A stretch of 64,000 nt of DNA from Candidatus Spongiisociaceae bacterium. GTDB taxonomy: Bacteria; Actinomycetota; Acidimicrobiia; Spongiisociales; Spongiisociaceae. A program made the translations under genes and the position numbers. The notes under the pieces are model-generated. The model had not been told where the DNA came from. It saw only the letters and a program-made list of their open reading frames with translations, and made no database searches. The stretch lies in assembly GCA_965219685.1 (NCBI GenBank), contig CBDCOH010000002.1:2208001-2272000 (forward strand), read 5' to 3'. Numbering within the stretch: the first letter of the stretch is position 1; every line of letters starts with the position of its first letter. Below are positions 1 to 64,000 of the stretch, in pieces.

Positions 1-575
1 ACGGCGACCCCATCGGCCGCGAACGACCGGATCGTCTCGAAGAGACGCTCTACCTCCGCCGGTACCAGGACGGCCGTGGGCTCGTCGAGGAGGAGGACAT
101 CGACGCCCCGGAAGAGGGTCTTCAGCAGATCGACCCGTTGCCGCTCGCCCGCCGACAACTCTCCGGCATAGGCTCCCACGCGTACCGAAAGACCGTAGCG
201 CTCCATGAGCGAGCGGACCCTGGCGCGGATCTTGCTGTAGTCCAGGTAATAGGAGAGATCGGGGTCACCGAGGACGATGTTCTCCTCGACGGTCAGCCGG
301 TCCACCAGCCGAGCATGCTGGTGAACCATGCCGACGCCTCTCGCCAGCGCATCAGGCGGGTTCCGGAACTCGACGACCTCTCCGTCGAGCTTCAGGGTTC
401 CTGCATCGGGTCTGTAGAGACCGGAGAGCATGTTGGCCAGCGTCGTCTTCCCCGCGCCGTTCTGGCCGAGCACGGCATGTACTGAATGCCGCGCCAGGAA
501 CAGGTCCACGGAGTCATTGGCGACAACCGATCCGAAGCTCTTGCTCAGCCCGTGAGCCTCAAACATGCCGTTCAC
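1..575 (-). CDS. ABC transporter ATP-binding protein, nucleoside/sugar type (runs off window edge)
   Basis: Minus strand reads MNGMFEAHGLSKSFGSVVANDSVDL...LGQNGAGKTTL (Walker A); paralog of 15925-17460; downstream of a BMP gene. Confidence 0.85.
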   Translation of the reverse strand, partial: MNGMFEAHGLSKSFGSVVANDSVDLFLARHSVHAVLGQNGAGKTTLANMLSGLYRPDAGTLKLDGEVVEFRNPPDALARGVGMVHQHARLVDRLTVEENIVLGDPDLSYYLDYSKIRARVRSLMERYGLSVRVGAYAGELSAGERQRVDLLKTLFRGVDVLLLDEPTAVLVPAEVERLFETIRSFAADGVA

Positions 576-700
576 CGATCCGGACCGACCCTACGGACCC
601 GAGCAAGATCGGACGGTTCTCAGCCATAGCTAACAATCTACATCCGCCTAGCCGAAGTGGCGGGGTTTCAACCCACAAGCGTGTGACGCCTGGGTGGGAG

Positions 701-730
701 AGAGGTCCCCGCCCATGAACGGGGACCTCT
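701..730 (-). terminator. 11-bp stem hairpin between BMP and ATPase genes (terminator or mRNA stabiliser)
   Basis: AGAGGTCCCCG-N8-CGGGGACCTCT perfect inverted repeat. Confidence 0.6.
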
Positions 731-794
731 ACCGACCTCCGCCGGCGGGATCACCGATCGTGCTGATCGGGCGGACCACCACCAGCCTGTCTCG

Positions 795-1946
795 TTACGA
801 TGGGAAGCCCCCGATTACCCCTTCGAGAAGGAAGTCCATACCCAGGAGGAAGCCGAGATCGGCGACCTCGCCATCCGCGAGCACCTGGTTACCGTCCTGG
901 TCATAGAGGGGACCGGTGAACACGTTCAGTTCCCCGCTGGTCATACCTTCTACTGCCGCATCGAGCAGCGCGACCGTCTCGTCAGACAGGAAGTCTGCGT
1001 ACGGGCCCGGGGATAGGAGCCCAGCCCCCAGAGTCAGATAGGTGTTGCCGGCTTCGTAGGTTCCGTCGATCATCTGTTGAGCCACTTCGGCGAAGTAGCC
1101 TCCAAGTTCCAGGAGGGCGCCGGTGAGATAGGCCTCGGGAGCGAACCTCTGTCCGTTGTCATAGATCTCGATCCAGTAGCCACCCCGAGACTGCGCCACC
1201 TCTCCCGCGGTGGTCAACTCGGTTACCTGGGCCACGGCTCTGACGCCCGTGTCGAACAGCGATTCCGCGGCTTGGCCTTCAATGAGCGGGTCGAACCACG
1301 TTCCGGTCCAGACGACCTGGACGGTCGCGTCCGGGTTGATAGACCTGGCCCCCAGCAGCAACCCGTTGATGTCGCGCAGGACCTCGGGGATCGGATACGA
1401 GGCTAGGATGCCGATCTCGTCGGCCTCCACCAGGCTCGCGGCCGCTAAGCCGCCCAGATACATGCCCTGCTCGAAACCACCGTCGTACGATCCGACGTTC
1501 TCGGACAGCAGGAAGAAACCCGGGCCGAGGAACTGGGCTTCAGGATACTTCTCCGCCACTGCGACCACTTGGTCCTGGTAATCGAAAGAAGTCGTGACGA
1601 GCAATGTGAACCCTTGCCTGATGAGATCTTCGAACACCCGTTCTGCTTCGGCTGTCGCGGGTACGGACTCGAGGAAGATCGTCTCCACCGCGTCGCCCAT
1701 GATGTCTTCCAGTTCACGCCGTCCCATGTCGTGCCGGAAGTTCCAGCCATGCTCGCCCACAGGCCCCTGATGCACGAAAGCAACCTTCAATGGCTCCGCA
1801 GCCGGTGCCTCTGTCGTGGCAGGCGCCGCCGCCGTCGTCGTTACCTGGGCAGCTGTGGTGGTCGGCTCGGCTTCCTCACCGCCGCAGGCAACGGCAACCA
1901 AGAGCAGCGCAACCAGGCCGGCAACCAGTCTCATCGATGTCCTCAT
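795..1946 (-). CDS. BMP/PnrA-family ABC substrate-binding lipoprotein
   Basis: Lipobox VAC, TTAAAP linker, KVAFVHQGPVGEHGWN, WFDP motif. Confidence 0.9.
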   Translation of the reverse strand: MRTSMRLVAGLVALLLVAVACGGEEAEPTTTAAQVTTTAAAPATTEAPAAEPLKVAFVHQGPVGEHGWNFRHDMGRRELEDIMGDAVETIFLESVPATAEAERVFEDLIRQGFTLLVTTSFDYQDQVVAVAEKYPEAQFLGPGFFLLSENVGSYDGGFEQGMYLGGLAAASLVEADEIGILASYPIPEVLRDINGLLLGARSINPDATVQVVWTGTWFDPLIEGQAAESLFDTGVRAVAQVTELTTAGEVAQSRGGYWIEIYDNGQRFAPEAYLTGALLELGGYFAEVAQQMIDGTYEAGNTYLTLGAGLLSPGPYADFLSDETVALLDAAVEGMTSGELNVFTGPLYDQDGNQVLADGEVADLGFLLGMDFLLEGVIGGFPS

Positions 1947-2124
1947 ACAAACCTCCGCAAGCCGGGGGAAGGCTGATGTCCTTGTCCCACCAGCCCATCC
2001 GCGGATGCTAGACCGTCCGTTCGTGACCCGGTGACCCTTCTCGCGACGTGGAATCGATCAGCCGGACCTGCAACAACGGGGTGACCCTCGCATTGTCGTG
2101 GCTCTCGGTGATCGCTCGCGCGGG

Positions 2125-2442
2125 TCAAGAACCCCGTGGTTCGAAACTTCGTTTCACGGCTTCTGAAGCCAGTTCGCTCGCCAAGCCAGTCAGCCATTCT
2201 CTGTAGCCATCCTTGTCGAGCATCATCCGGGCCTTGTTCCGGTCGATGGAATCTCGCTTGGCCCTCAGGAAGTCGTCCGTCTCCAAGCCTGGGATTTCCT
2301 CCGCAGCTTCGATCAGGCGGCTGGCGCCTTCGATGAGGCGGAACGAGCCGTAGATGGCCTTCTCATCAAGGCTGAGACGGGCGGAGGTGACCAGGTAAAG
2401 GATGAACTCGAAGAGCGGATCGTCGTGCTTGGCCTCGCTCAC
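2125..2442 (-). CDS. small DUF6092-like protein
   Basis: GTG at 2442 overlaps nitroreductase stop; LFEFILYLVTSARLSLDEKAIYGSFRLIEGASRL. Confidence 0.65.
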   Translation of the reverse strand: MSEAKHDDPLFEFILYLVTSARLSLDEKAIYGSFRLIEGASRLIEAAEEIPGLETDDFLRAKRDSIDRNKARMMLDKDGYREWLTGLASELASEAVKRSFEPRGS

Positions 2443-3011
2443 GGGACGTCGCTCCAATCCTGCCCGTAGCGATCGTGGTGGACGGTGGGGTGGAAACCCT
2501 TGACCGGCTTGGGATGATCGGCCACGGGAATCCCGACCGCCATGAGAACCTCCGGCCTGATGTGGTCCGGAAGGCCGAAGATCGCCTGGACCACCTCCTC
2601 GGTCCAACTGGTCACCTTGCAGACGCCGATCCCGAGCGCGGGAGCGGCGATGGTCACGAAGGCGGCCGCGGCGCCTGCGTCGAGCCGGGTCACGACCTCG
2701 ACTCCGCGCGGTCCCATGACATCGTGGGCCTTCTCGAGATCGCTGCAGATGACGATGATGGCGGGAGCGTTGTTCACGAAGCCCGGGCAGGCCTGTCTCA
2801 CGGTCCACACCAGCCGCGGATCGGTCACGACGATGAGATGGCGGATTCCCGGCCTGGCAACCTGAGCCCTACCGGCCGCGTATACGAGTTTATCGAGCGT
2901 GTCCTGATCCGGAGGATCGGGAAGAAAGACCCGATGCATGCGGCGTCGCCGCATCGCCTCGAACACGGCTTGCGCCAGTATCTTTGCGGAATGGGATCTG
3001 CCCTCGGCCAC
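2439..3011 (-). CDS. nitroreductase-family protein
   Basis: EAMRRRRMHRVF, NAPAIIVIC, DAGAAAAFVTIAAPALGIGVC, LMAVGIP. Confidence 0.85.
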   Translation of the reverse strand: MAEGRSHSAKILAQAVFEAMRRRRMHRVFLPDPPDQDTLDKLVYAAGRAQVARPGIRHLIVVTDPRLVWTVRQACPGFVNNAPAIIVICSDLEKAHDVMGPRGVEVVTRLDAGAAAAFVTIAAPALGIGVCKVTSWTEEVVQAIFGLPDHIRPEVLMAVGIPVADHPKPVKGFHPTVHHDRYGQDWSDVP

Positions 3012-3187
3012 CGTGCGACTGTACTACAGCGGCGTTCGGCCGGTATCCGACCCCCAACCGCCGGAAACGACCTCGACGCAGGCGGCTCGTCCGGCACCCG
3101 GGTCGCACCCCGGGTTCACTTGGGGCAGCCGGACCGACTCCTACCGCCTGATCGTCCCCATCGGTGCGTCAGCCGGCGTGTCGGCCT

Positions 3188-4441
3188 CTACCACCAGCGC
3201 GTGCGAGCAGTACTCCAGGTCTCGAATCCATCTGAGGTAACCAGGCCATTGTCCTCATGAAAGACACCACCGACCCCCTCAGCACCGAGAAAACCCTCGA
3301 GTGCCAGGTACATCCCTGGCTCCAGCACGACGTCCTCGTTCGGCCTCAGCCACGGGCTCTCCCATGTCAGCCCGAGACCGTGTCCGAGGACCGGAGACTC
3401 TTCCTCGCTCAGCGCGAGCGGAGTGCCAGCGGCCGCTTCGGAGAGCCACTGAATCCCCTGCCGGTGGACCTCTCCGGCTGTCATACCTGGCTTCGTCATA
3501 TCCGCAAGATGTTCGACAAGACCAACGCTCGCCTCCAGGACAATCAGCTGCTCGTCTCGTGGATCGCCACCCACGACCGTCGTCCTTCCGAAGTCCCACA
3601 GGTAGCCCCCATAAGCTCCGTAGCAGTCGGCGTGGAACCAATCGCCCGACTCCAGCGGTCGATAGGCGTCGTACGTCGGGAGCCGTGACCATAGGAAATG
3701 ATGTGCCAGGCGGCCGGATGTCGTGGGCATGTCGTACATGACGGCCCCCGACCCCACGATCACGTCCGCGGCGGCGCGTACCGCGTCAACTTCCCGGTTT
3801 CCCTCTTGGACCGCAGCCATCATCGCGTCCACGGCGCGGCTGCCGATATGCGCTCCCCGACGGAGGATCTCCAGTTCGGCGGGACTCTTGACCCGCCGAA
3901 GTTCCTCGATGAGCATGTCCGCCACGACAAGGGTGGTCTTGCCGGCGACGTGCCGCTGCAACCCGAGGTACGCCGCCGCGGACATGAAGCTCGTGCCGAC
4001 CAGGCCGACCCTGTTGTCCACCAGCCCGCTGTCGCGTAACGCCTTCCCGACCTCGGAATTGATGTCGCTCGCCGCGCGCACGTCATCAGCGACCACAAGG
4101 TCGGGTCTCCACCACGGTCCGTCGACGATGAGAATCGCCGGCCCATCGACCGGAAGCACCGTGACAGCATGGGAACGAGCCGTTCCGAGTTCCTGGTGGT
4201 CGCCGAAGTAGGGATGCGGGGAGTAGTGGTTGGTCAGGTAGAAGACCTCGGGGTGCATGTCCACCGCACTGCCGCCCCTCGAGTAGACAACGAGCGCGTC
4301 GAGCGAGGCCGCTGCCGCCTTGGCACGAGCGGAGTCCTGGCGCTGGAGAAACTCCTCCCTCGGGACAAGGATCTCCGGTCTCTCGAACGCGACCGAGTCT
4401 GTGTCAGACGTGAACCCGAGACCGATGTCACCAACGGTCAT
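3188..4441 (-). CDS. M24 (Xaa-Pro peptidase/creatinase-like) hydrolase
   Basis: RRVKSPAELE, DCYGAYGGYLWDFGRT, GHGLGL, ALEG, HEDN; GAGGG before ATG 4441. Confidence 0.85.
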   Translation of the reverse strand: MTVGDIGLGFTSDTDSVAFERPEILVPREEFLQRQDSARAKAAAASLDALVVYSRGGSAVDMHPEVFYLTNHYSPHPYFGDHQELGTARSHAVTVLPVDGPAILIVDGPWWRPDLVVADDVRAASDINSEVGKALRDSGLVDNRVGLVGTSFMSAAAYLGLQRHVAGKTTLVVADMLIEELRRVKSPAELEILRRGAHIGSRAVDAMMAAVQEGNREVDAVRAAADVIVGSGAVMYDMPTTSGRLAHHFLWSRLPTYDAYRPLESGDWFHADCYGAYGGYLWDFGRTTVVGGDPRDEQLIVLEASVGLVEHLADMTKPGMTAGEVHRQGIQWLSEAAAGTPLALSEEESPVLGHGLGLTWESPWLRPNEDVVLEPGMYLALEGFLGAEGVGGVFHEDNGLVTSDGFETWSTARTRWW

Positions 4442-4494
4442 TGCCCTCACCCGAGGGAGACCAGAGAACCCTTGCGATACAAGATCCTCGCTCT

Positions 4495-4544
4495 GTGCCG
4501 GGGGTAGGGTTTGAATCTACGACGCTCGGGAAAAGAGCCCGACG
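4495..4544 (-). pseudogene. degenerate partial copy of tRNA-fMet (anticodon arm to 3' acceptor strand)
   Basis: 41/50 identity by eye to 4952-5001; anticodon loop changed from CTCATAA to CTCTTTT. Confidence 0.7.
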
Positions 4545-4554
4545 GGGCCTCCGA

Positions 4555-4668
4555 GTCACGATGCCGGGGCTGTTGTTCACGAAACGGCGGCTCCCACCGC
4601 TTCGAACATGCCCCGGGCTCATGGTGCTGTCGATCTGGCCCTCTGCCACCGGGCGACTCTACTACAGC
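4555..4668 (-). pseudogene. internally deleted remnant of a nitroreductase paralog with its upstream region
   Basis: 4639-4668 matches 3001-3030 at 27/30; peptide MAEG...FVNNSPGIV vs MAEG...FVNNAPAII. Confidence 0.65.
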
Positions 4669-4916
4669 ACTTCCGAGGGCCGGGTCGGTAGCAGGAACAG
4701 CAGACCCTCTGGATCGGCGACCGGAGAACACGGAGATGGAGAAAGATGCCACCGGTCGCCGTATCCATGCCATAGCCTTGTTCAGGCCACACTAAAATGA
4801 TAACAGTTCTCATTTAACTGTGCCAGATGTGTGCCGCTGAGTTCGGCCAGCACACTGCTTGCGGCCGGATGGCTCGGAACTACTCACTTAGATGACGGCC
4901 GAGAGGTCGAAACGAG

Positions 4917-4945
4917 CAAGACCCAGGCGCTGCGCCCGGGTCTTG
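4917..4945 (-). terminator. hairpin terminator downstream of tRNA
   Basis: CAAGACCCAGGCGC-T-GCGCCCGGGTCTTG inverted repeat directly after the tRNA 3' end. Confidence 0.7.
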
Positions 4946-4950
4946 TGTTA

Positions 4951-5027
<77 letters not shown>

Positions 5028-5092
5028 TCGTTCGGACCACTTAGTTTAAACCACCAGAGCTTCCTAAGCCAATGCGTACGGCGGGAAGTCCC

Positions 5093-5767
5093 TCAGCCGA
5101 TCAGCGGTAGTCGCGGGTCCGGATGGTCGGAACGGCCTGACGCTGCCCGTATCCAGGCCCAGTCGTCCTCCTGCAGGTCGCTGGGACGGCCCGGCACCGT
5201 TCGCTGAGCCAGGACACCATCCAGGATGCCCGCGGTCACTGCGATCCCTTCGCGTGTTGCGATGGGCTCGATCCCCAGTGCGTCAGTCAGATCGATGCCG
5301 TGTGCTACCGCCTCCACCATGCGGCTCGCCACGAACTCGTCGAGTTGCATCAGCGCGTAGTAGCCCGATCCGATCGTCTCCGGCGGCGTTGCACGAGCCT
5401 CTTCGATCGTCTTGGAAAAGGTCTCGTCGAGAACTCCAACGATGTCCTGCGGGGTCTTCCCCTCGATCATCACGTACGCGTAGTCATACACGACGGGCGC
5501 CACCTCGGAACGCGGGAAGATGAAGAAGCTGATCCGGTCACGACCGACCTGGCCCTCTTGGGGATCCGCTAAGAGCATCCGCGTCAGCCCGATCGAAATG
5601 TCGAAGTGGCCGGCGAGTTCGAACACCGTCCACGGCGTGGCGTCCTCATCGAAGGGAACCAGGTGCGTCGGCATCTGCCACTGTTCATCGGTCAGATCCC
5701 GTAACACGTCCAAAATCCCGTTGAGTTCGCCATCGAGAATGTCCACCATCTCCATATGTGAAACCAT
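5093..5767 (-). CDS. mycothiol-dependent maleylpyruvate isomerase / DinB-superfamily protein
   Basis: LTDEQWQMPT...WTVFELAGH and RMVEAVAHGIDL metal-binding motifs. Confidence 0.8.
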   Translation of the reverse strand: MVSHMEMVDILDGELNGILDVLRDLTDEQWQMPTHLVPFDEDATPWTVFELAGHFDISIGLTRMLLADPQEGQVGRDRISFFIFPRSEVAPVVYDYAYVMIEGKTPQDIVGVLDETFSKTIEEARATPPETIGSGYYALMQLDEFVASRMVEAVAHGIDLTDALGIEPIATREGIAVTAGILDGVLAQRTVPGRPSDLQEDDWAWIRAASGRSDHPDPRLPLIG

Positions 5768-5892
5768 TTGACTCTCCTTACCCGATGGGCCTCCGTTGCC
5801 CTCCTATCAATCTACCGCTTCCGCTACTTCTGGAGCAGGCTAGATCCGGTATCTCACCGGTGGCAGCCTCCCGGGGAATGCTCCGTAGGCAC

Positions 5893-7119
5893 TCATAGAA
5901 CGGCCGCAAGCCGGAGTGCCTCGTCGAAGGAGGCATCGTTCAGCAGCAGCCGGCGCATCTTCATCAAGGGCCCCATCATGTCGATTGCGAAGGCGCCGCC
6001 CAGCCGGTCTCCCCGCCGGTACAGAGCCATCAGGGCGGGCCCGTCCTCTGCGTCGTGGACGAACACCACCTCGTCCCCGGATGCCAGGCCCACCAGTTGC
6101 AGGCGGTGTCCGTACTGGTCGGACCAGAAGTACGGGATCCCCGAGTAGGCAACAGGGGCGTCGCCGGCGAAGGTGTTGATGATGTTGCGGGCCACCGTGG
6201 TGGACTGCTCCACGGTGTTGGTCCAGTGCTCCACCCTCATGCGCTGCCCGAACCGGGGGTTGTGCCAGGAGGCAAGGTCGCCTAGGGCGTACACACCCGG
6301 GAGGGAGGTCCGCATGTGTCGGTCGCAGATCACCGCCCGGTCGGTAGCCATCCCGGAACCGTCGAGCCACTCGATGTTGGGGATCACCCCGATGCCCACC
6401 ACCACGACATCGCAGGAGACCGCGGACGCGTCCGATAGGTGCACGGCCAATCCGCCGGGTGCTTGGTCCACGCCCACGACGCCGACACCGCAGCGCAGTT
6501 CTGTTCCGTAGGCGCCGTGTAGCGCGGCGCAGCGCTCCCCTACCTCGGCGCCCACCGCCATGACCAAGGGTTGCTCGGCCGCCTCGATGATGGTCACGTC
6601 GATCCCCCTGCTGCGGGCGCTGGCCGCCACCTCGCTGCCGATGAACCCCGCCCCGACCACCACCAGATGGCCCGCATCGTCAAGGGCCGACCGGATCGCG
6701 GTCGAATCGTCGAGCGTGCGCATCACGTTGACTCCGGGCACCGTTTCCATCCCGGGAATCTGTCGGGGACGGGCACCTGTGGCTATCACCGCCGCCTCGT
6801 ATTCCAGCCGCTCACCGGTGGCCAGCGTGATGCTCCGGGAGTCGCCGTCGAGAGAGACAGCCGGCGAGCCGAGCCTCAACTCGATCCCTTGCTCCTCGAA
6901 GAAGTCGGCAGTCCGGAATATGGCGTCATCCGGTTGTTTCTCGCCGGTGAGTACCTCCTTCGAGAGCGGAGGCCGGTCGTAGGGGAGGTGTGCTTCGTCA
7001 CCCGCCAGCGTGATCCGCCCTTCGAAGCCGAGCCTGCGGAGCGCGGAGGCCGTACGCAGTCCGCCCAGCGACGCACCGACGATTACGACCGATGGAGAGT
7101 CGGGACCGGGAACTTTCAC
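5893..7119 (-). CDS. FAD-dependent ferredoxin reductase (glutathione-reductase type)
   Basis: VIVGASLGG, PYDRPPLSK, IATGARP, VVGAGFIGSE, PYFWSDQY; GTG overlaps Rieske stop. Confidence 0.9.
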   Translation of the reverse strand: MKVPGPDSPSVVIVGASLGGLRTASALRRLGFEGRITLAGDEAHLPYDRPPLSKEVLTGEKQPDDAIFRTADFFEEQGIELRLGSPAVSLDGDSRSITLATGERLEYEAAVIATGARPRQIPGMETVPGVNVMRTLDDSTAIRSALDDAGHLVVVGAGFIGSEVAASARSRGIDVTIIEAAEQPLVMAVGAEVGERCAALHGAYGTELRCGVGVVGVDQAPGGLAVHLSDASAVSCDVVVVGIGVIPNIEWLDGSGMATDRAVICDRHMRTSLPGVYALGDLASWHNPRFGQRMRVEHWTNTVEQSTTVARNIINTFAGDAPVAYSGIPYFWSDQYGHRLQLVGLASGDEVVFVHDAEDGPALMALYRRGDRLGGAFAIDMMGPLMKMRRLLLNDASFDEALRLAAVL

Positions 7120-8168
7120 CCGGTGGGAGCGAGCTCGATCTTGCCGTCCGCGAACTCCAGGAGCCAGCGACGGTAAAGGACCGTGCCGAGGTCGGCTGCC
7201 TTGACGTGCATCTCGGCGGTCAGCTCCACGGGGAGCTCCTCGGGCCGTTGTGACTCGACCACCGGCCTGTCCTGGGCGAGGATCACGTGCTGCATCCGGA
7301 TGAAGTCCTCGTCCCGTTCGAAGGCGTAGTCCCTTGCCACGAAGGTGAAACACCGGGTCCGCTTGCGGCTCACCGGCGCCACCGCGACGAACAGGATGAA
7401 GGTCTCGTTGGGGCCCGCCGAACTGTCCAGCCACATGGCGTTGGGCATGAAGACCCTGTACCGCTTCCAAGCCTCATAGGTCTGACCCTCGTCGGAGACC
7501 ATCGAGTTTTTCGGGTTGTCGGTGTATTCGAGGAAGGGGCCTGCGTTGATGCGGATCTCTCCCCCTTGGCGCACGGCCTCGTAATCAGCGATGACGGCGT
7601 TGTCCCTGTCACCGAGAATTCCGTGATGGACGTGGGCGAAGTGGGAGAAGTCGAAGTAGTTCTCGAGCCGCCTCCCTACCGAGCAGTTCCACTCGTAGGG
7701 TTCCCAGCGCAGGATCCGGAATCCGGGATCGTCGAGTTCGGGCAGCACGGCCGGAGGGAAGACGGGGGGTTCATCGGCGAGGCAGGTCCACACCAGGCCG
7801 CCCGACTCGATAGCCGGGTACACCGGAAGCTGGGCCTTCAGCTTCCCGTTGAGTTCCGGACGGGCCGGAATGTCCACGACTGTGCCCTCCTTGTCGTAGG
7901 CCCACCCGTGGTAGGCGCAGCGCAGCCAGCAACCGTCGATCCGGCCCAGCGACAGCGCCGAGCCCCGGTGGCGGCAGATGTCGTCGAACACGTATGGCTT
8001 GCCGTCGAGCCGGGCCACAGCCAGGCGCGTGTCGAAAAGGGTCACCTGGTGGGGTTTGTCGTTCAGGTCCTCGGAGAAGGCCACCGGTTGCCAGAACCTG
8101 CGCAACTGTTCGTAGAGGCGCTCCTCGCCGGCTACGTCGAGTTGGGTGGTCCCTTGCCGCATCCTCAC
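7116..8168 (-). CDS. Rieske non-heme iron oxygenase alpha subunit, NdmA/VanA-like
   Basis: CRHRG...CAYHGW; RRLENYFDFSHFAHVH; DRPVVESQRP; YRRWL. Confidence 0.9.
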   Translation of the reverse strand: MRMRQGTTQLDVAGEERLYEQLRRFWQPVAFSEDLNDKPHQVTLFDTRLAVARLDGKPYVFDDICRHRGSALSLGRIDGCWLRCAYHGWAYDKEGTVVDIPARPELNGKLKAQLPVYPAIESGGLVWTCLADEPPVFPPAVLPELDDPGFRILRWEPYEWNCSVGRRLENYFDFSHFAHVHHGILGDRDNAVIADYEAVRQGGEIRINAGPFLEYTDNPKNSMVSDEGQTYEAWKRYRVFMPNAMWLDSSAGPNETFILFVAVAPVSRKRTRCFTFVARDYAFERDEDFIRMQHVILAQDRPVVESQRPEELPVELTAEMHVKAADLGTVLYRRWLLEFADGKIELAPTG

Positions 8169-8221
8169 CTCCCCGTCGGGTATCGGTTACCGAACGTACG
8201 CGGCGCCGTGATGAACACGGC

Positions 8222-8422
8222 TCACGCGGTGTGGACGCTTATGGCCTCCACCGGGCAACACACTTCGGCGCTGAGCGCATCGTCGAGGAGTTCGTCGGGA
8301 ACATCCGGCTGGAGCACGATGATCTCCTCGTTGTCGTCGGAGACCTGGAACAGGTCCGGCGCCACCGACGCGCACATTCCGGACACTATGCATGTTGCAT
8401 GGTCGAGTTCGATTGTCGCCAC
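8222..8422 (-). CDS. small ferredoxin, [3Fe-4S] type
   Basis: CIVSGMCASVAP...CCPVEAI; GGAGGA RBS before GTG 8422. Confidence 0.85.
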   Translation of the reverse strand: MATIELDHATCIVSGMCASVAPDLFQVSDDNEEIIVLQPDVPDELLDDALSAEVCCPVEAISVHTA

Positions 8423-8503
8423 GCCGACTCCTCCGCTAGTTCGGCAGCCTTCACGCCGAACTATAGCCCCCATCAATGATGATCATCGGGCCAAGTCCAC
8501 AGA

Positions 8504-8523
8504 ATATGTCTCTAGTCAATATT
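8504..8523. promoter_or_regulatory. candidate operator of the catabolic regulon (copy 1)
   Basis: ATATGTCTCTAGTCAATATT, 14/20 to the copy at 24193. Confidence 0.4.
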
Positions 8524-8563
8524 ATCGGCGAACCCGGAACCTCCGCCCGGCGACCCTCGATGC

Positions 8564-9616
8564 CTAGCCGCTCGCCAATTCGACCTTCCCGTTGGCGATC
8601 TCGAGCAGCCAGCGCCGGTACTCCAGCGTCCCCAGGTCGGCGCCCTTAACGTGCATCTCGGCGGCGAGATCGGCCGGCAACTCCTCGGGGCGCTGGGACT
8701 CGACGATGGGGCGGTCCTGGTCGGTGACCATCTGGGCGAAGGCCTTGAAGTCGGCGTCGCTGCCCGGGTAGTTGCGTCCAACGTAGGTGAATGCCCGCGT
8801 CCGCTTGCGGTTCACCGGCGCAGCGGCCACCCACAGCACGTAGTCCTCGACCGGCCCGGCATCGCTGTTGAGCTTCATTGCGTTGGGCAGGAAGACGCGG
8901 TAGCGCTTCATGGCATCGTAGGTCTCCCCCGAACCGGACTCCGGGTTGTTCTTGACGTTGTCGGTGAACTCGACGAAGGGGCCGGCGACGAACCGCAACT
9001 CTCCCCCCACCTTCTCCACGTCGTAGTCCTCGATGCGGGGTTGGCTGCTGTCGCCGAGGATGCCGTCGTGTACCCAGGCGAAGTGGGAGAAGTCGAAGTA
9101 GTTCTCCAGGCGGCGGGGCAGCGAACAGTCCCATTCGTAGATGTCCAGGTGGACGAACCTGTAGCTCGGATCGTCGAACTCGGGAATGGACGGCACCGGG
9201 AACTTGGGATCGCCGAGGGTCGTGTAGATGAGCCCGGACACCTCGACCGTCGGGAAGGAGGGCACCCGCACGTTGCGGAAGGCGGGCGAGAGTTCCTCCC
9301 GCGCCGGGACCCGGGTGACCCGGCCCTCCGCGTCGTAGGTCCAGCCGTGGTACGAGCAGCGGAGCTCGCAGCCGTCGATCACCTTCCCCAGCGAGAGGGC
9401 CGCTCCCCGGTGGCGGCAGAGATCCTCGAAGACGCGGGGAGCGCCGTCCAGTCGCACCACCACCAGTTGCTCCTCGAACAGGGTGAAGGCCTGGGGTTCG
9501 TCCTTGAGTTCGTCCGAGTAGGCGATGGGAAACCAGAAGTTCGCCCGCATCTGGTCGTAGAGCCGGTCCTCGGCTGCAACGTCGAGGAAGTCGCTGGTTG
9601 CGTGTCGGGTGGTCAC
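8564..9616 (-). CDS. Rieske oxygenase alpha subunit, NdmA/VanA-like
   Basis: CRHRG...CSYHGW; RRLENYFDFSHFAWVH; DRPIVESQRP. Confidence 0.9.
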   Translation of the reverse strand: MTTRHATSDFLDVAAEDRLYDQMRANFWFPIAYSDELKDEPQAFTLFEEQLVVVRLDGAPRVFEDLCRHRGAALSLGKVIDGCELRCSYHGWTYDAEGRVTRVPAREELSPAFRNVRVPSFPTVEVSGLIYTTLGDPKFPVPSIPEFDDPSYRFVHLDIYEWDCSLPRRLENYFDFSHFAWVHDGILGDSSQPRIEDYDVEKVGGELRFVAGPFVEFTDNVKNNPESGSGETYDAMKRYRVFLPNAMKLNSDAGPVEDYVLWVAAAPVNRKRTRAFTYVGRNYPGSDADFKAFAQMVTDQDRPIVESQRPEELPADLAAEMHVKGADLGTLEYRRWLLEIANGKVELASG

Positions 9617-9637
9617 GCTTCGCCTCCTAAAGATCGC

Positions 9638-10138
9638 CTAGGTTCCCTCGGGCGTCTCGACTCCCCATGTCGAGCAGACCGCCTTGACGATGTTCTGGTA
9701 CCCCGTGCACCGGCACAGGTTGCCCGAGAGCAGATCCACCACCTGCTCCGGTTCCCGGAAGTCGTCGGGGTCGACACTCTCGAGGGTCATCAGGAAGCCC
9801 GCGGTGCAGAAACCGCACTGCATGGCGTGGTTCTCGTGGAATGCCTGCTGCATCGGGGTGAGTTCCCCGTCGGTGGCGAGGTCCTCGACTGTTCTGATGG
9901 TGCTTCCGTCGGCCTGGACGGCCAGGGTCGAGCAGGAGCGAATGGAGTCGCCGTCGACGATCACCGTACAGGCGCCGCAGTAGCCGTGCTCGCACCCCAC
10001 GTGGGTGCCGGTCAGGCCGACCACGTCGCGGATGAAGTCGGATAGCAGCAGGCGGGCAGGAACCCGGTAGGTCACCTGCATCCCGTTGATCGTGACCGAA
10101 ACGTCGGCCTCGCGAGAGCCGTAGTTGGAAGCCATCAA
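9638..10138 (-). CDS. Mo-hydroxylase small (2Fe-2S) subunit, CoxS/XdhC-like
   Basis: GCEHGYCGACTV, QCGFCTAG, NLCRCTGY. Confidence 0.92.
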   Translation of the reverse strand: MMASNYGSREADVSVTINGMQVTYRVPARLLLSDFIRDVVGLTGTHVGCEHGYCGACTVIVDGDSIRSCSTLAVQADGSTIRTVEDLATDGELTPMQQAFHENHAMQCGFCTAGFLMTLESVDPDDFREPEQVVDLLSGNLCRCTGYQNIVKAVCSTWGVETPEGT

Positions 10139-11010
10139 ACCCCCGTCCCATCTCCATTGGATGTGACCGCCGACCGGGCGGCCCTCACCACCAGCGCGCC
10201 GAGCGCCTCCCTGCGGTACTCGGCCGTCGCGTGTACATCGTCGACCGCGTCGGCGGCGTCCTCGTATGCCGCTGCATACACATCCGACCCGTCATCACCT
10301 GGCTCGAATCCCTGCATGGCCCCCTCCGCGCTTGCAATCCGGCTCGCCACACCGCTCACCCCGAAGCTGACCAGCCGCGCCCCGTTGATCCCTCCGCCTC
10401 GAAGGTCGAAGGATGCTGCGATGCCGGCGATGGCGAAGTCACCCGAGCGCCGGGCGATCTCGTCCACAACGGTCACAGTAGCGGGAGGCTCCGCCGGGAA
10501 GTGAACCCCGGTCACGATCTCCCTATGGGCGAGGTCGGTCCAGAAGGGTCCGAGGAAGAAGTCATCCGCCGCTACCGTCCTCTCACCGGCCGGGCCCCGG
10601 ACCGTGAGCGTCGCTCGGGAGGCTATGGCCAGGGCCGGCAGCTCGGCGGCCGGATCGGCGTGGGCGAGGCTACCGCACACCGTACCCCGGTTCCTGATCT
10701 GCAGGTGCCCCACGAAGCGCAGCGCTTTCCGCAGACCGGGCACCAAGCCGGCCACCGCGGCGGAGGCCATGACCCGGCTCTGGGTCACCGAGGCCCCGAT
10801 CGTGACGCCGCCGGAACCCGCCTCCAGACCGTTGAGCCCGTCCACCCCCCTGATGTCCACCAGGAGGTCCGGCAGGGCGAGGCGGAAGTTCATGCTTGGT
10901 ATGAGGCTCTGCCCTCCGGCCAGCACCTTGGCGGCGTCGGAGGAAGCCAGGGCGGCTACCGCATCGCCGATCGTGGAGGGCCGGTAGTAGTCGAAGGCGG
11001 CAGGCTTCAT
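10135..11010 (-). CDS. Mo-hydroxylase FAD subunit, CoxM-like
   Basis: MKPAAFDYYRP, AGGQSL, QIRNRGTVCGSLAHADPAAE. Confidence 0.92.
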   Translation of the reverse strand: MKPAAFDYYRPSTIGDAVAALASSDAAKVLAGGQSLIPSMNFRLALPDLLVDIRGVDGLNGLEAGSGGVTIGASVTQSRVMASAAVAGLVPGLRKALRFVGHLQIRNRGTVCGSLAHADPAAELPALAIASRATLTVRGPAGERTVAADDFFLGPFWTDLAHREIVTGVHFPAEPPATVTVVDEIARRSGDFAIAGIAASFDLRGGGINGARLVSFGVSGVASRIASAEGAMQGFEPGDDGSDVYAAAYEDAADAVDDVHATAEYRREALGALVVRAARSAVTSNGDGTGV

Positions 11011-13445
11011 CGTTCACCCCGTGCGGCCGACGCCTCCCTGATTGCCTGCCGTATTGCGGACGGCGTGACCGGCGTGGCCTTGATCTCGACCCCGAACTCG
11101 GCAAGAGCGTCGGACACCGCCCCGCTCACCACCGCCGCCGGCCCGATCGTGCCTCCCTCCCCGCAGCCCTTCACGCCCAGAGGTTGATCGGGGGAGGGCG
11201 TCTCGAAGTGCTCGACAGTCATCATCGGTACTTCCGAACAGGTGGGATACAGGTACTCCATGAACGAGGCGAATTGGGGCCGGGCCGTCTCGGGGTCGTA
11301 CTGGAAGTGCTCGTACATCGCCCCTGCGATCCCCTGCGCCACTCCGCCGTGGACCTGCCCATCGATGATCATGGGATTGATCATGGTCCCGCAGTCGTGG
11401 ACCACCACGTAGTCCTCGATCCTGATCTCGCCCGTGCTGATCCTCACGCTGACCACGCCGGCGTGGGCTCCGTTCGACCAACTGGCCGCAGCGTTGACCT
11501 TGCCGTCCATGCCGGGGAGGTGCTCGAGTTCGGGCGGCTCGAAGTAACCCGACATCTCGAGGCCGGGCTCCATACCTCTCGGCAGGTCCACCGTGCGGAC
11601 CCAGGCTGCGGTCGCCACCTGTGACCAACTCACTGTCGGCGCTTCGCTGCCTGCCACGTGGAAGTTACCGCCGGACAGCATGACGTCCTCGGCGGCCGCC
11701 TCCAACATGTGGGCCGCTATGTCCCGGGCCTTGGTCATCACCCGATCAGCGGCCATCAGTATCGACCCGCTCATCACGATGGCCGATCGGCTGCCCCACG
11801 CTCCGAGCCCGTACGGGACCCGGTCGGTGTCGCCCATCACCACCGTCACGTCGTCGGGATCCAACCCCAGGGACTCTGCCACCAACTGCGCAGCGGTCGT
11901 CTCGGTGCCCTGGCCCAGGGCGGTGGTGCCGAGCCCCACGCGGGCGGAACCGTCGGGATCGACCCGGAGGGTGGCGGAATCATAACCGGCCCAGTGCCCG
12001 GTGGTGAGGTGGTAGGTGGGGGTGGTGGGCTCCACGTAGTTGGTGTAACCGACCCCCACCCGCACGTCGGGATCGTCGGCGTACTTGGCCTGCACACGCT
12101 CCACGGAGGGGCCGATCAACTCCACGGCCCGCTCCCAGCCCTTGGCGTGCGATCCGGAGTCCACCCTCCCGCCGCCGTGCATCTTGTAGGGCATCTGATC
12201 CTCCTGGAGGATCATCCGGCGGCGGATCTCCACCCGGTCGGTCCCGGTGAGACGGGCCACCCGATCAATGATGCTCTCCATGACGAACATTCCCTCGGGC
12301 ACCCCGAATCCCCGGTAGGCGCCGGCGGGCGTCTTGTTGGTGACCACGCAGAAGTGATGGACCTCCATGTTCGGGAAGTCGTAGCCTCCCGTCAGGCACC
12401 CGCCGGTCACGAACACCGTGGCGGTGCCGGGCATGAAGATCTCGCCGGATCCGACGTCGCAGTAGGCCTTGCAGCGGACGGCCCGGATCGCCCCGTCGTC
12501 GTCATAGGCCACGTCCACGTCGTGGCGCTGGTCCCTCGCGTGCACGGCGGATACCAGGTTCTCGAAGCGGTCCTCGAGCCAGCGGACGGGCCGTCCCAGC
12601 CTGCGGGCTATCCACGGCACGACGATGTCCTCGGGGTACTGGTGGGTCTTGGTGCCGAAGCCCCCTCCCATCGCCGGGCTGATGACCCGGATGCGCGGCT
12701 CGGGAATGCCCGTCATCTCGGCGAGCGTCGTGCGGACGATGTGAGGGCTCTGGGTGGAGGACCAGACCGTGAGATGACCATCAACCTCATCGGCGAGCAC
12801 CCCCCGGCACTCCAGGGGGAGCCCGGTCTGGCGCTGGCTCACGTAGGTGTCGCTGAAGGTGTGATCGGCCTCCTCGAAGGCTTGCGTCACCTCGGGCTTT
12901 TCGGCGGGGAAGTTGACCAGGAAGTTGTCGGGCCAGTCGTCGTAGAGGCGGGGGGCATCCCCGGCCAACGCCTGATCCAGGTCCGCCACGGTAGGAAGCG
13001 GGTCGAACTCGGTGTGCGCAGCCACCAGCGTCGCCGCGTCCTCCGCCACGTACCGGTCGGTGGCGACCACGGCCGCGTAGGGAGAACCGACATATCGCAC
13101 CCGGTCAACCGCGAGGGGCCGCTGGCCCACCGGCTGGATGTAGAGGATCTTGTGCGGGAAGGAGCCCACATCGGCCAGGTCGGCGCCCGTGAACACTGCA
13201 TGCACGCCGGGCAGGGCGAGTGCGGGACCCTTGTCGATGCTGACGATCCGGGCGTGAGCCTCGGGACTCCGCACGAAGGCCACTTCGAGCATGCCGGGCA
13301 GCTTCAGATCGGCGATGTAGCGCTGGCGACCGAGCAGGGAGGACCGATCCTCCCTGCGAGGCACCGCCCTGCCGATGTGTCCGGCCCGATGCCGGATCAT
13401 CGGGTTGATACGCGTGGGACTGTCTACCGTCATCTCTCTCCCCAA
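11007..13445 (-). CDS. xanthine dehydrogenase-family molybdopterin subunit (CoxL-like, not form I CODH)
   Basis: GGGFGTK, AYRGFG, GQGTET, GSRS, GVAQG, KGCGEGG. Confidence 0.9.
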   Translation of the reverse strand: MGREMTVDSPTRINPMIRHRAGHIGRAVPRREDRSSLLGRQRYIADLKLPGMLEVAFVRSPEAHARIVSIDKGPALALPGVHAVFTGADLADVGSFPHKILYIQPVGQRPLAVDRVRYVGSPYAAVVATDRYVAEDAATLVAAHTEFDPLPTVADLDQALAGDAPRLYDDWPDNFLVNFPAEKPEVTQAFEEADHTFSDTYVSQRQTGLPLECRGVLADEVDGHLTVWSSTQSPHIVRTTLAEMTGIPEPRIRVISPAMGGGFGTKTHQYPEDIVVPWIARRLGRPVRWLEDRFENLVSAVHARDQRHDVDVAYDDDGAIRAVRCKAYCDVGSGEIFMPGTATVFVTGGCLTGGYDFPNMEVHHFCVVTNKTPAGAYRGFGVPEGMFVMESIIDRVARLTGTDRVEIRRRMILQEDQMPYKMHGGGRVDSGSHAKGWERAVELIGPSVERVQAKYADDPDVRVGVGYTNYVEPTTPTYHLTTGHWAGYDSATLRVDPDGSARVGLGTTALGQGTETTAAQLVAESLGLDPDDVTVVMGDTDRVPYGLGAWGSRSAIVMSGSILMAADRVMTKARDIAAHMLEAAAEDVMLSGGNFHVAGSEAPTVSWSQVATAAWVRTVDLPRGMEPGLEMSGYFEPPELEHLPGMDGKVNAAASWSNGAHAGVVSVRISTGEIRIEDYVVVHDCGTMINPMIIDGQVHGGVAQGIAGAMYEHFQYDPETARPQFASFMEYLYPTCSEVPMMTVEHFETPSPDQPLGVKGCGEGGTIGPAAVVSGAVSDALAEFGVEIKATPVTPSAIRQAIREASAARGER

Positions 13446-13487
13446 CCTCCCGCGTCAACCCCTCGAACGGGGACTCCTACCGGGTCG

Positions 13488-13505
13488 AGATTATTGATGT
13501 AATCT
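13488..13505. promoter_or_regulatory. palindromic operator candidate upstream of the Mo-hydroxylase operon
   Basis: AGATTA-N6-TAATCT. Confidence 0.4.
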
Positions 13506-13878
13506 AACACGGCCCGCTTTGGTCTGTTGTCAGAACGGCGCCGGCAAGCTGCGTCGGAACCCTATCCGACGAGTCGGCACACCCATCCACTCGGTCGGCC
13601 GTGTCACAGGCCCGCTACATACTGGTATGCAGCCGTAAACACCACCGGTCCGTTGTGCGGTACCGACCGGGCCGGGTCAGGGATTATGTTCGCGGAACCG
13701 ACCCTTGAAGGGCCGGCGGGACGCGTTCGGAGACAGAGGAGGTGGTGGCGGGGGCGGGCCCTACGGAGGGATCCCGTCCGCCGTTTTTCGCGTTCTCCGT
13801 CCCTGGGCCCTGACCGGTGGTGTGGTTGGCGCGCTCCTGCTTCTTCGGGGGAGGCCCCGTAAGTCACAAAGCCGAGGG

Positions 13879-14790
13879 TCAGCGCTCGCCCCGGTGGTAG
13901 GGGATCGTGAGGGACAGCGGCACGTTGGAGCGGCTGCGGTTGAAGACCAGCGCCACGATGGTGAGGACGAAGGGCAATGCCAGCAGCAGCTGGTAGGGAA
14001 GATCGACGTCGCTTGCCTGCAGAGCGAGCTGGGTGGCCTCCAGGAATCCGAACAGCAGCGAACCCACCAACACCCAGGTGGCCCTCCAGTTTCCGAAGAT
14101 CACGATCGCCAGCGCGATCCAACCCCGGCCGGAGATGATGTCAGGGAAGAACAGGCCGGTAGATCCGAGGGAGAGGAAGGACCCGGCCAGGCCGGCCATC
14201 ACTCCGCCGAACACCACCGCCACGTACTGGCGGGAGATGATGCCCACCCCGCGCATGTCGCAAGCCTCGGGATTGTGCCCGACACTCCGTAGCTCGAGCC
14301 CGTACTTGGTCCGGTAGAGAAACACCCACACGATCGGGACCATCACGAACGCGAGCATGGTAAGCCATGGAATGGGGAATATCTCCCAGGGAGCCTCCAT
14401 CGTCTCGACTGTGGGGATATCGATGCTTCCCTCGGCCTCGTAGATGGATCGGTACCAGAAGAAGGCCAGACCTAGACCCAGGATGTTGAGAGCCAAGCCG
14501 GCCACCACCTGATTCACCTTGGCGGTCACGGTCATCAGCGCCATGATGAGCGAAAGGAAGGCACCACCGAGAGCGGCAGCCACCAAGCCGGCCAGAATGC
14601 TGCCCGTCTCGTTGGCGATGTAGAAGCCGGCGAAGGCGCCCATCGTCATGGTTCCCTCAAGGCTGAGGTTCAGGATGCCGCTGCTCTCGCAGACCAACTC
14701 TCCCAGGGCCGCGAGGAGGAGGGGGGTGGCGATCCGCAGCGTGGCCCAGAAAATCCCGACGATGACGGCGCTGGTGAAGAGGTCTTCCAT
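13879..14790 (-). CDS. ABC permease (nucleoside type, BPD_transp_2)
   Basis: ATPLLLAALGELVCESSGILNLSLEG; GRGWIALAIVIFGNW. Confidence 0.9.
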   Translation of the reverse strand: MEDLFTSAVIVGIFWATLRIATPLLLAALGELVCESSGILNLSLEGTMTMGAFAGFYIANETGSILAGLVAAALGGAFLSLIMALMTVTAKVNQVVAGLALNILGLGLAFFWYRSIYEAEGSIDIPTVETMEAPWEIFPIPWLTMLAFVMVPIVWVFLYRTKYGLELRSVGHNPEACDMRGVGIISRQYVAVVFGGVMAGLAGSFLSLGSTGLFFPDIISGRGWIALAIVIFGNWRATWVLVGSLLFGFLEATQLALQASDVDLPYQLLLALPFVLTIVALVFNRSRSNVPLSLTIPYHRGER

Positions 14791-14791
14791 G

Positions 14792-15928
14792 TCAGCCGGC
14801 CTTCCGGATCCGGTACCTCGACACCATCGCCGCGATCAGGACCAGAGCCAGGGTGGTCCCCTCGATCACGAACACCAGCGCCTTCGGGATGCCGGTCTCG
14901 TACTGCATGGCGGTTGACCCGTTGACGAGGGCACCGAACAGTACGGCAGCCACGATCACGCCGAGAGGGTGTAGGCGGGCCACCAGGGCGATGATGATGC
15001 CCGTGAAACCGATGCCTTCGGCGATGTCGAGTTGGACACGGTGGTGCAGTCCCAGCAGTTCCCCGGCACCGGCGATACCGGCCAGGGCACCGGAGATGGC
15101 CATGGTGGCGAGGGTCACGGTACCGACCCTGATTCCCTTGTAGCGAGAGGCGACCACGTTGGAGCCGATCCCCCTTATCTCGTATCCCAGGGTGGTGCGT
15201 CGGATGAGCCAGTAGATCACCAGCGCTGCGAGCAGCGCGACCGCGAAACCCCAGTGAAGGCGGCTACCGGTGAAGAACCGGGGCAGGTAGGACGAGTCCG
15301 CCATTCGCTCGGTCTGGTAGTAGAAGGTGTCAGGCGACTGCCAGGGCCCGGCCAGCAGGTAGGAGAGGATGTAGAGGATCACGAAGTTGAGCATGACCGT
15401 GGTGAGGATCTCGTTGGTCCCGTAGCGGACCAGCAGGCCGCTGGCGACTGAGGCCCAGGCCGCACCCGCCAAGGCCGCGAAGATGAACATGGCCACGAAC
15501 AGCAGCGGCGCGGGCAGCCCTCCCCACGTGTCGTAGACGAACCACGTGCCCATGACACCGGCAAAGAACTGGCCCTCGGCGCCGATGTTCCAGACCCCGG
15601 CCCGGAACGCGATCGCGGCCGCCAGACCGGTAAGGATCAACGGTGTCGCCTGCACCAGGGTCTCCAGCGTGGACTCCCAGTTGCCGAATGCCCCGTTGTA
15701 CAGGGCGGCGAAGGAATCGGCCGGGCTCTTCCCGATGATCAGCACCAGGGCGGCGATGATGGCCACCGCCACCACGAGCGCCACCACCAGGGTGACGAAC
15801 TCGTGCCATGGGCGGACCACCAGCCGCTTCTCGATCCGCCAGGCACCGGACTGGAACAGCATCGACAGCGGGTCCCGGCGGTTGGCGCCGGGCGGCGCCT
15901 GGGTCTCGGGAGGAGCTTGGTCGGTCAT
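14792..15928 (-). CDS. ABC permease (nucleoside type)
   Basis: ATPLILTGLAAAIAFRAGVWNIGAEGQ; NEILTTVMLN. Confidence 0.9.
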   Translation of the reverse strand: MTDQAPPETQAPPGANRRDPLSMLFQSGAWRIEKRLVVRPWHEFVTLVVALVVAVAIIAALVLIIGKSPADSFAALYNGAFGNWESTLETLVQATPLILTGLAAAIAFRAGVWNIGAEGQFFAGVMGTWFVYDTWGGLPAPLLFVAMFIFAALAGAAWASVASGLLVRYGTNEILTTVMLNFVILYILSYLLAGPWQSPDTFYYQTERMADSSYLPRFFTGSRLHWGFAVALLAALVIYWLIRRTTLGYEIRGIGSNVVASRYKGIRVGTVTLATMAISGALAGIAGAGELLGLHHRVQLDIAEGIGFTGIIIALVARLHPLGVIVAAVLFGALVNGSTAMQYETGIPKALVFVIEGTTLALVLIAAMVSRYRIRKAG

Positions 15929-17460
15929 GGCGCCGATCCGGACTCGACCGTGTCGGCACCGGCCATGCTCAAGCCGAGGGTCTCCAAGTCCGCCTGTTCG
16001 GGGGTGGTCACGGAGACGATCCGACCGTCGTAGATCACCGCGATCCGGTCCGAGAGTTGGAAGATCTCGTCGAGGTCCTCGGACATCAACAGCACCGCCG
16101 CGCCGCGGTCCCGCTCCTCCAGCAATCTGCGCCTGACGTACTCGCTGGCGGAGATGTCCAACCCGCGAGTGGGCTGGTGAGCGAGCAGGAGTTCCGGATG
16201 GCCCGACAGCTCACGGGCCATGATCACCTTCTGCAGGTTGCCGCCCGAGAGGGTGCGGGTGGGCTGCGATGCCGAGGGTGTCCTGATGTCGTAGCCCTCG
16301 ATCGACTCGGCGGCGAAGGCGTCGATGGCGTTCCGGTTGAGGACCCCGCCCCTCGAGTAGGGACCTGAGCGGTGACGGCCCAGCACCAGGTTCTCCTTGA
16401 CCTTGAAGTCCATCAGGAGACCCTGCGCGATCCGATCAGCCGGAACGCTGGCCACCCCGAGCCGGGCGATCCGGCTGGAGGACAACTCGCCGATGTCCAC
16501 TCCGCCGATCCGGATAGTGCCGCTGGACGGCTTCTCGACCCCGACCAAGGCGTCGAAGAGGCCGTTCTGGCCGTTGCCGGAGACGCCGGCGAGGCCGACC
16601 ACCTCTCCCGCGTGGACCGTGAGGGAGAGACCCTTGAGAGAGCCCCGACCGGTGACGCTCTCCAGATGGATTTCGTCCACCTCGAGAACCGGACCGCCGG
16701 GATGCGACCGCTCCTTGTCGAACTGGAACAGCACCTCGCGTCCCACCATCATCTGGGCCAGGTCCCGCATCTCGACATCGGCGGTGTTGACGGTGCCGAC
16801 CACCTTGCCGAGCCGCAACACCGTCACCCGGTCGGACAGCTCCATCACCTCTTTGAGCTTGTGGGTGATCAGGATGATGGTCAGGCCGTCGTCCCGCATC
16901 CGGCGAAGGGTGCGGAACAGCTCCTGCACGCCCTGGGGCGTGAGGACGGCGGTCGGCTCGTCGAGGATCAGTACCTCCACACCGAAGTAGAGCGTCTTGA
17001 AGATCTCGACCCACTGCTGCTCCCCGACAGACAGGCGTCCGACCTCCGCGTCGGGATCGATCTCCACGTCGTAGTTACGGAAGAACTCGTTGAGCCGGTC
17101 GCGAACCTCCGACAGGTCGAGCCACTGGCTGGCCCCGGTCCCGATGACCACGTTCTCGACCACCGACATCGGAGGTACCAGCTCGAAGTGCTGATGCACC
17201 ATTCCGATACCGGCCGCAATGGCGTCCCTCGGGGTCTGGAGCTCCAGTAACTCGTCGTTGAGCCGGACAGATCCCTCGTCGGGGCGGTACACCCCGTAGA
17301 GAATGTCGGCCAGGGTGGTCTTTCCGGCCCCGTTCTCGCCGAGAACGCAGTGGATCTCACCGCGGTAGATGTCGACGCTCACTGCGTCGTTGGCGACCAC
17401 CCCAGGGAAGCGCTTGGTTACCCGATCCACAGCCAGGATCGTCTCAGTCACCGAGTTCAC
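15925..17460 (-). CDS. ABC ATP-binding protein with tandem nucleotide-binding domains
   Basis: GENGAGKTT, LILDEPT, LSGGNLQK, PTRGLD. Confidence 0.92.
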   Translation of the reverse strand: MNSVTETILAVDRVTKRFPGVVANDAVSVDIYRGEIHCVLGENGAGKTTLADILYGVYRPDEGSVRLNDELLELQTPRDAIAAGIGMVHQHFELVPPMSVVENVVIGTGASQWLDLSEVRDRLNEFFRNYDVEIDPDAEVGRLSVGEQQWVEIFKTLYFGVEVLILDEPTAVLTPQGVQELFRTLRRMRDDGLTIILITHKLKEVMELSDRVTVLRLGKVVGTVNTADVEMRDLAQMMVGREVLFQFDKERSHPGGPVLEVDEIHLESVTGRGSLKGLSLTVHAGEVVGLAGVSGNGQNGLFDALVGVEKPSSGTIRIGGVDIGELSSSRIARLGVASVPADRIAQGLLMDFKVKENLVLGRHRSGPYSRGGVLNRNAIDAFAAESIEGYDIRTPSASQPTRTLSGGNLQKVIMARELSGHPELLLAHQPTRGLDISASEYVRRRLLEERDRGAAVLLMSEDLDEIFQLSDRIAVIYDGRIVSVTTPEQADLETLGLSMAGADTVESGSAP

Positions 17461-17496
17461 TCCCCCGAGGTGTTGGATCCATTCCGATGATCGGAC

Positions 17497-18678
17497 CTAC
17501 TCGATCGGATCGGTCTTCAGTTCAACCGTGAGAAGCCCGTTCAGTATCGCCTGCTCGGCCTGCGCGACGCCGTCCCGGACGTCGGCGGGAACCAGGTCAC
17601 TGATCTCGCCGAGCGCGGACCCGCCGTCGACCATCGAGGTGTAGACGATCCGCTCCATCGGGGCGTCGTAGGGAACGCCCTCGGTGGTGTAGGCGTACCA
17701 GGCGTCAACAAGGTCCATGAAGGCGGCGTCCCAACGGGCGACCGCGCTGGTGAGCACTATGTCGGAAAGGCCCAACTGGTCGGTGAAGTGACCGAAAGCC
17801 AGGACGTTGCCTGCCTCCTCGGCGGCCGCGAACGGGCCGAAGCGCTCGGCATAGATCATGTCGGAACCGGCCGCGATCTGGGCGGCGGCCGCCTCCTGGG
17901 CGGTGGCCGGGTCGAACCAACTCTCGATGTAGGCCACATCGAAGGTGATCTCACCCTTGCCCAACTGCGCGGCCGCCGTCCTGGCTCCGTCTATGAAGGC
18001 ATGGAGCGGACCGTTGACGTTGGGGAACGGGAAGGCCGCCACACCGCTGATGTGGTTGGTCTGGGTCATGGCCCCGGCGATGAGCCCGGCCAGGAAGGCC
18101 GGCTCGTGGATGAAGACGTCGATCCAGTAGCCGTTACCTCCCGTGGGCTCGTTGCCGGATCCGGAGAAGGCGAACAGGATGTCCGGGTAGTCGTCCTTGA
18201 CCGCGGCGACCGCATCCGAGTAGGTGCTGTGGGCCACGATGATCTCGTAGTCACCTGTCTGGGCCAGGTCCCGGATCACGCGCTCACCGTCGGCGTAGGG
18301 GATCTCCTCGATCTGCTCCAGGGTGACCGTCAAACCGTGGGGCATCTCGTCGGCCACCCGGTGGACCGAGTCGATGAAGGTAGCGTACCAACCCTCTTCC
18401 TTGGTACCCAGCATGATCATTGCCACGTCCAACTCGGTCGGGCCCATCGGCTCCTCTTCTGCGGGCTCCTCCATCTCGGCCTCTGTGGTGGCCGGGGCCG
18501 CCGTGGTATCCGGTGCGGCGGTGGTAGCCGGCGCCGCGGTCGTGGTCGGGGCCGCGGTAGTCGTCGGCGCCGCAGTTGTAGCGGCCGGCTCGTCGTCGCC
18601 ACAGGCCCCGGCGATCATTGCCAGAGCTATGAAGGCCGCAGCCAACGTAAACGCCCGGCGTTCCCTGAATCTCCTCAT
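17497..18678 (-). CDS. BMP/PnrA-family substrate-binding lipoprotein
   Basis: Lipobox AGAC, TTAAP repeats, HEPAFLAG, SWFDPATA. Confidence 0.9.
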   Translation of the reverse strand: MRRFRERRAFTLAAAFIALAMIAGACGDDEPAATTAAPTTTAAPTTTAAPATTAAPDTTAAPATTEAEMEEPAEEEPMGPTELDVAMIMLGTKEEGWYATFIDSVHRVADEMPHGLTVTLEQIEEIPYADGERVIRDLAQTGDYEIIVAHSTYSDAVAAVKDDYPDILFAFSGSGNEPTGGNGYWIDVFIHEPAFLAGLIAGAMTQTNHISGVAAFPFPNVNGPLHAFIDGARTAAAQLGKGEITFDVAYIESWFDPATAQEAAAAQIAAGSDMIYAERFGPFAAAEEAGNVLAFGHFTDQLGLSDIVLTSAVARWDAAFMDLVDAWYAYTTEGVPYDAPMERIVYTSMVDGGSALGEISDLVPADVRDGVAQAEQAILNGLLTVELKTDPIE

Positions 18679-18855
18679 CGGGACTTCCTCCTCGTTTCGT
18701 CGCTTGTCCTATCGGACCGCGAGATTGCTCCGCCCGGAACTCCGATCTCGAATCGAATTCGTGCTCGAATCTGATCTCGCGCGCGCTAGCACGCACGGTG
18801 CCTTACACGCCCCCTGCACGATAGCGAGATGCGGACGGATGCACATAACAAAGAG

Positions 18856-20460
18856 CTAGGAACTTGAGAGCACCGGCTTACCGCGAATGCGGTACGGGGG
18901 CCACCAGCGGCGCAGACCCAGGTCCTCGACGATCACGTTGGCGGCGTTGTAGCCCGGGCCGAAGTGGATCGAACCCCCCGGATGGCAGGCCGATCCGCAC
19001 ATGTAGAGGCCTTCGATGGGGGTCCGGTAGCCGCTCGCCTCCGGGAAGGGGCGGTTGATCCCCCACTGGTCGTTCGTGTAGGCGCCCTGGCGGCAACCGC
19101 CGCCCACCATGTTGATGATCCGGTTCTGGATATCGTCGGGGGTGTATGCATAGGTTGCGAGCATGTTGTCCCTGGTGAGGTTGGGTGCGTACTCGGCCCA
19201 GCGGGCCCTCATCCGCTCCAACAGGTCGTCCTTGATGTCGTTGTAGGTCTTGGCGCCGTTCTCCAGTTTGTCGGCGGGGGGACCGAACTGCCAGAACAGC
19301 AGCGTGTGCTTGCCGGCGGGCGCATAGGTGGGATCGATCACCGTGTGACAGCATGCGTCGCCACCCAGCGCCGAAGGGACCCTACCGTTGCCGATCTCCT
19401 CCCAGTGCCGGTCCAGTTCTTCGAGGGTGTTGACACCGAAGAAGATCGCCAGCCCCTTGTTGGCCTCCTCCGAGTACTTGGCCGAGTAGTCGGGCGCCAC
19501 CTCGGATGCGGCGTGGAAGCCGAAGAGGGCGGTGTGGTACTCGATCTCCCATTCCCGGCACCGCTCCGCGACCTCGGGCGAAAGGTGCTCCTCCCCCACC
19601 ATCTGAAGGAAGGTCGCCGGGGGGTCGACCGCCGAAGCGACGAACTTCTCGGCGCGGAAGGTCTTCCCTTCGGAGGTGCGGACGCCCACGGCCCTTCCGC
19701 CCTCGATGATGATTTTCTCCACGTGCTCACCGGTGAGGATGATCCCCCCGCTGGCATGGAAGAACGCGGCCAGCGACTGGGCGATCTGGTGGGTTCCGCC
19801 CCGCACGATGCTGAGGCGCGGCGAAGCGGCGTACCGCATGAAGAAGTCGCCCACCCCGGTGGCGAAGTCCGGCATTCCCCGCACGCAGGCGTTCATGGCG
19901 ATCCAGGTCTTTAGACGGTCGCTCTCGTACAGGTAGTCGAGCACCTCCCTGCCGCTCATGTCGCACATCTTCTGGTACTCGGCCCGGTCCTCGTCCCCGA
20001 GACCCACTCCCCGCTCGGAGGTCGGTTTGGGAGGTGCGTAGAACTCCTCCTCGACCTTGGTGAGGAACCGGTGGTACAGGTCCTCCATCGTGTCGAGGTC
20101 GGCCTTGGGGATCACGTCTTTGAACTGTTGGTAGGTGCGCTGCGGGTCGTCGGTGTAGGTGAGGAGTTCGGCGCCGTCCTCGAACAGATACGCCCGCTCC
20201 ACCTCGCCCCGCATCAGCTTGAGGCCGTACCGGTGCAACTCGAAGTCCTGGTGGGGGGGCCCGTAGGACCAGATGAAGTTGGCGTGCAGGTTGTGGTAGA
20301 AGCCCGGCCTGGTGACCTCCTCGGTGATGGTCGCCCCGCCGTACGCCAGCCGCCGCTCCAGAACCAGAACCCGCAGGCCCTGGCGCGCCATGTAGCCACC
20401 CAACGTCAGGCCGTTGTAGCCCCCACCGACAATGATCCCGTCAAAGGTTCCGTCCACCAC
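18856..20460 (-). CDS. phytoene desaturase-family FAD oxidoreductase
   Basis: IVGGGYNGL, LERR, DPTYAPAGKH, YRTPIEGLYMCGSACHPGG; RBS favours GTG 20460. Confidence 0.85.
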   Translation of the reverse strand: MVDGTFDGIIVGGGYNGLTLGGYMARQGLRVLVLERRLAYGGATITEEVTRPGFYHNLHANFIWSYGPPHQDFELHRYGLKLMRGEVERAYLFEDGAELLTYTDDPQRTYQQFKDVIPKADLDTMEDLYHRFLTKVEEEFYAPPKPTSERGVGLGDEDRAEYQKMCDMSGREVLDYLYESDRLKTWIAMNACVRGMPDFATGVGDFFMRYAASPRLSIVRGGTHQIAQSLAAFFHASGGIILTGEHVEKIIIEGGRAVGVRTSEGKTFRAEKFVASAVDPPATFLQMVGEEHLSPEVAERCREWEIEYHTALFGFHAASEVAPDYSAKYSEEANKGLAIFFGVNTLEELDRHWEEIGNGRVPSALGGDACCHTVIDPTYAPAGKHTLLFWQFGPPADKLENGAKTYNDIKDDLLERMRARWAEYAPNLTRDNMLATYAYTPDDIQNRIINMVGGGCRQGAYTNDQWGINRPFPEASGYRTPIEGLYMCGSACHPGGSIHFGPGYNAANVIVEDLGLRRWWPPYRIRGKPVLSSS

Positions 20461-20590
20461 GCGCGCCCTCTCCGTTCCCGTACTCTGCGGGCTGAATATT
20501 GGTACCATCTATATCTGTTTGTCAAACGATCTATCCGGCCCACACTCGCCCGACTGGTCCCGGAGGACTGGCTGCCCGCGAGCAAGGGTC

Positions 20591-20636
20591 TTGACCTCAA
20601 CTGGCCGAGCGGATACGTTGACCGTATGGATACGGT
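20591..20636 (+). promoter_or_regulatory. sigma70-type promoter with a palindromic operator near +1
   Basis: TTGACC-17-TACGTT followed by ACCGTAT-GG-ATACGGT. Confidence 0.6.
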
Positions 20637-20703
20637 AGGGTGTTCGACCGTGCTTACCGGATCACGGGATCACACCCGACGAGCCATGAGGAAGTGAGGC
20701 CCC

Positions 20704-21111
20704 ATGACCATCACAGAAGAGGCCACCGTCGCGGAGCGGGTCGCTCAGGCATTGGAGTTCTTGGACCAGGCAGAGGCCGAATTCGCTACGGGCGACACCC
20801 GCCAGGCCGCCGAGAAGCTCTATGGCGCCGCCGTCCAGGCCGTCATCGCCGCGTCACGCCAGCGCGGCTGGGACTACCAGTCACATCGAGCCAACAAGAA
20901 CGCCGCCCTCCGGCTGGCCGACGAGTACGACGACCCGTTCCTCACGGCCGGGTTCACCACGGCTGAGAAGTTGCACATCCACTTCCATCACGGCGACATG
21001 GAGGACTACCAGATCACCGCCGACCGCTATGGCGTGCGCCGCTACGTGGAGCGCATGGTGAAGTTGGTAGAGGAGTACGAAGCGAACCGAAGGAGGATCC
21101 GAACGAGATGA
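20704..21111 (+). CDS. PaREP1/HEPN-like protein
   Basis: QAAEKLYGAAVQAV, SHR, AEKLHIHFHH. Confidence 0.75.
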   Translation: MTITEEATVAERVAQALEFLDQAEAEFATGDTRQAAEKLYGAAVQAVIAASRQRGWDYQSHRANKNAALRLADEYDDPFLTAGFTTAEKLHIHFHHGDMEDYQITADRYGVRRYVERMVKLVEEYEANRRRIRTR

Positions 21112-21334
21112 TTGGTTCCTAGACGAGTAGTTCCAAGGGATCTGCACAAGCGACCCTACTCCACGAACGCTATACAACGCTGTAAAACGCATTTATAACT
21201 GGTGTTCCCCTGTTTCTGGACTCGGAGCCCAGGGCTGCCGTTTTGTGAAGAGCCACCCGCAGCGCAAACTTGAGACCGGAAACAGTGCCATGGAGGATGG
21301 CAGATGACTCGACCTAACGTTAACCGTCGAGCAC

Positions 21335-21398
21335 CAACTAGAAACTGCAGACTACCGACTAGGAACTATTCATCTAGGTGTCAGGTACTAGGTGCTAG
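21335..21398. repeat. degenerate heptamer tandem repeats
   Basis: caACTag aaACTgc agACTac cgACTag gaACTat followed by ctaggtg tcaggta ctaggtg ctag. Confidence 0.5.
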
Positions 21399-21517
21399 CC
21401 GAGATCCATCCCTCGCTAGGGGGGATCTTCATGGAATAGAAGATGGGTGACCGGTGGTAGAGAGACAGACTGCTCCTTTCGGTCCCTGCAGCGACTCCCA
21501 AACCGGACCCGGCGGAC

Positions 21518-21608
21518 TAATACATCAGAGGTGAGTAGATACCTACATCAGAGTAGAGGAAATTCCTCCATTAGTGGGAGGTAATCTACTACATTAGGAT
21601 CCCTGCCG
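21518..21608 (+). repeat. 23-bp-period direct repeat array (4 units) upstream of an AAA_14/DUF4143 gene
   Basis: T(A/C)CAT(C/T)AG at 21521, 21544, 21567, 21590. Confidence 0.85.
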
Positions 21609-22898
21609 ATGCTGGGAAAGACACTACCCCGACACGTTTCGGAGCAGATCGACGAGGCCCGGGAGTGGGCACGAGTCACACTGATCCACGGCCCGCGCCA
21701 GGCCGGTAAGACCACGCTCGCCCGCCAGATCAGCCACCGGTTGGACGGGACATTCGCCACGCTCGACGATCCTGCGATGCTGGAAGCAGCACGTAGCGAC
21801 CCGGTGGGCTTCGTCACCCAGCCGACCCCGCTGGTGATCGACGAGATACAGCGAGCCGGGGATCCGCTGGTGATCGCGATCAAGAGGGCGGTCGACCTCG
21901 ATCCGACGCCAGGTCGATTCTTGATCACCGGCTCTACCAATTTCCTCACCGTACCCACCATCTCGGAATCACTGGCCGGGAGGTTGGCGATCATCGAACT
22001 ATGGCCGTTCTCCCAAGGCGAACTTGCCCGTGCCGACCCGGAGACCTTCGTGAACCTCGCCTTCGAACAGCCTGAGGTTCTTCGCGCCGGGCCCCCCGGG
22101 TTGACCACCCGCGATCAGTACTTCGAATCCATCTGTGAGGGCGGCTACCCCGCCCTGACCAACTTCACATCACGGCAGCGCCGAGGCTGGTACGGAAACT
22201 ATCTCCGCACGGTGGTCCAGCGCGACATCGTGGAGTTGGCCGACATCCGCCGTGCCGACTCCATTGCTCCGGTGCTATCCACTGCGGCCGCGCTGACGGG
22301 ACAGGAACTGAACGTGGCTCGTCTCGCACGTGGCGCGGGCATCGATCCGCGTACCGCCGCCGGCTATCTCTCCTGGCTGGCCACCGTGTTCCTGGTACAC
22401 CGCGTGCCGATGTGGTCCCGCAACCTATCCACCAAGCAGGCCAAGTCTGCGACGCTATACGTGGCCGACAGCGGATTGGCGGCCCACCTTGCCGGAAAAG
22501 ACCCGGTGGCCTTGGCCCGACCTACCGACACCTCCGTCGGCGGGCTGGTAGAGACATTCGTGGTCAACGAGGTAGCCAGGCAACTCGGCTGGAACCAGCC
22601 CGAGGCGCGTCTTCACCACTACCGCGACCATCGAGGCCCCGAGGTCGACCTGATACTCGAGGCTCCTGATGGACGTGTCGTGGCCATCGAAGTCAAGGCT
22701 GCAATCTCGCCCGGTCCCGGGACAGCCCACTGGCTGAAATGGTTGCGGGACCGCCTCGATCTCCTGGGCAACGACTTCGTCCACGGCTTCGTTCTCCACA
22801 CCGGCCCGAACCGTGCAAGCCTCGGTGACCGACTCACCCTGCTTCCCATCGAAGCACTATGGAGTCCCGGCTTCCCGAACCAGCAGAAACGGCGGTAG
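21609..22898 (+). CDS. AAA_14 ATPase with DUF4143 and C-terminal PD-(D/E)XK-like domain
   Basis: GPRQAGKTT, IDEIQ, TGS, ESLAGR, GGYP, EVDLILE...AIEVK. Confidence 0.9.
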   Translation: MLGKTLPRHVSEQIDEAREWARVTLIHGPRQAGKTTLARQISHRLDGTFATLDDPAMLEAARSDPVGFVTQPTPLVIDEIQRAGDPLVIAIKRAVDLDPTPGRFLITGSTNFLTVPTISESLAGRLAIIELWPFSQGELARADPETFVNLAFEQPEVLRAGPPGLTTRDQYFESICEGGYPALTNFTSRQRRGWYGNYLRTVVQRDIVELADIRRADSIAPVLSTAAALTGQELNVARLARGAGIDPRTAAGYLSWLATVFLVHRVPMWSRNLSTKQAKSATLYVADSGLAAHLAGKDPVALARPTDTSVGGLVETFVVNEVARQLGWNQPEARLHHYRDHRGPEVDLILEAPDGRVVAIEVKAAISPGPGTAHWLKWLRDRLDLLGNDFVHGFVLHTGPNRASLGDRLTLLPIEALWSPGFPNQQKRR

Positions 22899-22996
22899 AC
22901 GAGCGCCCGCAATCAAAGGGCCATCCTCCGACCGCGTAGCCGCTGCCTCTATCCCCTCTGAGCGCCTACCGACCTCGTGTTCTTGGGCTTCCTCTG

Positions 22997-24094
22997 CTAC
23001 TCAGGCGGGGCGTCGTTGAGTTCCACCACTAGGTCGCCGGACAGGATCTGGTCCCGCGCCTCGAGGACCTTGTCGCGCACGTCCTCGGGAACCAAGGCCT
23101 CGTTGAGCGGAGCGATGTCACCGCCTCCTTGCGGCATGTGGAACATGATCCGTTCCATCGGGGCGTTCATGGGGACGCCGTTGACCATCTGGTCCCACCA
23201 GGCGTCGATCGTCACCTCGATGGCCTGGTCCCACTTGGCCACGGTGCTGGTGAGCACCACATCGGGAGCCAGCGCCTGCACGTCGACCAGGTCACCGACG
23301 CCGTACACCCCCGCCTCCTCGGCAGCCTCGAACACACCGAAAACGATCGCGTAGAGCACGTCGGCGCCGGCGGCTATCTGGGCCGCCGCGGCCTCCTTGG
23401 CAGTCGCCGGATCCCACCAGCTCTCGATGAAGGTGACGTCCCACTCCACATCCGGGTTAACGGATTCCGCCCCGGCTATGTAGCCGTTGATCGGGGCGTT
23501 GACGTTCGGGAACGGGAAGTTGGCGACGATCCCGATCTTGCCGGTCTCGGTCATCAGACCGGCGGCCACCCCGGTGAGGAAGGCGGGCTCGTGGATGAAG
23601 GTGTCGACCCAGAATGCGTTGCTGCCCAGCGGATCGTTCCCTGACCCGGCGAATACGAACAGGATGTCGGGGTAGTCGCCCATCACAGCGGAAATCGCAT
23701 CGCTATAGGTGCTGCTGCCGAAGATCAGTTCGTACTTGCCGCTGGCCGCCAGATCGCGGAAGATCCGCTCGCTGTCGCCGTAGGCGATGTTCTCGAACCA
23801 CTCGGTCGAGATCTCGAGGCCGTAGGGCCTCTTGTCGGCAAGACGGTCCAGCGAGTCCAGCATCGCCTGGTACCACGGATCGTCGATGGGGTTCGGCGCG
23901 ATGAAGGCCACGCGCATCACCGACGGTTCCTCTGGGGCGGGCGCAGCAGTTGTCGTGGGTGCAGCAGTGGTCGCGGGCGCCGCCGTGGTGGTGGGGGCCG
24001 CCGTGGTGGTTGGCGCGGCGTCCTCCCCGCACGCCGCTCCGAGCACGGCGAGAACGAGGGCAAGGCTGAGTAGCGGGCCTCTTAGCAGTCTCAT
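22997..24094 (-). CDS. BMP/PnrA-family substrate-binding lipoprotein
   Basis: ATG 24094 after GGGAGG; lipobox AAC; TTAAP repeats; close paralog of 17497-18678. Confidence 0.9.
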   Translation of the reverse strand: MRLLRGPLLSLALVLAVLGAACGEDAAPTTTAAPTTTAAPATTAAPTTTAAPAPEEPSVMRVAFIAPNPIDDPWYQAMLDSLDRLADKRPYGLEISTEWFENIAYGDSERIFRDLAASGKYELIFGSSTYSDAISAVMGDYPDILFVFAGSGNDPLGSNAFWVDTFIHEPAFLTGVAAGLMTETGKIGIVANFPFPNVNAPINGYIAGAESVNPDVEWDVTFIESWWDPATAKEAAAAQIAAGADVLYAIVFGVFEAAEEAGVYGVGDLVDVQALAPDVVLTSTVAKWDQAIEVTIDAWWDQMVNGVPMNAPMERIMFHMPQGGGDIAPLNEALVPEDVRDKVLEARDQILSGDLVVELNDAPPE

Positions 24095-24174
24095 CTTTGT
24101 TGCCTCCCTGGTCTGGATCGAGTGGCTTGCGCAGGGTGCGTCCGGTCCCATCCGGACCCGCCTTGTTGCACTTT

Positions 24175-24212
24175 GCGATATCACTGTCAGCAATATCGCT
24201 CCTGGCAATAAT
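24175..24212. promoter_or_regulatory. tandem palindromic operator candidates in a divergent promoter
   Basis: GCGATAT...ATATCGC overlapping ATATCGCTCCTGGCAATAAT. Confidence 0.5.
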
Positions 24213-24250
24213 ACACTCGGTGTGAACACGCGTAGGAGTGGGGAGCACAT

Positions 24251-25654
24251 ATGAAGGCCGAGCACGACGAGGTTTGCGACCTGTTGCTCACCAACGGGTC
24301 GGTGATCACGGTGGATGACGAGCGACGGGTCCACGAACCGGGATCGGTGGCCATCCGTGGCGACCGGATCCTTGCCGTCGGTCCGCCGAGCGATCTCGAT
24401 CGATACCGCGCGACCAGAGTGATCGATTGCACCGGGAAGGCGGTCCTCCCCGGTTTCGTCGACACCCACACCCACATGTTCCAGAGCCTCGGGCGAGGCC
24501 TGGGCGAGGGCATGCCCCTCTATCCCTGGCTGAGCGACTTCATGTGGCCGTACGCACAGGTGATCAGCCGCCGGGAGGCGTGGGCGGGGGTCAGGTTGAC
24601 GGCACTCGAGGCTGCCAGGGCCGGCACGACCGCCGTGGTAGACGATCACTACGCCCCCACGGACGTCGAGACGACGGTCGGGGTGGCACGGACCATCGAG
24701 GAGGTGGGTTTGCGCGGCGCGGTGGCGCGGGGCATCTTCGGGTCTCCGGCCGAGGTGACGCGCCACTACGACATCCCGGACTACCTGTTCGCTCTGCCGC
24801 CGGAAGAGGAACTCGAGATCACCAGGGCAGCCATCGAAGCCACCTCCGGCCGGAAGGTGGGGGTCTGGCCGGCGCCCGACGGGAACTTCATCGAACGGGG
24901 TCTGATCCTGGATTCGGTGGCCCTCGCCCACGAACTGGACACTCGCTGGCACATCCATTGCTCCGCCCCGCAGTCCGACCCGGATGCCTACGTGTCCTGC
25001 TACGGGGAACGTCCCGTCCACTGGATGAACCGTGCCGGCATCCTCGACGAACGGGCGGCGATCGCCCATGGCGTCTGGTTCGACGACGACGAAGTCTCGG
25101 CCCTGGGCGAGGCAGGCGCCGGTGTCGCCCACTGTCCCACCTCGAACTGTTATATGGCGGACGGCGCCATCCGCATGAACGACCTCCGGTCAGCCGGGGT
25201 GGTCGTATCGCTGGGTACCGACGGATCGGCCTGCGACCACCGCCAGGACATGTTCGAGCAGATGAAGCAGGCCGTATTCGTGCAGAGGCTGCACACCCTC
25301 GACCCCGTTGCGCTGAGGTCGGAAGAAGCGTTGGAGCTGGCCACCCGGGAGGGCGCCCGCTTTCTGGGCATCGACGCAGGCGTACTCGCTCCCGGCAAAC
25401 TCGCCGACATCGCGGTGGTGGATCTCGACCGGGTCCACCTGCAGCCGCTGAATCGCACCATCTCGACGCTCGTCTACGCGGGCCGCGGTTCCGACGTGGT
25501 GATGACGATCGTCGGCGGAGAGGTGATCTACGAGAACGGCGCCTCCACGATGGTGGACGAGGCAGAGGTTATCGCCGAGGCCCGGGCCCGTTCGGCGGAA
25601 TTGATCGAGCGCGCCGGGTTGCACGGCCTGCTCACCCCGTGGAGAAGGCAATAG
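24251..25654 (+). CDS. amidohydrolase (SsnA/MTA-SAH/guanine deaminase-like)
   Basis: PGFVDTHTH, AHGVW, HCPTSN, LGTDG, GKLAD. Confidence 0.9.
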   Translation: MKAEHDEVCDLLLTNGSVITVDDERRVHEPGSVAIRGDRILAVGPPSDLDRYRATRVIDCTGKAVLPGFVDTHTHMFQSLGRGLGEGMPLYPWLSDFMWPYAQVISRREAWAGVRLTALEAARAGTTAVVDDHYAPTDVETTVGVARTIEEVGLRGAVARGIFGSPAEVTRHYDIPDYLFALPPEEELEITRAAIEATSGRKVGVWPAPDGNFIERGLILDSVALAHELDTRWHIHCSAPQSDPDAYVSCYGERPVHWMNRAGILDERAAIAHGVWFDDDEVSALGEAGAGVAHCPTSNCYMADGAIRMNDLRSAGVVVSLGTDGSACDHRQDMFEQMKQAVFVQRLHTLDPVALRSEEALELATREGARFLGIDAGVLAPGKLADIAVVDLDRVHLQPLNRTISTLVYAGRGSDVVMTIVGGEVIYENGASTMVDEAEVIAEARARSAELIERAGLHGLLTPWRRQ

Positions 25655-25775
25655 CACGGGGGGAACCGGCAGGGGCAAGGCCGGGTCGGGGCGACCAAGA
25701 CCTGCCTAAGCCGGATCGAAGCGGCCGTAGCCCGATTCGAGACGGGATGGAGCACCGCGGCGGAGGCCCATCCGA

Positions 25776-27596
25776 CTACCCCCAGCCCCGGGCGTTGAGC
25801 AGCTTCTTCAGATTGCGCTTGCGCGAGTGCTCGGTCCGTACCCGCTCGAGCAGGTCAGTGAAGCGGTGCGGCTCATCCACGGCATCGCCGAGGCGGCGGA
25901 TTCGATCCATCAGATCGACCGCAGTCCGGTAGGCGGACGTCTTCGTCAGGTTGATCAGTGCCAACACTTCCCGCTCATAGACAGCAATCGCGTCGAAAGG
26001 GTGGGAGTGCTCCCGCGCCCGGGCGAGGGTCAGCCACATCTGTCGGTCGCATCCGAAATCGTTAGCCGTGGTCCAGGCCTCTTCGATGTGACCTTCGTAC
26101 AAGAGGATTTCCAGCAGCGGCCCCGCAAGCCTGGAGGCGACCCCGCCCTCCGCCCTGTCCTTACCTACCTCCTGAGCGGCGAGACGGGTACGAAGGAACT
26201 CCACACTGCGCTGCGACCAACCGCCGCCAACCCCCGGCTGCTCGCCAGCCTGTTCGAGCAGGCGCCTGTAGTTCGGCAGGGACGGATACGCGGCGAAGGC
26301 GTCCCAATACAGTTCCACCGCTCCGCTCGAGTCACCGCTACCCCGGAGCATGGCCGCTAGGTAGTCGCGCAGTCGATCGCTGTGTCCAAACCGACCCGGA
26401 TGGTCGCGGAGGCCTCGCCTTGCCCACTCGATCGCCTCGCTCTCGCGACCGGCGGCGCTCAGCGCCCAGGAGATCTCCAGCACCGCGCCGACGCCGTACC
26501 GCCCACGGCTGTGCACTGCGATGAGCTCGTCCGGGTCGCCGGTGGCGAGAGCCCATCCCACCATCGCCTCTTGGACGGCGTAAGCCTCGCTCGAGTGGGG
26601 ACGACGGTCCTCGTTGACATTCCTCCAGCGTGTTTCGAGTTCCTCGCGATAGACCGCAAGTCCGACCTCGCCCAGAAGCTCCACGTAGGCGACGGCCAAG
26701 CGATAGAAGGACTCCAGGTCCGGATCCAGGTCGACTTCCATTGCCACCAAGCGTCCGGCGAGTTCCTCAGGATCGGGACGACCCTGCACGGAAGCCTGGT
26801 AGTGGAGGTCGAGCAGCCGCGACGCGATCGATGGCAGCCAACCGCCCTCGTAGTCGACGTATGACATGGCCTGATCGGCGCGGCGGCATGCATGTTCCAC
26901 CAAGAGAGCCACGTCGTCGGGGAAGCCGAGCTCGCACAGCTCCTCGAGGGCGTCGATCACCTCGTAGATTTCGGAGGTCCATGCCCTTCCCTCTTCATAG
27001 GTGACATAGCCGCCTGCTGTGCCGAACACTCCATCGATTCGCTTTCTCCAGTCGCCCGAGTCGGGCGCGACACCACGGCCGGCTCGGGACGTCGCCAATA
27101 GGCTCTCCCTCAGACGCCAGTCCGACTCGGCCTGATCCAGGACGATCTCGACCAACCGATCTCTCGGAAGTCGCCCCACGAACTCGGCCACTTCCGCGTC
27201 CGGGTCCCGCGCATACGGCTGGTTCGACCCAGCGGCGCGCACACCTGTCACCAACAGTGGCTTCGGGTTCAGCAAGAGCGCCACAGCCACGCAGTGCTTG
27301 CAGAACGATCCGTCCTCGGCGGCCGGGCACGTACAGGACCACCCCGGCCTATCCCCATCCACCCACAGCTCGACGGTATAGGGAATGGTGCCCCGCACCG
27401 TTGCTTGAAGACCCGATCCGAGCGCGGTCGGCGGCTCGGCCCTTCCGTCACGGTGATACCAGATGCCCCGCTCGAAGGAACGCCCTCCGGCCAGATCCGC
27501 GATCGCGGACGCCGTGAACACTTGCTCCAACGGACCCGCGGTCACACGAGCACCCTTCGCCAAGGGTGTTGACGCTCTGCCATCAATGGCATACAA
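25776..27596 (-). CDS. SWIM zinc-finger protein with a helical C-terminal region
   Basis: SFERGIWY...CTCPAAEDGSFCKHCVAV. Confidence 0.8.
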   Translation of the reverse strand: MYAIDGRASTPLAKGARVTAGPLEQVFTASAIADLAGGRSFERGIWYHRDGRAEPPTALGSGLQATVRGTIPYTVELWVDGDRPGWSCTCPAAEDGSFCKHCVAVALLLNPKPLLVTGVRAAGSNQPYARDPDAEVAEFVGRLPRDRLVEIVLDQAESDWRLRESLLATSRAGRGVAPDSGDWRKRIDGVFGTAGGYVTYEEGRAWTSEIYEVIDALEELCELGFPDDVALLVEHACRRADQAMSYVDYEGGWLPSIASRLLDLHYQASVQGRPDPEELAGRLVAMEVDLDPDLESFYRLAVAYVELLGEVGLAVYREELETRWRNVNEDRRPHSSEAYAVQEAMVGWALATGDPDELIAVHSRGRYGVGAVLEISWALSAAGRESEAIEWARRGLRDHPGRFGHSDRLRDYLAAMLRGSGDSSGAVELYWDAFAAYPSLPNYRRLLEQAGEQPGVGGGWSQRSVEFLRTRLAAQEVGKDRAEGGVASRLAGPLLEILLYEGHIEEAWTTANDFGCDRQMWLTLARAREHSHPFDAIAVYEREVLALINLTKTSAYRTAVDLMDRIRRLGDAVDEPHRFTDLLERVRTEHSRKRNLKKLLNARGWG

Positions 27597-27830
27597 ACAT
27601 GTTCAGGGTAGTTCGCCACTAGATGAAGGTAGACCACCGGTAGGTGACATCCCGGGGTCTCACGGCTGCAAGGTACCTGTGACCCACGACGCTGAACGGA
27701 CGATCATGGGCTTGGTGACGGGTCGGCATTCCCGTCGGGATGACGACGGTGATAACGACTGTCATGGTCTTCCTGGACGGCCCGGGCTACCCCTCCGCGA
27801 AGAGCCACCCGCGGCGTAAAACACGGGGAC

Positions 27831-27864
27831 CAACTGGCAACTGGCAACTGGCAACTGGCAACTA
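27831..27864. repeat. heptamer tandem repeat (CAACTGG)x4 plus a partial unit
   Basis: caactggcaactggcaactggcaactggcaacta abutting the SDR stop codon. Confidence 0.9.
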
Positions 27865-28620
27865 ATGAAATCCAGAGCCTCCGTTGACCCAGATGTTCTG
27901 GCCGGTAACGAAATCCGACCATGGGCTGACCAGATACAGGAGGGTGCCGACCATGTCGTCGGGGACCTGGGTGCGTTTGAAGGCCCGCCGGGCGGTTATC
28001 AGGCCGTCGACGTGCGGTTGCTTGGCGGCGTACTCCGCGTCGTGGGGGATGTAGTCGGGTGTCAGAGTGTTGACCGAGATACCGTCGTCTCCCAACTCGC
28101 GCGCCAACGAACGCGTGAGTCCCCAGATGGCCGCCTTCGAGGCCACGTAGTGGAGGAACCCCGGAGTGCCGTCGTTGACGGTCATCGAGGCGATGTTGAC
28201 GATCTTGCCGCTCTTCTGGGCCCGCATGGTCGGCGCCACGGCCCGGGCGCACAGCCAGGAGCCCTTGACGTTGACGTCAAAACACATGTCCCACTCGTCG
28301 GGAGAGATCTCCTCCATCGGACCCTGGGTGAGCGACAGGTAGAAGGCTGCGTTGTTGACCAGCGCGTCGATCCGACCGAAAGCGTCGACGGTGGCAGCCG
28401 CCATCGCTTCGGTGGAGGCGACATCGCTGACATCCGCCCGCACCGAGATGGCCTTGGCGCCCAACTCCTCGGCCTCCGCCACGATCTCGGAACCGTCGAC
28501 GAGGTCGGCAACGACGAGATAGGCGCCCTCCGCGGCCAGCCCCCGGCTGTAGGCGCTCCCTATTCCACCGGCCCCGCCGGTCACTATCACCACCTGGCCG
28601 TCGAGCATGCCCATGAGCAC
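27862..28620 (-). CDS. short-chain dehydrogenase/reductase
   Basis: TGGAGGIG, NNAA, YVASK, VTGQ. Confidence 0.92.
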   Translation of the reverse strand: MLMGMLDGQVVIVTGGAGGIGSAYSRGLAAEGAYLVVADLVDGSEIVAEAEELGAKAISVRADVSDVASTEAMAAATVDAFGRIDALVNNAAFYLSLTQGPMEEISPDEWDMCFDVNVKGSWLCARAVAPTMRAQKSGKIVNIASMTVNDGTPGFLHYVASKAAIWGLTRSLARELGDDGISVNTLTPDYIPHDAEYAAKQPHVDGLITARRAFKRTQVPDDMVGTLLYLVSPWSDFVTGQNIWVNGGSGFH

Positions 28621-28677
28621 TCCATCCTTTCGCTTCGGTCGGCCCGGCGCCGCGCCGGCGTCCCTCTCCCGTTTCCG

Positions 28678-29736
28678 CTAGTCCGTCACGAAGTCGGCTG
28701 CCAACTCGAACAGCCAGGAGCGGTAGGCGAGGGTGACGTCGTCGGCCACCTTTATGTACATCTCGGCGCTCAGCAGGTCCGGGAGGTGTTCGGGCCACTG
28801 GGACTCGACCACGGGTTGGTCCTGATCAAGCACCATCAGTTCGAAGTCGATCAGGAAGGCCAGGTCCTCGTCGGTCTGCGCGAAATCCGACCCGATGTGC
28901 CAGAAGTTCCGGCAGGTTGCCGGGCCGGTCGGTGCGGAGACCATGTAGAGCCCGTAGCGCTTGCCGTTGGGGAAGATCCGCAGGAGGTAGATCGTGCCCG
29001 GCAGGGTCAGGTAGTAGCGGTTGAGGACCGTGACGATGTCGTCGGAGATTCCGAGGATCCCCTTCATAGTGTCGTCGTTGGGTTCCACGACGTAGCGGTC
29101 GAACCGGAGCATCTGCCCCTCCCGCCAGACCTCGTGGTCCTCCACCTCCGCCTTGTCGCGAGTGCCAAGGATGTTCTCATGCACGAACGGGAAGTGCGAG
29201 AAGTCGACGAAGTTCTCCAGCCGGCGCGGAGCGCTGGTCCTCCAGTCGTAGAAGGGCGGTGACTGCCAGTGCATGTTCGGATCGTCCCACTCGGCCAGTC
29301 CCGGCGGGTCGCCCCAGGGTTCGTCGACCAGCGACACCCATATCATCCCGGCGCGCTCCCGGCACTCGTAGCGGACCAGGTTGACCTTGAGGATCCCGTT
29401 GAGGTCGGGGCGGGAGGGGATGTTGACCAGGTTGCCCTCCATGTCGTAGGTCCAGCCGTGATACGGGCAGTTGATGCACCCGTTCTCGATCCACCCGAGC
29501 GACGGCGCCGCTCCCTTGTGGCGGCAGACGTCCATGAACGCCCGGGCAATCCCGTCGTGGCGGACGATGAGTATCCGCTCGCCGAGCAGTTGCCCCTGCA
29601 TCATCTCGTCCTCGCCGACATCGCTGCTGTAGGCGACCGGATGCCAGAAGTGCCGCATCGCCCGGTACCACTTGGAGGCACGTTCCGGAACGAAAGGGTC
29701 GGCCAGGTCCTGCATGGTGGGTTTGGCCACGGTCAC
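28678..29736 (-). CDS. Rieske oxygenase alpha subunit, NdmA/NdmB-like
   Basis: RHFWHPV, CRHKG...CPYHGW, RRLENFVDFSHF, PVVESQWP, VADDVTLAYRSWL. Confidence 0.9.
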   Translation of the reverse strand: MTVAKPTMQDLADPFVPERASKWYRAMRHFWHPVAYSSDVGEDEMMQGQLLGERILIVRHDGIARAFMDVCRHKGAAPSLGWIENGCINCPYHGWTYDMEGNLVNIPSRPDLNGILKVNLVRYECRERAGMIWVSLVDEPWGDPPGLAEWDDPNMHWQSPPFYDWRTSAPRRLENFVDFSHFPFVHENILGTRDKAEVEDHEVWREGQMLRFDRYVVEPNDDTMKGILGISDDIVTVLNRYYLTLPGTIYLLRIFPNGKRYGLYMVSAPTGPATCRNFWHIGSDFAQTDEDLAFLIDFELMVLDQDQPVVESQWPEHLPDLLSAEMYIKVADDVTLAYRSWLFELAADFVTD

Positions 29737-29766
29737 CTCCCTCCCTGCTGACTCGCGAGGAACGGC

Positions 29767-30516
29767 TCAGACAAAGTATGCACCCCCGTTGACCAGCAGG
29801 CTCTGGCCGGTGACGAAGTCTGAGGCCGCAGAGCTGAGATAGATGATGGTGCCGACCATGTCGTCGGCCACCTGGGTGCGCTTCAGCGCCCGCCCCGCGA
29901 CCACGAACGGGTCGCTGGTGGCGTCGGTGGGGCGCAGGTCGGGGTTGGGGATCAGGTCCGGCGACACCGTGTTGACCGTAATGCCCTCCGGACCGAGTTC
30001 GGTGGCCAGGCACCGGGTCAGGCCCAGCAGGGCCGACTTGCTGGCCACGTAGTGGGGGAAGCCCACCGTTCCCTTGAAGCAGGTGTTGGATGCGATGTTG
30101 ATGATCTTGCCGGAGCCCTGGGCCGCCATGTGCGGGTACACCGCCTTGATGCACAGCCACACGCCGCGGACGTTTACCTCGAAGGTCCGGTCCCACTCCG
30201 CGATGGACACATCGGTGAAGGGGCCCCGTGTGGTCTCGGAGAACATCGCCGCGTTGTTGATCAGGACATCGATGCGCCCGAAGCCGTCCATGGCCGCCTC
30301 CGCCATCGCCACCGTGGACGCCTCGTCGCTCACATCGGTGGTGACCGAGAGGGCCTCGCCACCGGACCCGGCCAGTTCCTCCACGACGTGCGAGCCGTCC
30401 AGCAGATCGGCGATGACCACGGCAGCCCCTTCTGCGGAGACTCCATGCGCATAGGAACGGCCGATCCCGCGAGCCCCGCCGGTGATGACCACCACCTTGC
30501 CGTCTAGCACACCCAT
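29767..30516 (-). CDS. short-chain dehydrogenase/reductase (paralog of 27862-28620)
   Basis: TGGARGIG, NNAA, YVASK. Confidence 0.92.
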   Translation of the reverse strand: MGVLDGKVVVITGGARGIGRSYAHGVSAEGAAVVIADLLDGSHVVEELAGSGGEALSVTTDVSDEASTVAMAEAAMDGFGRIDVLINNAAMFSETTRGPFTDVSIAEWDRTFEVNVRGVWLCIKAVYPHMAAQGSGKIINIASNTCFKGTVGFPHYVASKSALLGLTRCLATELGPEGITVNTVSPDLIPNPDLRPTDATSDPFVVAGRALKRTQVADDMVGTIIYLSSAASDFVTGQSLLVNGGAYFV

Positions 30517-30563
30517 GGCAAACCTCCCCGCTGTCGGCCGGTACGCGACAGATTAGCCGCCGG

Positions 30564-30583
30564 ATATTGCTGGTGCCAATAAT
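30564..30583. promoter_or_regulatory. candidate operator of the catabolic regulon
   Basis: ATATTGCTGGTGCCAATAAT, 16/20 to 24193-24212; divergent promoter. Confidence 0.5.
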
Positions 30584-30631
30584 CCCGCACGTTATTCTCG
30601 CCGGATCGCCCACACCCACGGCGACATAGAT

Positions 30632-32101
30632 ATGATCAATGATCACCAGATGAGCGATAAACCCCCCGCTTCCGAGGCTCCACTGGAGAGCGAGACCCGC
30701 CCCGGATCCGTAGCTGCATGCGACCTACTCGTCGAAGGGGGCATCCTGGTGACCCTGGACGAGGAACGCCGGGTCATCGAAGACGGCGCCGTAGCGATCG
30801 TGGGTGATCGCATCGTCGCGGTCGGCGAGCGAGCCGACTTCGATCACCTCCGTGCGAACTCGCGCCGCATCGTCGACTGCTCGGGGAAGTTGGTCATCCC
30901 GGGGCTGACCGACGGACACACCCACCTCTTCCAGTGCCTGGGACGGGGCCTCGGTGACGGGATGAGCCTCGTTCCCTGGCTGCGCCACTTCATGCTCCCC
31001 TACTCGCTCAACATGGACCGCCGGATCGCCGTCGCGGCCGTCCAACTAGGCGCCCTGCAGGCCGCCCTCTCGGGAACCACCATGGTGGTTGACAACCACT
31101 ACGCACCGACCGACACCGAGACGACCCTCGCCGTCGCTGCCGCGGTGGAGGAGGTAGGCATCAGGGGCGCAATCGCCCGCGGGATCTTCGGTGAGATGAA
31201 CCCCGGAGCAGAACTCATGGGGGTGCCGACCGACTTCTTCCGGTGGACCGACGCCGAGGAACTCTCCATCACCGAGGAGTGCATGGCCGAGCGGCCGGCC
31301 GGCTCGCTGGTCGAGGTGTGGCCCTGCCCCGAGAACATCGTCTACGTCACACCCGACATCATCGAGGGCTCGGCCCATCTCGCCGAGGCAGGAGGGGTCC
31401 GGTGGCACATGCACTGCTCCGAGGCTCACGACGAGATCGGCTTCTTCGAAGCGGTGCATGCGGACCGTCCGGTCGCCTGGCTCGAGAAACGGGGGGTGCT
31501 GACCCATCGGACGACGCTCGCCCACGCCATATGGCTGGATCCCGACGAGGTCTCCGCCATGGGCGGGGCCGGCGCCACGGCGGTGCACAACCCGATCTCC
31601 AACCAGTACCTCGCGTCCGGCGTCCTGCATCTGGAACCCTTGCTGTCGGCGGGGGCCAACGTGGCTCTCGGGAGCGACGGTGTCGCGGTGGCCGGACAGG
31701 ACATGTTCGAGGCGATGAAGGCCGGTGCACTCATGCACCGTGTGGCACATCTGGACTCCACCACGACCACCGTCGAGCAGTTCCTCGAGTTGGCTGCCCT
31801 GGGTGGGGCGACCATGACCGGCGTGAGCGGTGGTGTGATCGAGGCGGGCCGGGCAGCCGATCTGGTCATACTGGATGTGGACAAGGTCCGTCACACCCCA
31901 TGGAACAGGCCGGTGGCTTCGATGGTGCACTCGGGCCGCTCGGGCGACGTGGAGATGGTCGTCGTCGCCGGAGAGATCATCGTCGAGGATGGCCGCTCCA
32001 CGAAGGTCGACGAGGCGGAGGTTCGCGCCGCCGCAACTGAGGCGACCAGGCGGTTGTTCGGCGAGGCACAACTCACCGGCCTCACCAAGGACTGGCAGTA
32101 G
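30632..32101 (+). CDS. amidohydrolase (deaminase-like)
   Basis: DGHTH, HMHCSE, AHAIW, HNPISN, LGSDG. Confidence 0.9.
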   Translation: MINDHQMSDKPPASEAPLESETRPGSVAACDLLVEGGILVTLDEERRVIEDGAVAIVGDRIVAVGERADFDHLRANSRRIVDCSGKLVIPGLTDGHTHLFQCLGRGLGDGMSLVPWLRHFMLPYSLNMDRRIAVAAVQLGALQAALSGTTMVVDNHYAPTDTETTLAVAAAVEEVGIRGAIARGIFGEMNPGAELMGVPTDFFRWTDAEELSITEECMAERPAGSLVEVWPCPENIVYVTPDIIEGSAHLAEAGGVRWHMHCSEAHDEIGFFEAVHADRPVAWLEKRGVLTHRTTLAHAIWLDPDEVSAMGGAGATAVHNPISNQYLASGVLHLEPLLSAGANVALGSDGVAVAGQDMFEAMKAGALMHRVAHLDSTTTTVEQFLELAALGGATMTGVSGGVIEAGRAADLVILDVDKVRHTPWNRPVASMVHSGRSGDVEMVVVAGEIIVEDGRSTKVDEAEVRAAATEATRRLFGEAQLTGLTKDWQ

Positions 32102-32183
32102 TGGCCTGTCTGCGAAATGGCAACGACAGACCACCAGCCACCACGGGCTGACCGGAAGCGTTAGAAACAAGGAGACGAAACCG

Positions 32184-32987
32184 GTGGAGACACGCAGCGT
32201 TCGACATGGCTACACGACCGGGGCTGAAGGCAACCGCCTGCACTACCTCGACTACGGCGGCGACGGAACAACCATGATCTGCATGCACGGCGTGATCGGC
32301 AACGCCTGGAACTGGGATGCGGTGGCATCCGGCATAGGCGGTCGCCGAAGGGTGCTGGCGCTCGACTACCGGGGCTACGGCGAGAGTCAATGGTCGCCGT
32401 CGCAGGACTACCGGACCTCCGACCACGTCGCCGACCTGGCCGCTCTCGTCGAATCGCTCGGTGACGACACCGTGGACCTCATGGGCTCCTCGTGGGGCGC
32501 ACTGGTAGCCATCCAGTACGCGGCGGAGAACCCCGGCCGGGTAGGGCGGATCGTGGTAGTGGACGTGGAGGCTTCGTTCGCTCAGAGCGAGACCGACCTC
32601 TTCCCGCGACCTACCAGCCATGCCGACCACGCCGAGGTGCGAACCGGGCTCGGGTTCGCCTTCCCCAACGCCCCCGAGGAGATGCTCGAACTCACCGCCC
32701 TGACGAGTTTCGGGCCGGTAGACGGTGGACGCCTGGCCCCCAAGCACGATCCCTACTTCTTCGAACGCTGGCCGTTCCGCTCCGACGACCACTGGGACCG
32801 CCTGGAAGGGATGGAGACCCCCGCCCTGCTGGTGCACGCAGAGGACAGCTTCGTGAACTTCGATGTCATGGCCCGGATGGCCCACCGCATGCGCAACGCC
32901 ACCCTCGTGCAGGTGAAGGACAGCACCCACGTCGTACCGGTCGACAACCCGGACGGACTTGTGGAGGAACTCCTCTCGTTCTTGTAG
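32184..32987 (+). CDS. alpha/beta hydrolase
   Basis: HG, DYRGYGES, GSSWG nucleophile elbow, THVVP; AAGGAG RBS before GTG 32184. Confidence 0.88.
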   Translation: METRSVRHGYTTGAEGNRLHYLDYGGDGTTMICMHGVIGNAWNWDAVASGIGGRRRVLALDYRGYGESQWSPSQDYRTSDHVADLAALVESLGDDTVDLMGSSWGALVAIQYAAENPGRVGRIVVVDVEASFAQSETDLFPRPTSHADHAEVRTGLGFAFPNAPEEMLELTALTSFGPVDGGRLAPKHDPYFFERWPFRSDDHWDRLEGMETPALLVHAEDSFVNFDVMARMAHRMRNATLVQVKDSTHVVPVDNPDGLVEELLSFL

Positions 32988-33138
32988 CGGTTGATGAAGA
33001 CTTGCTCACCGGAATGCCTGGTGAAACGCAGGTTTTCTTCATATAGACTGGCCACCGGCTCTAGACGGATAACCCGGCCACGGATTAGATAGTCGGCAGC
33101 GCCACACCCGTGGCGCCGTCAACGCCTGTGAGGTTCAC

Positions 33139-34377
33139 TTGACCGCGTACTCGCCCGCTTCTTCGCTCGGGTGGCTTGACTTCGATGCCGCCGCGGCAGA
33201 TCGTGTCGCGCGACTATTGCACGCCCTCCGGGAGCCCGCAACGCTCGATGTCCTGGGCCTGGGATCAGTTGTCACCACCCTCTCCAACATGCTGCATCCC
33301 GGCACTTCGTACATACACACGAACCTGCGCTACCTGATGTTCGTGCCTTGGATACTCCAGCGCCTCGAAGCGGAGCGGGTTGCTCCGGGAGACTTCTCCC
33401 GGCGCCTTCGCCACGACGAAGCCCGGCTAATCGACTGCCTGCGGCATCTGGGACCGGGTCAGGGGGTGATCGGGTACCGGGCTGGTAGAAACTTGAAGCG
33501 GATGCCCAGCAGCATCTATTGGGGATCCCTCCGGGAATGGGGATTGAGACGAGTCTCGCTCAGCCTGGGCGAGTATGCGCAGCGTGCAGCCGCGATGGGC
33601 CGGTACCGGGCTGGGCGCGATGACGACGGCAACGTGACGGACCCGGACCGTTCGATATGGGTGGCGCTTCCGCCTCCCCCAGAGGGCTTTCTCCGAGACA
33701 AGATCGACTTCGAGCTGCAACCCGAGGAAGCGCGCACCCTCGTCGACAACATCCAGCGCAAGAGTCCACCGACGCTCATCTCGTCGCTGTGCGGCAAGCC
33801 GGAGATCGCCGCCGAATGCACGTACCCGTGGGACGTGCCCCAGACCAACCTGCCGCCACAGGTCGCCGAGGTACTGCGCCATGCCCGCTGCTTCTCGGAG
33901 TTGACCACCGGCTCGCAACACGCATACAACATCCTGGTCGCGCGCCGGGCCCACCAGGAACTCGATTGGGAAACCGAGGAAGTCGAACAGGCCCAACTCG
34001 GTCACCTAAGCGAGTGGGTCGAACTGGTCGGGAGTCGCCGCGACGAACTTCGCGCATGGGTCGATGACCTCCCGTCGTTCTGGGAGGTCCTTCGCAGGAA
34101 CCGCAGGAGTTCGATAAGACATGGAACACGAAACTTTGTAGCCACGATCGCGGAACTGGCGGTCAACAATCCTGAGGGGTTCGAGCACAACGAGGACGTC
34201 CACAAGGTGATCAGCCGTCGTGAGATCCGGCTGAAGTCGAATCGGGCCCGCCTGGGGAGTCGCGCCGCGCTGGAGAACTGGCACGGATCCCCCGTCGGTG
34301 GCCGGCACACCTACCGATGGTCCGTCGCCAAGGCCTACCTCGGCGAGATCGCGGACGCGCGGCGGACCGGCGCGTAA
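33139..34377 (+). CDS. DUF6361-like protein (first gene of a putative Azaca-like defence operon)
   Basis: LGWLDF, DVLGLGSV...LHPGTSYIHTNLRY, LKRMPSSIYWGSLREWG, YRWS. Confidence 0.7.
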   Translation: MTAYSPASSLGWLDFDAAAADRVARLLHALREPATLDVLGLGSVVTTLSNMLHPGTSYIHTNLRYLMFVPWILQRLEAERVAPGDFSRRLRHDEARLIDCLRHLGPGQGVIGYRAGRNLKRMPSSIYWGSLREWGLRRVSLSLGEYAQRAAAMGRYRAGRDDDGNVTDPDRSIWVALPPPPEGFLRDKIDFELQPEEARTLVDNIQRKSPPTLISSLCGKPEIAAECTYPWDVPQTNLPPQVAEVLRHARCFSELTTGSQHAYNILVARRAHQELDWETEEVEQAQLGHLSEWVELVGSRRDELRAWVDDLPSFWEVLRRNRRSSIRHGTRNFVATIAELAVNNPEGFEHNEDVHKVISRREIRLKSNRARLGSRAALENWHGSPVGGRHTYRWSVAKAYLGEIADARRTGA

Positions 34378-36215
34378 TGCTCCAACCGACGAACCGGCTA
34401 ACGCTCATCAATGCGATGCGTCCGCCGGCCGCGTTCCGGCTCGAATCAGCCATGGCGGTCACGTACACGCTCAACCTGTCGGCACTCCTCGCGGCGCCGG
34501 CCGCATTCGCAATTGCGAGCGTGGGCAACACCACGACCGATGCTGACCTCCAGACCCCTGTGGAGTTGGTCCACGCGCTCCGGACCAACGCCCACAAGCT
34601 CACCGTCTTCAGCGAGGCAGGCGAGATCAGCCTCCCACCGGCCAGCCGAGCCTTTGCCTTCCTAGAACGAGCCGTGGTACCCGTCCGCGCGCCGCGCGGA
34701 GGAATCGTCCATCCCAAGGTGTGGGTGCTGCGCTACGAGGCCTCCGCTGATCTGGAGGAGGTCAGCAAGGGTGACCACCGGCTCCGTGTGATCATCACCA
34801 GTCGCAACCTCACCTTCGATCCGAGCTGGGACACAGTACTGAGACTCGACGAGTCGGCAGATTCGCAGGGTGTAGAGCTCGGCGCGGTTGGTGAACTGTT
34901 CGAGGGACTGCTCGGCGCCGCAGTCGGTGAAATCTCCTCGGATCACTCCGATCGGGTACGTTCGCTGGCCGGAGCGCTGCGGACGGCGCGGTTCGCGCTC
35001 CCCGCCGGGGTCGATGACCTCAGGATTCACGTGTTCGGCCTCACCGCTCAGGACTCACCTCTGCCAACCGAGGTGGACCGGTCGCTGATCATCTCGCCAT
35101 TCGTGACCGACGGCTTCTTCTCCAGGCTGGGTCCACGACCGCTTGATGAACTCGTCAGCCGCCAAGGTGAGCTCGACAAGTTGGCCAAGAGCACGCTTGA
35201 TCCCATCAAGAAGGTCTGGGTCCTGGACAGTACCCTCGACGACCTCAGCGTCTCCGACACCGGCGATGCGCCTGACGACCAGGCGCGACCGCAGTACTCA
35301 CCGTCTGACCCCGGCCGGCCGCTGGTCGGGCTTCACGCCAAGGTCTTCGCCTTCGAACACGACGGTAGTGCCCGGCTGTTCGTCGGATCGGCCAATGCCA
35401 CAGGCCCTGCTTTCAATAGCAGCAACGTCGAGATCCTGGCTGAACTACGCGGGCCGCTTGCCGAGTTGGGAATCGGCCGGCTAACAGAGGGGAACGGGGA
35501 CGAGCCCGGCCTGCGCGATCTATTCGATTGTTACCGCCGCAACTGTCCGGTCCCTCCGAACGGTGACGGCTGTCACAAGCTCGATCCTGCTCGCCGCGCC
35601 ATCGCTCGCCTCCTGTTCAAGGGTTCGGCGGAGAAGAGCGGAGAGGACTGGGCCGTGACGTACTACTCGTCCGAGCCCGTCCCCAAGATCAAGGAAGTCG
35701 AGATCTGCTGCCGGCCGCTCACCAAAGCCGGGGATCGGCGCCGGATCGCACCGGCAGAGCGACTCGAGGAACGCTTCGAGACCAGCCTCGAACGCATGAG
35801 CGGCTTCCTCGCCTTCGAGCTGAGCCATCACTGCGGCGAGCAAACCGGTTTCGTGGTACCCGTGGCTCTCGAAGGTGTTCCCGAACATCGAGACCAGCAC
35901 CTGCTGAAGTTGCTCATCGGTAACGCCGAGCGCTTCCTCCGCTATCTCCTAGCCCTCCTCTACGAGGACTCGCCCCAAGTCGATATCGTCACCGTGATGC
36001 GCGCCATCGACACCGGACAATCAGCCGGTACCAGCGCGTTCAGCCTCGCAGTTCTGGAACGGCTGCTGGGAACCATGCGCCGCGACCCATCGAGGCTTCT
36101 CGGACTGCATCCACTCGTCACCGACCTCAAGGCCGACGACGCCCTTCCAGAGGGTTTCGCCAGACTCTGGGACGCGATTCACAAGGTTGCGGAAGAGGGA
36201 GCCGGTACGCGATGA
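34377..36215 (+). CDS. phospholipase D-family nuclease-like protein
   Basis: TAATG coupling; HPKVW and LHAKVF...GSANAT motifs; IISPF. Confidence 0.8.
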   Translation: MLQPTNRLTLINAMRPPAAFRLESAMAVTYTLNLSALLAAPAAFAIASVGNTTTDADLQTPVELVHALRTNAHKLTVFSEAGEISLPPASRAFAFLERAVVPVRAPRGGIVHPKVWVLRYEASADLEEVSKGDHRLRVIITSRNLTFDPSWDTVLRLDESADSQGVELGAVGELFEGLLGAAVGEISSDHSDRVRSLAGALRTARFALPAGVDDLRIHVFGLTAQDSPLPTEVDRSLIISPFVTDGFFSRLGPRPLDELVSRQGELDKLAKSTLDPIKKVWVLDSTLDDLSVSDTGDAPDDQARPQYSPSDPGRPLVGLHAKVFAFEHDGSARLFVGSANATGPAFNSSNVEILAELRGPLAELGIGRLTEGNGDEPGLRDLFDCYRRNCPVPPNGDGCHKLDPARRAIARLLFKGSAEKSGEDWAVTYYSSEPVPKIKEVEICCRPLTKAGDRRRIAPAERLEERFETSLERMSGFLAFELSHHCGEQTGFVVPVALEGVPEHRDQHLLKLLIGNAERFLRYLLALLYEDSPQVDIVTVMRAIDTGQSAGTSAFSLAVLERLLGTMRRDPSRLLGLHPLVTDLKADDALPEGFARLWDAIHKVAEEGAGTR

Positions 36216-39200
36216 CCGAGCCTCGCATCGATGTCGCCGCTACGTTGGCAGACCTGAAGGACTTCCAGCAATGCACGGCAAAGTGGGCGTTCAAGCGGAT
36301 GTTCAAGGATAACGATCCGGCGTTACGATTCCTGGTGGCGGACGAGGTCGGCCTCGGCAAGACACATGTGGCCAAGGGCGTAATCGCGCAGGTCATCGAC
36401 CATCTGGGGAGCATCGACGATGAACGCCACGACATTGTGTATGTCTGTTCGAACGGGGCGATCGCCCGACAGAACCTCAGGAAGCTCGCCCCCAAGGGCA
36501 TCAACCCCACCATCGTCGGTGTTGACCGGCTGACCATGCTCCCTCTAGTCGAACTCGACAGCGGAAGAGACGGGCAACCCGGCATCAACCTGTTGGCGAT
36601 CACCCCCGGCACGTCCTTCAAGTTCGGACTCAGCACCGGCAAGTTCACGGAACGCGCCCTCGCCTACGCGTTGTTACGCAGGGCCTGGGGCCCTGAGGTC
36701 ATGAACAAGAGAGCCCGCCACATCTTCTGGTTTGGCCTCACAAAGGGCAGTCCCGCCGACCGGGACAGGCGACTCCAGCGGTGGGGGGAGCACTTCCGCG
36801 ATCGGGTCAGAGTGTCGCGCGAGGAGTTCAATACCCGTTTGGCCCGGGTTGACAGGGAGAGGCGAGGAACCGGCAACCCACCATTGCGACAAGTGTTCGC
36901 CGAACTCGTGGACCGCCTCCGGGTTGAACCTACCTTCACCGGCCGCACCTGGTGGTTGCGGCGACATCTGATCGCGGAGGTGCGCCGGGTCATGGCGCTG
37001 GTCGGTATTGATGCGCTCCGGCCCGATCTGGTGGTACTCGACGAGTTCCAGCGTTTCAAGGACCTGATGCGACCCGATGCCGACGATCTCGCCGGAGAGC
37101 TTGCACAGGGTCTCTTCAACTACCGCGACCCCGAGACCGGGAGGCCGACTCGGACCCTGTTGCTCTCGGCCACTCCCTACCGCATGTACACGACGGCCGA
37201 CGACGCCGACGCCGACCATTACAAGGACTTCCTGGACACCTGCAAGTTCCTCTACCAGGATGCCGAGCGTGTCGAAGGACTGAGACGTCGTTTCGCCGGT
37301 CTTCGCGATGCACTCACCGCGTCGGCTGTGCTCGACGACACCGAGGCGCCGCTGGCTAACGCGGCGCGCATCTGCCACGAGATCGGGTCGGACCTGCGGC
37401 AGGTCATGGCCCGTACCGAGCGGCTGGCTGCTACCCCGGACCGGGACGGGATGCTCGAGGAGCCCACCGTTCCCGTGGCGGTCGCGCCCGACGACATCCG
37501 CTCGTACCTACGCATCGGCGACCTCGCGCAAATCGTCAGCCACCACGATCCCACCGAGTACTGGAAGTCCGCCCCGTACCTGGTGAACTTCATGGAGCAC
37601 TACAAGCTCAAGCAGGCTATAGAGGGAGCTGTCGCGGAGGGCCTATTGGTCGAGGACGGGAGGCTCGACCCGGGTCCCGGCCTGTTGAGTTGGGAGGATG
37701 TGGAGCGTTACCAGCGCGTCGACCCCCAGAACGGGCGGCTTCGATGGCTAACAGACGACCTCGAAGCCTCCCGTGCCTTCGAGCTTCTGTGGGTCCCACC
37801 ATCGATTCGCTACTACGAGACCGGATCGGTCTACGAATCTGCAGAGGCACGCCGGTTCACCAAGCGCCTGATCTTCTCCGGTTGGCGGGTCGTGCCGAAG
37901 GTCGTCTCGTCGCTGGTCAGTTTCGAAGCCGAGCGCCGTGCCTTCGCGAGCCGTGAGCACGGTTACTCGGCCCGGTACCGGCAGCGTGGCGGCCAGCGCC
38001 TCACGTTCCGAACCAGCGAGAGGACAGCCGCGGAGACTCGTGCCGGTGAGTCTTCAGCCGAGCGTCGCGCCGCCTCGATGACGACATTCCTGCTCGTGTG
38101 GCCAAGCCTCAGTCTCGCTGAGGTGGGTGACCCGCGAGCGCTGCAATCCGAACGACGGGATCGCGATTCCGTGATCGCCACAATCTCAGCGCGAGTGGAA
38201 GCGGCTCTTGAGCCACTCGCTCGCTCGGCACCCTCCGAGGGACCGGTCGATCGGCGCTGGTACTGGGCCGCCCCGCTGCTGTTTGATCACCAGCGTCACC
38301 GTACGGTTGTCGACCGGCTGCTATCCGACCGGTCGGCAGGGCTCTGGGAGGGCGATAGGGCCGACGTGAACTTCCGGGCGCATCTCGCCGAGGCCCGAGC
38401 CATGGTCGAGTACGGGCCGACAGCCCTCGGACGGCGTCCCGAGGACCTCTACGAGGTGCTGGCCGAACTGGCGCTCGGTGGGCCGGCGCAGTGTGCGCTC
38501 CGGGCGGTCAACTCGGTCGTGGGGCTTCCCGCCGCTCATGAGTCGGTGCTGTCGAGCGCGATCCGAATCGGTGAGGCCTTCAGGAGCTTCTTCAACGCCC
38601 CGGAGGTGACAGCGTTAGTCACTGCCGCTCGATCGGAGCGACCCGGCTCCGAGGGAGGCGTTGCCCGGTACTGGCGTGAGGTCGTGGGTCATTCGATCGA
38701 CGGGAACCTGCAGGCCTTGCTGGACGAGCACGCTCACATCCTGCGCGACTGGCTCGGCTACGTCAGCCTCGACGGCGCAGAGCAGCGAACCAAGGCCGCC
38801 GGTGGCATCGCCTCCACGATCGGTGATGCGCTGAGGCTCCGGACCTCTGCGCTGCGGGTGGACATCCCTCGCCGCAGCGATCACGATGACGGCATCGAAC
38901 TGGAGGATCACCGCATGCGCTCTCGCTTCGCGGTGGCTTTCGGCGATCAGGTGCTCGACGAGGGAGGCCAAGCCCGGGTGGGCGCCGTGTCGGTGGCTTT
39001 CAACTCACCCTTCTGGCCGTTCGTTTTGACCTCGACCTCGGTCGGGCAGGAAGGACTGGACTTCCACCTGTGGTGCCATGCGGTGGTGCACTGGAACCTT
39101 CCCGCCAATCCCGTCGATCTCGAGCAGCGTGAAGGCCGAGTCCATCGGTACAAGTGTCACGCGGTCCGTCGCAACATCGCTGAGAAGCTCGGATCCGATC

Positions 39201-39565
39201 TGGTGAAAGACGGGACACCGGAAAGCGATCCGTGGCAGGCGCTCTTCGAGCGGGCGGCATCCGAGAGGGAACCCGACGACGGGGAGATGGTGCCCTACTG
39301 GGTGTTCCATCAGGGCCGGGCGAAGATCGACCGCCTCGTTCCGGTGCTTCCGTTCAGCCGCGAGTCGGCGAGACTTCCCAGGTTGCGGAAGTCCCTCGCC
39401 GTCTATCGCCTCGCCTTCGGCCAGCCCCGCCAGGAGGAATTGGTCGAGTTCCTAGGCGACCGCATCAGCCCCGAGCAGTTGCAGCGCTGGCTCTCGCAAC
39501 TTCGCATCGACCTGTCGCCCCCGAACGTGCCGGAGCATTTACCAAGCGGGGTTTCAGAAGCTTGA
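36212..39565 (+). CDS. SF2 (SNF2/DEAD-like) helicase
   Basis: ADEVGLGKT, DEFQ, LSATP, SVGQEGLDFH, EQREGRVHR; ATGA coupling. Confidence 0.9.
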   Translation: MTEPRIDVAATLADLKDFQQCTAKWAFKRMFKDNDPALRFLVADEVGLGKTHVAKGVIAQVIDHLGSIDDERHDIVYVCSNGAIARQNLRKLAPKGINPTIVGVDRLTMLPLVELDSGRDGQPGINLLAITPGTSFKFGLSTGKFTERALAYALLRRAWGPEVMNKRARHIFWFGLTKGSPADRDRRLQRWGEHFRDRVRVSREEFNTRLARVDRERRGTGNPPLRQVFAELVDRLRVEPTFTGRTWWLRRHLIAEVRRVMALVGIDALRPDLVVLDEFQRFKDLMRPDADDLAGELAQGLFNYRDPETGRPTRTLLLSATPYRMYTTADDADADHYKDFLDTCKFLYQDAERVEGLRRRFAGLRDALTASAVLDDTEAPLANAARICHEIGSDLRQVMARTERLAATPDRDGMLEEPTVPVAVAPDDIRSYLRIGDLAQIVSHHDPTEYWKSAPYLVNFMEHYKLKQAIEGAVAEGLLVEDGRLDPGPGLLSWEDVERYQRVDPQNGRLRWLTDDLEASRAFELLWVPPSIRYYETGSVYESAEARRFTKRLIFSGWRVVPKVVSSLVSFEAERRAFASREHGYSARYRQRGGQRLTFRTSERTAAETRAGESSAERRAASMTTFLLVWPSLSLAEVGDPRALQSERRDRDSVIATISARVEAALEPLARSAPSEGPVDRRWYWAAPLLFDHQRHRTVVDRLLSDRSAGLWEGDRADVNFRAHLAEARAMVEYGPTALGRRPEDLYEVLAELALGGPAQCALRAVNSVVGLPAAHESVLSSAIRIGEAFRSFFNAPEVTALVTAARSERPGSEGGVARYWREVVGHSIDGNLQALLDEHAHILRDWLGYVSLDGAEQRTKAAGGIASTIGDALRLRTSALRVDIPRRSDHDDGIELEDHRMRSRFAVAFGDQVLDEGGQARVGAVSVAFNSPFWPFVLTSTSVGQEGLDFHLWCHAVVHWNLPANPVDLEQREGRVHRYKCHAVRRNIAEKLGSDLVKDGTPESDPWQALFERAASEREPDDGEMVPYWVFHQGRAKIDRLVPVLPFSRESARLPRLRKSLAVYRLAFGQPRQEELVEFLGDRISPEQLQRWLSQLRIDLSPPNVPEHLPSGVSEA

Positions 39566-40855
39566 TAATGCGTGTGTTGACTCATCCGGACTGGCCCGGG
39601 TCCACAGGCGGTCTACCGGCAGGGCGATGATGCTGGCGTCTGCGCCCTTGTAGCGAATGCAGTGAGGACCCGTGTACAGCACCACACCGACCATGAACCG
39701 ATCACCGAGGGTGTCGCGCAACATGCGTAGGCCGCGCCGGTCCTTCGGGTAGATCCTCGAACCGGCCTTCACTTCGATACCGACCACCGAGCCGTCCCGA
39801 CCGTTCTCCATCACGACATCCACCTCGGCGCCGTCGTGCGTTCGCCAGTGTCCGACGTGAGGCCGGTGCTCCATCCAGGACGCCTGCTTGAGGATCTCGC
39901 CCACGACGAAAGTCTCAAGCAGATGCCCGAACTGTTGCAGGGCCGCCGGATCCAGAGCCGACAACTTGTCGGGCGGGAGGCGGAGCAACCGGGCAGCCAG
40001 ACCAGAGTCCGTGATGTGCAGTTTGGGACGCGAGCTGGTCGCCGACCGTAGCGTCCTTCCCCAGGCAGGCAGCAGGCGCACCAGGAATCCGGACTCGAAC
40101 AGCTTTACGTAGTCGGATGTGGTGCTGGCAGCCAGTCCTACCGCCCGGCCGGCGCTCGACATGTTGAGAACCTGAGCCGTCTGCGACGCCAAGCGCGCGA
40201 GTAGTTGCGCAAGCGCCGCAGGCTGCCTCACGCGACCCTCCTCCAGGAGATCACGTTCCAGGCAGAGAGCCAGGTAGTCATCGAACCAGCGAGCCCGCGC
40301 CGGCCCGGTGCGCGCCAACGCCAACGGGAACCCGCCCCTTGTGACGAGGTCCACATACTCGTCCCGTGTGGTTGCCGACGGGTCCGGTGAGACGATCGAA
40401 CCAGGATCATCCAGTAGCGCCTCGACCATATTCTCCCTCTCCCCGCCGATCTCCCCTTGGGATAGCGGAAGGATCTCCAGCCGGTGCAGGCGGCCGGTCA
40501 GCGACTGCGCAGCGAGGGGTAAGGAGTCGAAACGAGTGGAACCTGCGAGTACAAACCGGCCCGGAGACCCGTCGAGGTTCAACTCGGCCTTGATCGAGTC
40601 CAGCAGGACGGGGACATGCTGGTACTCATCGATGAACACCGGTCCGCGGCCTGCGACGAACAGCCCGGGATCGTCGCTGACCGCCGCCCGAACTGCCGGA
40701 TCGTCGAAATCCACCACACGCCCGCCGTACCGGTCAGCCAGTATCCGCAGCAGCGTGGACTTGCCGACGGAGCGCGGACCCTCGAGCAACACCACCGGCG
40801 ACTCGGCCATACGACAAACGACGATATCCTCCAGCCGCCGAGGGACCAACTCCAC
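39554..40855 (-). CDS. AAA_14/DUF4143 ATPase-nuclease
   Basis: GPRSVGKST, IDEYQ, QSLTGR, GGFP, EVDVVME...GIEVK. Confidence 0.9.
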   Translation of the reverse strand: MELVPRRLEDIVVCRMAESPVVLLEGPRSVGKSTLLRILADRYGGRVVDFDDPAVRAAVSDDPGLFVAGRGPVFIDEYQHVPVLLDSIKAELNLDGSPGRFVLAGSTRFDSLPLAAQSLTGRLHRLEILPLSQGEIGGERENMVEALLDDPGSIVSPDPSATTRDEYVDLVTRGGFPLALARTGPARARWFDDYLALCLERDLLEEGRVRQPAALAQLLARLASQTAQVLNMSSAGRAVGLAASTTSDYVKLFESGFLVRLLPAWGRTLRSATSSRPKLHITDSGLAARLLRLPPDKLSALDPAALQQFGHLLETFVVGEILKQASWMEHRPHVGHWRTHDGAEVDVVMENGRDGSVVGIEVKAGSRIYPKDRRGLRMLRDTLGDRFMVGVVLYTGPHCIRYKGADASIIALPVDRLWTRASPDESTHALSSF

Positions 40856-40865
40856 GATCAGGCAC

Positions 40866-40957
40866 CCTTCCGTGAATCTCCCAGTTATTCTACCGTGAAA
40901 TACATGGCCTTTCTACCGGTATACTCAGGAATGATCTGCCGTGACTTCCAAGTACTC
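40866..40957 (-). repeat. 23-bp-period direct repeat array (4 units) upstream of an AAA_14/DUF4143 gene
   Basis: CCTTCCGTGA 40866, TCTACCGTGA 40889, TCTACCGGTA 40912, TCTGCCGTGA 40935. Confidence 0.8.
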
Positions 40958-41073
40958 CACCGGCAAAGGTCCGAGGATTTCACCCGGTCGACCACCCGAT
41001 CCCCGAACCAGACGTGGACCTCGCTCTGGCGGCTCGTCGCGGCGCCTGTCTCAAGCGCGGCAGGGGCGCAACC

Positions 41074-42357
41074 TCACTCCCACAAGAGGGAGATCGGGGC
41101 GGCCCATATGCGATCGCTGATCTCGATGACCGGGGAGCCGGAGTAGAGGATCACACCAAGGTCGAACTTGGGGAACCACCTCCGTTGGTCGGCGTCCATC
41201 CGGTCGCGCAACCACTGCAGATGACGGGCGTCACGGCGGGTGACGGCACTCGACGCCTTGACCTCGACTGCGATCAGGCTGCGGTCACGGCGGTTCTCCA
41301 CCAACAGGTCGACCTCTCGTTTCGCTTGGTCCCGGTAGTGGTAGAGGGCGTAGTCGTGGCCGGATGCGTCCCGCTGAGCCCGTAGTTGCGACACGACGAA
41401 GGTCTCCATGAGGTTCCCGACGAGCTTGGAGTCGGCACGCACGTCTTCAGGGCCCACCCCCAGCATCGCGGCCCACATTCCCGCATCGTTGACGAACCGC
41501 TTTGACCGCTTACCGATACGGCTCGAGATCGTCCGATGCCAAGCCGGAACCTGTGAGACCACGTACGAGTTGTGCAGAGCCTGTTCGTACTTCTCGGCCG
41601 AGACCCGCGAGATGTCGGAGCGCTCTGCCAGCGTGGTCTGGTTGATCATCTCCGACGAGTTGGCAGCGTACACGTACAGGAAGTCGAGCATCTTCCGATG
41701 GTCGATGCGTCCGGTCGCGGCGTCCAGCCGCACGATGTCGCGCAGGGCGCCTTCCATCTGCTTCCGCCGGCGCGGGTGGTCCGCGACCCTCAGGTAGGCC
41801 GGATAGCCGCCCTCCAAGGCTATGTCGATGTAGTCGTACAGGCCGAGTGTTCGGGCCGGCGCGGAGGCCCGACGAATATCGGCGAGCCGATCCACGAAGG
41901 AGTGGAGCGGATTGCGGCGCTTCTCCGCCACCGTCAGCGGATGCATCTCCAGGGTGACCCCGCGGTGCACGAGCGGCCATTGATTGCTGTCATCGCGATC
42001 GTTCGGACGGATACGAGAAGAGCCGGCGATGACGAACCCCTTCATCGAGTCCTGATCGACCAGCTTCTTCACCACCCAGAGCACATCCGGGACCTGCTGC
42101 CATTCGTCGAGCAGGACGGGCTTCTTCGCGCCCCGCAAGGCAGCCTCCATGTCCAGCACGAACGCCGAGCGCTGTTGAGGCTGCGACAGGTCGATTGCGG
42201 ATTCGACCACCCGCAGGGCGGTGGTCGTCTTGCCGACGCCGCGCGGTCCGGTGATCACTACCGCCGGCCAGGTATCTAGTTCGGCGCGAAGCCTCGCGTC
42301 GATGCGCCTCGGCAGGTAGCCGGAAGGACCGGAGCGATCAGAGTGACGGCGGCGCAT
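41074..42357 (-). CDS. AAA_14/DUF4143 ATPase-nuclease
   Basis: GPRGVGKTT, LDEWQ, AGS, GGYP, EVDLLVE...AVEVK. Confidence 0.9.
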   Translation of the reverse strand: MRRRHSDRSGPSGYLPRRIDARLRAELDTWPAVVITGPRGVGKTTTALRVVESAIDLSQPQQRSAFVLDMEAALRGAKKPVLLDEWQQVPDVLWVVKKLVDQDSMKGFVIAGSSRIRPNDRDDSNQWPLVHRGVTLEMHPLTVAEKRRNPLHSFVDRLADIRRASAPARTLGLYDYIDIALEGGYPAYLRVADHPRRRKQMEGALRDIVRLDAATGRIDHRKMLDFLYVYAANSSEMINQTTLAERSDISRVSAEKYEQALHNSYVVSQVPAWHRTISSRIGKRSKRFVNDAGMWAAMLGVGPEDVRADSKLVGNLMETFVVSQLRAQRDASGHDYALYHYRDQAKREVDLLVENRRDRSLIAVEVKASSAVTRRDARHLQWLRDRMDADQRRWFPKFDLGVILYSGSPVIEISDRIWAAPISLLWE

Positions 42358-42425
42358 GTGGCTTCTCTCTTCCCGGGGCAGATGCAGAGACGACGAGACC
42401 CGATTCTCAGCAGGACGACATCCTG

Positions 42426-42494
42426 ATCGTATACAGATCGGACCTGATAACCTAGGCAGATTGAACTATCTATCGTATGCAGATTGTCGCGTCG
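42426..42494 (-). repeat. 23-bp-period direct repeat array (3 clear units) upstream of an AAA_14/DUF4143 gene
   Basis: ATCGTATACAGATCG 42426, AACCTAGGCAGATTG 42449, ATCGTATGCAGATTG 42472. Confidence 0.8.
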
Positions 42495-42694
42495 AGAGAT
42501 CGCCAGGCTGCCAGGAGACCCAGACCTGAGTCCCGGGTCCGGATGATCCCGGAAAGCCGCTGCGAGGCGACCAATAGCAAACCACGTCCGGCTTCATCGG
42601 AGATCCGACCTCCCGCAGTGTCGAGGGCGGCTACGCGTTTGAAGGGGCCACGGATGCCGATGACCCGGGTCCGGTTGACAGCGAGGATCAGCGG

Positions 42695-43450
42695 CTAAGG
42701 GGAACGGCGTTTCCGCCTTGTCGGAGACCTCGGGATCGGTGACGAGATGTAGTCCGCGTCACCGGTCTGGTAGATCGTGGCGGGACGTCCTCCTCCCGCG
42801 CTCGGATCGGTGCGGCCGCCGGTTGAGCGGAGATAACCGGGAGTCCTGGTGACTTTGCGGTGGAAGTTGGCAGGCTCGAGACGGGCATTCCACACCGCTT
42901 CGTAGACCCGGCGCAACTGGCTGATGGTGAACTCAGGTGGGCAGAACTGCGCGGCGAGCGTGGTGTATTCGAGCTTGGACCGCACGCGCTCTACCGCCTC
43001 CTTGATGATCTTGGCGTGGTCGAAGGCCAACTCCAGAGCGTCGGCTTCGACCATGACGACCGGAAACAGATCCGCGTCGGCGGCGTCTCCGCCTCCCCGC
43101 GGTTCGGGGAGGTTGGCGAGGATGGCCCAGTAGGCAACGGTGACCACCCGCATCCGGGGATCGCGGTCGGGCGTGCCGTACGTACCGAGTTGCTCGAGAT
43201 ACGCCTGATCGGCCGCTATCCCGGTCTCCTCTTCCAATTCCCGCCGGGCTGCCGCCTTCAGATCCTCGTCGGGACGCACGAAACCGCCCGGCAGCGCCCA
43301 GCGCCCCTTGTAGGGATCCTGCCCGCGCCGGACCAGGAGGATCTGTAGTTGGTCGCCGACGATGGTGAACGTGACCACGTCGACAGTGACCGCGACCGGC
43401 GGGTACGCGTGGGGATCGTATCCGCCGGGGGCCTTTGTGTCACACCCCAT
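42695..43450 (-). CDS. nrtR: NrtR-family regulator (Nudix plus winged helix)
   Basis: VTVDVV, WALPGGFV...ARRELEEETG, DRDPR, LAFDH, FTISQLRRVYE, NFHRK, GGRPA. Confidence 0.85.
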   Translation of the reverse strand: MGCDTKAPGGYDPHAYPPVAVTVDVVTFTIVGDQLQILLVRRGQDPYKGRWALPGGFVRPDEDLKAAARRELEEETGIAADQAYLEQLGTYGTPDRDPRMRVVTVAYWAILANLPEPRGGGDAADADLFPVVMVEADALELAFDHAKIIKEAVERVRSKLEYTTLAAQFCPPEFTISQLRRVYEAVWNARLEPANFHRKVTRTPGYLRSTGGRTDPSAGGGRPATIYQTGDADYISSPIPRSPTRRKRRSP

Positions 43451-43468
43451 CCTTACAATCATACCAAG

Positions 43469-43548
43469 TTTGTGTTGACAGGATAAGAACCGGCACGGAT
43501 AGTTCTTGCCAACCGGACACTAAATAGTTATTGTCATAACGGAATAAA
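43469..43548. promoter_or_regulatory. two imperfect NrtR-box-like sites in a divergent promoter
   Basis: TTTGTGTTGACAGGATAAGAA and TTATTGTCATAACGGAATAAA. Confidence 0.45.
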
Positions 43549-43621
43549 CCTGTGCCTGCGGCGTTGTACCTGATACGGGGCCGTTTGCGCACCCGAGCCA
43601 CCCCTGACCGAAGGAGATACA

Positions 43622-45235
43622 TTGACTGACGCGACCGTTACCGAGCCCACCAAGCTCTGGTTCCTTCTCGACCGTTCGGGATCGATGAGCCGTCTGACCC
43701 AGGATGTGATCGGCGGGTTCAACACGTACATCGCAGAGCAGGCGCAGGAATCCGGAAGCGCGCACCTGACCCTCGTACAGTTCGACAGCCAGGCCCCGTT
43801 CGAGATCATCCACGACGCTGCGCTGATCGAGGATGTCCCGCCACTCACCACCAGGACCTACAGCCCACGAGGCTCCACCCCTCTGCTGGACGCCATCGGT
43901 GATCTGATCGAACACGCTGACCGGCGCATCGCCTCTCGATCCCGCAAGGAGCAGCCGGCCGAAGACCAGCTGGTCGTGATCTTCAGCGACGGGCTCGAGA
44001 ACGCCTCCCGCCGGTTCAACCGGGCGAGGGTCGCAGATCTGATCAGCATCCGGCAGGAAGCCGGTTGGGAGTTCGTGTTCATGGGCGCCAACCAGGACAG
44101 CTACCTAGAAGCCGGACGCATCGGAGTCTCCCGGGAGAGCATCTCCAACTTCACCGCCACCGAGGCGGGCACAGCGGCGGCGTTCCAGTCGATCTCGCGT
44201 GCCACCAGGGAGTACCGGGGTAAGACCAGGATCGAACGGACGAGAGACTCCGGAACCTTCTTTGGCGGAACCCGTGAGGCGGAGGCCGTGATGCGCAGGC
44301 GCGGCGAACGTGGCGGGGTCGTCCCGAGGCCGCGTCGGGGCATCCCGAACCTGGAGCAGGCATCGGTCGGTCGACCGATCACCCGCCTGGGCGTCTCCTT
44401 CTTCCCTGTTTACCTTCCCGGGAACGACCTCCCGGACATCGCTACCGGACGGAACGCTGGTCTGGTCATCGAGGAACTCCCCGCCTCGAGGGTCCCGTTC
44501 CTCGGCGTGACGAATCAGACGAACGTACCGGTGCTGATCCCCGAGGGAGAACAGCTGATAGGCGGCCTGCAGGACCGGGTGCTCAACACGAGCGTCCTAG
44601 TCCCGCCCTCCACCTCTATCGACATACCTGTGTCATGCCTCGAGCAGGGACGATGGGGAGATCGCCGCGGGTTCGAACGCGGCCATGCGTACGCGCCGCG
44701 ACGCACCCGGAGGGCGAAGAACGCGTCGGTGTTCGACTCGGTGCGCCGGGAAGGGTCTCGTCGGAGCGACCAGGCGGCCGTCTGGAACACGATCGACCGC
44801 GAACTCGCGCACCGGGGGGTTGACTCCCAGACGAGGGCCGCGCGGGACGCCGAGCGGTTCCTCCGCCGCGACCGGCAACGCGCCGAGACGATCCGACGCC
44901 TCGTGAGGCGGGGACCGTTACCGGGCCAGTGCGGCATTGCGGTGACCCACGGCAGGCGCGTGGTGGCAATAGAGGTGTTCGGCAACCACGACCTCCTCGT
45001 CCCCCACTGGGAAGGGTTGGTCCGCTCCTACCTGATCGAGCGACGGACCGCCAACGGCCATCCCTCGGCAACCAGGGTCCTGCACATCATCAGCCGTTTC
45101 GCCAAGTCGCAGGCTCTGCAGAACCGGGGACTCGGCCTGGGCACCGAACTGCATGTGAGCGGCCGCCGACTGGTGGGCCAGGCACTGGTCCACGAAGGCG
45201 CCGTCGTCCACGCGTCCGGATTCACGATCGGCTGA
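43622..45235 (+). CDS. vWA domain fused to an ARPP-1/DUF6569-like domain
   Basis: MIDAS LDRSGSM, TPLLDAIG, SDGLENAS; C-terminal GEQLIGGLQDRVLN...PVSCLEQGRW; AAGGAG RBS before TTG. Confidence 0.75.
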   Translation: MTDATVTEPTKLWFLLDRSGSMSRLTQDVIGGFNTYIAEQAQESGSAHLTLVQFDSQAPFEIIHDAALIEDVPPLTTRTYSPRGSTPLLDAIGDLIEHADRRIASRSRKEQPAEDQLVVIFSDGLENASRRFNRARVADLISIRQEAGWEFVFMGANQDSYLEAGRIGVSRESISNFTATEAGTAAAFQSISRATREYRGKTRIERTRDSGTFFGGTREAEAVMRRRGERGGVVPRPRRGIPNLEQASVGRPITRLGVSFFPVYLPGNDLPDIATGRNAGLVIEELPASRVPFLGVTNQTNVPVLIPEGEQLIGGLQDRVLNTSVLVPPSTSIDIPVSCLEQGRWGDRRGFERGHAYAPRRTRRAKNASVFDSVRREGSRRSDQAAVWNTIDRELAHRGVDSQTRAARDAERFLRRDRQRAETIRRLVRRGPLPGQCGIAVTHGRRVVAIEVFGNHDLLVPHWEGLVRSYLIERRTANGHPSATRVLHIISRFAKSQALQNRGLGLGTELHVSGRRLVGQALVHEGAVVHASGFTIG

Positions 45236-45296
45236 ACAGGAGGAACGAACCGGCGGGCGGTGGGTGAGTGCCTGGCTCACCGCTCGCCCGGAAGGA

Positions 45297-45893
45297 TCAG
45301 AAGGAAGGCGGGGAGGTGACCACCAGGAAGCGGCAGACCCCCTGACCCACGGCTGTCATCGTGTGAGGAGTCATGGCCGGGTACGTCAGCACGTCGCCGA
45401 CGGCCAACTCCACCGGATCCGAGCCCTCGAGCTCCATCCGCAGACAGCCCTCCAGAACGTATATCAACTCTTCGCCCTCATGGCCGGCGTTGACCGTACC
45501 GGCGCCGGGTTCGAACTGGACCTCGTTCGGCTCCATCAGGTGGGAGCCTCCCCGGGTCAGGAACCGGACCGATCCACCCTCCACGAGCTGGTAGGTCTCC
45601 CCTTCGCCGTGACGGACCAGGCTGATGTCCCACTGCTCCTCAGGTTGTAGAAGGCTGTGAGCAGTGGTTTCGAGAGCTTGGGCGACGTAGTGAAGAGCCA
45701 TGAGGCTAGGCATAGCCTTGCCGTTCTCAAGTTGGCTGAGGAAGGGCTGGGAGAGTCCGCAGCGGGAGGCGAGTTGCTGGAGTGTGAGTCCCTGCGCCTT
45801 GCGAAGTCTCCGGAGCGCGGCTCCCAGGGTGGCGGCCACCGCCTCCCCGTCCACCGGTCGGGCCTGCTTGCCAGGCGAGGTTTCACCAGTCAT
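45297..45893 (-). CDS. XRE-HTH/cupin regulator (PuuR-like)
   Basis: LRKAQGLTLQQLA...LSQLENGKAMPS; HEGEELIYVLEG. Confidence 0.9.
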   Translation of the reverse strand: MTGETSPGKQARPVDGEAVAATLGAALRRLRKAQGLTLQQLASRCGLSQPFLSQLENGKAMPSLMALHYVAQALETTAHSLLQPEEQWDISLVRHGEGETYQLVEGGSVRFLTRGGSHLMEPNEVQFEPGAGTVNAGHEGEELIYVLEGCLRMELEGSDPVELAVGDVLTYPAMTPHTMTAVGQGVCRFLVVTSPPSF

Positions 45894-46015
45894 AGCCCGA
45901 TGCTACCGCCCGGAAGGGCTTGTCTTGAGTCGACAGCAGGCGCGCGGACCGGGACGGTGGAGCCCTAGCGCCATCGGGTAAGCCACGAGCCTGAGATAGC
46001 GGATTCGACCAAGGC

Positions 46016-47740
46016 TCACAACCCGCCGGATAGGGCATCAATTCGCCTCACGATATGCAAGGCGATCATCGCGCTTGCTCGATCTACATCCGGACTGCGG
46101 GATTCAACTTCGGAATAGTCCAAGCTGAGATCGAGATCGGGGATCGGTTTCTCGTCGATTGTCACTGTTCGAGACCAACCTTCACCTCTGAATTCCCACT
46201 TAATAGATAGAATGATACTGAACCCTGTTTTCCCGGTGCCCGTATAATCAATCAACCTGTAGTCCTGCCTCACTTCGACCTGCTGGTCGTCATTCAGCTC
46301 GAATCCTCGTGATATAATGTGATGTTCTTTTGTATTCTCCCAGTTCCTCGGTTCCAGAAGAGCCATAGAACTGGTTTGCTGATGTCGGTAGCTAATGTAG
46401 CCGGTCTGTCCAAAGGTACGAAACAGCCCCTTCGCCATATTGCTGACTGTTAGTTCCAATCCATCAAGCAACGGACGAATAAATGTATAGAAGACGTTAT
46501 CCAGTATCTCGATACCTAAGGTATCCGGCTCCGGTCCTCTACGTCTTTCGATAAACTCCGCTATCTCCCGTTCCGTGTCTAGTCGCTGAAGTAGCCCAGC
46601 TAGATCAGCCAAAGGCACTACTTCATAGTTGCTCCGCGATTGACGTGTCGTACCTCCGTAGACAACTGCCTTCATAGAGACATTTGGAACAAGGTCCGTG
46701 ACGCGATCCAGGGAACGAGAGTAGTCCGACGTGATGGTAGAACCGGACTTGACCTCAATAGCATAGATACCGTCACCGGTTTCATAGAAGAGGTCACACT
46801 CCAAGCCCTTCGAATCACGAAAAAAGGAGAGGTTGGAGTCGTAGCTTCGATTGAAACGGTACTTGAGGGCCTCAGCCACGACCGTATTCTCGAAAAGGGC
46901 GCCGCGTAGCGGATGAGTAGCTATCTGGTCGGCGTCTTCGATACCGATTAGATAGCTAGCGAGTCCGACATCATAGAAATAGAGTTTTGGTGATCTGATC
47001 AACCTCTTACGGATATTGGCGTGAAATGGTCGTAGCTGGAAGGCTATGTAACTCCTTTCCAGAACAGTCAGCCATGCTCGTGCCGTGGTGTGCGACACTC
47101 CTGCATCCGAACCCAGCGAACTGAGGTTGAGCAATTGGCCGACCCGTCCGGCGCAGAGCCGGACGAAGAGACGGAAACTCGACAGGTTACGTATCTCGCC
47201 TAGCCGGCGAACATCGCGCTCGACGTAGGTCTCGTAGTAGTCACGGAGGCTCTGGCGCGGGTCGAGTCTTCGATCATGAATCCGGGGATAGAAACCCGAG
47301 AAGAGGATATCGTCTACCGCGTTGCTCGCGCCTGTTCTTCTTCGTTCCGATAGGGAGAACGGCAACAGACGCAGGAGTGCTGTTCGACCAGCCAACGACT
47401 GGCTGACGGAGTCGGAGAGTCGGAACTGCTCGCTGCCGGTGAGTACAAACAGACCGCTTCGACCGCTCTCGTCGGCTAGGACCTGCAGATACGATAGGAG
47501 CTTCGGTACGTACTGTATCTCGTCGATGACCGCAGCCCCGTTGAACTGCGCAAGAAAGCCCCGAGGGTCGGCCTCGGCGAAGTCCCTCACGTCGGGAGCC
47601 TCCAGATTGGCGTATTCCAGATCAGGAAAGGCCGCTCTACACAGGGTTGTCTTGCCGGACTGCCTTGGCCCCGTAACTGTCACGAAGGGATATTGTCGGA
47701 ACAGCGCGGTCAGATGACCGGTGATTTCCCTCTCGATCAT
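46016..47740 (-). CDS. AAA_14/DUF4143 ATPase-nuclease with a long C-terminal extension
   Basis: GPRQSGKTT, IDEIQ, QSLAGR, YVERD, SPKLYFYDVGL, ECDL...AIEVKS. Confidence 0.9.
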   Translation of the reverse strand: MIEREITGHLTALFRQYPFVTVTGPRQSGKTTLCRAAFPDLEYANLEAPDVRDFAEADPRGFLAQFNGAAVIDEIQYVPKLLSYLQVLADESGRSGLFVLTGSEQFRLSDSVSQSLAGRTALLRLLPFSLSERRRTGASNAVDDILFSGFYPRIHDRRLDPRQSLRDYYETYVERDVRRLGEIRNLSSFRLFVRLCAGRVGQLLNLSSLGSDAGVSHTTARAWLTVLERSYIAFQLRPFHANIRKRLIRSPKLYFYDVGLASYLIGIEDADQIATHPLRGALFENTVVAEALKYRFNRSYDSNLSFFRDSKGLECDLFYETGDGIYAIEVKSGSTITSDYSRSLDRVTDLVPNVSMKAVVYGGTTRQSRSNYEVVPLADLAGLLQRLDTEREIAEFIERRRGPEPDTLGIEILDNVFYTFIRPLLDGLELTVSNMAKGLFRTFGQTGYISYRHQQTSSMALLEPRNWENTKEHHIISRGFELNDDQQVEVRQDYRLIDYTGTGKTGFSIILSIKWEFRGEGWSRTVTIDEKPIPDLDLSLDYSEVESRSPDVDRASAMIALHIVRRIDALSGGL

Positions 47741-47760
47741 GCGTACAGGCTACCAATCCT

Positions 47761-47795
47761 GGTACACATTGCAAGTAGTACTTTCAATGTGTACC
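47761..47795. promoter_or_regulatory. 35-bp near-perfect palindrome upstream of an AAA_14/DUF4143 gene
   Basis: GGTACACATTG-C-AAGTA-G-TACTT-T-CAATGTGTACC. Confidence 0.75.
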
Positions 47796-47810
47796 AACTA
47801 GGTCGGACTG

Positions 47811-49205
47811 CTAGACGAGTCCGATCCGTCCGAGGAGATCGCGGGCGCGGGCGCGGGCTTCGGAGATCACGTCGTCCTGGTCCACCTGGGTGCACCGCCC
47901 GTCCTCGACGATCACCTGCCCAGCGACGATGTTCATCGTCACGTCGCTTCCGCGGGCGGCGTAGACCAAGGCGGTGCGGGGATCGTGAACGGGGGTCAGA
48001 TGGGCGCGGCTCGCATCCAGGACGATGACGTCCGCAAGGGTCCCGGGAACCAAGCGACCGGTGTCTAATCCGAGCGCGTCCGCCCCGCCCGCAGTGGCGA
48101 TGCGTAGTGCCTCCGCAGCTGATGACGCCCCCGGGTCGAGTTCCGCGAGCCTGTGCATGAGGACCAGCATCTTCATGTTCTCGAAGAGGTCCTGGCGGTG
48201 GCCGCAGGTCGATCCGTCGGTCCCGAGCCCGACCGTCGCTCCGGCCTGCAGCAGTTGCCGCATGGGCATCACCCCGTAGGGCACGTACTGGTTCGACATC
48301 GGGCAGTGCACCACCGCCGTCCGCGTCGATCCGATGGCCTCGATCTCCTCCCCATCCAGCCAGGTGGCGTGCGCCAGAACAGCCTCGGGACCCAGCAAGC
48401 CCTCGTTGTGCAACCAGGTTGCGGGGCGGACCCCGTATGCCTCCCGGTACACGTCGGGATCGCCCTTCGGGGCGCTCAGGTGGGTATGCCAACCCGTCCC
48501 GTACGACCGGGCCAATTCGACCGCGGCCACCAGGAGGTTCTGAGCCGTGTAGACCGCGTTTATCGGCCCGGGCCATACCGCCACCCGGGAACCCGGAGGC
48601 CGCGCCTCGAGGCATGCCTCCGTGATGTCCAACTCCTCGGTGTCGCTGAGCGGGAATGCCCTTTCCGGCAACCCCTGACGCTCGGCCAGAGGCGTGTAGC
48701 CGCCGGCCATGCCCCTCGCCACCACCCCCCTCAGCCCAACCTCCTCGATCGCACTCGCCACAGCCAGCGTGGTGTCATAGTCGGTGCGGCCGTAATGGTG
48801 GTCGAGCAGCGCAGTGGTTCCTGCCAGTGCCGCCTCCACCGCGCCCAGGTACACCGCCGCTTTCGTCTCCTCCGGGGTGATCTCCGCGGCGTAGGGCCAC
48901 ATGAACCTGCTCAGCCACTCCCAACCAGGCAGACCCTCCCCCAGCGTGCGTCCCAGCGACTGGAAGAGGTGGTTGTGGCAGTCGACCAGCCCCGGCATCA
49001 GCAACCGGCCCCGGCACGAGATCACCCGGTCGGAGCGGTACACGGACACCTCGTCCTTCGTGCCGACGGCGACGATCCGCTCCCCCGCGATTGCCACAGA
49101 CCCGGCTTCGATCACAGGGCGGGACGGATCGAGGGTGACGAGTGTGCCCGCCTCCAGCAGCAGATCGCAGTGCTCGGGTCTATCGGCTATCGACACGCCC
49201 TCCAT
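47811..49205 (-). CDS. amidohydrolase (paralog of 24251-25654)
   Basis: DCHNH, HTHLSAP, AHATW, HCPMSN, LGTDG. Confidence 0.9.
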   Translation of the reverse strand: MEGVSIADRPEHCDLLLEAGTLVTLDPSRPVIEAGSVAIAGERIVAVGTKDEVSVYRSDRVISCRGRLLMPGLVDCHNHLFQSLGRTLGEGLPGWEWLSRFMWPYAAEITPEETKAAVYLGAVEAALAGTTALLDHHYGRTDYDTTLAVASAIEEVGLRGVVARGMAGGYTPLAERQGLPERAFPLSDTEELDITEACLEARPPGSRVAVWPGPINAVYTAQNLLVAAVELARSYGTGWHTHLSAPKGDPDVYREAYGVRPATWLHNEGLLGPEAVLAHATWLDGEEIEAIGSTRTAVVHCPMSNQYVPYGVMPMRQLLQAGATVGLGTDGSTCGHRQDLFENMKMLVLMHRLAELDPGASSAAEALRIATAGGADALGLDTGRLVPGTLADVIVLDASRAHLTPVHDPRTALVYAARGSDVTMNIVAGQVIVEDGRCTQVDQDDVISEARARARDLLGRIGLV

Positions 49206-49301
49206 CGAAACGAGGTTAGTTTCTGGCCGGGTGACGGTACGGCCCGCGCCGCCGATCTACCAGCCGACTCCGTACCCGGACGGCCCTCGGTCGGGTCAGG
49301 C

Positions 49302-49469
49302 TCAGAGCTTGACGACCGCGACGATTAGAGCACCGACCGCGACACCCGTCCCGACTATCCAACGGGTCTGCTCGGCGAACCGTTTCTCCATCTCGGCGCG
49401 CAGGTCTGCGATCTCAGCCCGGATCGTTGCCAAGGCTGCACCGAGCCGGTCCTCTGTGACACTGGACAT
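49302..49469 (-). CDS. 55-aa coiled-coil plus C-terminal TM protein (DUF1640/CCDC90-like)
   Basis: MSSVTEDRLGAALATIRAEIADLRAEMEKRFAEQTRWIVGTGVAVGALIVAVVKL; AAGGGGG RBS; absent from the ORF track. Confidence 0.6.
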   Translation of the reverse strand: MSSVTEDRLGAALATIRAEIADLRAEMEKRFAEQTRWIVGTGVAVGALIVAVVKL

Positions 49470-49659
49470 GTTGCCCCCCTTCGCTGACCTGCTCCTACCC
49501 TATCCCGATGTTTAACACTATGACAACCGTTGTTGTCGTTCGTTGAATCCTGGACACCATCGGATTTGCCGGGCTAACTATCGCTAGACCAGCCCGATGC
49601 CGGGATATGAAGTTGACGGCTGCTACCCACTGGCCATTAGTGTGTACTATGTACTACAC

Positions 49660-50010
49660 ATGACTCTAGGAGCTCACATTCGAAGAGTCCGCGAGCAGCG
49701 GCGCGCCACGGACCGGTCCTTCTCGGTGCGCCAGGTCGCGCAGCGGGTCGGCATCGAGCCTTCCTACCTGAGCAAGGTCGAGCGGGAGGTGGTACCTCCC
49801 CCGTCCGAGGCCACGATCCGGCGAATCGCCCTGGAGCTGGGGGAAGACTCCGACCTGTTGCTGGCGATGGTCGGGAAGATCTCGAGCGATCTGCGGGACA
49901 TCATCGTCGACCGCCCGATGCTCTTCACAGACCTGATCCGCAATCTCAGGAAAGCCCCGGACCATGAACTCCGCCGCATCGCCCGTGAAGTCCGTGACGG
50001 CGACTGGTGA
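49660..50010 (+). CDS. XRE-family HTH regulator
   Basis: SVRQVAQRVGIEPSYLSKVER; TGTACTA direct repeat and imperfect palindrome just before the ATG. Confidence 0.85.
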   Translation: MTLGAHIRRVREQRRATDRSFSVRQVAQRVGIEPSYLSKVEREVVPPPSEATIRRIALELGEDSDLLLAMVGKISSDLRDIIVDRPMLFTDLIRNLRKAPDHELRRIAREVRDGDW

Positions 50011-50073
50011 CGTCTGGCAACGGCACGGAACAGGGCCCCCAACTGACGGATCGAAGAGAGGAAGACAACAACA

Positions 50074-51063
50074 GTGATCGAACTGCATGACAACGACCTG
50101 AGATTCCGGTTCCCGGACGTACACCCGAAGGCCTCCTGCAGCATCAGCTTCCTGCGGACGTTGCGCATCCCCGACGACAACCGCTCGTATCCGCTACCTC
50201 CCGGCCTCTCGCCGTTCCCGCTCGATCATGTCGATGACTACGCCGGGCGGGTCCCCGAGGATTGGCGCCGCCACGGAGGGGTCTTCCTGCCGATGCACCA
50301 AGCCGAGGCAATGTGGATCAACTTCGAGTCCAGCTACCCGATGGCGGTGAAAATAGCCGCCGGCAAGATCAACGCGGTTAACGGCGAGGAGTGGCGCAAC
50401 GCCCTGTCCGATGACCCCTCGCAGGACTATGTGGTGCTTCCCGATCAACCCTGGCTGGATGGATTCTACGCCGGCGAAGGCCTGATCCGTCAGTTCGTGG
50501 CCATGCCGCTGGGAGAGGGATTCACAGCGGAGGAACAGCTCACCGGAGCAGCCGAGCACGGGGGCATCCAGATCGTCGTGTACCCGCTGAAGGCCTCCGT
50601 GTACGAGCGCATTCGAGGTCGTAGGCCCCAGATGGCACACGAGGACTACTTGGCGCCTCAGGTATACGCCATGTGCTCGATGGGCCTGGCGCCCGGCGGA
50701 TTGATGAAACAGGACATCTACGAAGACGGGCACGGGATCGACGCGTGGGAGACCTCCACGAGATCGCGATGCTTCGTGCACCTCCTCAACAGCCTGCAGT
50801 ACCTCCATGTGACTGGTTCCGAACCCCCCACCCGACCCCCCTCCGCTCGCGAGTACACGGAAGCGGGCCTTCCCTGGTTCGAGTACTACGCCGCCGACCG
50901 CAAGACCCTGAAGAACGCCGGAAAGCTCTTGGGCCTCGACAGCATCGCGGCGAAGAAGGTCAAGCAAGGAAAGGGCGTATTGGAAGGCAACGAACCGGTG
51001 AATCCCACCAACGTGAAGATGGTGAGCGCCGGAGGGACCACCGTCCGGGAGGGTGACTTCTGA
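50074..51063 (+). CDS. conserved uncharacterised protein (ISFxRTLRIPDD family)
   Basis: ISFLRTLRIPDD, LPMHQAEAMWINF, QDYVVLPDQPWLDG, RQFVAMPLGEG, MGLAPGG. Confidence 0.75.
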   Translation: MIELHDNDLRFRFPDVHPKASCSISFLRTLRIPDDNRSYPLPPGLSPFPLDHVDDYAGRVPEDWRRHGGVFLPMHQAEAMWINFESSYPMAVKIAAGKINAVNGEEWRNALSDDPSQDYVVLPDQPWLDGFYAGEGLIRQFVAMPLGEGFTAEEQLTGAAEHGGIQIVVYPLKASVYERIRGRRPQMAHEDYLAPQVYAMCSMGLAPGGLMKQDIYEDGHGIDAWETSTRSRCFVHLLNSLQYLHVTGSEPPTRPPSAREYTEAGLPWFEYYAADRKTLKNAGKLLGLDSIAAKKVKQGKGVLEGNEPVNPTNVKMVSAGGTTVREGDF

Positions 51064-51200
51064 GACCTCGCCTCCGGCTTACCGGTCAACTGTGCCAGAC
51101 CGATAAGCGTGGCCCGCCCTCCGTATGCAGTCTATGGGGAAGTCACCCGTTGACACTCGACCCGCTGCTCGGAGCAGGAAACGGGAATAGCGCACCGCAG

Positions 51201-51221
51201 TTTTTGTTATACTGACATAAG
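51201..51221 (+). promoter_or_regulatory. NrtR-box-like palindrome overlapping an extended -10 element
   Basis: TTTTTGT-N7-ACATAAG containing TGnTATACT. Confidence 0.6.
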
Positions 51222-51241
51222 TATGGAGGGAGCACACGCAA

Positions 51242-52483
51242 ATGTCGATCCAACCCATTGACGAAGACCCGAGCCCCGAAGCGCCTGAGCCAAACTGGTA
51301 CCGCCAGTTGAAATCCATCGGCGCGAAGGTCGCCAAGGCTCCACAAGGAGCTGCCTCCGTGGTGCGTGAAACGCCCCGTGTGGCCTTTGGCTACACCAGC
51401 AGCACGGTGCGTCATCTCAAGAAGGCCGACCTGCGTTTTCACACCTATCCAGTCGACCTGGCACAAGCGATTACGGCTTCCGCGCAGGCAACGATCACGG
51501 ACCTCGCCGGAACAGCGGCAATCCAAATGGGAAACGCCGGCAGCAAAGCCGGAGACCTCGCCGGGAATGCAGCAGCCCAAATCGGAAACGTCACGGGTAC
51601 AGCAGCCACCGTGCTTCTCGAACAGGGCCGGACCTTCCGGGAGAAGTGCAGTGAGCCCCTCAAACCCCTGAACCCGGGTGCGAAGAGGGTCGAAGACAAC
51701 GCAGAGGCATGGGCACAAGCAGCCGCGACAGCGGCCGGCGGCGCTCTCATAAACTTGCAGAAAGCAGTTCCATCGTTCAACGACCTTTCTCCCACACTCA
51801 AGGCGAAGTTCGTGACAGCGGGCATGCACGGCTATTGGCGAACCGTCGATGCCGCGAGCGCCTTCTACGAGTCGAGCGTTCCGTCTGCGGTCAGGAACCT
51901 GGGGAAGGACGCGGTAGTGATGTTTCTCGACGGAAAGCATGCCAGTCACATCGAGGCGGTCGCTAACGCACCGGAGAGGATGATGGACGCTGCCAACATC
52001 GTGTGGGAAAGGGCCCGCGACAACCTGGCTCGTGGCGCAGCCGACATGACCCCATTGGATCTGGCGAAGGCCAACGCCCTCAACGCGGTCCAAGCTACAG
52101 GCATCGTCGTGGCCGAGGCACTGCAGACTGCTGCTGTTGCCGGGTGCATCGGCATGGCGCTTGAGGGCGTGGTCAGCGTCAGCGAGAACCTCATCTACGT
52201 CTACAAGGACGGGATGACGATCCAAGAGGCGCGCAGGAACGTCCTTAGGGACGTGCTGAAGAAAGGCAAGGTAGCAGCGATCGGCGGGGCAGGAATGACG
52301 GTGGTGGTGGCCTTAGGTGCCGGACCCGCACTCGCGACAGCCGCCCCGGTTCTTATCTCGATCGGCGGAGTCCTCTACCTCGTAAGCGCCTACAGCCGTA
52401 TCAAGATGGCCTTGGACTCGGACGAGGAGCAACCGGATCTGCTCGCTCTGGAGCCTCCCTCCCCGGCTCTGGGCACCGCCTGA
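51242..52483 (+). CDS. hypothetical protein with a His-Me-finger-like motif and C-terminal hydrophobic helices
   Basis: GGAGG RBS; DGKHASHI...NIVWE...NLARG; hydrophobic C-terminus. Confidence 0.7.
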   Translation: MSIQPIDEDPSPEAPEPNWYRQLKSIGAKVAKAPQGAASVVRETPRVAFGYTSSTVRHLKKADLRFHTYPVDLAQAITASAQATITDLAGTAAIQMGNAGSKAGDLAGNAAAQIGNVTGTAATVLLEQGRTFREKCSEPLKPLNPGAKRVEDNAEAWAQAAATAAGGALINLQKAVPSFNDLSPTLKAKFVTAGMHGYWRTVDAASAFYESSVPSAVRNLGKDAVVMFLDGKHASHIEAVANAPERMMDAANIVWERARDNLARGAADMTPLDLAKANALNAVQATGIVVAEALQTAAVAGCIGMALEGVVSVSENLIYVYKDGMTIQEARRNVLRDVLKKGKVAAIGGAGMTVVVALGAGPALATAAPVLISIGGVLYLVSAYSRIKMALDSDEEQPDLLALEPPSPALGTA

Positions 52484-52545
52484 TCCTCCAGCCGGTTATG
52501 GTTCAATAGTCGGGAAGCGGCCCATAGCCGTGGGGAGGTTTTTCG

Positions 52546-52764
52546 ATGCCGGTTGCGCACATCCACTTCATGTACGACTTGGTTCAGGGCGACCTTCAGG
52601 AGGCCAAGCGCAAACTCGCGGACGAGGTGGCCGAGAGCATCGCCCGAAATGTGGTACACCATCACCAGGGCTCGCCCAAGGACCTCGTGACCGTGGTCTT
52701 TCACGACATCGGCGCCGACGACTGGGCGGCTGGAGGCAAGCTCTTCAGCGACCGAACCGACTGA
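52546..52764 (+). CDS. 4-oxalocrotonate tautomerase-family protein
   Basis: N-terminal Pro; VTVVFHDI...DWAAGG; 72 aa. Confidence 0.85.
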   Translation: MPVAHIHFMYDLVQGDLQEAKRKLADEVAESIARNVVHHHQGSPKDLVTVVFHDIGADDWAAGGKLFSDRTD

Positions 52765-52845
52765 CACGAAGCCGATCCTGACACCGGAGCGCGATGAACC
52801 GGGATCGACGCCAGGTTGTCTGAGCCCACCGAGTTGGCAGCAGGG

Positions 52846-54072
52846 CTATCCGGTCCGCCGTAACCTGTAGTGCGGTAGTGGAACGATGACCCCGTTGAGT
52901 TCTCCGCGTACCGGACCCCAGTCCCAGTCGACCTGAACCTCCGTCCCTGGATCAGCAAAGGCCGGCCCAACATGGGCGAAACCTATCACCGACCCGACCG
53001 TGGGGGACCACGTCACGCTGGTTGTGCGCCCGACGCGAGTTCCCTCATGGAGGATCGGCAACGGCAGCCGGATCACCTGCGGCGTCACCTCGGGCGGAAT
53101 CCCGCTTTCCTCGTAGAGGGCGACTATCAGGCGATAGTCGATCCGGATTCCTACCATCGAACGCCTGGATCCGCTCTCGAACTCGCGCTTGAGAGCTTCC
53201 CTGCCCAGAAAGTCGGCGTTCGTCCCGAGGTCGACGAACCGATGCATGTTCAGCTCTAGTGGAGTGGTTCGGTTCTCGGCCGAGACCGGGAGCGGGTCGC
53301 CGAGTCGATCCATGGCGGCGGGCGTGTAGTCACCGCCCACTATCACCAAACCTGCCTCGATACGTGCCACATCCAGCGCGTGCAGCCCACCGGCACCCAA
53401 CCCTAGAGGCTCCCCGGCCTCGAACAGCGCGTCCCACACGGCAGCCCCGTCGCGGGTGGCTACCCAGAGCTCGTATCCGACCTCGCCGGTGAACCCCTGG
53501 CGAGACACAATCACCTCGGCTCCTCCGATCGCAGTTGTACGAAGCCGCGAGAACCGGAGGTCCGACCAGGTTTTCCCCGTGGATGCTTCGAGCACCGCGG
53601 TCGACTTGGGTCCCTGGAGCGCCAGCAACCCGTAGTCATGCGTTACATCCTCGATCACGACATCGTGGCTCTCGGCGTGGGACCGGAACCAGTTCATCAT
53701 CGGATCAGCCGAGAACAAGAACCTGTCTTCCTCGACCCGGGCAACCAGACCGTCCCCAACCAAGACTCCATCCTCGTTGCACCACGGGGTGTAATAGACT
53801 TGGCCTACCTCGATCCGCGTAGCGTCACGGGTGATCAGATAGTCCACCAACCGCACGGCGTCCGGTCCGGAAATGTAGTGCTTGGAGATAGGCGATTGGT
53901 CCAGAGCGGCAGCTTGTTCGCGTATCGTCGCCAACTCGGCCCGCCAGTCTGTGTACTCATCGACGATGTGATACCGATCCCAGGCATTCCACTTCTGGCG
54001 CTGATTCAACAACGAGGTACGCGGGTAGAACGCAGTTCCGCGGATCGTCAGTTCGGAGGTAATAGAAGCCAT
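52846..54072 (-). CDS. GcvT-like folate-binding aminomethyltransferase/demethylase
   Basis: SGPDA, ALQGPKS, RQGFTGEVGYELW, ARIEAG. Confidence 0.88.
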   Translation of the reverse strand: MASITSELTIRGTAFYPRTSLLNQRQKWNAWDRYHIVDEYTDWRAELATIREQAAALDQSPISKHYISGPDAVRLVDYLITRDATRIEVGQVYYTPWCNEDGVLVGDGLVARVEEDRFLFSADPMMNWFRSHAESHDVVIEDVTHDYGLLALQGPKSTAVLEASTGKTWSDLRFSRLRTTAIGGAEVIVSRQGFTGEVGYELWVATRDGAAVWDALFEAGEPLGLGAGGLHALDVARIEAGLVIVGGDYTPAAMDRLGDPLPVSAENRTTPLELNMHRFVDLGTNADFLGREALKREFESGSRRSMVGIRIDYRLIVALYEESGIPPEVTPQVIRLPLPILHEGTRVGRTTSVTWSPTVGSVIGFAHVGPAFADPGTEVQVDWDWGPVRGELNGVIVPLPHYRLRRTG

Positions 54073-54294
54073 CCAGGTGTCTCCTTTCTCAACCAGATCC
54101 CACGCTCGGCCAGTATCTCACCGGTGCCGGCTGTTACCAGCGGGGTTTCGGCCAGGCCGGCAACCACGGCGGTTTGTATGATCACCCGGTCGTTCATGGT
54201 CTCGCCAGCCTCCTACTGATAATCCGTAGTCGAACCGGATGAGGGACTGTACATCCGCTACAAATAGGAGGATGATGGGAGAAGGGATCGCTCT

Positions 54295-55362
54295 ATGACC
54301 ATTTCCGACCGATACAGCGTGACCGAGGACGAGATACGGTTCGACCGGACCGCCGAGGAGCGGCTCTACCGGCGATTGTTCGACTTCTGGCATCCCGTCG
54401 CCTATTCCTCTCATCTGGCCGATGACAAGCCGCTGGCAGCGACCCTCCTCGACGAGGCCATCGTGGTTGTCCGTCTCGACGGCCGGGTGCGCGCCTTCCG
54501 CGACCTCTGCGTCCACCGGGGTACGGCCCTGTCGCTGGGTTGGGTGGAGGACGACTCGCTCCGGTGCGCCTACCACGGCTGGAAGTACGGGCCTGACGGC
54601 ATGTGCACCGAGATCCCCTCGCGTTTCGGTACCAGGATCCCCAAGCGGGCCCGCCTGACCCGCTATGCGGCGGCGGAGGCGGCCGGCCTGATCTGGGTGT
54701 GCATGTCGGGTGAGCCGAGGTACCCGCTGCCCGAGTTCCCCTACCGGGAAGACCCGAGGTACCGGATCATCGAGGTGCCGTCGTACGACTGGAACTGCTC
54801 GATGCCGAGGCGGATCGAGAACTACGTCGACTTCGCCCACTTCGCCTGGGTTCACGATGGGGTTCTGGGAGACCGCAACCAGCCGGAGGTTCCCGACCAT
54901 GGCATCCGCCGTGTCGGGCACGAGCTCCGCTTCGACCATCCACACATGGCCGAGCCCGCGAACTCCGGCAAGAACAAGGGTCTCGATTCCGACGGCGGAC
55001 CCGTGGACGTCCGGATCGACTACCGGCTGTTCATGCCCAACACGATCCTCCTAGACCAGCGGATCCCGGCCCTGGATCAGCGCTACCTGCTGTTCTTCTC
55101 GGTGTGCCCGACCGGGCGCAAGACATCCAGGTGTTTCACGTTCATGGGCCGCGACTACTCGATGGACGAGCAGACCGACCGGGACATGCTCGAATTCAAC
55201 GCCCTAGTGATCGGCCAGGACCTCCCGATCGTCCAGTCGCAGCGGCCGGAAGAGCTTCCGATGGACCTGTCGGCGGAGGTGCAGATCAAGGGATCCGACC
55301 GCGTGGCAGTCGAGTACCGGCGCTGGCTGAAGAAGATCGCCGACGGCACGGATATGGACTGA
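54295..55362 (+). CDS. Rieske oxygenase alpha subunit, NdmA/VanA-like
   Basis: FWHPV, CVHRG...CAYHGW, RRIENYVDFAHFAWVH, SQRPEELP, YRRWL. Confidence 0.9.
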   Translation: MTISDRYSVTEDEIRFDRTAEERLYRRLFDFWHPVAYSSHLADDKPLAATLLDEAIVVVRLDGRVRAFRDLCVHRGTALSLGWVEDDSLRCAYHGWKYGPDGMCTEIPSRFGTRIPKRARLTRYAAAEAAGLIWVCMSGEPRYPLPEFPYREDPRYRIIEVPSYDWNCSMPRRIENYVDFAHFAWVHDGVLGDRNQPEVPDHGIRRVGHELRFDHPHMAEPANSGKNKGLDSDGGPVDVRIDYRLFMPNTILLDQRIPALDQRYLLFFSVCPTGRKTSRCFTFMGRDYSMDEQTDRDMLEFNALVIGQDLPIVQSQRPEELPMDLSAEVQIKGSDRVAVEYRRWLKKIADGTDMD

Positions 55363-55439
55363 CCCGCCTGGAACCGGGCCGCGGCAACACGTCCTACACA
55401 CCTGGCAGCCCCAGCCACCAGCGCAAGCGGCTGTCCGCC

Positions 55440-56357
55440 CTAGCCCGCCCTGGCGACCACCCCCGAGAGATCACAGCCGTGGATCTCGTGCAGCAGCCCG
55501 AGGAAGGCCAGCACCGGTGCGCTGTAGTGCTGGGCCCTCCTTACCAGCACGTGGGTCTGTAGGTACACGCGGTGTTCCTCCGCCATCCCGATGGGTGTGA
55601 GCCTGCCCATCTCGACCTCGCCGCGGATGGCGCTGCGCGGCAGGAAGGAGATACCGAGCCCGAGCGCCACCATGCGCTTGGTGGCTTCGATGCTGTCGAG
55701 CATGGTCTCGATCTGGGGAACGATCCCCGCCTCGTGGCATGCCTGATTGATGAGCAGGAAGTACGTCGAGCTCGGGTCGTAGAGGATGAGCGGCTGGCGC
55801 GCCACCTCGGAGATCCGGGCATATCCCGCCTCCGCGAACGGATGCTCCGGATAGGTCACCAGAACGATCTCCTCGTCATACAGGTAGATCGAATGAACAT
55901 CCTGATGCACCAGGCCCCGGCACAGGCCGACGTCCACCACGCCGTCGATGATCATCGCTAGGACGTCGGTGGAGCGTCCGGTGCGTATCCGCGCCGAGAC
56001 CTGGGGGTGGCGGCGTTGGAACCGGTCGAGGGTGGGCGGGAGCATATAGGTGCCGATGGTGCGGGCCGACCCGATCGTGATGGTCCCCGCCTGCTCGTCG
56101 AGGGTCTGGCGGACCGCTTCCCGGCCCTTGTCGAGGAACTCGATGACCCGCTCGGCAAAGGGCAGGAAGGCCTCCCCCGCCTCGGTCAGGCGGACCCCTC
56201 GGCCCATCCGGTGGAAGAGCGGCGTCCGGAGCTCGCGCTCCAGCGACTTGATGCGGGCGCTGAGCGATGGCTGGCTCACAAAGGACGCTCGCGCCGCCCC
56301 CCGGAAGCTACCGATCCGGGCCGCGGCCAGAAAAGAATCGAGTTCTCTGAACTCCAC
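55440..56357 (-). CDS. LysR-family regulator
   Basis: GSFRGAARASFVSQPSLSARIKSLERE...LTEAG. Confidence 0.92.
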   Translation of the reverse strand: MEFRELDSFLAAARIGSFRGAARASFVSQPSLSARIKSLERELRTPLFHRMGRGVRLTEAGEAFLPFAERVIEFLDKGREAVRQTLDEQAGTITIGSARTIGTYMLPPTLDRFQRRHPQVSARIRTGRSTDVLAMIIDGVVDVGLCRGLVHQDVHSIYLYDEEIVLVTYPEHPFAEAGYARISEVARQPLILYDPSSTYFLLINQACHEAGIVPQIETMLDSIEATKRMVALGLGISFLPRSAIRGEVEMGRLTPIGMAEEHRVYLQTHVLVRRAQHYSAPVLAFLGLLHEIHGCDLSGVVARAG

Positions 56358-56383
56358 GCTTCGGGTGTTCCTTCCTCTTAGGT

Positions 56384-56506
56384 CTACCGGTTGGCCCGCC
56401 GGATCAGCCAGCCCACGGCCGCGACGGTGAAACCGACAGCCGGAGCACCGCCGACCACGGCAAGCGCAAGACCGTAGATCATGGTCAGCGTTCCGAAGAT
56501 CCTCAT
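56384..56506 (-). CDS. putative 40-aa membrane peptide
   Basis: MRIFGTLTMIYGLALAVVGGAPAVGFTVAAVGWLIRRANR; AAGGGGA upstream. Confidence 0.35.
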   Translation of the reverse strand: MRIFGTLTMIYGLALAVVGGAPAVGFTVAAVGWLIRRANR

Positions 56507-56525
56507 CCGGGCCAGTTCCCCTTGC

Positions 56526-56542
56526 GATAGTTACAGCCTATC
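56526..56542. promoter_or_regulatory. LysR box (T-N11-A) between the LysR gene and aceA
   Basis: GATAG-N7-CTATC. Confidence 0.6.
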
Positions 56543-56699
56543 ACTTTGATCGGAAGAAAGAGGCTAGCTTTATCGTTGAAAACACCGCATACTGCTCCCG
56601 TTTGCACCATGCTTCCCGGAGCGATCCCAACGCGGCGTTTCGGCGAGGCGGTGGCATCGCATGGAAAGCACTGGATCGGTATCGGAAGGGACGTGAGTC

Positions 56700-57992
56700 A
56701 TGTCGAGGACTGGCCGGGACAGGTTCCGGAGAGCTGCTGCTCTCCAAGCCCGTTGGGACCAGGAGGCAAGGTGGGAGGGCATCGAGCGCCCCTACACCGC
56801 CCTCGACGTACTGCGCCTTCGGGGCAGCCTCAGGATCGAGCACAGCATCGCCCGGGCCGGCGCCGAGCGGCTCTGGCACCTGCTGCAGACCCAACCCATG
56901 ATCCGGACCTTCGGCGCTCTGACCGGGGCCCAGGCCGTCCAGATGGTGAGAGCAGGGCTGAAGGCTCTCTACCTGAGCGGATGGCAGGTCGCCGCCGACG
57001 CCAACCTGTCGGGGCAGACCTACCCGGACCAGAGCCTGTATCCGTCCAACAGCGTGCCGAGCGCGATCAAGCGCATCAACAACGCCCTCACCCGCGCCGA
57101 CCAGATCGCTTCGATGAACGGCGAGAACGGGACCCACTGGTTCGCTCCGATCGTGGCCGACGCCGAGGCCGGATTCGGGGGCCCGGTTCACGGTTTCGAA
57201 CTCATGAAGTCGATGATCGAGGCGGGTGCGGCCGGGGTCCACTTCGAGGACCAGCTGTCCTCCGAGAAGAAGTGCGGGCACATGGGCGGAAAGGTTCTCG
57301 TTCCGACCTCCCAGTTCATCCGGACCCTGACTGCGGCCAGGTTGGCAGCCGACGTGATGGGCGTGCCGACCGTGATCATGGCGAGGACCGACGCCCGCGA
57401 CGCCAGGCTGCTGATGAGCGATGCGGACGAGGCGGATCGCCGGTTCCTGACCGGTGAGAGAACCCCTGAGGGGTACCACGGGGTCCGCAGCGGTATGGAA
57501 GCCGCCACGGAAAGGTCTCTGGCATACGCCCCCTATGCCGATCTCCTGTGGTTCGAGACCTCCCAGCCGGACGTCGAGGAAGCCGCTGCCTTCGCGGAGG
57601 CGATCCACGCGCGTTTCCCCGGCAAGCTACTGGCCTACAACTGCTCCCCGTCCTTCAACTGGAGGCACCACCTGAGCGAGGAACAGATCGCGGCGTTCCA
57701 GGATCGGATCGCCTCGCTGGGATACCGGTTCCAGTTCATCACCCTGGCCGGTTGGCACCTGCTCAACTACCACACCTTCGACTTGGCGCGGTCCTATGAC
57801 ACGAGCGGCATGGCGGCCTACAGCCGGCTGCAGCAAACCGAGATCGCCTCGGAGTCGGTCGGGTACACCGCCACCAAGCACCAGGCGGAGGTGGGTGCCG
57901 GGTACTTCGACGAGGTGGTGCAGATCACGGCCGGAGGGCGGGCTTCCACCCTCGCGCTAGTGGGTTCAACCGAAGCCAAGCAGTTCGCCTGA
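56700..57992 (+). CDS. aceA: isocitrate lyase
   Basis: [35 protein letters not shown]. Confidence 0.97.
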
Positions 57993-58002
57993 ACCCGCGT
58001 TC

Positions 58003-58041
58003 TTGACCTTCCCACTGTGTGGACGTACAGTGGCCGTACAC
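58003..58041 (+). promoter_or_regulatory. toxin-antitoxin promoter with an overlapping operator
   Basis: TTGACC-17-TACAGT; GTGGACG...CGTACAC imperfect palindrome. Confidence 0.65.
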
Positions 58042-58055
58042 ACAGGAGGTCGTTC

Positions 58056-58343
58056 ATGGCCACACGCACCGAACGGCGTCGTAGCCGGCGCCTCGAGGTC
58101 CGCACAACGCCCGAGGAGCGAGCGCTGATCGACCTTGCCGTTGCCGCATCCGGTACAGACCTCACCAGTTTCGTGATAGACAACCTGACGGTGGCCGCGC
58201 GGCGCGTACTGGCGGACCGGTCCGAATTCACATTGGGTCCCGACGCCCGGCGGGCCTGGGAGGAGATCAACCGTCGACCTGCCCGAGCCCTTCCTGAACT
58301 GAGGGAGTTCTTGGAGCGACCCTCGCCCTTCGTCAAGGAGTGA
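58056..58343 (+). CDS. DUF1778 (TacA-like) RHH antitoxin
   Basis: RLEVRTTPEERALIDLAVAASGTDLTSFV. Confidence 0.88.
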   Translation: MATRTERRRSRRLEVRTTPEERALIDLAVAASGTDLTSFVIDNLTVAARRVLADRSEFTLGPDARRAWEEINRRPARALPELREFLERPSPFVKE

Positions 58344-58858
58344 AAGAGCAGTATCTCCCGCCCAGACTGCTGCATCCGGACCACGAGATCGCCCACTTCT
58401 TGTGCCGATCCGACGAGCAGACCCGTTGGCTACACCACCACGCCCGCCAGGCAGGAAATGCGGGCACCGCCAAGGTCCTCGTAGTCACGCGGCGATCCAG
58501 CGTGGAGGTCGTTGCTTACTACGCGTGGTCTATGGGCAGCATCAGAGTCTCTGATGCACCAACCCGGCTACGGACAGGAGCCGGTCGGTGTCCCCAGCCC
58601 GTAGCTCTGCTTAGCCGCCTCGGGGTTTCGATCCACCACGAGCGACGCGGGCTCGGCGCCGGACTCCTCCAGGATGTGATCGCCCGAACTGCTCAACTCG
58701 GAAGCAAGATCGGATGCCGAGGTCTGCTCGTACATGCCGAGACCACCGAGGCTCGGGACTTCTACCTCCATCTCGTCCCCGCCTTCGAGCCATCCCCCAC
58801 CGATCCCCTCCATCTTGTCCTCCTGATGAAGGATATCCTCAAGGCACTCCGCACATGA
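58340..58858 (+). CDS. GNAT acetyltransferase toxin (TacT/AtaT-like)
   Basis: PVALLSRLGVS...RRGLGAGLL, LLVHA...ARDFY; GTGA coupling. Confidence 0.88.
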   Translation: MKEQYLPPRLLHPDHEIAHFLCRSDEQTRWLHHHARQAGNAGTAKVLVVTRRSSVEVVAYYAWSMGSIRVSDAPTRLRTGAGRCPQPVALLSRLGVSIHHERRGLGAGLLQDVIARTAQLGSKIGCRGLLVHAETTEARDFYLHLVPAFEPSPTDPLHLVLLMKDILKALRT

Positions 58859-59071
58859 AAGCCGGTCTGATCTCCCAGACGACCCCACGGACCCTGTCGG
58901 CCTACTGATCGGAACGGGTCGAGAACACGGCCAGAGCCACCAGGACCCATGATGTTTGGACCACCCTGTCCTGGCCGAACACGAGGGGACCGAACAGGGG
59001 CACTCGCGCATTCGCTCGCCGAACACCGGCTCGAAGGGCTTGACCGGCCGCGCGTAGATGACGGCCGACCC

Positions 59072-59202
59072 TGCGAAGCGGGGATCATCCGTCCCGACCT
59101 CGCCATCGCGGCGGCGATCGAAGAGGCGTTGTCAGATCTTGGCATCGGCGAGATCAGACGCGCAGCCAATCACGGCACCTTACGTGTGGGGCATGATCCC
59201 GA
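59072..59202 (+). pseudogene. frameshifted C-terminal remnant of a CoxL/XDH-like gene
   Basis: CEAGIIRPDLAIAAAIEEALSDLGIGEI then +1 frame DAQPITAPYVWGMI; compare GEGGTIGPAAVVSGAVSDALAEFGVEIKATPVTPSAI at 11007-13445. Confidence 0.55.
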
Positions 59203-59265
59203 TCCCGGATGGGAGGGCAGCCGTATGACATCCGTCCCGCCATCGAACTCGTTAGAATCGAAGTC

Positions 59266-59787
59266 ATGACAGAGTCAGGCCAGTCCGCTCTGGGCCCTCT
59301 GGACCAGCAGCTGCTGCGGCGGGCGATCGAGTTGTCCGCGGCGGCGATGGCCAAGGGCAACATGGCCTTCGGAGCGCTGCTCGCCGATCCCGACGGGAAC
59401 GTGCTCCTCGAAGCCGAGAACACCACCTTCACCGAGAGCAACGCCCTCCGGCACGCCGAGACCAACCTTGTCGAGGAGGCCGTCGCCGGCCTCACACCGG
59501 AGCAGATCGCCGGAGCCAGCCTCTACACGAGTTGCGAACCCTGCGCGATGTGCAGCGGCGCGATGTATTGGGCCGGGATCAACCGGATGGTCTACGCGAT
59601 GTCCGAACACGACCTGCTGAACATCACAGGGGTCAACGATCACTGCCCCACCATGAAAGGGGTCGGATGCCGGAACATCCTCGAGACCGGCCAGCGAAAC
59701 ATCGAGGTGAGCGGACCCCACCTCGTCGAGGAAGCCGCCGCCGTTCAGCATGACTACTTCGGCACGTCGCCTCCCGAGGGCAGCTAG
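59266..59787 (+). CDS. CDA-fold nucleobase/nucleoside deaminase (GuaD/TadA-like)
   Basis: FGALL, HAE, LYTSCEPCAMC. Confidence 0.9.
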   Translation: MTESGQSALGPLDQQLLRRAIELSAAAMAKGNMAFGALLADPDGNVLLEAENTTFTESNALRHAETNLVEEAVAGLTPEQIAGASLYTSCEPCAMCSGAMYWAGINRMVYAMSEHDLLNITGVNDHCPTMKGVGCRNILETGQRNIEVSGPHLVEEAAAVQHDYFGTSPPEGS

Positions 59788-59808
59788 CGACCGACCCAGG
59801 CGGATGCC

Positions 59809-60819
59809 GTGGTTAGCATCTGTCCGATGACCGGACTCGGCACGCAGGACGAGCGCCTCCTTCGGCGCGCCATCGAGGTGTCGGCTACGTCGGCGGACCA
59901 GGGGAACATGCCCTTTGGCGCGGTCATGGCCGACCCGGAGGGCAACGTCCTGCTCGAGGCGAACAACACCACGATCACCGAGCGGAACCCTCTCAATCAC
60001 GCGGAGACCAACCTGATCAACATGGCGGTCAAGAGCCTTACGCCCGCCCAGATCACATCGGCAACCCTCTATGCCAGTTGCGAGCCCTGTGCAATGTGCA
60101 GCGGCGCGGTCCACGCCGCTGGGATCCAACGGGTGGTTTACGGCGTGAGCGGACTGCACTCCCTGGCAATCAGCGGCTCCGATCCCGGGAGCGAGGACAA
60201 GCGAGGAGTCGGTTGTCGCGACATACTCGCCCGCGGCCGGCGCCAGGTCGAGGTGAGCGGACCCCACCTGGTCGGGGAAGCCTCGGCCGTACTCATCGAC
60301 TTCTACGCGGCCGGCGGTCCAGGACAGACCACGAGCGAGTTGAGCCCGCTCGACGAACGGCTGTTGCGGAGAGCCATCGACATCGCAGCGAGATCGGTGG
60401 CCAACGGGAACCTACCCTTCGGTGCATTGCTGGCCGACCCCGACGGCAACGTCCTGCTGGAGGCGGAGAACTCCGATATCAGCGGCAAGAGCCCACTCAA
60501 CCATGCCGAGACCAACCTCATGAGGCTGGCAGTCGAGAGACTCACGGCGGATGAAATGGCCACCGCCACCCTCTACACAAGCTGCGAGCCGTGTGCCATG
60601 TGCAGCGGATCCATGTACTGGGGAGGCCTGAACCGGTTGGTGTACGGGATGAGCGAGCACCACCTCCTCGAATACACCGGCGCCAACCCTCTCAACCCGA
60701 CCATGCGCGGGGTGGGTTGCAGGGAGGTCCTCAACAGCGGCCAGCGCCACATCGAGGTGAGCGGACCCCATCTCGTCGAGGAGGCCTCGGTCATCCAACG
60801 GGACTACTGGACCAACTGA
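59809..60819 (+). CDS. two-domain CDA-fold deaminase
   Basis: Two complete HAE...CEPCAMC domains in one frame. Confidence 0.88.
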   Translation: MVSICPMTGLGTQDERLLRRAIEVSATSADQGNMPFGAVMADPEGNVLLEANNTTITERNPLNHAETNLINMAVKSLTPAQITSATLYASCEPCAMCSGAVHAAGIQRVVYGVSGLHSLAISGSDPGSEDKRGVGCRDILARGRRQVEVSGPHLVGEASAVLIDFYAAGGPGQTTSELSPLDERLLRRAIDIAARSVANGNLPFGALLADPDGNVLLEAENSDISGKSPLNHAETNLMRLAVERLTADEMATATLYTSCEPCAMCSGSMYWGGLNRLVYGMSEHHLLEYTGANPLNPTMRGVGCREVLNSGQRHIEVSGPHLVEEASVIQRDYWTN

Positions 60820-60861
60820 CCTGCGTTTGCCTTGTTCCTCTGACTTGCGTTAATTATCTAG

Positions 60862-60879
60862 CTTGCGCAAATGCGCAAG
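60862..60879. promoter_or_regulatory. palindromic operator candidate upstream of thiolase-coxD-coxE
   Basis: CTTGCGCA-AA-TGCGCAAG. Confidence 0.55.
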
Positions 60880-61019
60880 ACCGTGGACTGCGTCGCCGCA
60901 GGTCCTCGCTCTGACCAGCAGCTAGCATCATCACGTCGTTCGTGGTCCCCGGCCTCGCGCGGTGCCACTGATCGTGCGTGCCGGGAACAGCGCACAGGAT
61001 TCTCACAAAGGAAGCGGAC

Positions 61020-62195
61020 ATGCCCGACGTGAACACTGTTGTAGTGGTTGGGGCGGCTCGGACCGCCATCGGAACGTATGGAGGCTCGCTCAGCAAGATC
61101 GACTCCTACAAGCTCGGCGCCGTCACGATCAAGGAGTCGTTGAGCCGGGCGGGCGTCGAGCCGGGAGAGGTCGACGAGGTGGTAATGGGCCAGATCGGCC
61201 AGGTCGGTCCGGACGCCTACAACGCCCGGCGGTGCGCGCTCGAGGCGGGTCTACCTACATCGACCACGGCCATGAACGTCAACCGGCTGTGCTCCTCGGG
61301 CCTGCAGGCGATCATCACCGGCGCCCAGCAGGTCATGCTGGGCGAGGCGGACATCGTGATCGCCGGCGGCAACGAGAACATGAGCAGCCAGCCGTTCCTC
61401 GACTACCAGGCCCGCAACGGTTGGAGGCTGGGCAATCGGAAGCTTCTCGACGGCACCCTATCGCTGGTGACCGATCCCTTCGGCGGGTACTCGATGGGTG
61501 TCACCGCGGAGAAGGTGGCCGAACGCTACGGCGTGAGCCGCCAGGAGCAGGACCGTTTCGCTGCCGAGAGCCAGCACCGGGCTGCGATCGCCATCAAGGA
61601 AGGCCAGTTCGAGGACCAGATCGTGGGGGTGGACCTTCCCAAGGACGACCCCTTCCTCGTCGACGAGCATCCGAGGCCCGCCACGACCGCCGAAAGCCTC
61701 GCCCGGCTGCGTCCGGTGTTCGTCAAGGACGGCACGGTGACAGCCGGCAACTCGTCCGGGATCAACGACGGCGCCGCCTCGCTGGTCCTGATGAGCGAGA
61801 AGATGGCCGGGGCTCGGGGCAACCAACCCCGCCTGCGACTGGTGGCATGGGCGGTCAGCGGCATCGACCCGGAGGTGATGGGCTACGCCCCGGCCCTCGC
61901 CATCCCCAAGGTGCTGGGCAAGGCCGGACTGACCCTCGACGACATCGACCTGATCGAACTCAACGAGGCCTTCGCCGCCCAGGCGGTGGCCGTGATCAGG
62001 GACGCGGGCCTCGACCCCGAGAAGACCAACGTGTCCGGCGGCGCCATAGCGCTGGGTCACCCGGTCGGGGCAACCGGGACGATCCTGACCATCAAGCTCA
62101 TGCACGCCCTCGAACGCATGGGCGGACGCCGCGGCATCGTGACGATGTGCATCGGGGGCGGCCAGGGCATGGCGGCCATCTTCGAGCGCCCTTGA
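61020..62195 (+). CDS. acetyl-CoA C-acyltransferase (thiolase)
   Basis: [41 protein letters not shown]. Confidence 0.95.
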
Positions 62196-63079
62196 CCCTC
62201 GCGGGCGGAGTCTTCACCGGTGACATCGCCGATGTCACCGAGATGCTCGCGGGCCAGGCATATCTGGCGGACCGGGGTCTGTCGACCGCCATCTACCTGT
62301 CCCTGACCCTGCCGCAACCGCTCCTGTTGGAGGGGGAAGCGGGGGTTGGCAAGACAGAGGTCGCCAAGGCGCTGGCCGGAGGGCTGGGCGTCGACCTGGT
62401 CCGGCTCCAGTGCTACGAGGGCATCGACGCCAACCAGGCGCTCTACGAGTGGGACTACCCGCGCCAGTTGCTCTACCTGCGACAGGCCGGCGAGGCGCGG
62501 GCGGACGGTTCCGGACCCGACGAGCTCTTCGCCGAACGATTCCTGGTCGAGCGGCCCCTTCTGCGGGCGGTTAGGGGCGGAGCCGGCTGCGTGCTTCTCA
62601 TCGACGAGATCGACCGGGCCGACGACGAGTTCGAGGCGTTCCTCCTGGAGATCCTCTCCGAGTTCCAGATCACCATCCCCGAGATCGGTACCGTGCGCGC
62701 CCCGCGCCCGCCCACCGTGGTCATCACCTCCAACCGGACCCGCGAACTGCACGACGCTCTCAAGCGCCGTTGCCTGTATCACTGGATCGACTTCCCGGGC
62801 CTGGACAGGGAAGTCGAAATCGTGACCGCCCGCGCCCCGGAAGTGCCGGCAAGGCTCGCCCGGAGCGCCAGCCAGGTAGTCGGCAGGCTCCGAGGGCTGG
62901 AGTTGGTCAAGCAGCCGGGCGTCGCCGAGACGATCAACTGGGCGCGCGCATTGAACCAACTCGGTGAGGGCGGCGTAACCGAAGAGAACCTCGACCTGAG
63001 CCTGGGTTCGGTCATCAAGGACCACGACGACCTGGCCACGGTGCGGGGCCGGGCATCCGAGATCCTGGATGGGATCTGA
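62192..63079 (+). CDS. MoxR-family AAA+ ATPase, CoxD-like
   Basis: GEAGVGKT, RLQCYEG, LIDEIDRAD, HDALKRRC. Confidence 0.9.
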   Translation: MTLAGGVFTGDIADVTEMLAGQAYLADRGLSTAIYLSLTLPQPLLLEGEAGVGKTEVAKALAGGLGVDLVRLQCYEGIDANQALYEWDYPRQLLYLRQAGEARADGSGPDELFAERFLVERPLLRAVRGGAGCVLLIDEIDRADDEFEAFLLEILSEFQITIPEIGTVRAPRPPTVVITSNRTRELHDALKRRCLYHWIDFPGLDREVEIVTARAPEVPARLARSASQVVGRLRGLELVKQPGVAETINWARALNQLGEGGVTEENLDLSLGSVIKDHDDLATVRGRASEILDGI

Positions 63080-64000
63080 GACCGGACCGACCACCGAGTT
63101 GGTCCGGTTCGGACGGTTGCTGCGGGCCCATGGCGTCAACGTCGGTGCAGGACAGGTGGTGTCCTACACGAGGGCGGTGGCCGACCTGGACCCGGCCGGT
63201 ATCGAAGACCTGTACTGGGCCGGGCGGGTCACCCTCGTCAACCGCCACTCCGACCTGGCGATCTTCAACGCCGCCTTCGATGCTTTCTTCGTAGGCACGG
63301 AGAGCGATTCGCCACCCCCCATGTTGCCGCTGGCCGCGGCGGACGGCGACGGTGGGGAGCCCGAGTCCGTGTCCTTCGGGACCGAGCAGCAGGAAATGGA
63401 GATCCTGGACGTCGGCGACGAGGAACTCCCGGCCGCGGGAGGGCCCAGGGCATCGAGCGCCGAGATACTACGCACCAAGCACTTCGATCGTTGGACGGAG
63501 GAGGAGTTCCGTCAACTGGCCCGCCTGCTCCCCGGTCTCCGCCTTCCCCGGAAGCGCAGCCGTCGCACCCGCCCCTCCCCGAGAGGCTCGCAGATCGACC
63601 TGCGCCGGAGCGTGCGCCTATCGCTCCGCCACAGCGGTGACCTCATCCATCTCCGGCGGCGGTTGCGGGTGGAACGCCCCCGGCCGATCGTCCTCATCGT
63701 CGATGTCTCGGGATCGATGGCCGGGTTCTCACGCGCCCTCGTCCAGTTCTCCTACGGGATGAGCCGCGCTTCCCAGCGGGTGGAGGTGTTCTGCTTCGGA
63801 ACCAGGCTCACCCGCCTCACCAACGCGATGAGAGTGAGAGATCCCGACGCGGCGATCGACGAAGCGACCGAGTTGGTGGTCGACTGGGACGGGGGCACCA
63901 GGATCGGCGAGTCGCTCGGCGCCTACGTGACGAAGTGGGGCAAGTACCGCTTCAACCGCGGAGCGATGGTGATCATCTGTTCGGACGGCCTGGAGCGCGG
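63069..64000 (+). CDS. CoxE-like vWA protein (runs off window edge)
   Basis: ELVRFGRLLR, DVSGSM, VEVFCFGTRLTRLT, WDGGTRIG, CSDGLE. Confidence 0.88.
   Translation, partial: MGSETGPTTELVRFGRLLRAHGVNVGAGQVVSYTRAVADLDPAGIEDLYWAGRVTLVNRHSDLAIFNAAFDAFFVGTESDSPPPMLPLAAADGDGGEPESVSFGTEQQEMEILDVGDEELPAAGGPRASSAEILRTKHFDRWTEEEFRQLARLLPGLRLPRKRSRRTRPSPRGSQIDLRRSVRLSLRHSGDLIHLRRRLRVERPRPIVLIVDVSGSMAGFSRALVQFSYGMSRASQRVEVFCFGTRLTRLTNAMRVRDPDAAIDEATELVVDWDGGTRIGESLGAYVTKWGKYRFNRGAMVIICSDGLER

What the first reader, a model, noticed from the sequence alone, without database searches (positions are those of the whole stretch)
21518..47795. AAA_14/DUF4143 ATPase-nuclease genes each carry a private upstream array with an exact 23-bp period
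Seen: four solo AAA_14/DUF4143 genes (Walker A/B, GGxP in three, C-terminal E.D...E.K nuclease-like motif). Three are preceded by 3-4 short direct repeats spaced exactly 23 bp apart. The cores differ completely between paralogs (TACATYAG; TCTACCGTGA; ATCGTATGCAGAT), and the intervening 10-15 bp vary. The fourth gene has a palindrome with arms 24 bp apart. A conserved period with divergent sequence at three independent loci is unlikely to be chance. Known: the family's function is largely uncharacterised; AAA+/winged-helix initiators (Orc1/Cdc6) and plasmid Rep proteins bind phased repeats, and iterons typically have 21-22 bp periods. Inference: each protein polymerises on its own cognate array, either for autorepression or as a self-licensing checkpoint for the nuclease, giving a one-gene-plus-array defence or selfish module with co-evolving specificity. 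An alternative is that the arrays are transcribed into tiny repeat-spacer RNAs. I know of no description of this architecture.
Basis: partly seen in the sequence, partly recalled or inferred. Interest (0 to 1): 0.9.

Follow-up and report, generated by a model that had tools for sequence, protein, structure and literature searches.

The report
Phased 23-bp operator arrays before defence-candidate ATPases
A very common but untested candidate phage-defence gene (an ATPase fused to a DNA-binding domain and a nuclease) carries, just before its start, its own private row of short repeats spaced exactly 23 bases apart, in bacteria and archaea alike, which most likely marks where the protein binds its own promoter.

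Summary

**In the window**
- All four genes are AAA_14+DUF4143.
- Three have 3-4 direct repeats at exactly 23 bp. The fourth has a 35-bp palindrome.

**In the genome**
- Eight of 19 family genes have a lag-23 array at the threshold used.
- At that threshold, 9 of the 22 lag-23 peaks on the chromosome lie in the 0.2% of sequence at family 5' ends. Other lags give none there, apart from one at lag 22.

**Across loci**
- In 89 non-redundant upstream regions, 35 reach the lag-23 threshold. The controls gave 0 of 89 downstream regions, 0 of 88 far-upstream regions and 0 of 890 shuffles.
- The period recurs in other Actinomycetota, an Acidobacteriota genome and an archaeon.
- Other protein clades use periods of 22, 24 or 32 bp, or palindromes.
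- Orthologues keep the core and the register while the spacers drift.

**Protein**
- The family is PADLOC's candidate defence gene PDC-S01.
- Its predicted fold is AAA+, lid, winged helix and PD-(D/E)xK nuclease.

**Reading**
- The arrays are most likely cognate, iteron-like operators bound head-to-tail by each gene's own product, giving autorepression. Binding was not shown here.
- My literature searches found no description of these arrays.

The parts
21609..22898 (+). Gene A, AAA_14 + DUF4143 (PDC-S01), 429 aa
   Evidence: Pfam. PADLOC PDLC04790, E 6e-144. Model pLDDT 93.9.
21521..21597 (+). Array A: four units TACATYAG / TCCATTAG starting at 21521, 21544, 21567 and 21590, at period 23. The last unit reads TAGGAT 8 nt before the ATG.
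   Evidence: The lag-23 score is 30 of 46.
39554..40855 (-). Gene B, AAA_14 + DUF4143 (PDC-S01), 433 aa, GTG start
40866..40944 (-). Array B: four units TCACGGYAGA-like. The cores CGGYAGA / CGGAAGG start at 40941, 40918, 40895 and 40872, at period 23.
   Evidence: 27 of 46.
41074..42357 (-). Gene C, AAA_14 + DUF4143 (PDC-S01), 427 aa
42426..42484 (-). Array C: three units ATCTGYMTAsGwT starting at 42484, 42461 and 42438, at period 23. Degenerate units follow towards the ATG.
   Evidence: ruler re-check.
46016..47740 (-). Gene D, AAA_14 + DUF4143 (PDC-S01), 574 aa, with a C-terminal extension of about 240 aa that has no Pfam match
47761..47795 (.). 35-bp palindrome (17+1+17, one mismatch), 20 nt upstream of the ATG of gene D. 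Its inner part, ATTGAAAGTA / TACTTTCAAT, is shared by the D clade.
33139..39565 (+). Context: three genes matching the PADLOC models ZacA, ZacB and ZacC. They lie directly upstream of (convergent with) genes B and C.
   Evidence: DUF6361.

Best explanation
Each array is the cognate operator of the gene that follows it.

The gene product has four predicted parts: an AAA+ ATPase, a lid, a winged helix-turn-helix and a PD-(D/E)xK nuclease domain. In this model the winged helix reads one unit of about 17 conserved bases. Most units have an A-tract, then a paralogue-specific core, usually ending in TAG.

Neighbouring protomers would sit head-to-tail. The protein's own geometry would then fix the register at 23 bp. 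In other clades the register is 22, 24 or 32 bp, or a palindrome is bound head-to-head.

The array ends at or over the promoter or start region. In the A clade the last unit supplies a TAGNNT -10-like hexamer 6-8 nt before the start codon, which suggests a leaderless transcript. Occupancy would therefore shut off the gene's own transcription. That would keep a potentially dangerous nuclease at a low, buffered level until the protein is drawn away or changes nucleotide state.

**Shown here:** the arrays, their period, their restriction to family 5' ends, core conservation against spacer drift, the link between clade and operator type, and the domain architecture.

**Inferred:** that the product itself binds, the head-to-tail assembly, repression rather than activation, and the leaderless promoter.
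For: **1. Specific place.**
- 35 of 89 non-redundant upstream regions reach at least 26 of 46 matches at lag 23. Lag 22 gives 5, lag 24 gives 4, and every other lag from 10 to 40 gives 0-1.
- Controls at lag 23: 0 of 89 regions downstream of the same genes, 0 of 88 at -620..-420, and 0 of 890 dinucleotide shuffles.
- In the window's genome, 9 of 22 lag-23 peaks fall in 0.216% of the chromosome.

**2. The period is conserved across very distant hosts.**
- Nonomuraea, Nocardia, Planomonospora and Pseudonocardiales.
- A Vicinamibacterales genome (L100, L127) and a Methanomethylophilaceae archaeon (L111, L116, L119).
- The archaeal cases argue against an explanation from bacterial -35/-10 spacing.

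**3. Footprint.**
- Eleven A-clade orthologues (71-86% protein identity) align without gaps over 92 nt.
- Mean column conservation is 0.70-0.86 in the six core phases and 0.36-0.48 in the six spacer phases.

**4. Cis-trans linkage.**
- Cores differ between paralogues at 30-36% identity.
- The array moves with the gene into different local contexts. Homology to L036 restarts exactly at the first unit, 21521.
- On a tree of 128 proteins, the lag-23 arrays fill one large clade, while palindromes and lag-32 arrays sit in others.

**5. Shared frame.**
- 26 motif-distinct arrays align circularly to TAG-N10-AAAW.
- Information content is 6.96 bits, against 5.34 +/- 0.15 (maximum 5.63) for 60 column-permuted nulls.

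**6. The protein has a DNA-reading module.**
- The model has pLDDT 93.9. Helices 216-228, 236-243 and 247-259 plus a beta wing form a winged helix between the AAA+ and nuclease parts.
- The nearest solved folds are the archaeal AAA+ SSO1545 (2fna), RuvB, RFC and ORC.

**7. Position.** In 7 of 11 A-clade genes the last TAG ends 9-11 nt before the start codon, and in all 7 it reads TAGNNT.

**8. No wider regulon.** Cores are neither enriched nor depleted elsewhere in the genome.
Against: - No binding, footprint, transcription start or expression data exist for any member. No RNA run was listed for this organism.
- The residues that are conserved within motif groups but differ between them peak at 207-219 and 234-244, at the edge of the winged helix. 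The presumed recognition helix 247-259 scores only average, 0.41 against 0.40 overall.
- With orientation left free, only 19 of 26 arrays take the common frame in gene sense. Gene C's array is one of the 7 that do not fit.
- Some arrays lie far from my called start: about -60 to -115 for gene C, and -110 to -194 for the paralogue at 1720503 on the reverse strand. There the repression geometry is unclear, or my start codons are wrong.
- 45 of 128 genes show neither a supra-threshold array nor a palindrome by my rules. Several of these are two-unit arrays just below the threshold.
- 23 bp is 2.2 helical turns, so successive units face different sides of straight B-DNA. A simple one-face repressor stack does not predict that.
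Confidence: 0.6

Rival explanations
1. The arrays are bound by the gene's own product, but their main role is not repression. They would be a loading or nucleation platform: an ATP-dependent filament or ring assembles there and then acts elsewhere. Alternatively, they are a self-copy of the kind of phased repeats (iterons, origin or packaging repeats) that the nuclease seeks in invading replicons.
For: - The architecture matches iterons: a conserved block of about 17 bp, a spacer of about 6 bp, a period of 22-24 bp and 3-6 units.
- The fold is AAA+ plus winged helix, as in origin-binding initiators. ORC and RuvB are among the fold neighbours.
- There are more units (up to 6 in L022) than occluding a promoter would need.
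- A 23-bp off-helical phase fits a helical wrap better than a flat stack (inference).
- Viral contigs contain perfect 23-bp tandem arrays with the same core and an adjacent A-tract. One lies inside an ORF with a weak HTH_36 match next to RecT, like a phage origin.
Against: - The viral hits are about what chance would give among 23-bp tandem repeats (my rough estimate, not computed). They come from AT-rich contigs unrelated to this host, and no family gene was found in the three loci.
- The arrays sit tightly against the start codon in most genes. That is what an operator needs and a loading site does not.
- 12-33 genes per genome cannot all be origins.
Confidence: 0.17
2. The arrays are bound by some other factor common to all of them, such as a host regulator or nucleoid protein, or they are promoter elements read by RNA polymerase. 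The gene product would not be involved.
For: - A frame is shared by most arrays: A-tract, about 7 bases, then TAG.
- TAGNNT resembles the actinobacterial -10 hexamer. That consensus is recalled, not taken from a call.
Against: - The best-conserved positions are paralogue-specific, for example CTACATYAG against CACGGTAGA against CCTGTAGGAT, and they are kept among orthologues.
- The same period occurs in an archaeon, whose transcription machinery differs.
- No lag-23 arrays occur at other 5' ends in the genome beyond the background rate.
- Operator type follows the family's own phylogeny.
Confidence: 0.1
3. The arrays are the end or recombination sites of a small mobile module, made up of phased binding sites for a transposase or integrase, and the ATPase gene is its cargo or helper.
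For: - Array plus gene is found as a compact unit of about 1.34 kb in differing local contexts (L033, L034 and L036 compared with the window).
- The family is multicopy: 12-33 copies in this genus, and 20 in a 1.4-Mb archaeon.
- Plasmid-borne copies sit next to IS elements.
Against: - Repeats occur at one end only; no second array was seen downstream (0 of 89).
- Paralogues within a genome are only 30-36% identical, so there has been no recent transposition.
- No transposase or integrase is part of the module.
- The rearrangements seen stay within one variable neighbourhood of about 10 kb.
Confidence: 0.05
4. The arrays are transcribed into small repeat-spacer RNAs.
For: The arrays have a repeat-spacer appearance, and nothing excludes transcription through them.
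Against: - Units of 8-17 nt with spacers of 6-15 nt are far shorter than in any CRISPR-like array.
- There is no Rfam match in the window other than one tRNA.
- Fold z-scores are -0.84, -2.34 and +1.41 for arrays A, B and C, so there is no consistent structure.
- In orthologues the 'spacers' drift neutrally rather than turning over.
Confidence: 0.03

Closest known systems
PDC-S01, single-gene phage defence candidate in PADLOC (Pfam AAA_14 + DUF4143; COG1373)
   Same: - All four window proteins match PDLC04790 end to end, with E-values from 6e-144 to 3e-92.
- The ATPase plus PD-(D/E)xK architecture is as described for PDC-S01 in PMC12988326 (passages read).
- The genes lie next to other defence-type genes, ZacABC.
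   Different: - The papers I could read say nothing about an upstream element. These were passages of 10.1101/2024.01.29.577857, PMC12988326, 10.1101/2024.09.26.614923 and PMC3424549.
- Defence activity is unproven. One PDC-S01 coding sequence, cloned without its native upstream region, was not among the four candidates that protected E. coli B against T7, T5 or T4.
Iterons and Rep initiators of theta-replicating plasmids, and lambda-type origins
   Same: - Direct repeats have a conserved block, a short variable spacer and a period of 22-24 bp, with 3-6 copies beside the gene of the protein presumed to bind them.
- The family shows both direct-repeat and inverted-repeat operators. In Rep systems these correspond to monomer and dimer binding; that detail is recalled, not taken from a call.
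   Different: - The protein is an AAA+ ATPase with a nuclease domain, not a Rep_3 / WH1-WH2 initiator.
- There are at least 8 such arrays on one chromosome.
- I did not look for a DnaA box or an unwinding element.
Orc1/Cdc6 with origin recognition boxes; RuvB; the archaeal 'Arch_ATPase' SSO1545 (2fna)
   Same: The order AAA+ core, lid, C-terminal winged helix is shared. These are the best structural neighbours (2fna E 1.4e-06, RuvB 1e-05, human ORC 3e-05).
   Different: - TM-scores are low (0.22-0.39 on the query), and there is no sequence-level match to any solved structure.
- This family has an extra PD-(D/E)xK domain.
- Its repeats are direct and phased at 23 bp, rather than boxes flanking an unwinding element.
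Autoregulated defence and restriction controllers (C proteins with C-boxes; BrxR/CapW-type repressors)
   Same: An operator sits immediately upstream of a defence-type gene. The palindromic clade (gene D) looks like a classical dimer operator.
   Different: - Regulator and effector are one polypeptide here.
- The operator is a phased direct-repeat array in the largest clade.

Membership tests
Pfam AAA_14 + DUF4143 (COG1373) | Matches to PF13173 and PF13635 above the curated cut-offs | tested here: met
   all four genes match. DUF4143 scores 126-165 bits (cut-off 28.1) and AAA_14 scores 53-87 bits (cut-off 27).
Pfam AAA_14 + DUF4143 (COG1373) | Walker A and B motifs and a PD-(D/E)xK catalytic motif | tested here: met
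   G28, G33, K34, D78, E79, D347 and E361 are invariant in 66 sequences. K363 and E345 are conserved in at least 90%.
PADLOC PDC-S01 | Full-length match to a PDC-S01 model as a single gene | tested here: met
   PDLC04790 covers about 410 of 422 profile positions in each of the four proteins.
PADLOC PDC-S01 | Protection against phage | not testable with these tools
   The only test I found used a coding sequence alone, and that candidate was not among those that protected.
Iteron-type replication origin | 3-7 direct repeats of 17-22 bp at a period of about 22 bp beside the initiator gene | tested here: met
   3-6 units, a conserved block of about 17 bp, and a period of 23.
Iteron-type replication origin | Rep-type (winged-helix pair) initiator | tested here: not met
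   the protein is AAA+, winged helix and nuclease, with no Rep family match.
Iteron-type replication origin | Adjacent AT-rich unwinding element and DnaA boxes; one origin per replicon | not tested
   I did not search for these. Eight arrays on one chromosome make an origin role implausible, by inference.
CRISPR array | Repeats of 23-47 bp with unique spacers of similar length, and cas genes | tested here: not met
   conserved cores are 8-17 bp and spacers 6-15 bp. Spacers are orthologous and drift rather than turning over. No cas genes were looked for.
Orc1/Cdc6-type initiator | AAA+ with a C-terminal winged helix as the last domain, and sequence membership | tested here: not met
   One search gives no Cdc6/ORC Pfam match. 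One search gives only a fold-level neighbour (TM 0.22). A nuclease domain follows the winged helix.

The most novel reading that the evidence does not exclude
Array and gene form an obligatory two-part module. The PDC-S01 protein would be a sequence-programmed recogniser of phased repeats: an Orc/Cdc6-like AAA+ protein with a nuclease that assembles only on rows of its cognate unit at a 23-bp register.

The chromosomal array would then be both its off-switch and a template of what it attacks, namely iteron-like origin or packaging repeats of invading plasmids and phages. A genome with 12-33 paralogues would hold a panel of such specificities.

This reading would also explain why a coding sequence alone gave no protection.
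Probability: 0.1. Interest if true: 0.9.

Novelty: new variant of a known kind. Interest (0 to 1): 0.66.

Why it matters
PDC-S01 is reported as the fourth most common defence candidate in prokaryotes, with about 39,000 instances counted in one survey (PMC12988326, passages). Its function is still unknown.

A conserved private cis element with a fixed 23-bp register, found from Actinomycetota to archaea, has four consequences.
1. The protein is probably a sequence-specific DNA binder whose specificity diversifies between paralogues.
2. It gives an immediate handle for biochemistry: a cognate DNA for gel shifts, footprints and cryo-EM of an AAA+ assembly on DNA.
3. Tests using the coding sequence alone may miss the system's regulation or even its activity.
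4. The arrays are a cheap genomic marker, and a natural set of orthogonal protein-operator pairs.

Standard tandem-repeat finders miss the arrays, which may be why they have gone unnoticed.

Tried and rejected
**Searches and jobs that gave nothing**
- RNA evidence: no RNA holder was listed for window:39400-42800. Read laying was therefore not used, because contigs cannot show a transcript start.
- Complex prediction with two copies of protein A (alignment A3) returned 'no answer', score 0.00. It is neither for nor against self-association.
- Sequence search of solved structures found nothing below E 0.07.
- Rfam found only one tRNA in the window.

**Ideas rejected**
- Period 23 equals a -35 hexamer plus a 17-bp spacer. 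I considered this and rejected it as the cause, because the same period occurs in an archaeon.
- A wider regulon, or self-avoidance of the cores, is not supported. Observed counts are close to mononucleotide expectation, for example TACATYAG at 65 against 73.7.

**Inconclusive**
- Residue-level specificity mapping: the top windows are at 207-219 and 234-244, and the presumed recognition helix is only average.
- Search for the A core at a 23-bp register in viral contigs: three contigs with perfect tandem arrays were found, with no family gene in the fetched loci. I treat this as a lead only.

**Literature**
- Searches for DUF4143, COG1373, AAA_14/PF13173/PF13635, PDC-S01, guilt-by-embedding, '23-bp + direct repeats + AAA+ + autoregulat', and PDC-S01/iteron/operator combinations found no description of the arrays.
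The supplementary tables of 10.1101/2024.01.29.577857 and PMC12988326 might bear on PDC-S01 details.

**Rows dropped**
- 103 upstream regions were reduced to 89 by removing those at least 85% identical over the last 120 nt.
- 35 arrays were reduced to 26 by removing six A-clade orthologues and L020, L076 and L072.
- Loci whose N-terminus or 200-bp upstream stretch was missing were skipped (listed).
- Of the 20 PF13635 matches in the genome, I examined 16 upstream regions by eye and 19 HMM hits.
- Start codons were chosen by a simple rule (nearest to the profile start), and some are probably wrong.

**My own error**
I corrected this in note 4 and in this report.

Full report
**What is there**

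The window lies in a 4.39-Mb chromosome of 65% G+C. Its nearest named relatives are uncultured Acidimicrobiia from sponge-type samples, with record titles such as Candidatus Spongiisocius, Spongiisociaceae, Poriferisodalis and Aldehydirespiratoraceae.

Four genes in the flagged span carry AAA_14 and DUF4143:
- A: 21609-22898 (+)
- B: 39554-40855 (-)
- C: 41074-42357 (-)
- D: 46016-47740 (-)

They are 29-36% identical to each other. All four share Walker A GPRxxGKT, Walker B DE, and an E.D ... E.K nuclease motif. GGxP is present in A, B and C only.

- A has TACATCAG, TACATCAG, TCCATTAG and TACATTAG starting at 21521, 21544, 21567 and 21590.
- B has CGGCAGA, CGGTAGA, CGGTAGA and CGGAAGG starting at 40941, 40918, 40895 and 40872 on its own strand.
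- C has three 13-mers starting at 42484, 42461 and 42438.
- Every interval is exactly 23 bp.
- D has a 35-bp palindrome at 47761-47795.

**Is it more than chance?**

The same genome has about 19-20 family genes. Printing 220 bp upstream of 16 of them shows further arrays at period 23 in at least five paralogues elsewhere on the chromosome. Each has its own core, for example CCTGTAGGAT, GGAGTATAGAAT, TTTGATACA or GTACTA.

A genome-wide autocorrelation (46-bp window, at least 27 matches) gives 22 peaks at lag 23.
- Nine of them, in 8 genes, fall in the 0.216% of the chromosome around family 5' ends.
- Ten other lags tested give 5-15 peaks each. None is near the family, apart from one at lag 22.
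- An earlier, stricter scan gave 7 of 12.

I then collected upstream regions from three sources: relatives (30 loci), a protein-guided scan of one genome per species (67 loci, 57 usable) and the genome itself. After removing near-duplicates, 89 regions remained.
- Lag 23 is the top lag in 42.5 of them.
- It reaches 26 of 46 matches in 35 regions. Lag 22 does so in 5, lag 24 in 4, and every other lag in 0-1.
- The same statistic at lag 23 gives 0 of 89 downstream of the same genes, 0 of 88 at -620..-420, and 0 of 890 dinucleotide shuffles.

Many of these loci are related, so the counts are not independent events. Even so, at least 26 clearly different cores are involved.

**How far does it reach?**

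Arrays at period 23 occur before homologues in:
- Nonomuraea, Nocardia, Planomonospora and Pseudonocardiales;
- a Vicinamibacterales genome with 22 family matches;
- a 1.4-Mb Methanomethylophilaceae archaeon with 20 matches (L100, L127, L111, L116, L119).

Other periods also occur.
- Period 22 goes with an AATTGGACG core. It is found in a paralogue of this genome and in L026. It is also found on plasmids of Agrobacterium and Rhodoferax.
- Period 24 occurs in L049, L050 and L052.
- Period 32 occurs in a deep-branching group: L107, L123, L126 and L112.

Many genes instead have a palindrome of 25-40 bp against the start codon.
- This includes gene D's clade, with a shared ATTGAAAGTA half-site.
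- It also includes a Vicinamibacterales clade and several Chlamydiota and Pseudomonadota genes.

On a tree of 128 proteins, the lag-23 arrays (45, plus four each at lags 22 and 24) fill one large clade. That clade includes the archaeal and acidobacterial members. The 26 palindromes and the 4 lag-32 arrays sit in other clades. Forty-five genes score 'none' by my thresholds, and several of those are two-unit arrays just below the threshold. The period is therefore a heritable property of protein clades.

**What the units look like**

Stacking the arrays in rows of 23 shows a conserved block of about 17 bp and a variable spacer of about 6 bp.

Eleven A-clade orthologues (71-86% protein identity) align without a single gap over 92 nt.
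- Conservation is 0.70-0.86 in the CAYTAG core phases.
- It is intermediate over a GGAAAW block.
- It is 0.36-0.48 in the spacer.
- This is a phylogenetic footprint. The cores are under selection, the spacers are not, and the register is never broken.

Twenty-six motif-distinct arrays can be brought into one circular frame, TAG-N10-AAAW. Its information content is 6.96 bits, against 5.34 +/- 0.15 for column-permuted controls. With strand left free, 19 of 26 take it in gene sense. So most arrays share a bipartite geometry, with an A-tract one helical turn from a TAG. The bases between them differ by paralogue.

**Position**

In 7 of 11 A-clade genes, the last TAG ends 9-11 nt before the start codon.
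- In all seven it reads TAGNNT there, whereas in gene A's own array no internal unit does.
- There is no Shine-Dalgarno-like stretch in between.
- Taking the actinobacterial -10 consensus as TANNNT, and given the frequency of leaderless mRNAs in that phylum (both recalled, not from a call), the last unit would be the -10 element of a leaderless promoter.
- In gene B, the third unit carries TAGAAT and the fourth overlaps a GGAAGGG stretch 9 nt before the GTG.

**The protein**

PADLOC places all four proteins in PDC-S01, with E-values down to 6e-144. PDC-S01 is a single-gene 'phage defence candidate'. It was proposed because homologues are embedded in BREX, DISARM and type I R-M loci (10.1101/2024.01.29.577857, passages).

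From the papers I could read:
- A survey calls PDC-S01 the fourth most common defence candidate in prokaryotes and notes the ATPase plus PD-(D/E)xK architecture (PMC12988326, passages).
- One PDC-S01 coding sequence was tested in E. coli B. It was not among the four candidates that protected against T7, T5 or T4, and only coding sequences were cloned (10.1101/2024.09.26.614923, passages).
- DUF4143 is listed as a PD-(D/E)XK family of unknown function (PMC3424549, passage).

No solved structure matches by sequence.

An AlphaFold2 model built on 66 sequences has pLDDT 93.9. It shows:
- an AAA+ core;
- a helical lid;
- a winged helix (helices 216-228, 236-243 and 247-259, plus a beta wing);
- a PD-(D/E)xK domain with E345, D347, E361 and K363.

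The nearest solved folds are the archaeal AAA+ SSO1545, RuvB, RFC and ORC. In the window, genes B and C follow three genes that match PADLOC's ZacA, ZacB and ZacC models.

**How it most likely works**

The simplest reading that fits all of this is as follows.
- Each array is the cognate operator of the adjacent gene.
- It is read unit by unit by the protein's winged helix.
- Protomers are arranged head-to-tail, so that protein geometry sets the 23-bp register.
- Occupancy of the promoter-proximal units shuts off transcription.

Palindromic clades would bind head-to-head. I put about 0.6 on cognate binding with autorepression.

Several facts could mean the array is more than an operator:
- the off-helical phase (2.2 turns);
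- up to six units;
- the AAA+ plus winged-helix fold shared with origin binders;
- the strong formal likeness to iterons.

That rival (about 0.17) and its bolder form (the protein targets phased repeats of invading replicons) cannot be excluded. A scan of viral contigs for the A core at 23-bp register found three perfect tandem arrays. One lies in an ORF with a weak HTH_36 match next to RecT. I judge this close to the chance expectation for tandem repeats, and it is only a lead.

The other rivals fare worse.
- A common foreign factor or plain promoter elements are disfavoured by the paralogue-specific conservation and by the archaeal cases.
- Mobile-element ends are disfavoured by the one-sided arrays and the deep divergence of the paralogues.
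- Small RNAs have no support.

**Mobility and context**

Array plus gene behaves as a compact unit.
- In L036, homology to the window resumes exactly at the first unit (21521).
- In L033 and L034, the orthologue sits beside the homologue of the gene at 27865, rather than in its window position.
- These changes stay inside one variable neighbourhood and do not show transposition.

**Novelty**

The gene family and its candidate defence role are known. The cis element is not described in anything I could search (supplements were not available). By this I mean the private phased arrays, the clade-specific period, the bipartite frame and the reach across both domains.

I rate it a new variant of a known kind, namely iteron-like or direct-repeat operators for a winged-helix protein. 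Its interest is raised by how common the family is, and by the fact that it now has a defined DNA ligand to test.

L012 comes from an unpublished genome (G016). It is one row in several counts, and no claim depends on it.

Noticed in passing
window 27831-27863, and genome-wide on C2: (CAACTGG)x4.7 directly abuts the ATG at 27865. The chromosome has about 362 dispersed heptanucleotide tandem-repeat loci, with units such as CATTCAC, CACCACT, CACCAGC and GAATAGT. They show up as peaks at lags 14, 21, 28 and 35.
   Followed up: partly
window 33139-39565: Three genes match the PADLOC models ZacA (DUF6361), ZacB and ZacC. ZacC is 1117 aa and has a helicase C-terminal region similar to DrmD, DpdE and BrxH. 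The cluster lies directly beside family genes B and C.
   Followed up: no
window 46016-46740 (C-terminal part of gene D): Gene D has a C-terminal extension of about 240 aa with no Pfam match. A relative, L005, also has a 577-aa frame. The surrounding 2 kb is only 54.5% G+C, against about 65% elsewhere.
   Followed up: partly
window 24251-25654, 30632-32101, 47811-49205: Three amidohydrolase (Amidohydro_1) paralogues lie within 25 kb, interleaved with the family genes.
   Followed up: no
L133 2911-3033 and L134 3337-3390 (IMG/VR contigs): Both contigs have perfect 23-bp tandem arrays of CGTACATCAGAYMTACGAAAAAA, with up to about 8 units. In L133 the array lies inside an ORF that has a weak HTH_36 match and sits next to a RecT gene, which looks like a phage replication origin within its initiator gene.
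   Followed up: partly
G021 (genome of L082): A 1.4-Mb Methanomethylophilaceae archaeon has 20 DUF4143 matches. A 2.0-Mb Simkaniaceae genome has 11. These are large expansions for such small genomes.
   Followed up: no
L129 (Agrobacterium tumefaciens plasmid), G000 paralogue at reverse-strand 3035271, and L026: The same unit core, TCCGAATTGGACG, at period 22 stands before family genes in an alphaproteobacterial plasmid and in Acidimicrobiia chromosomes. This suggests that gene and array were transferred together.
   Followed up: partly
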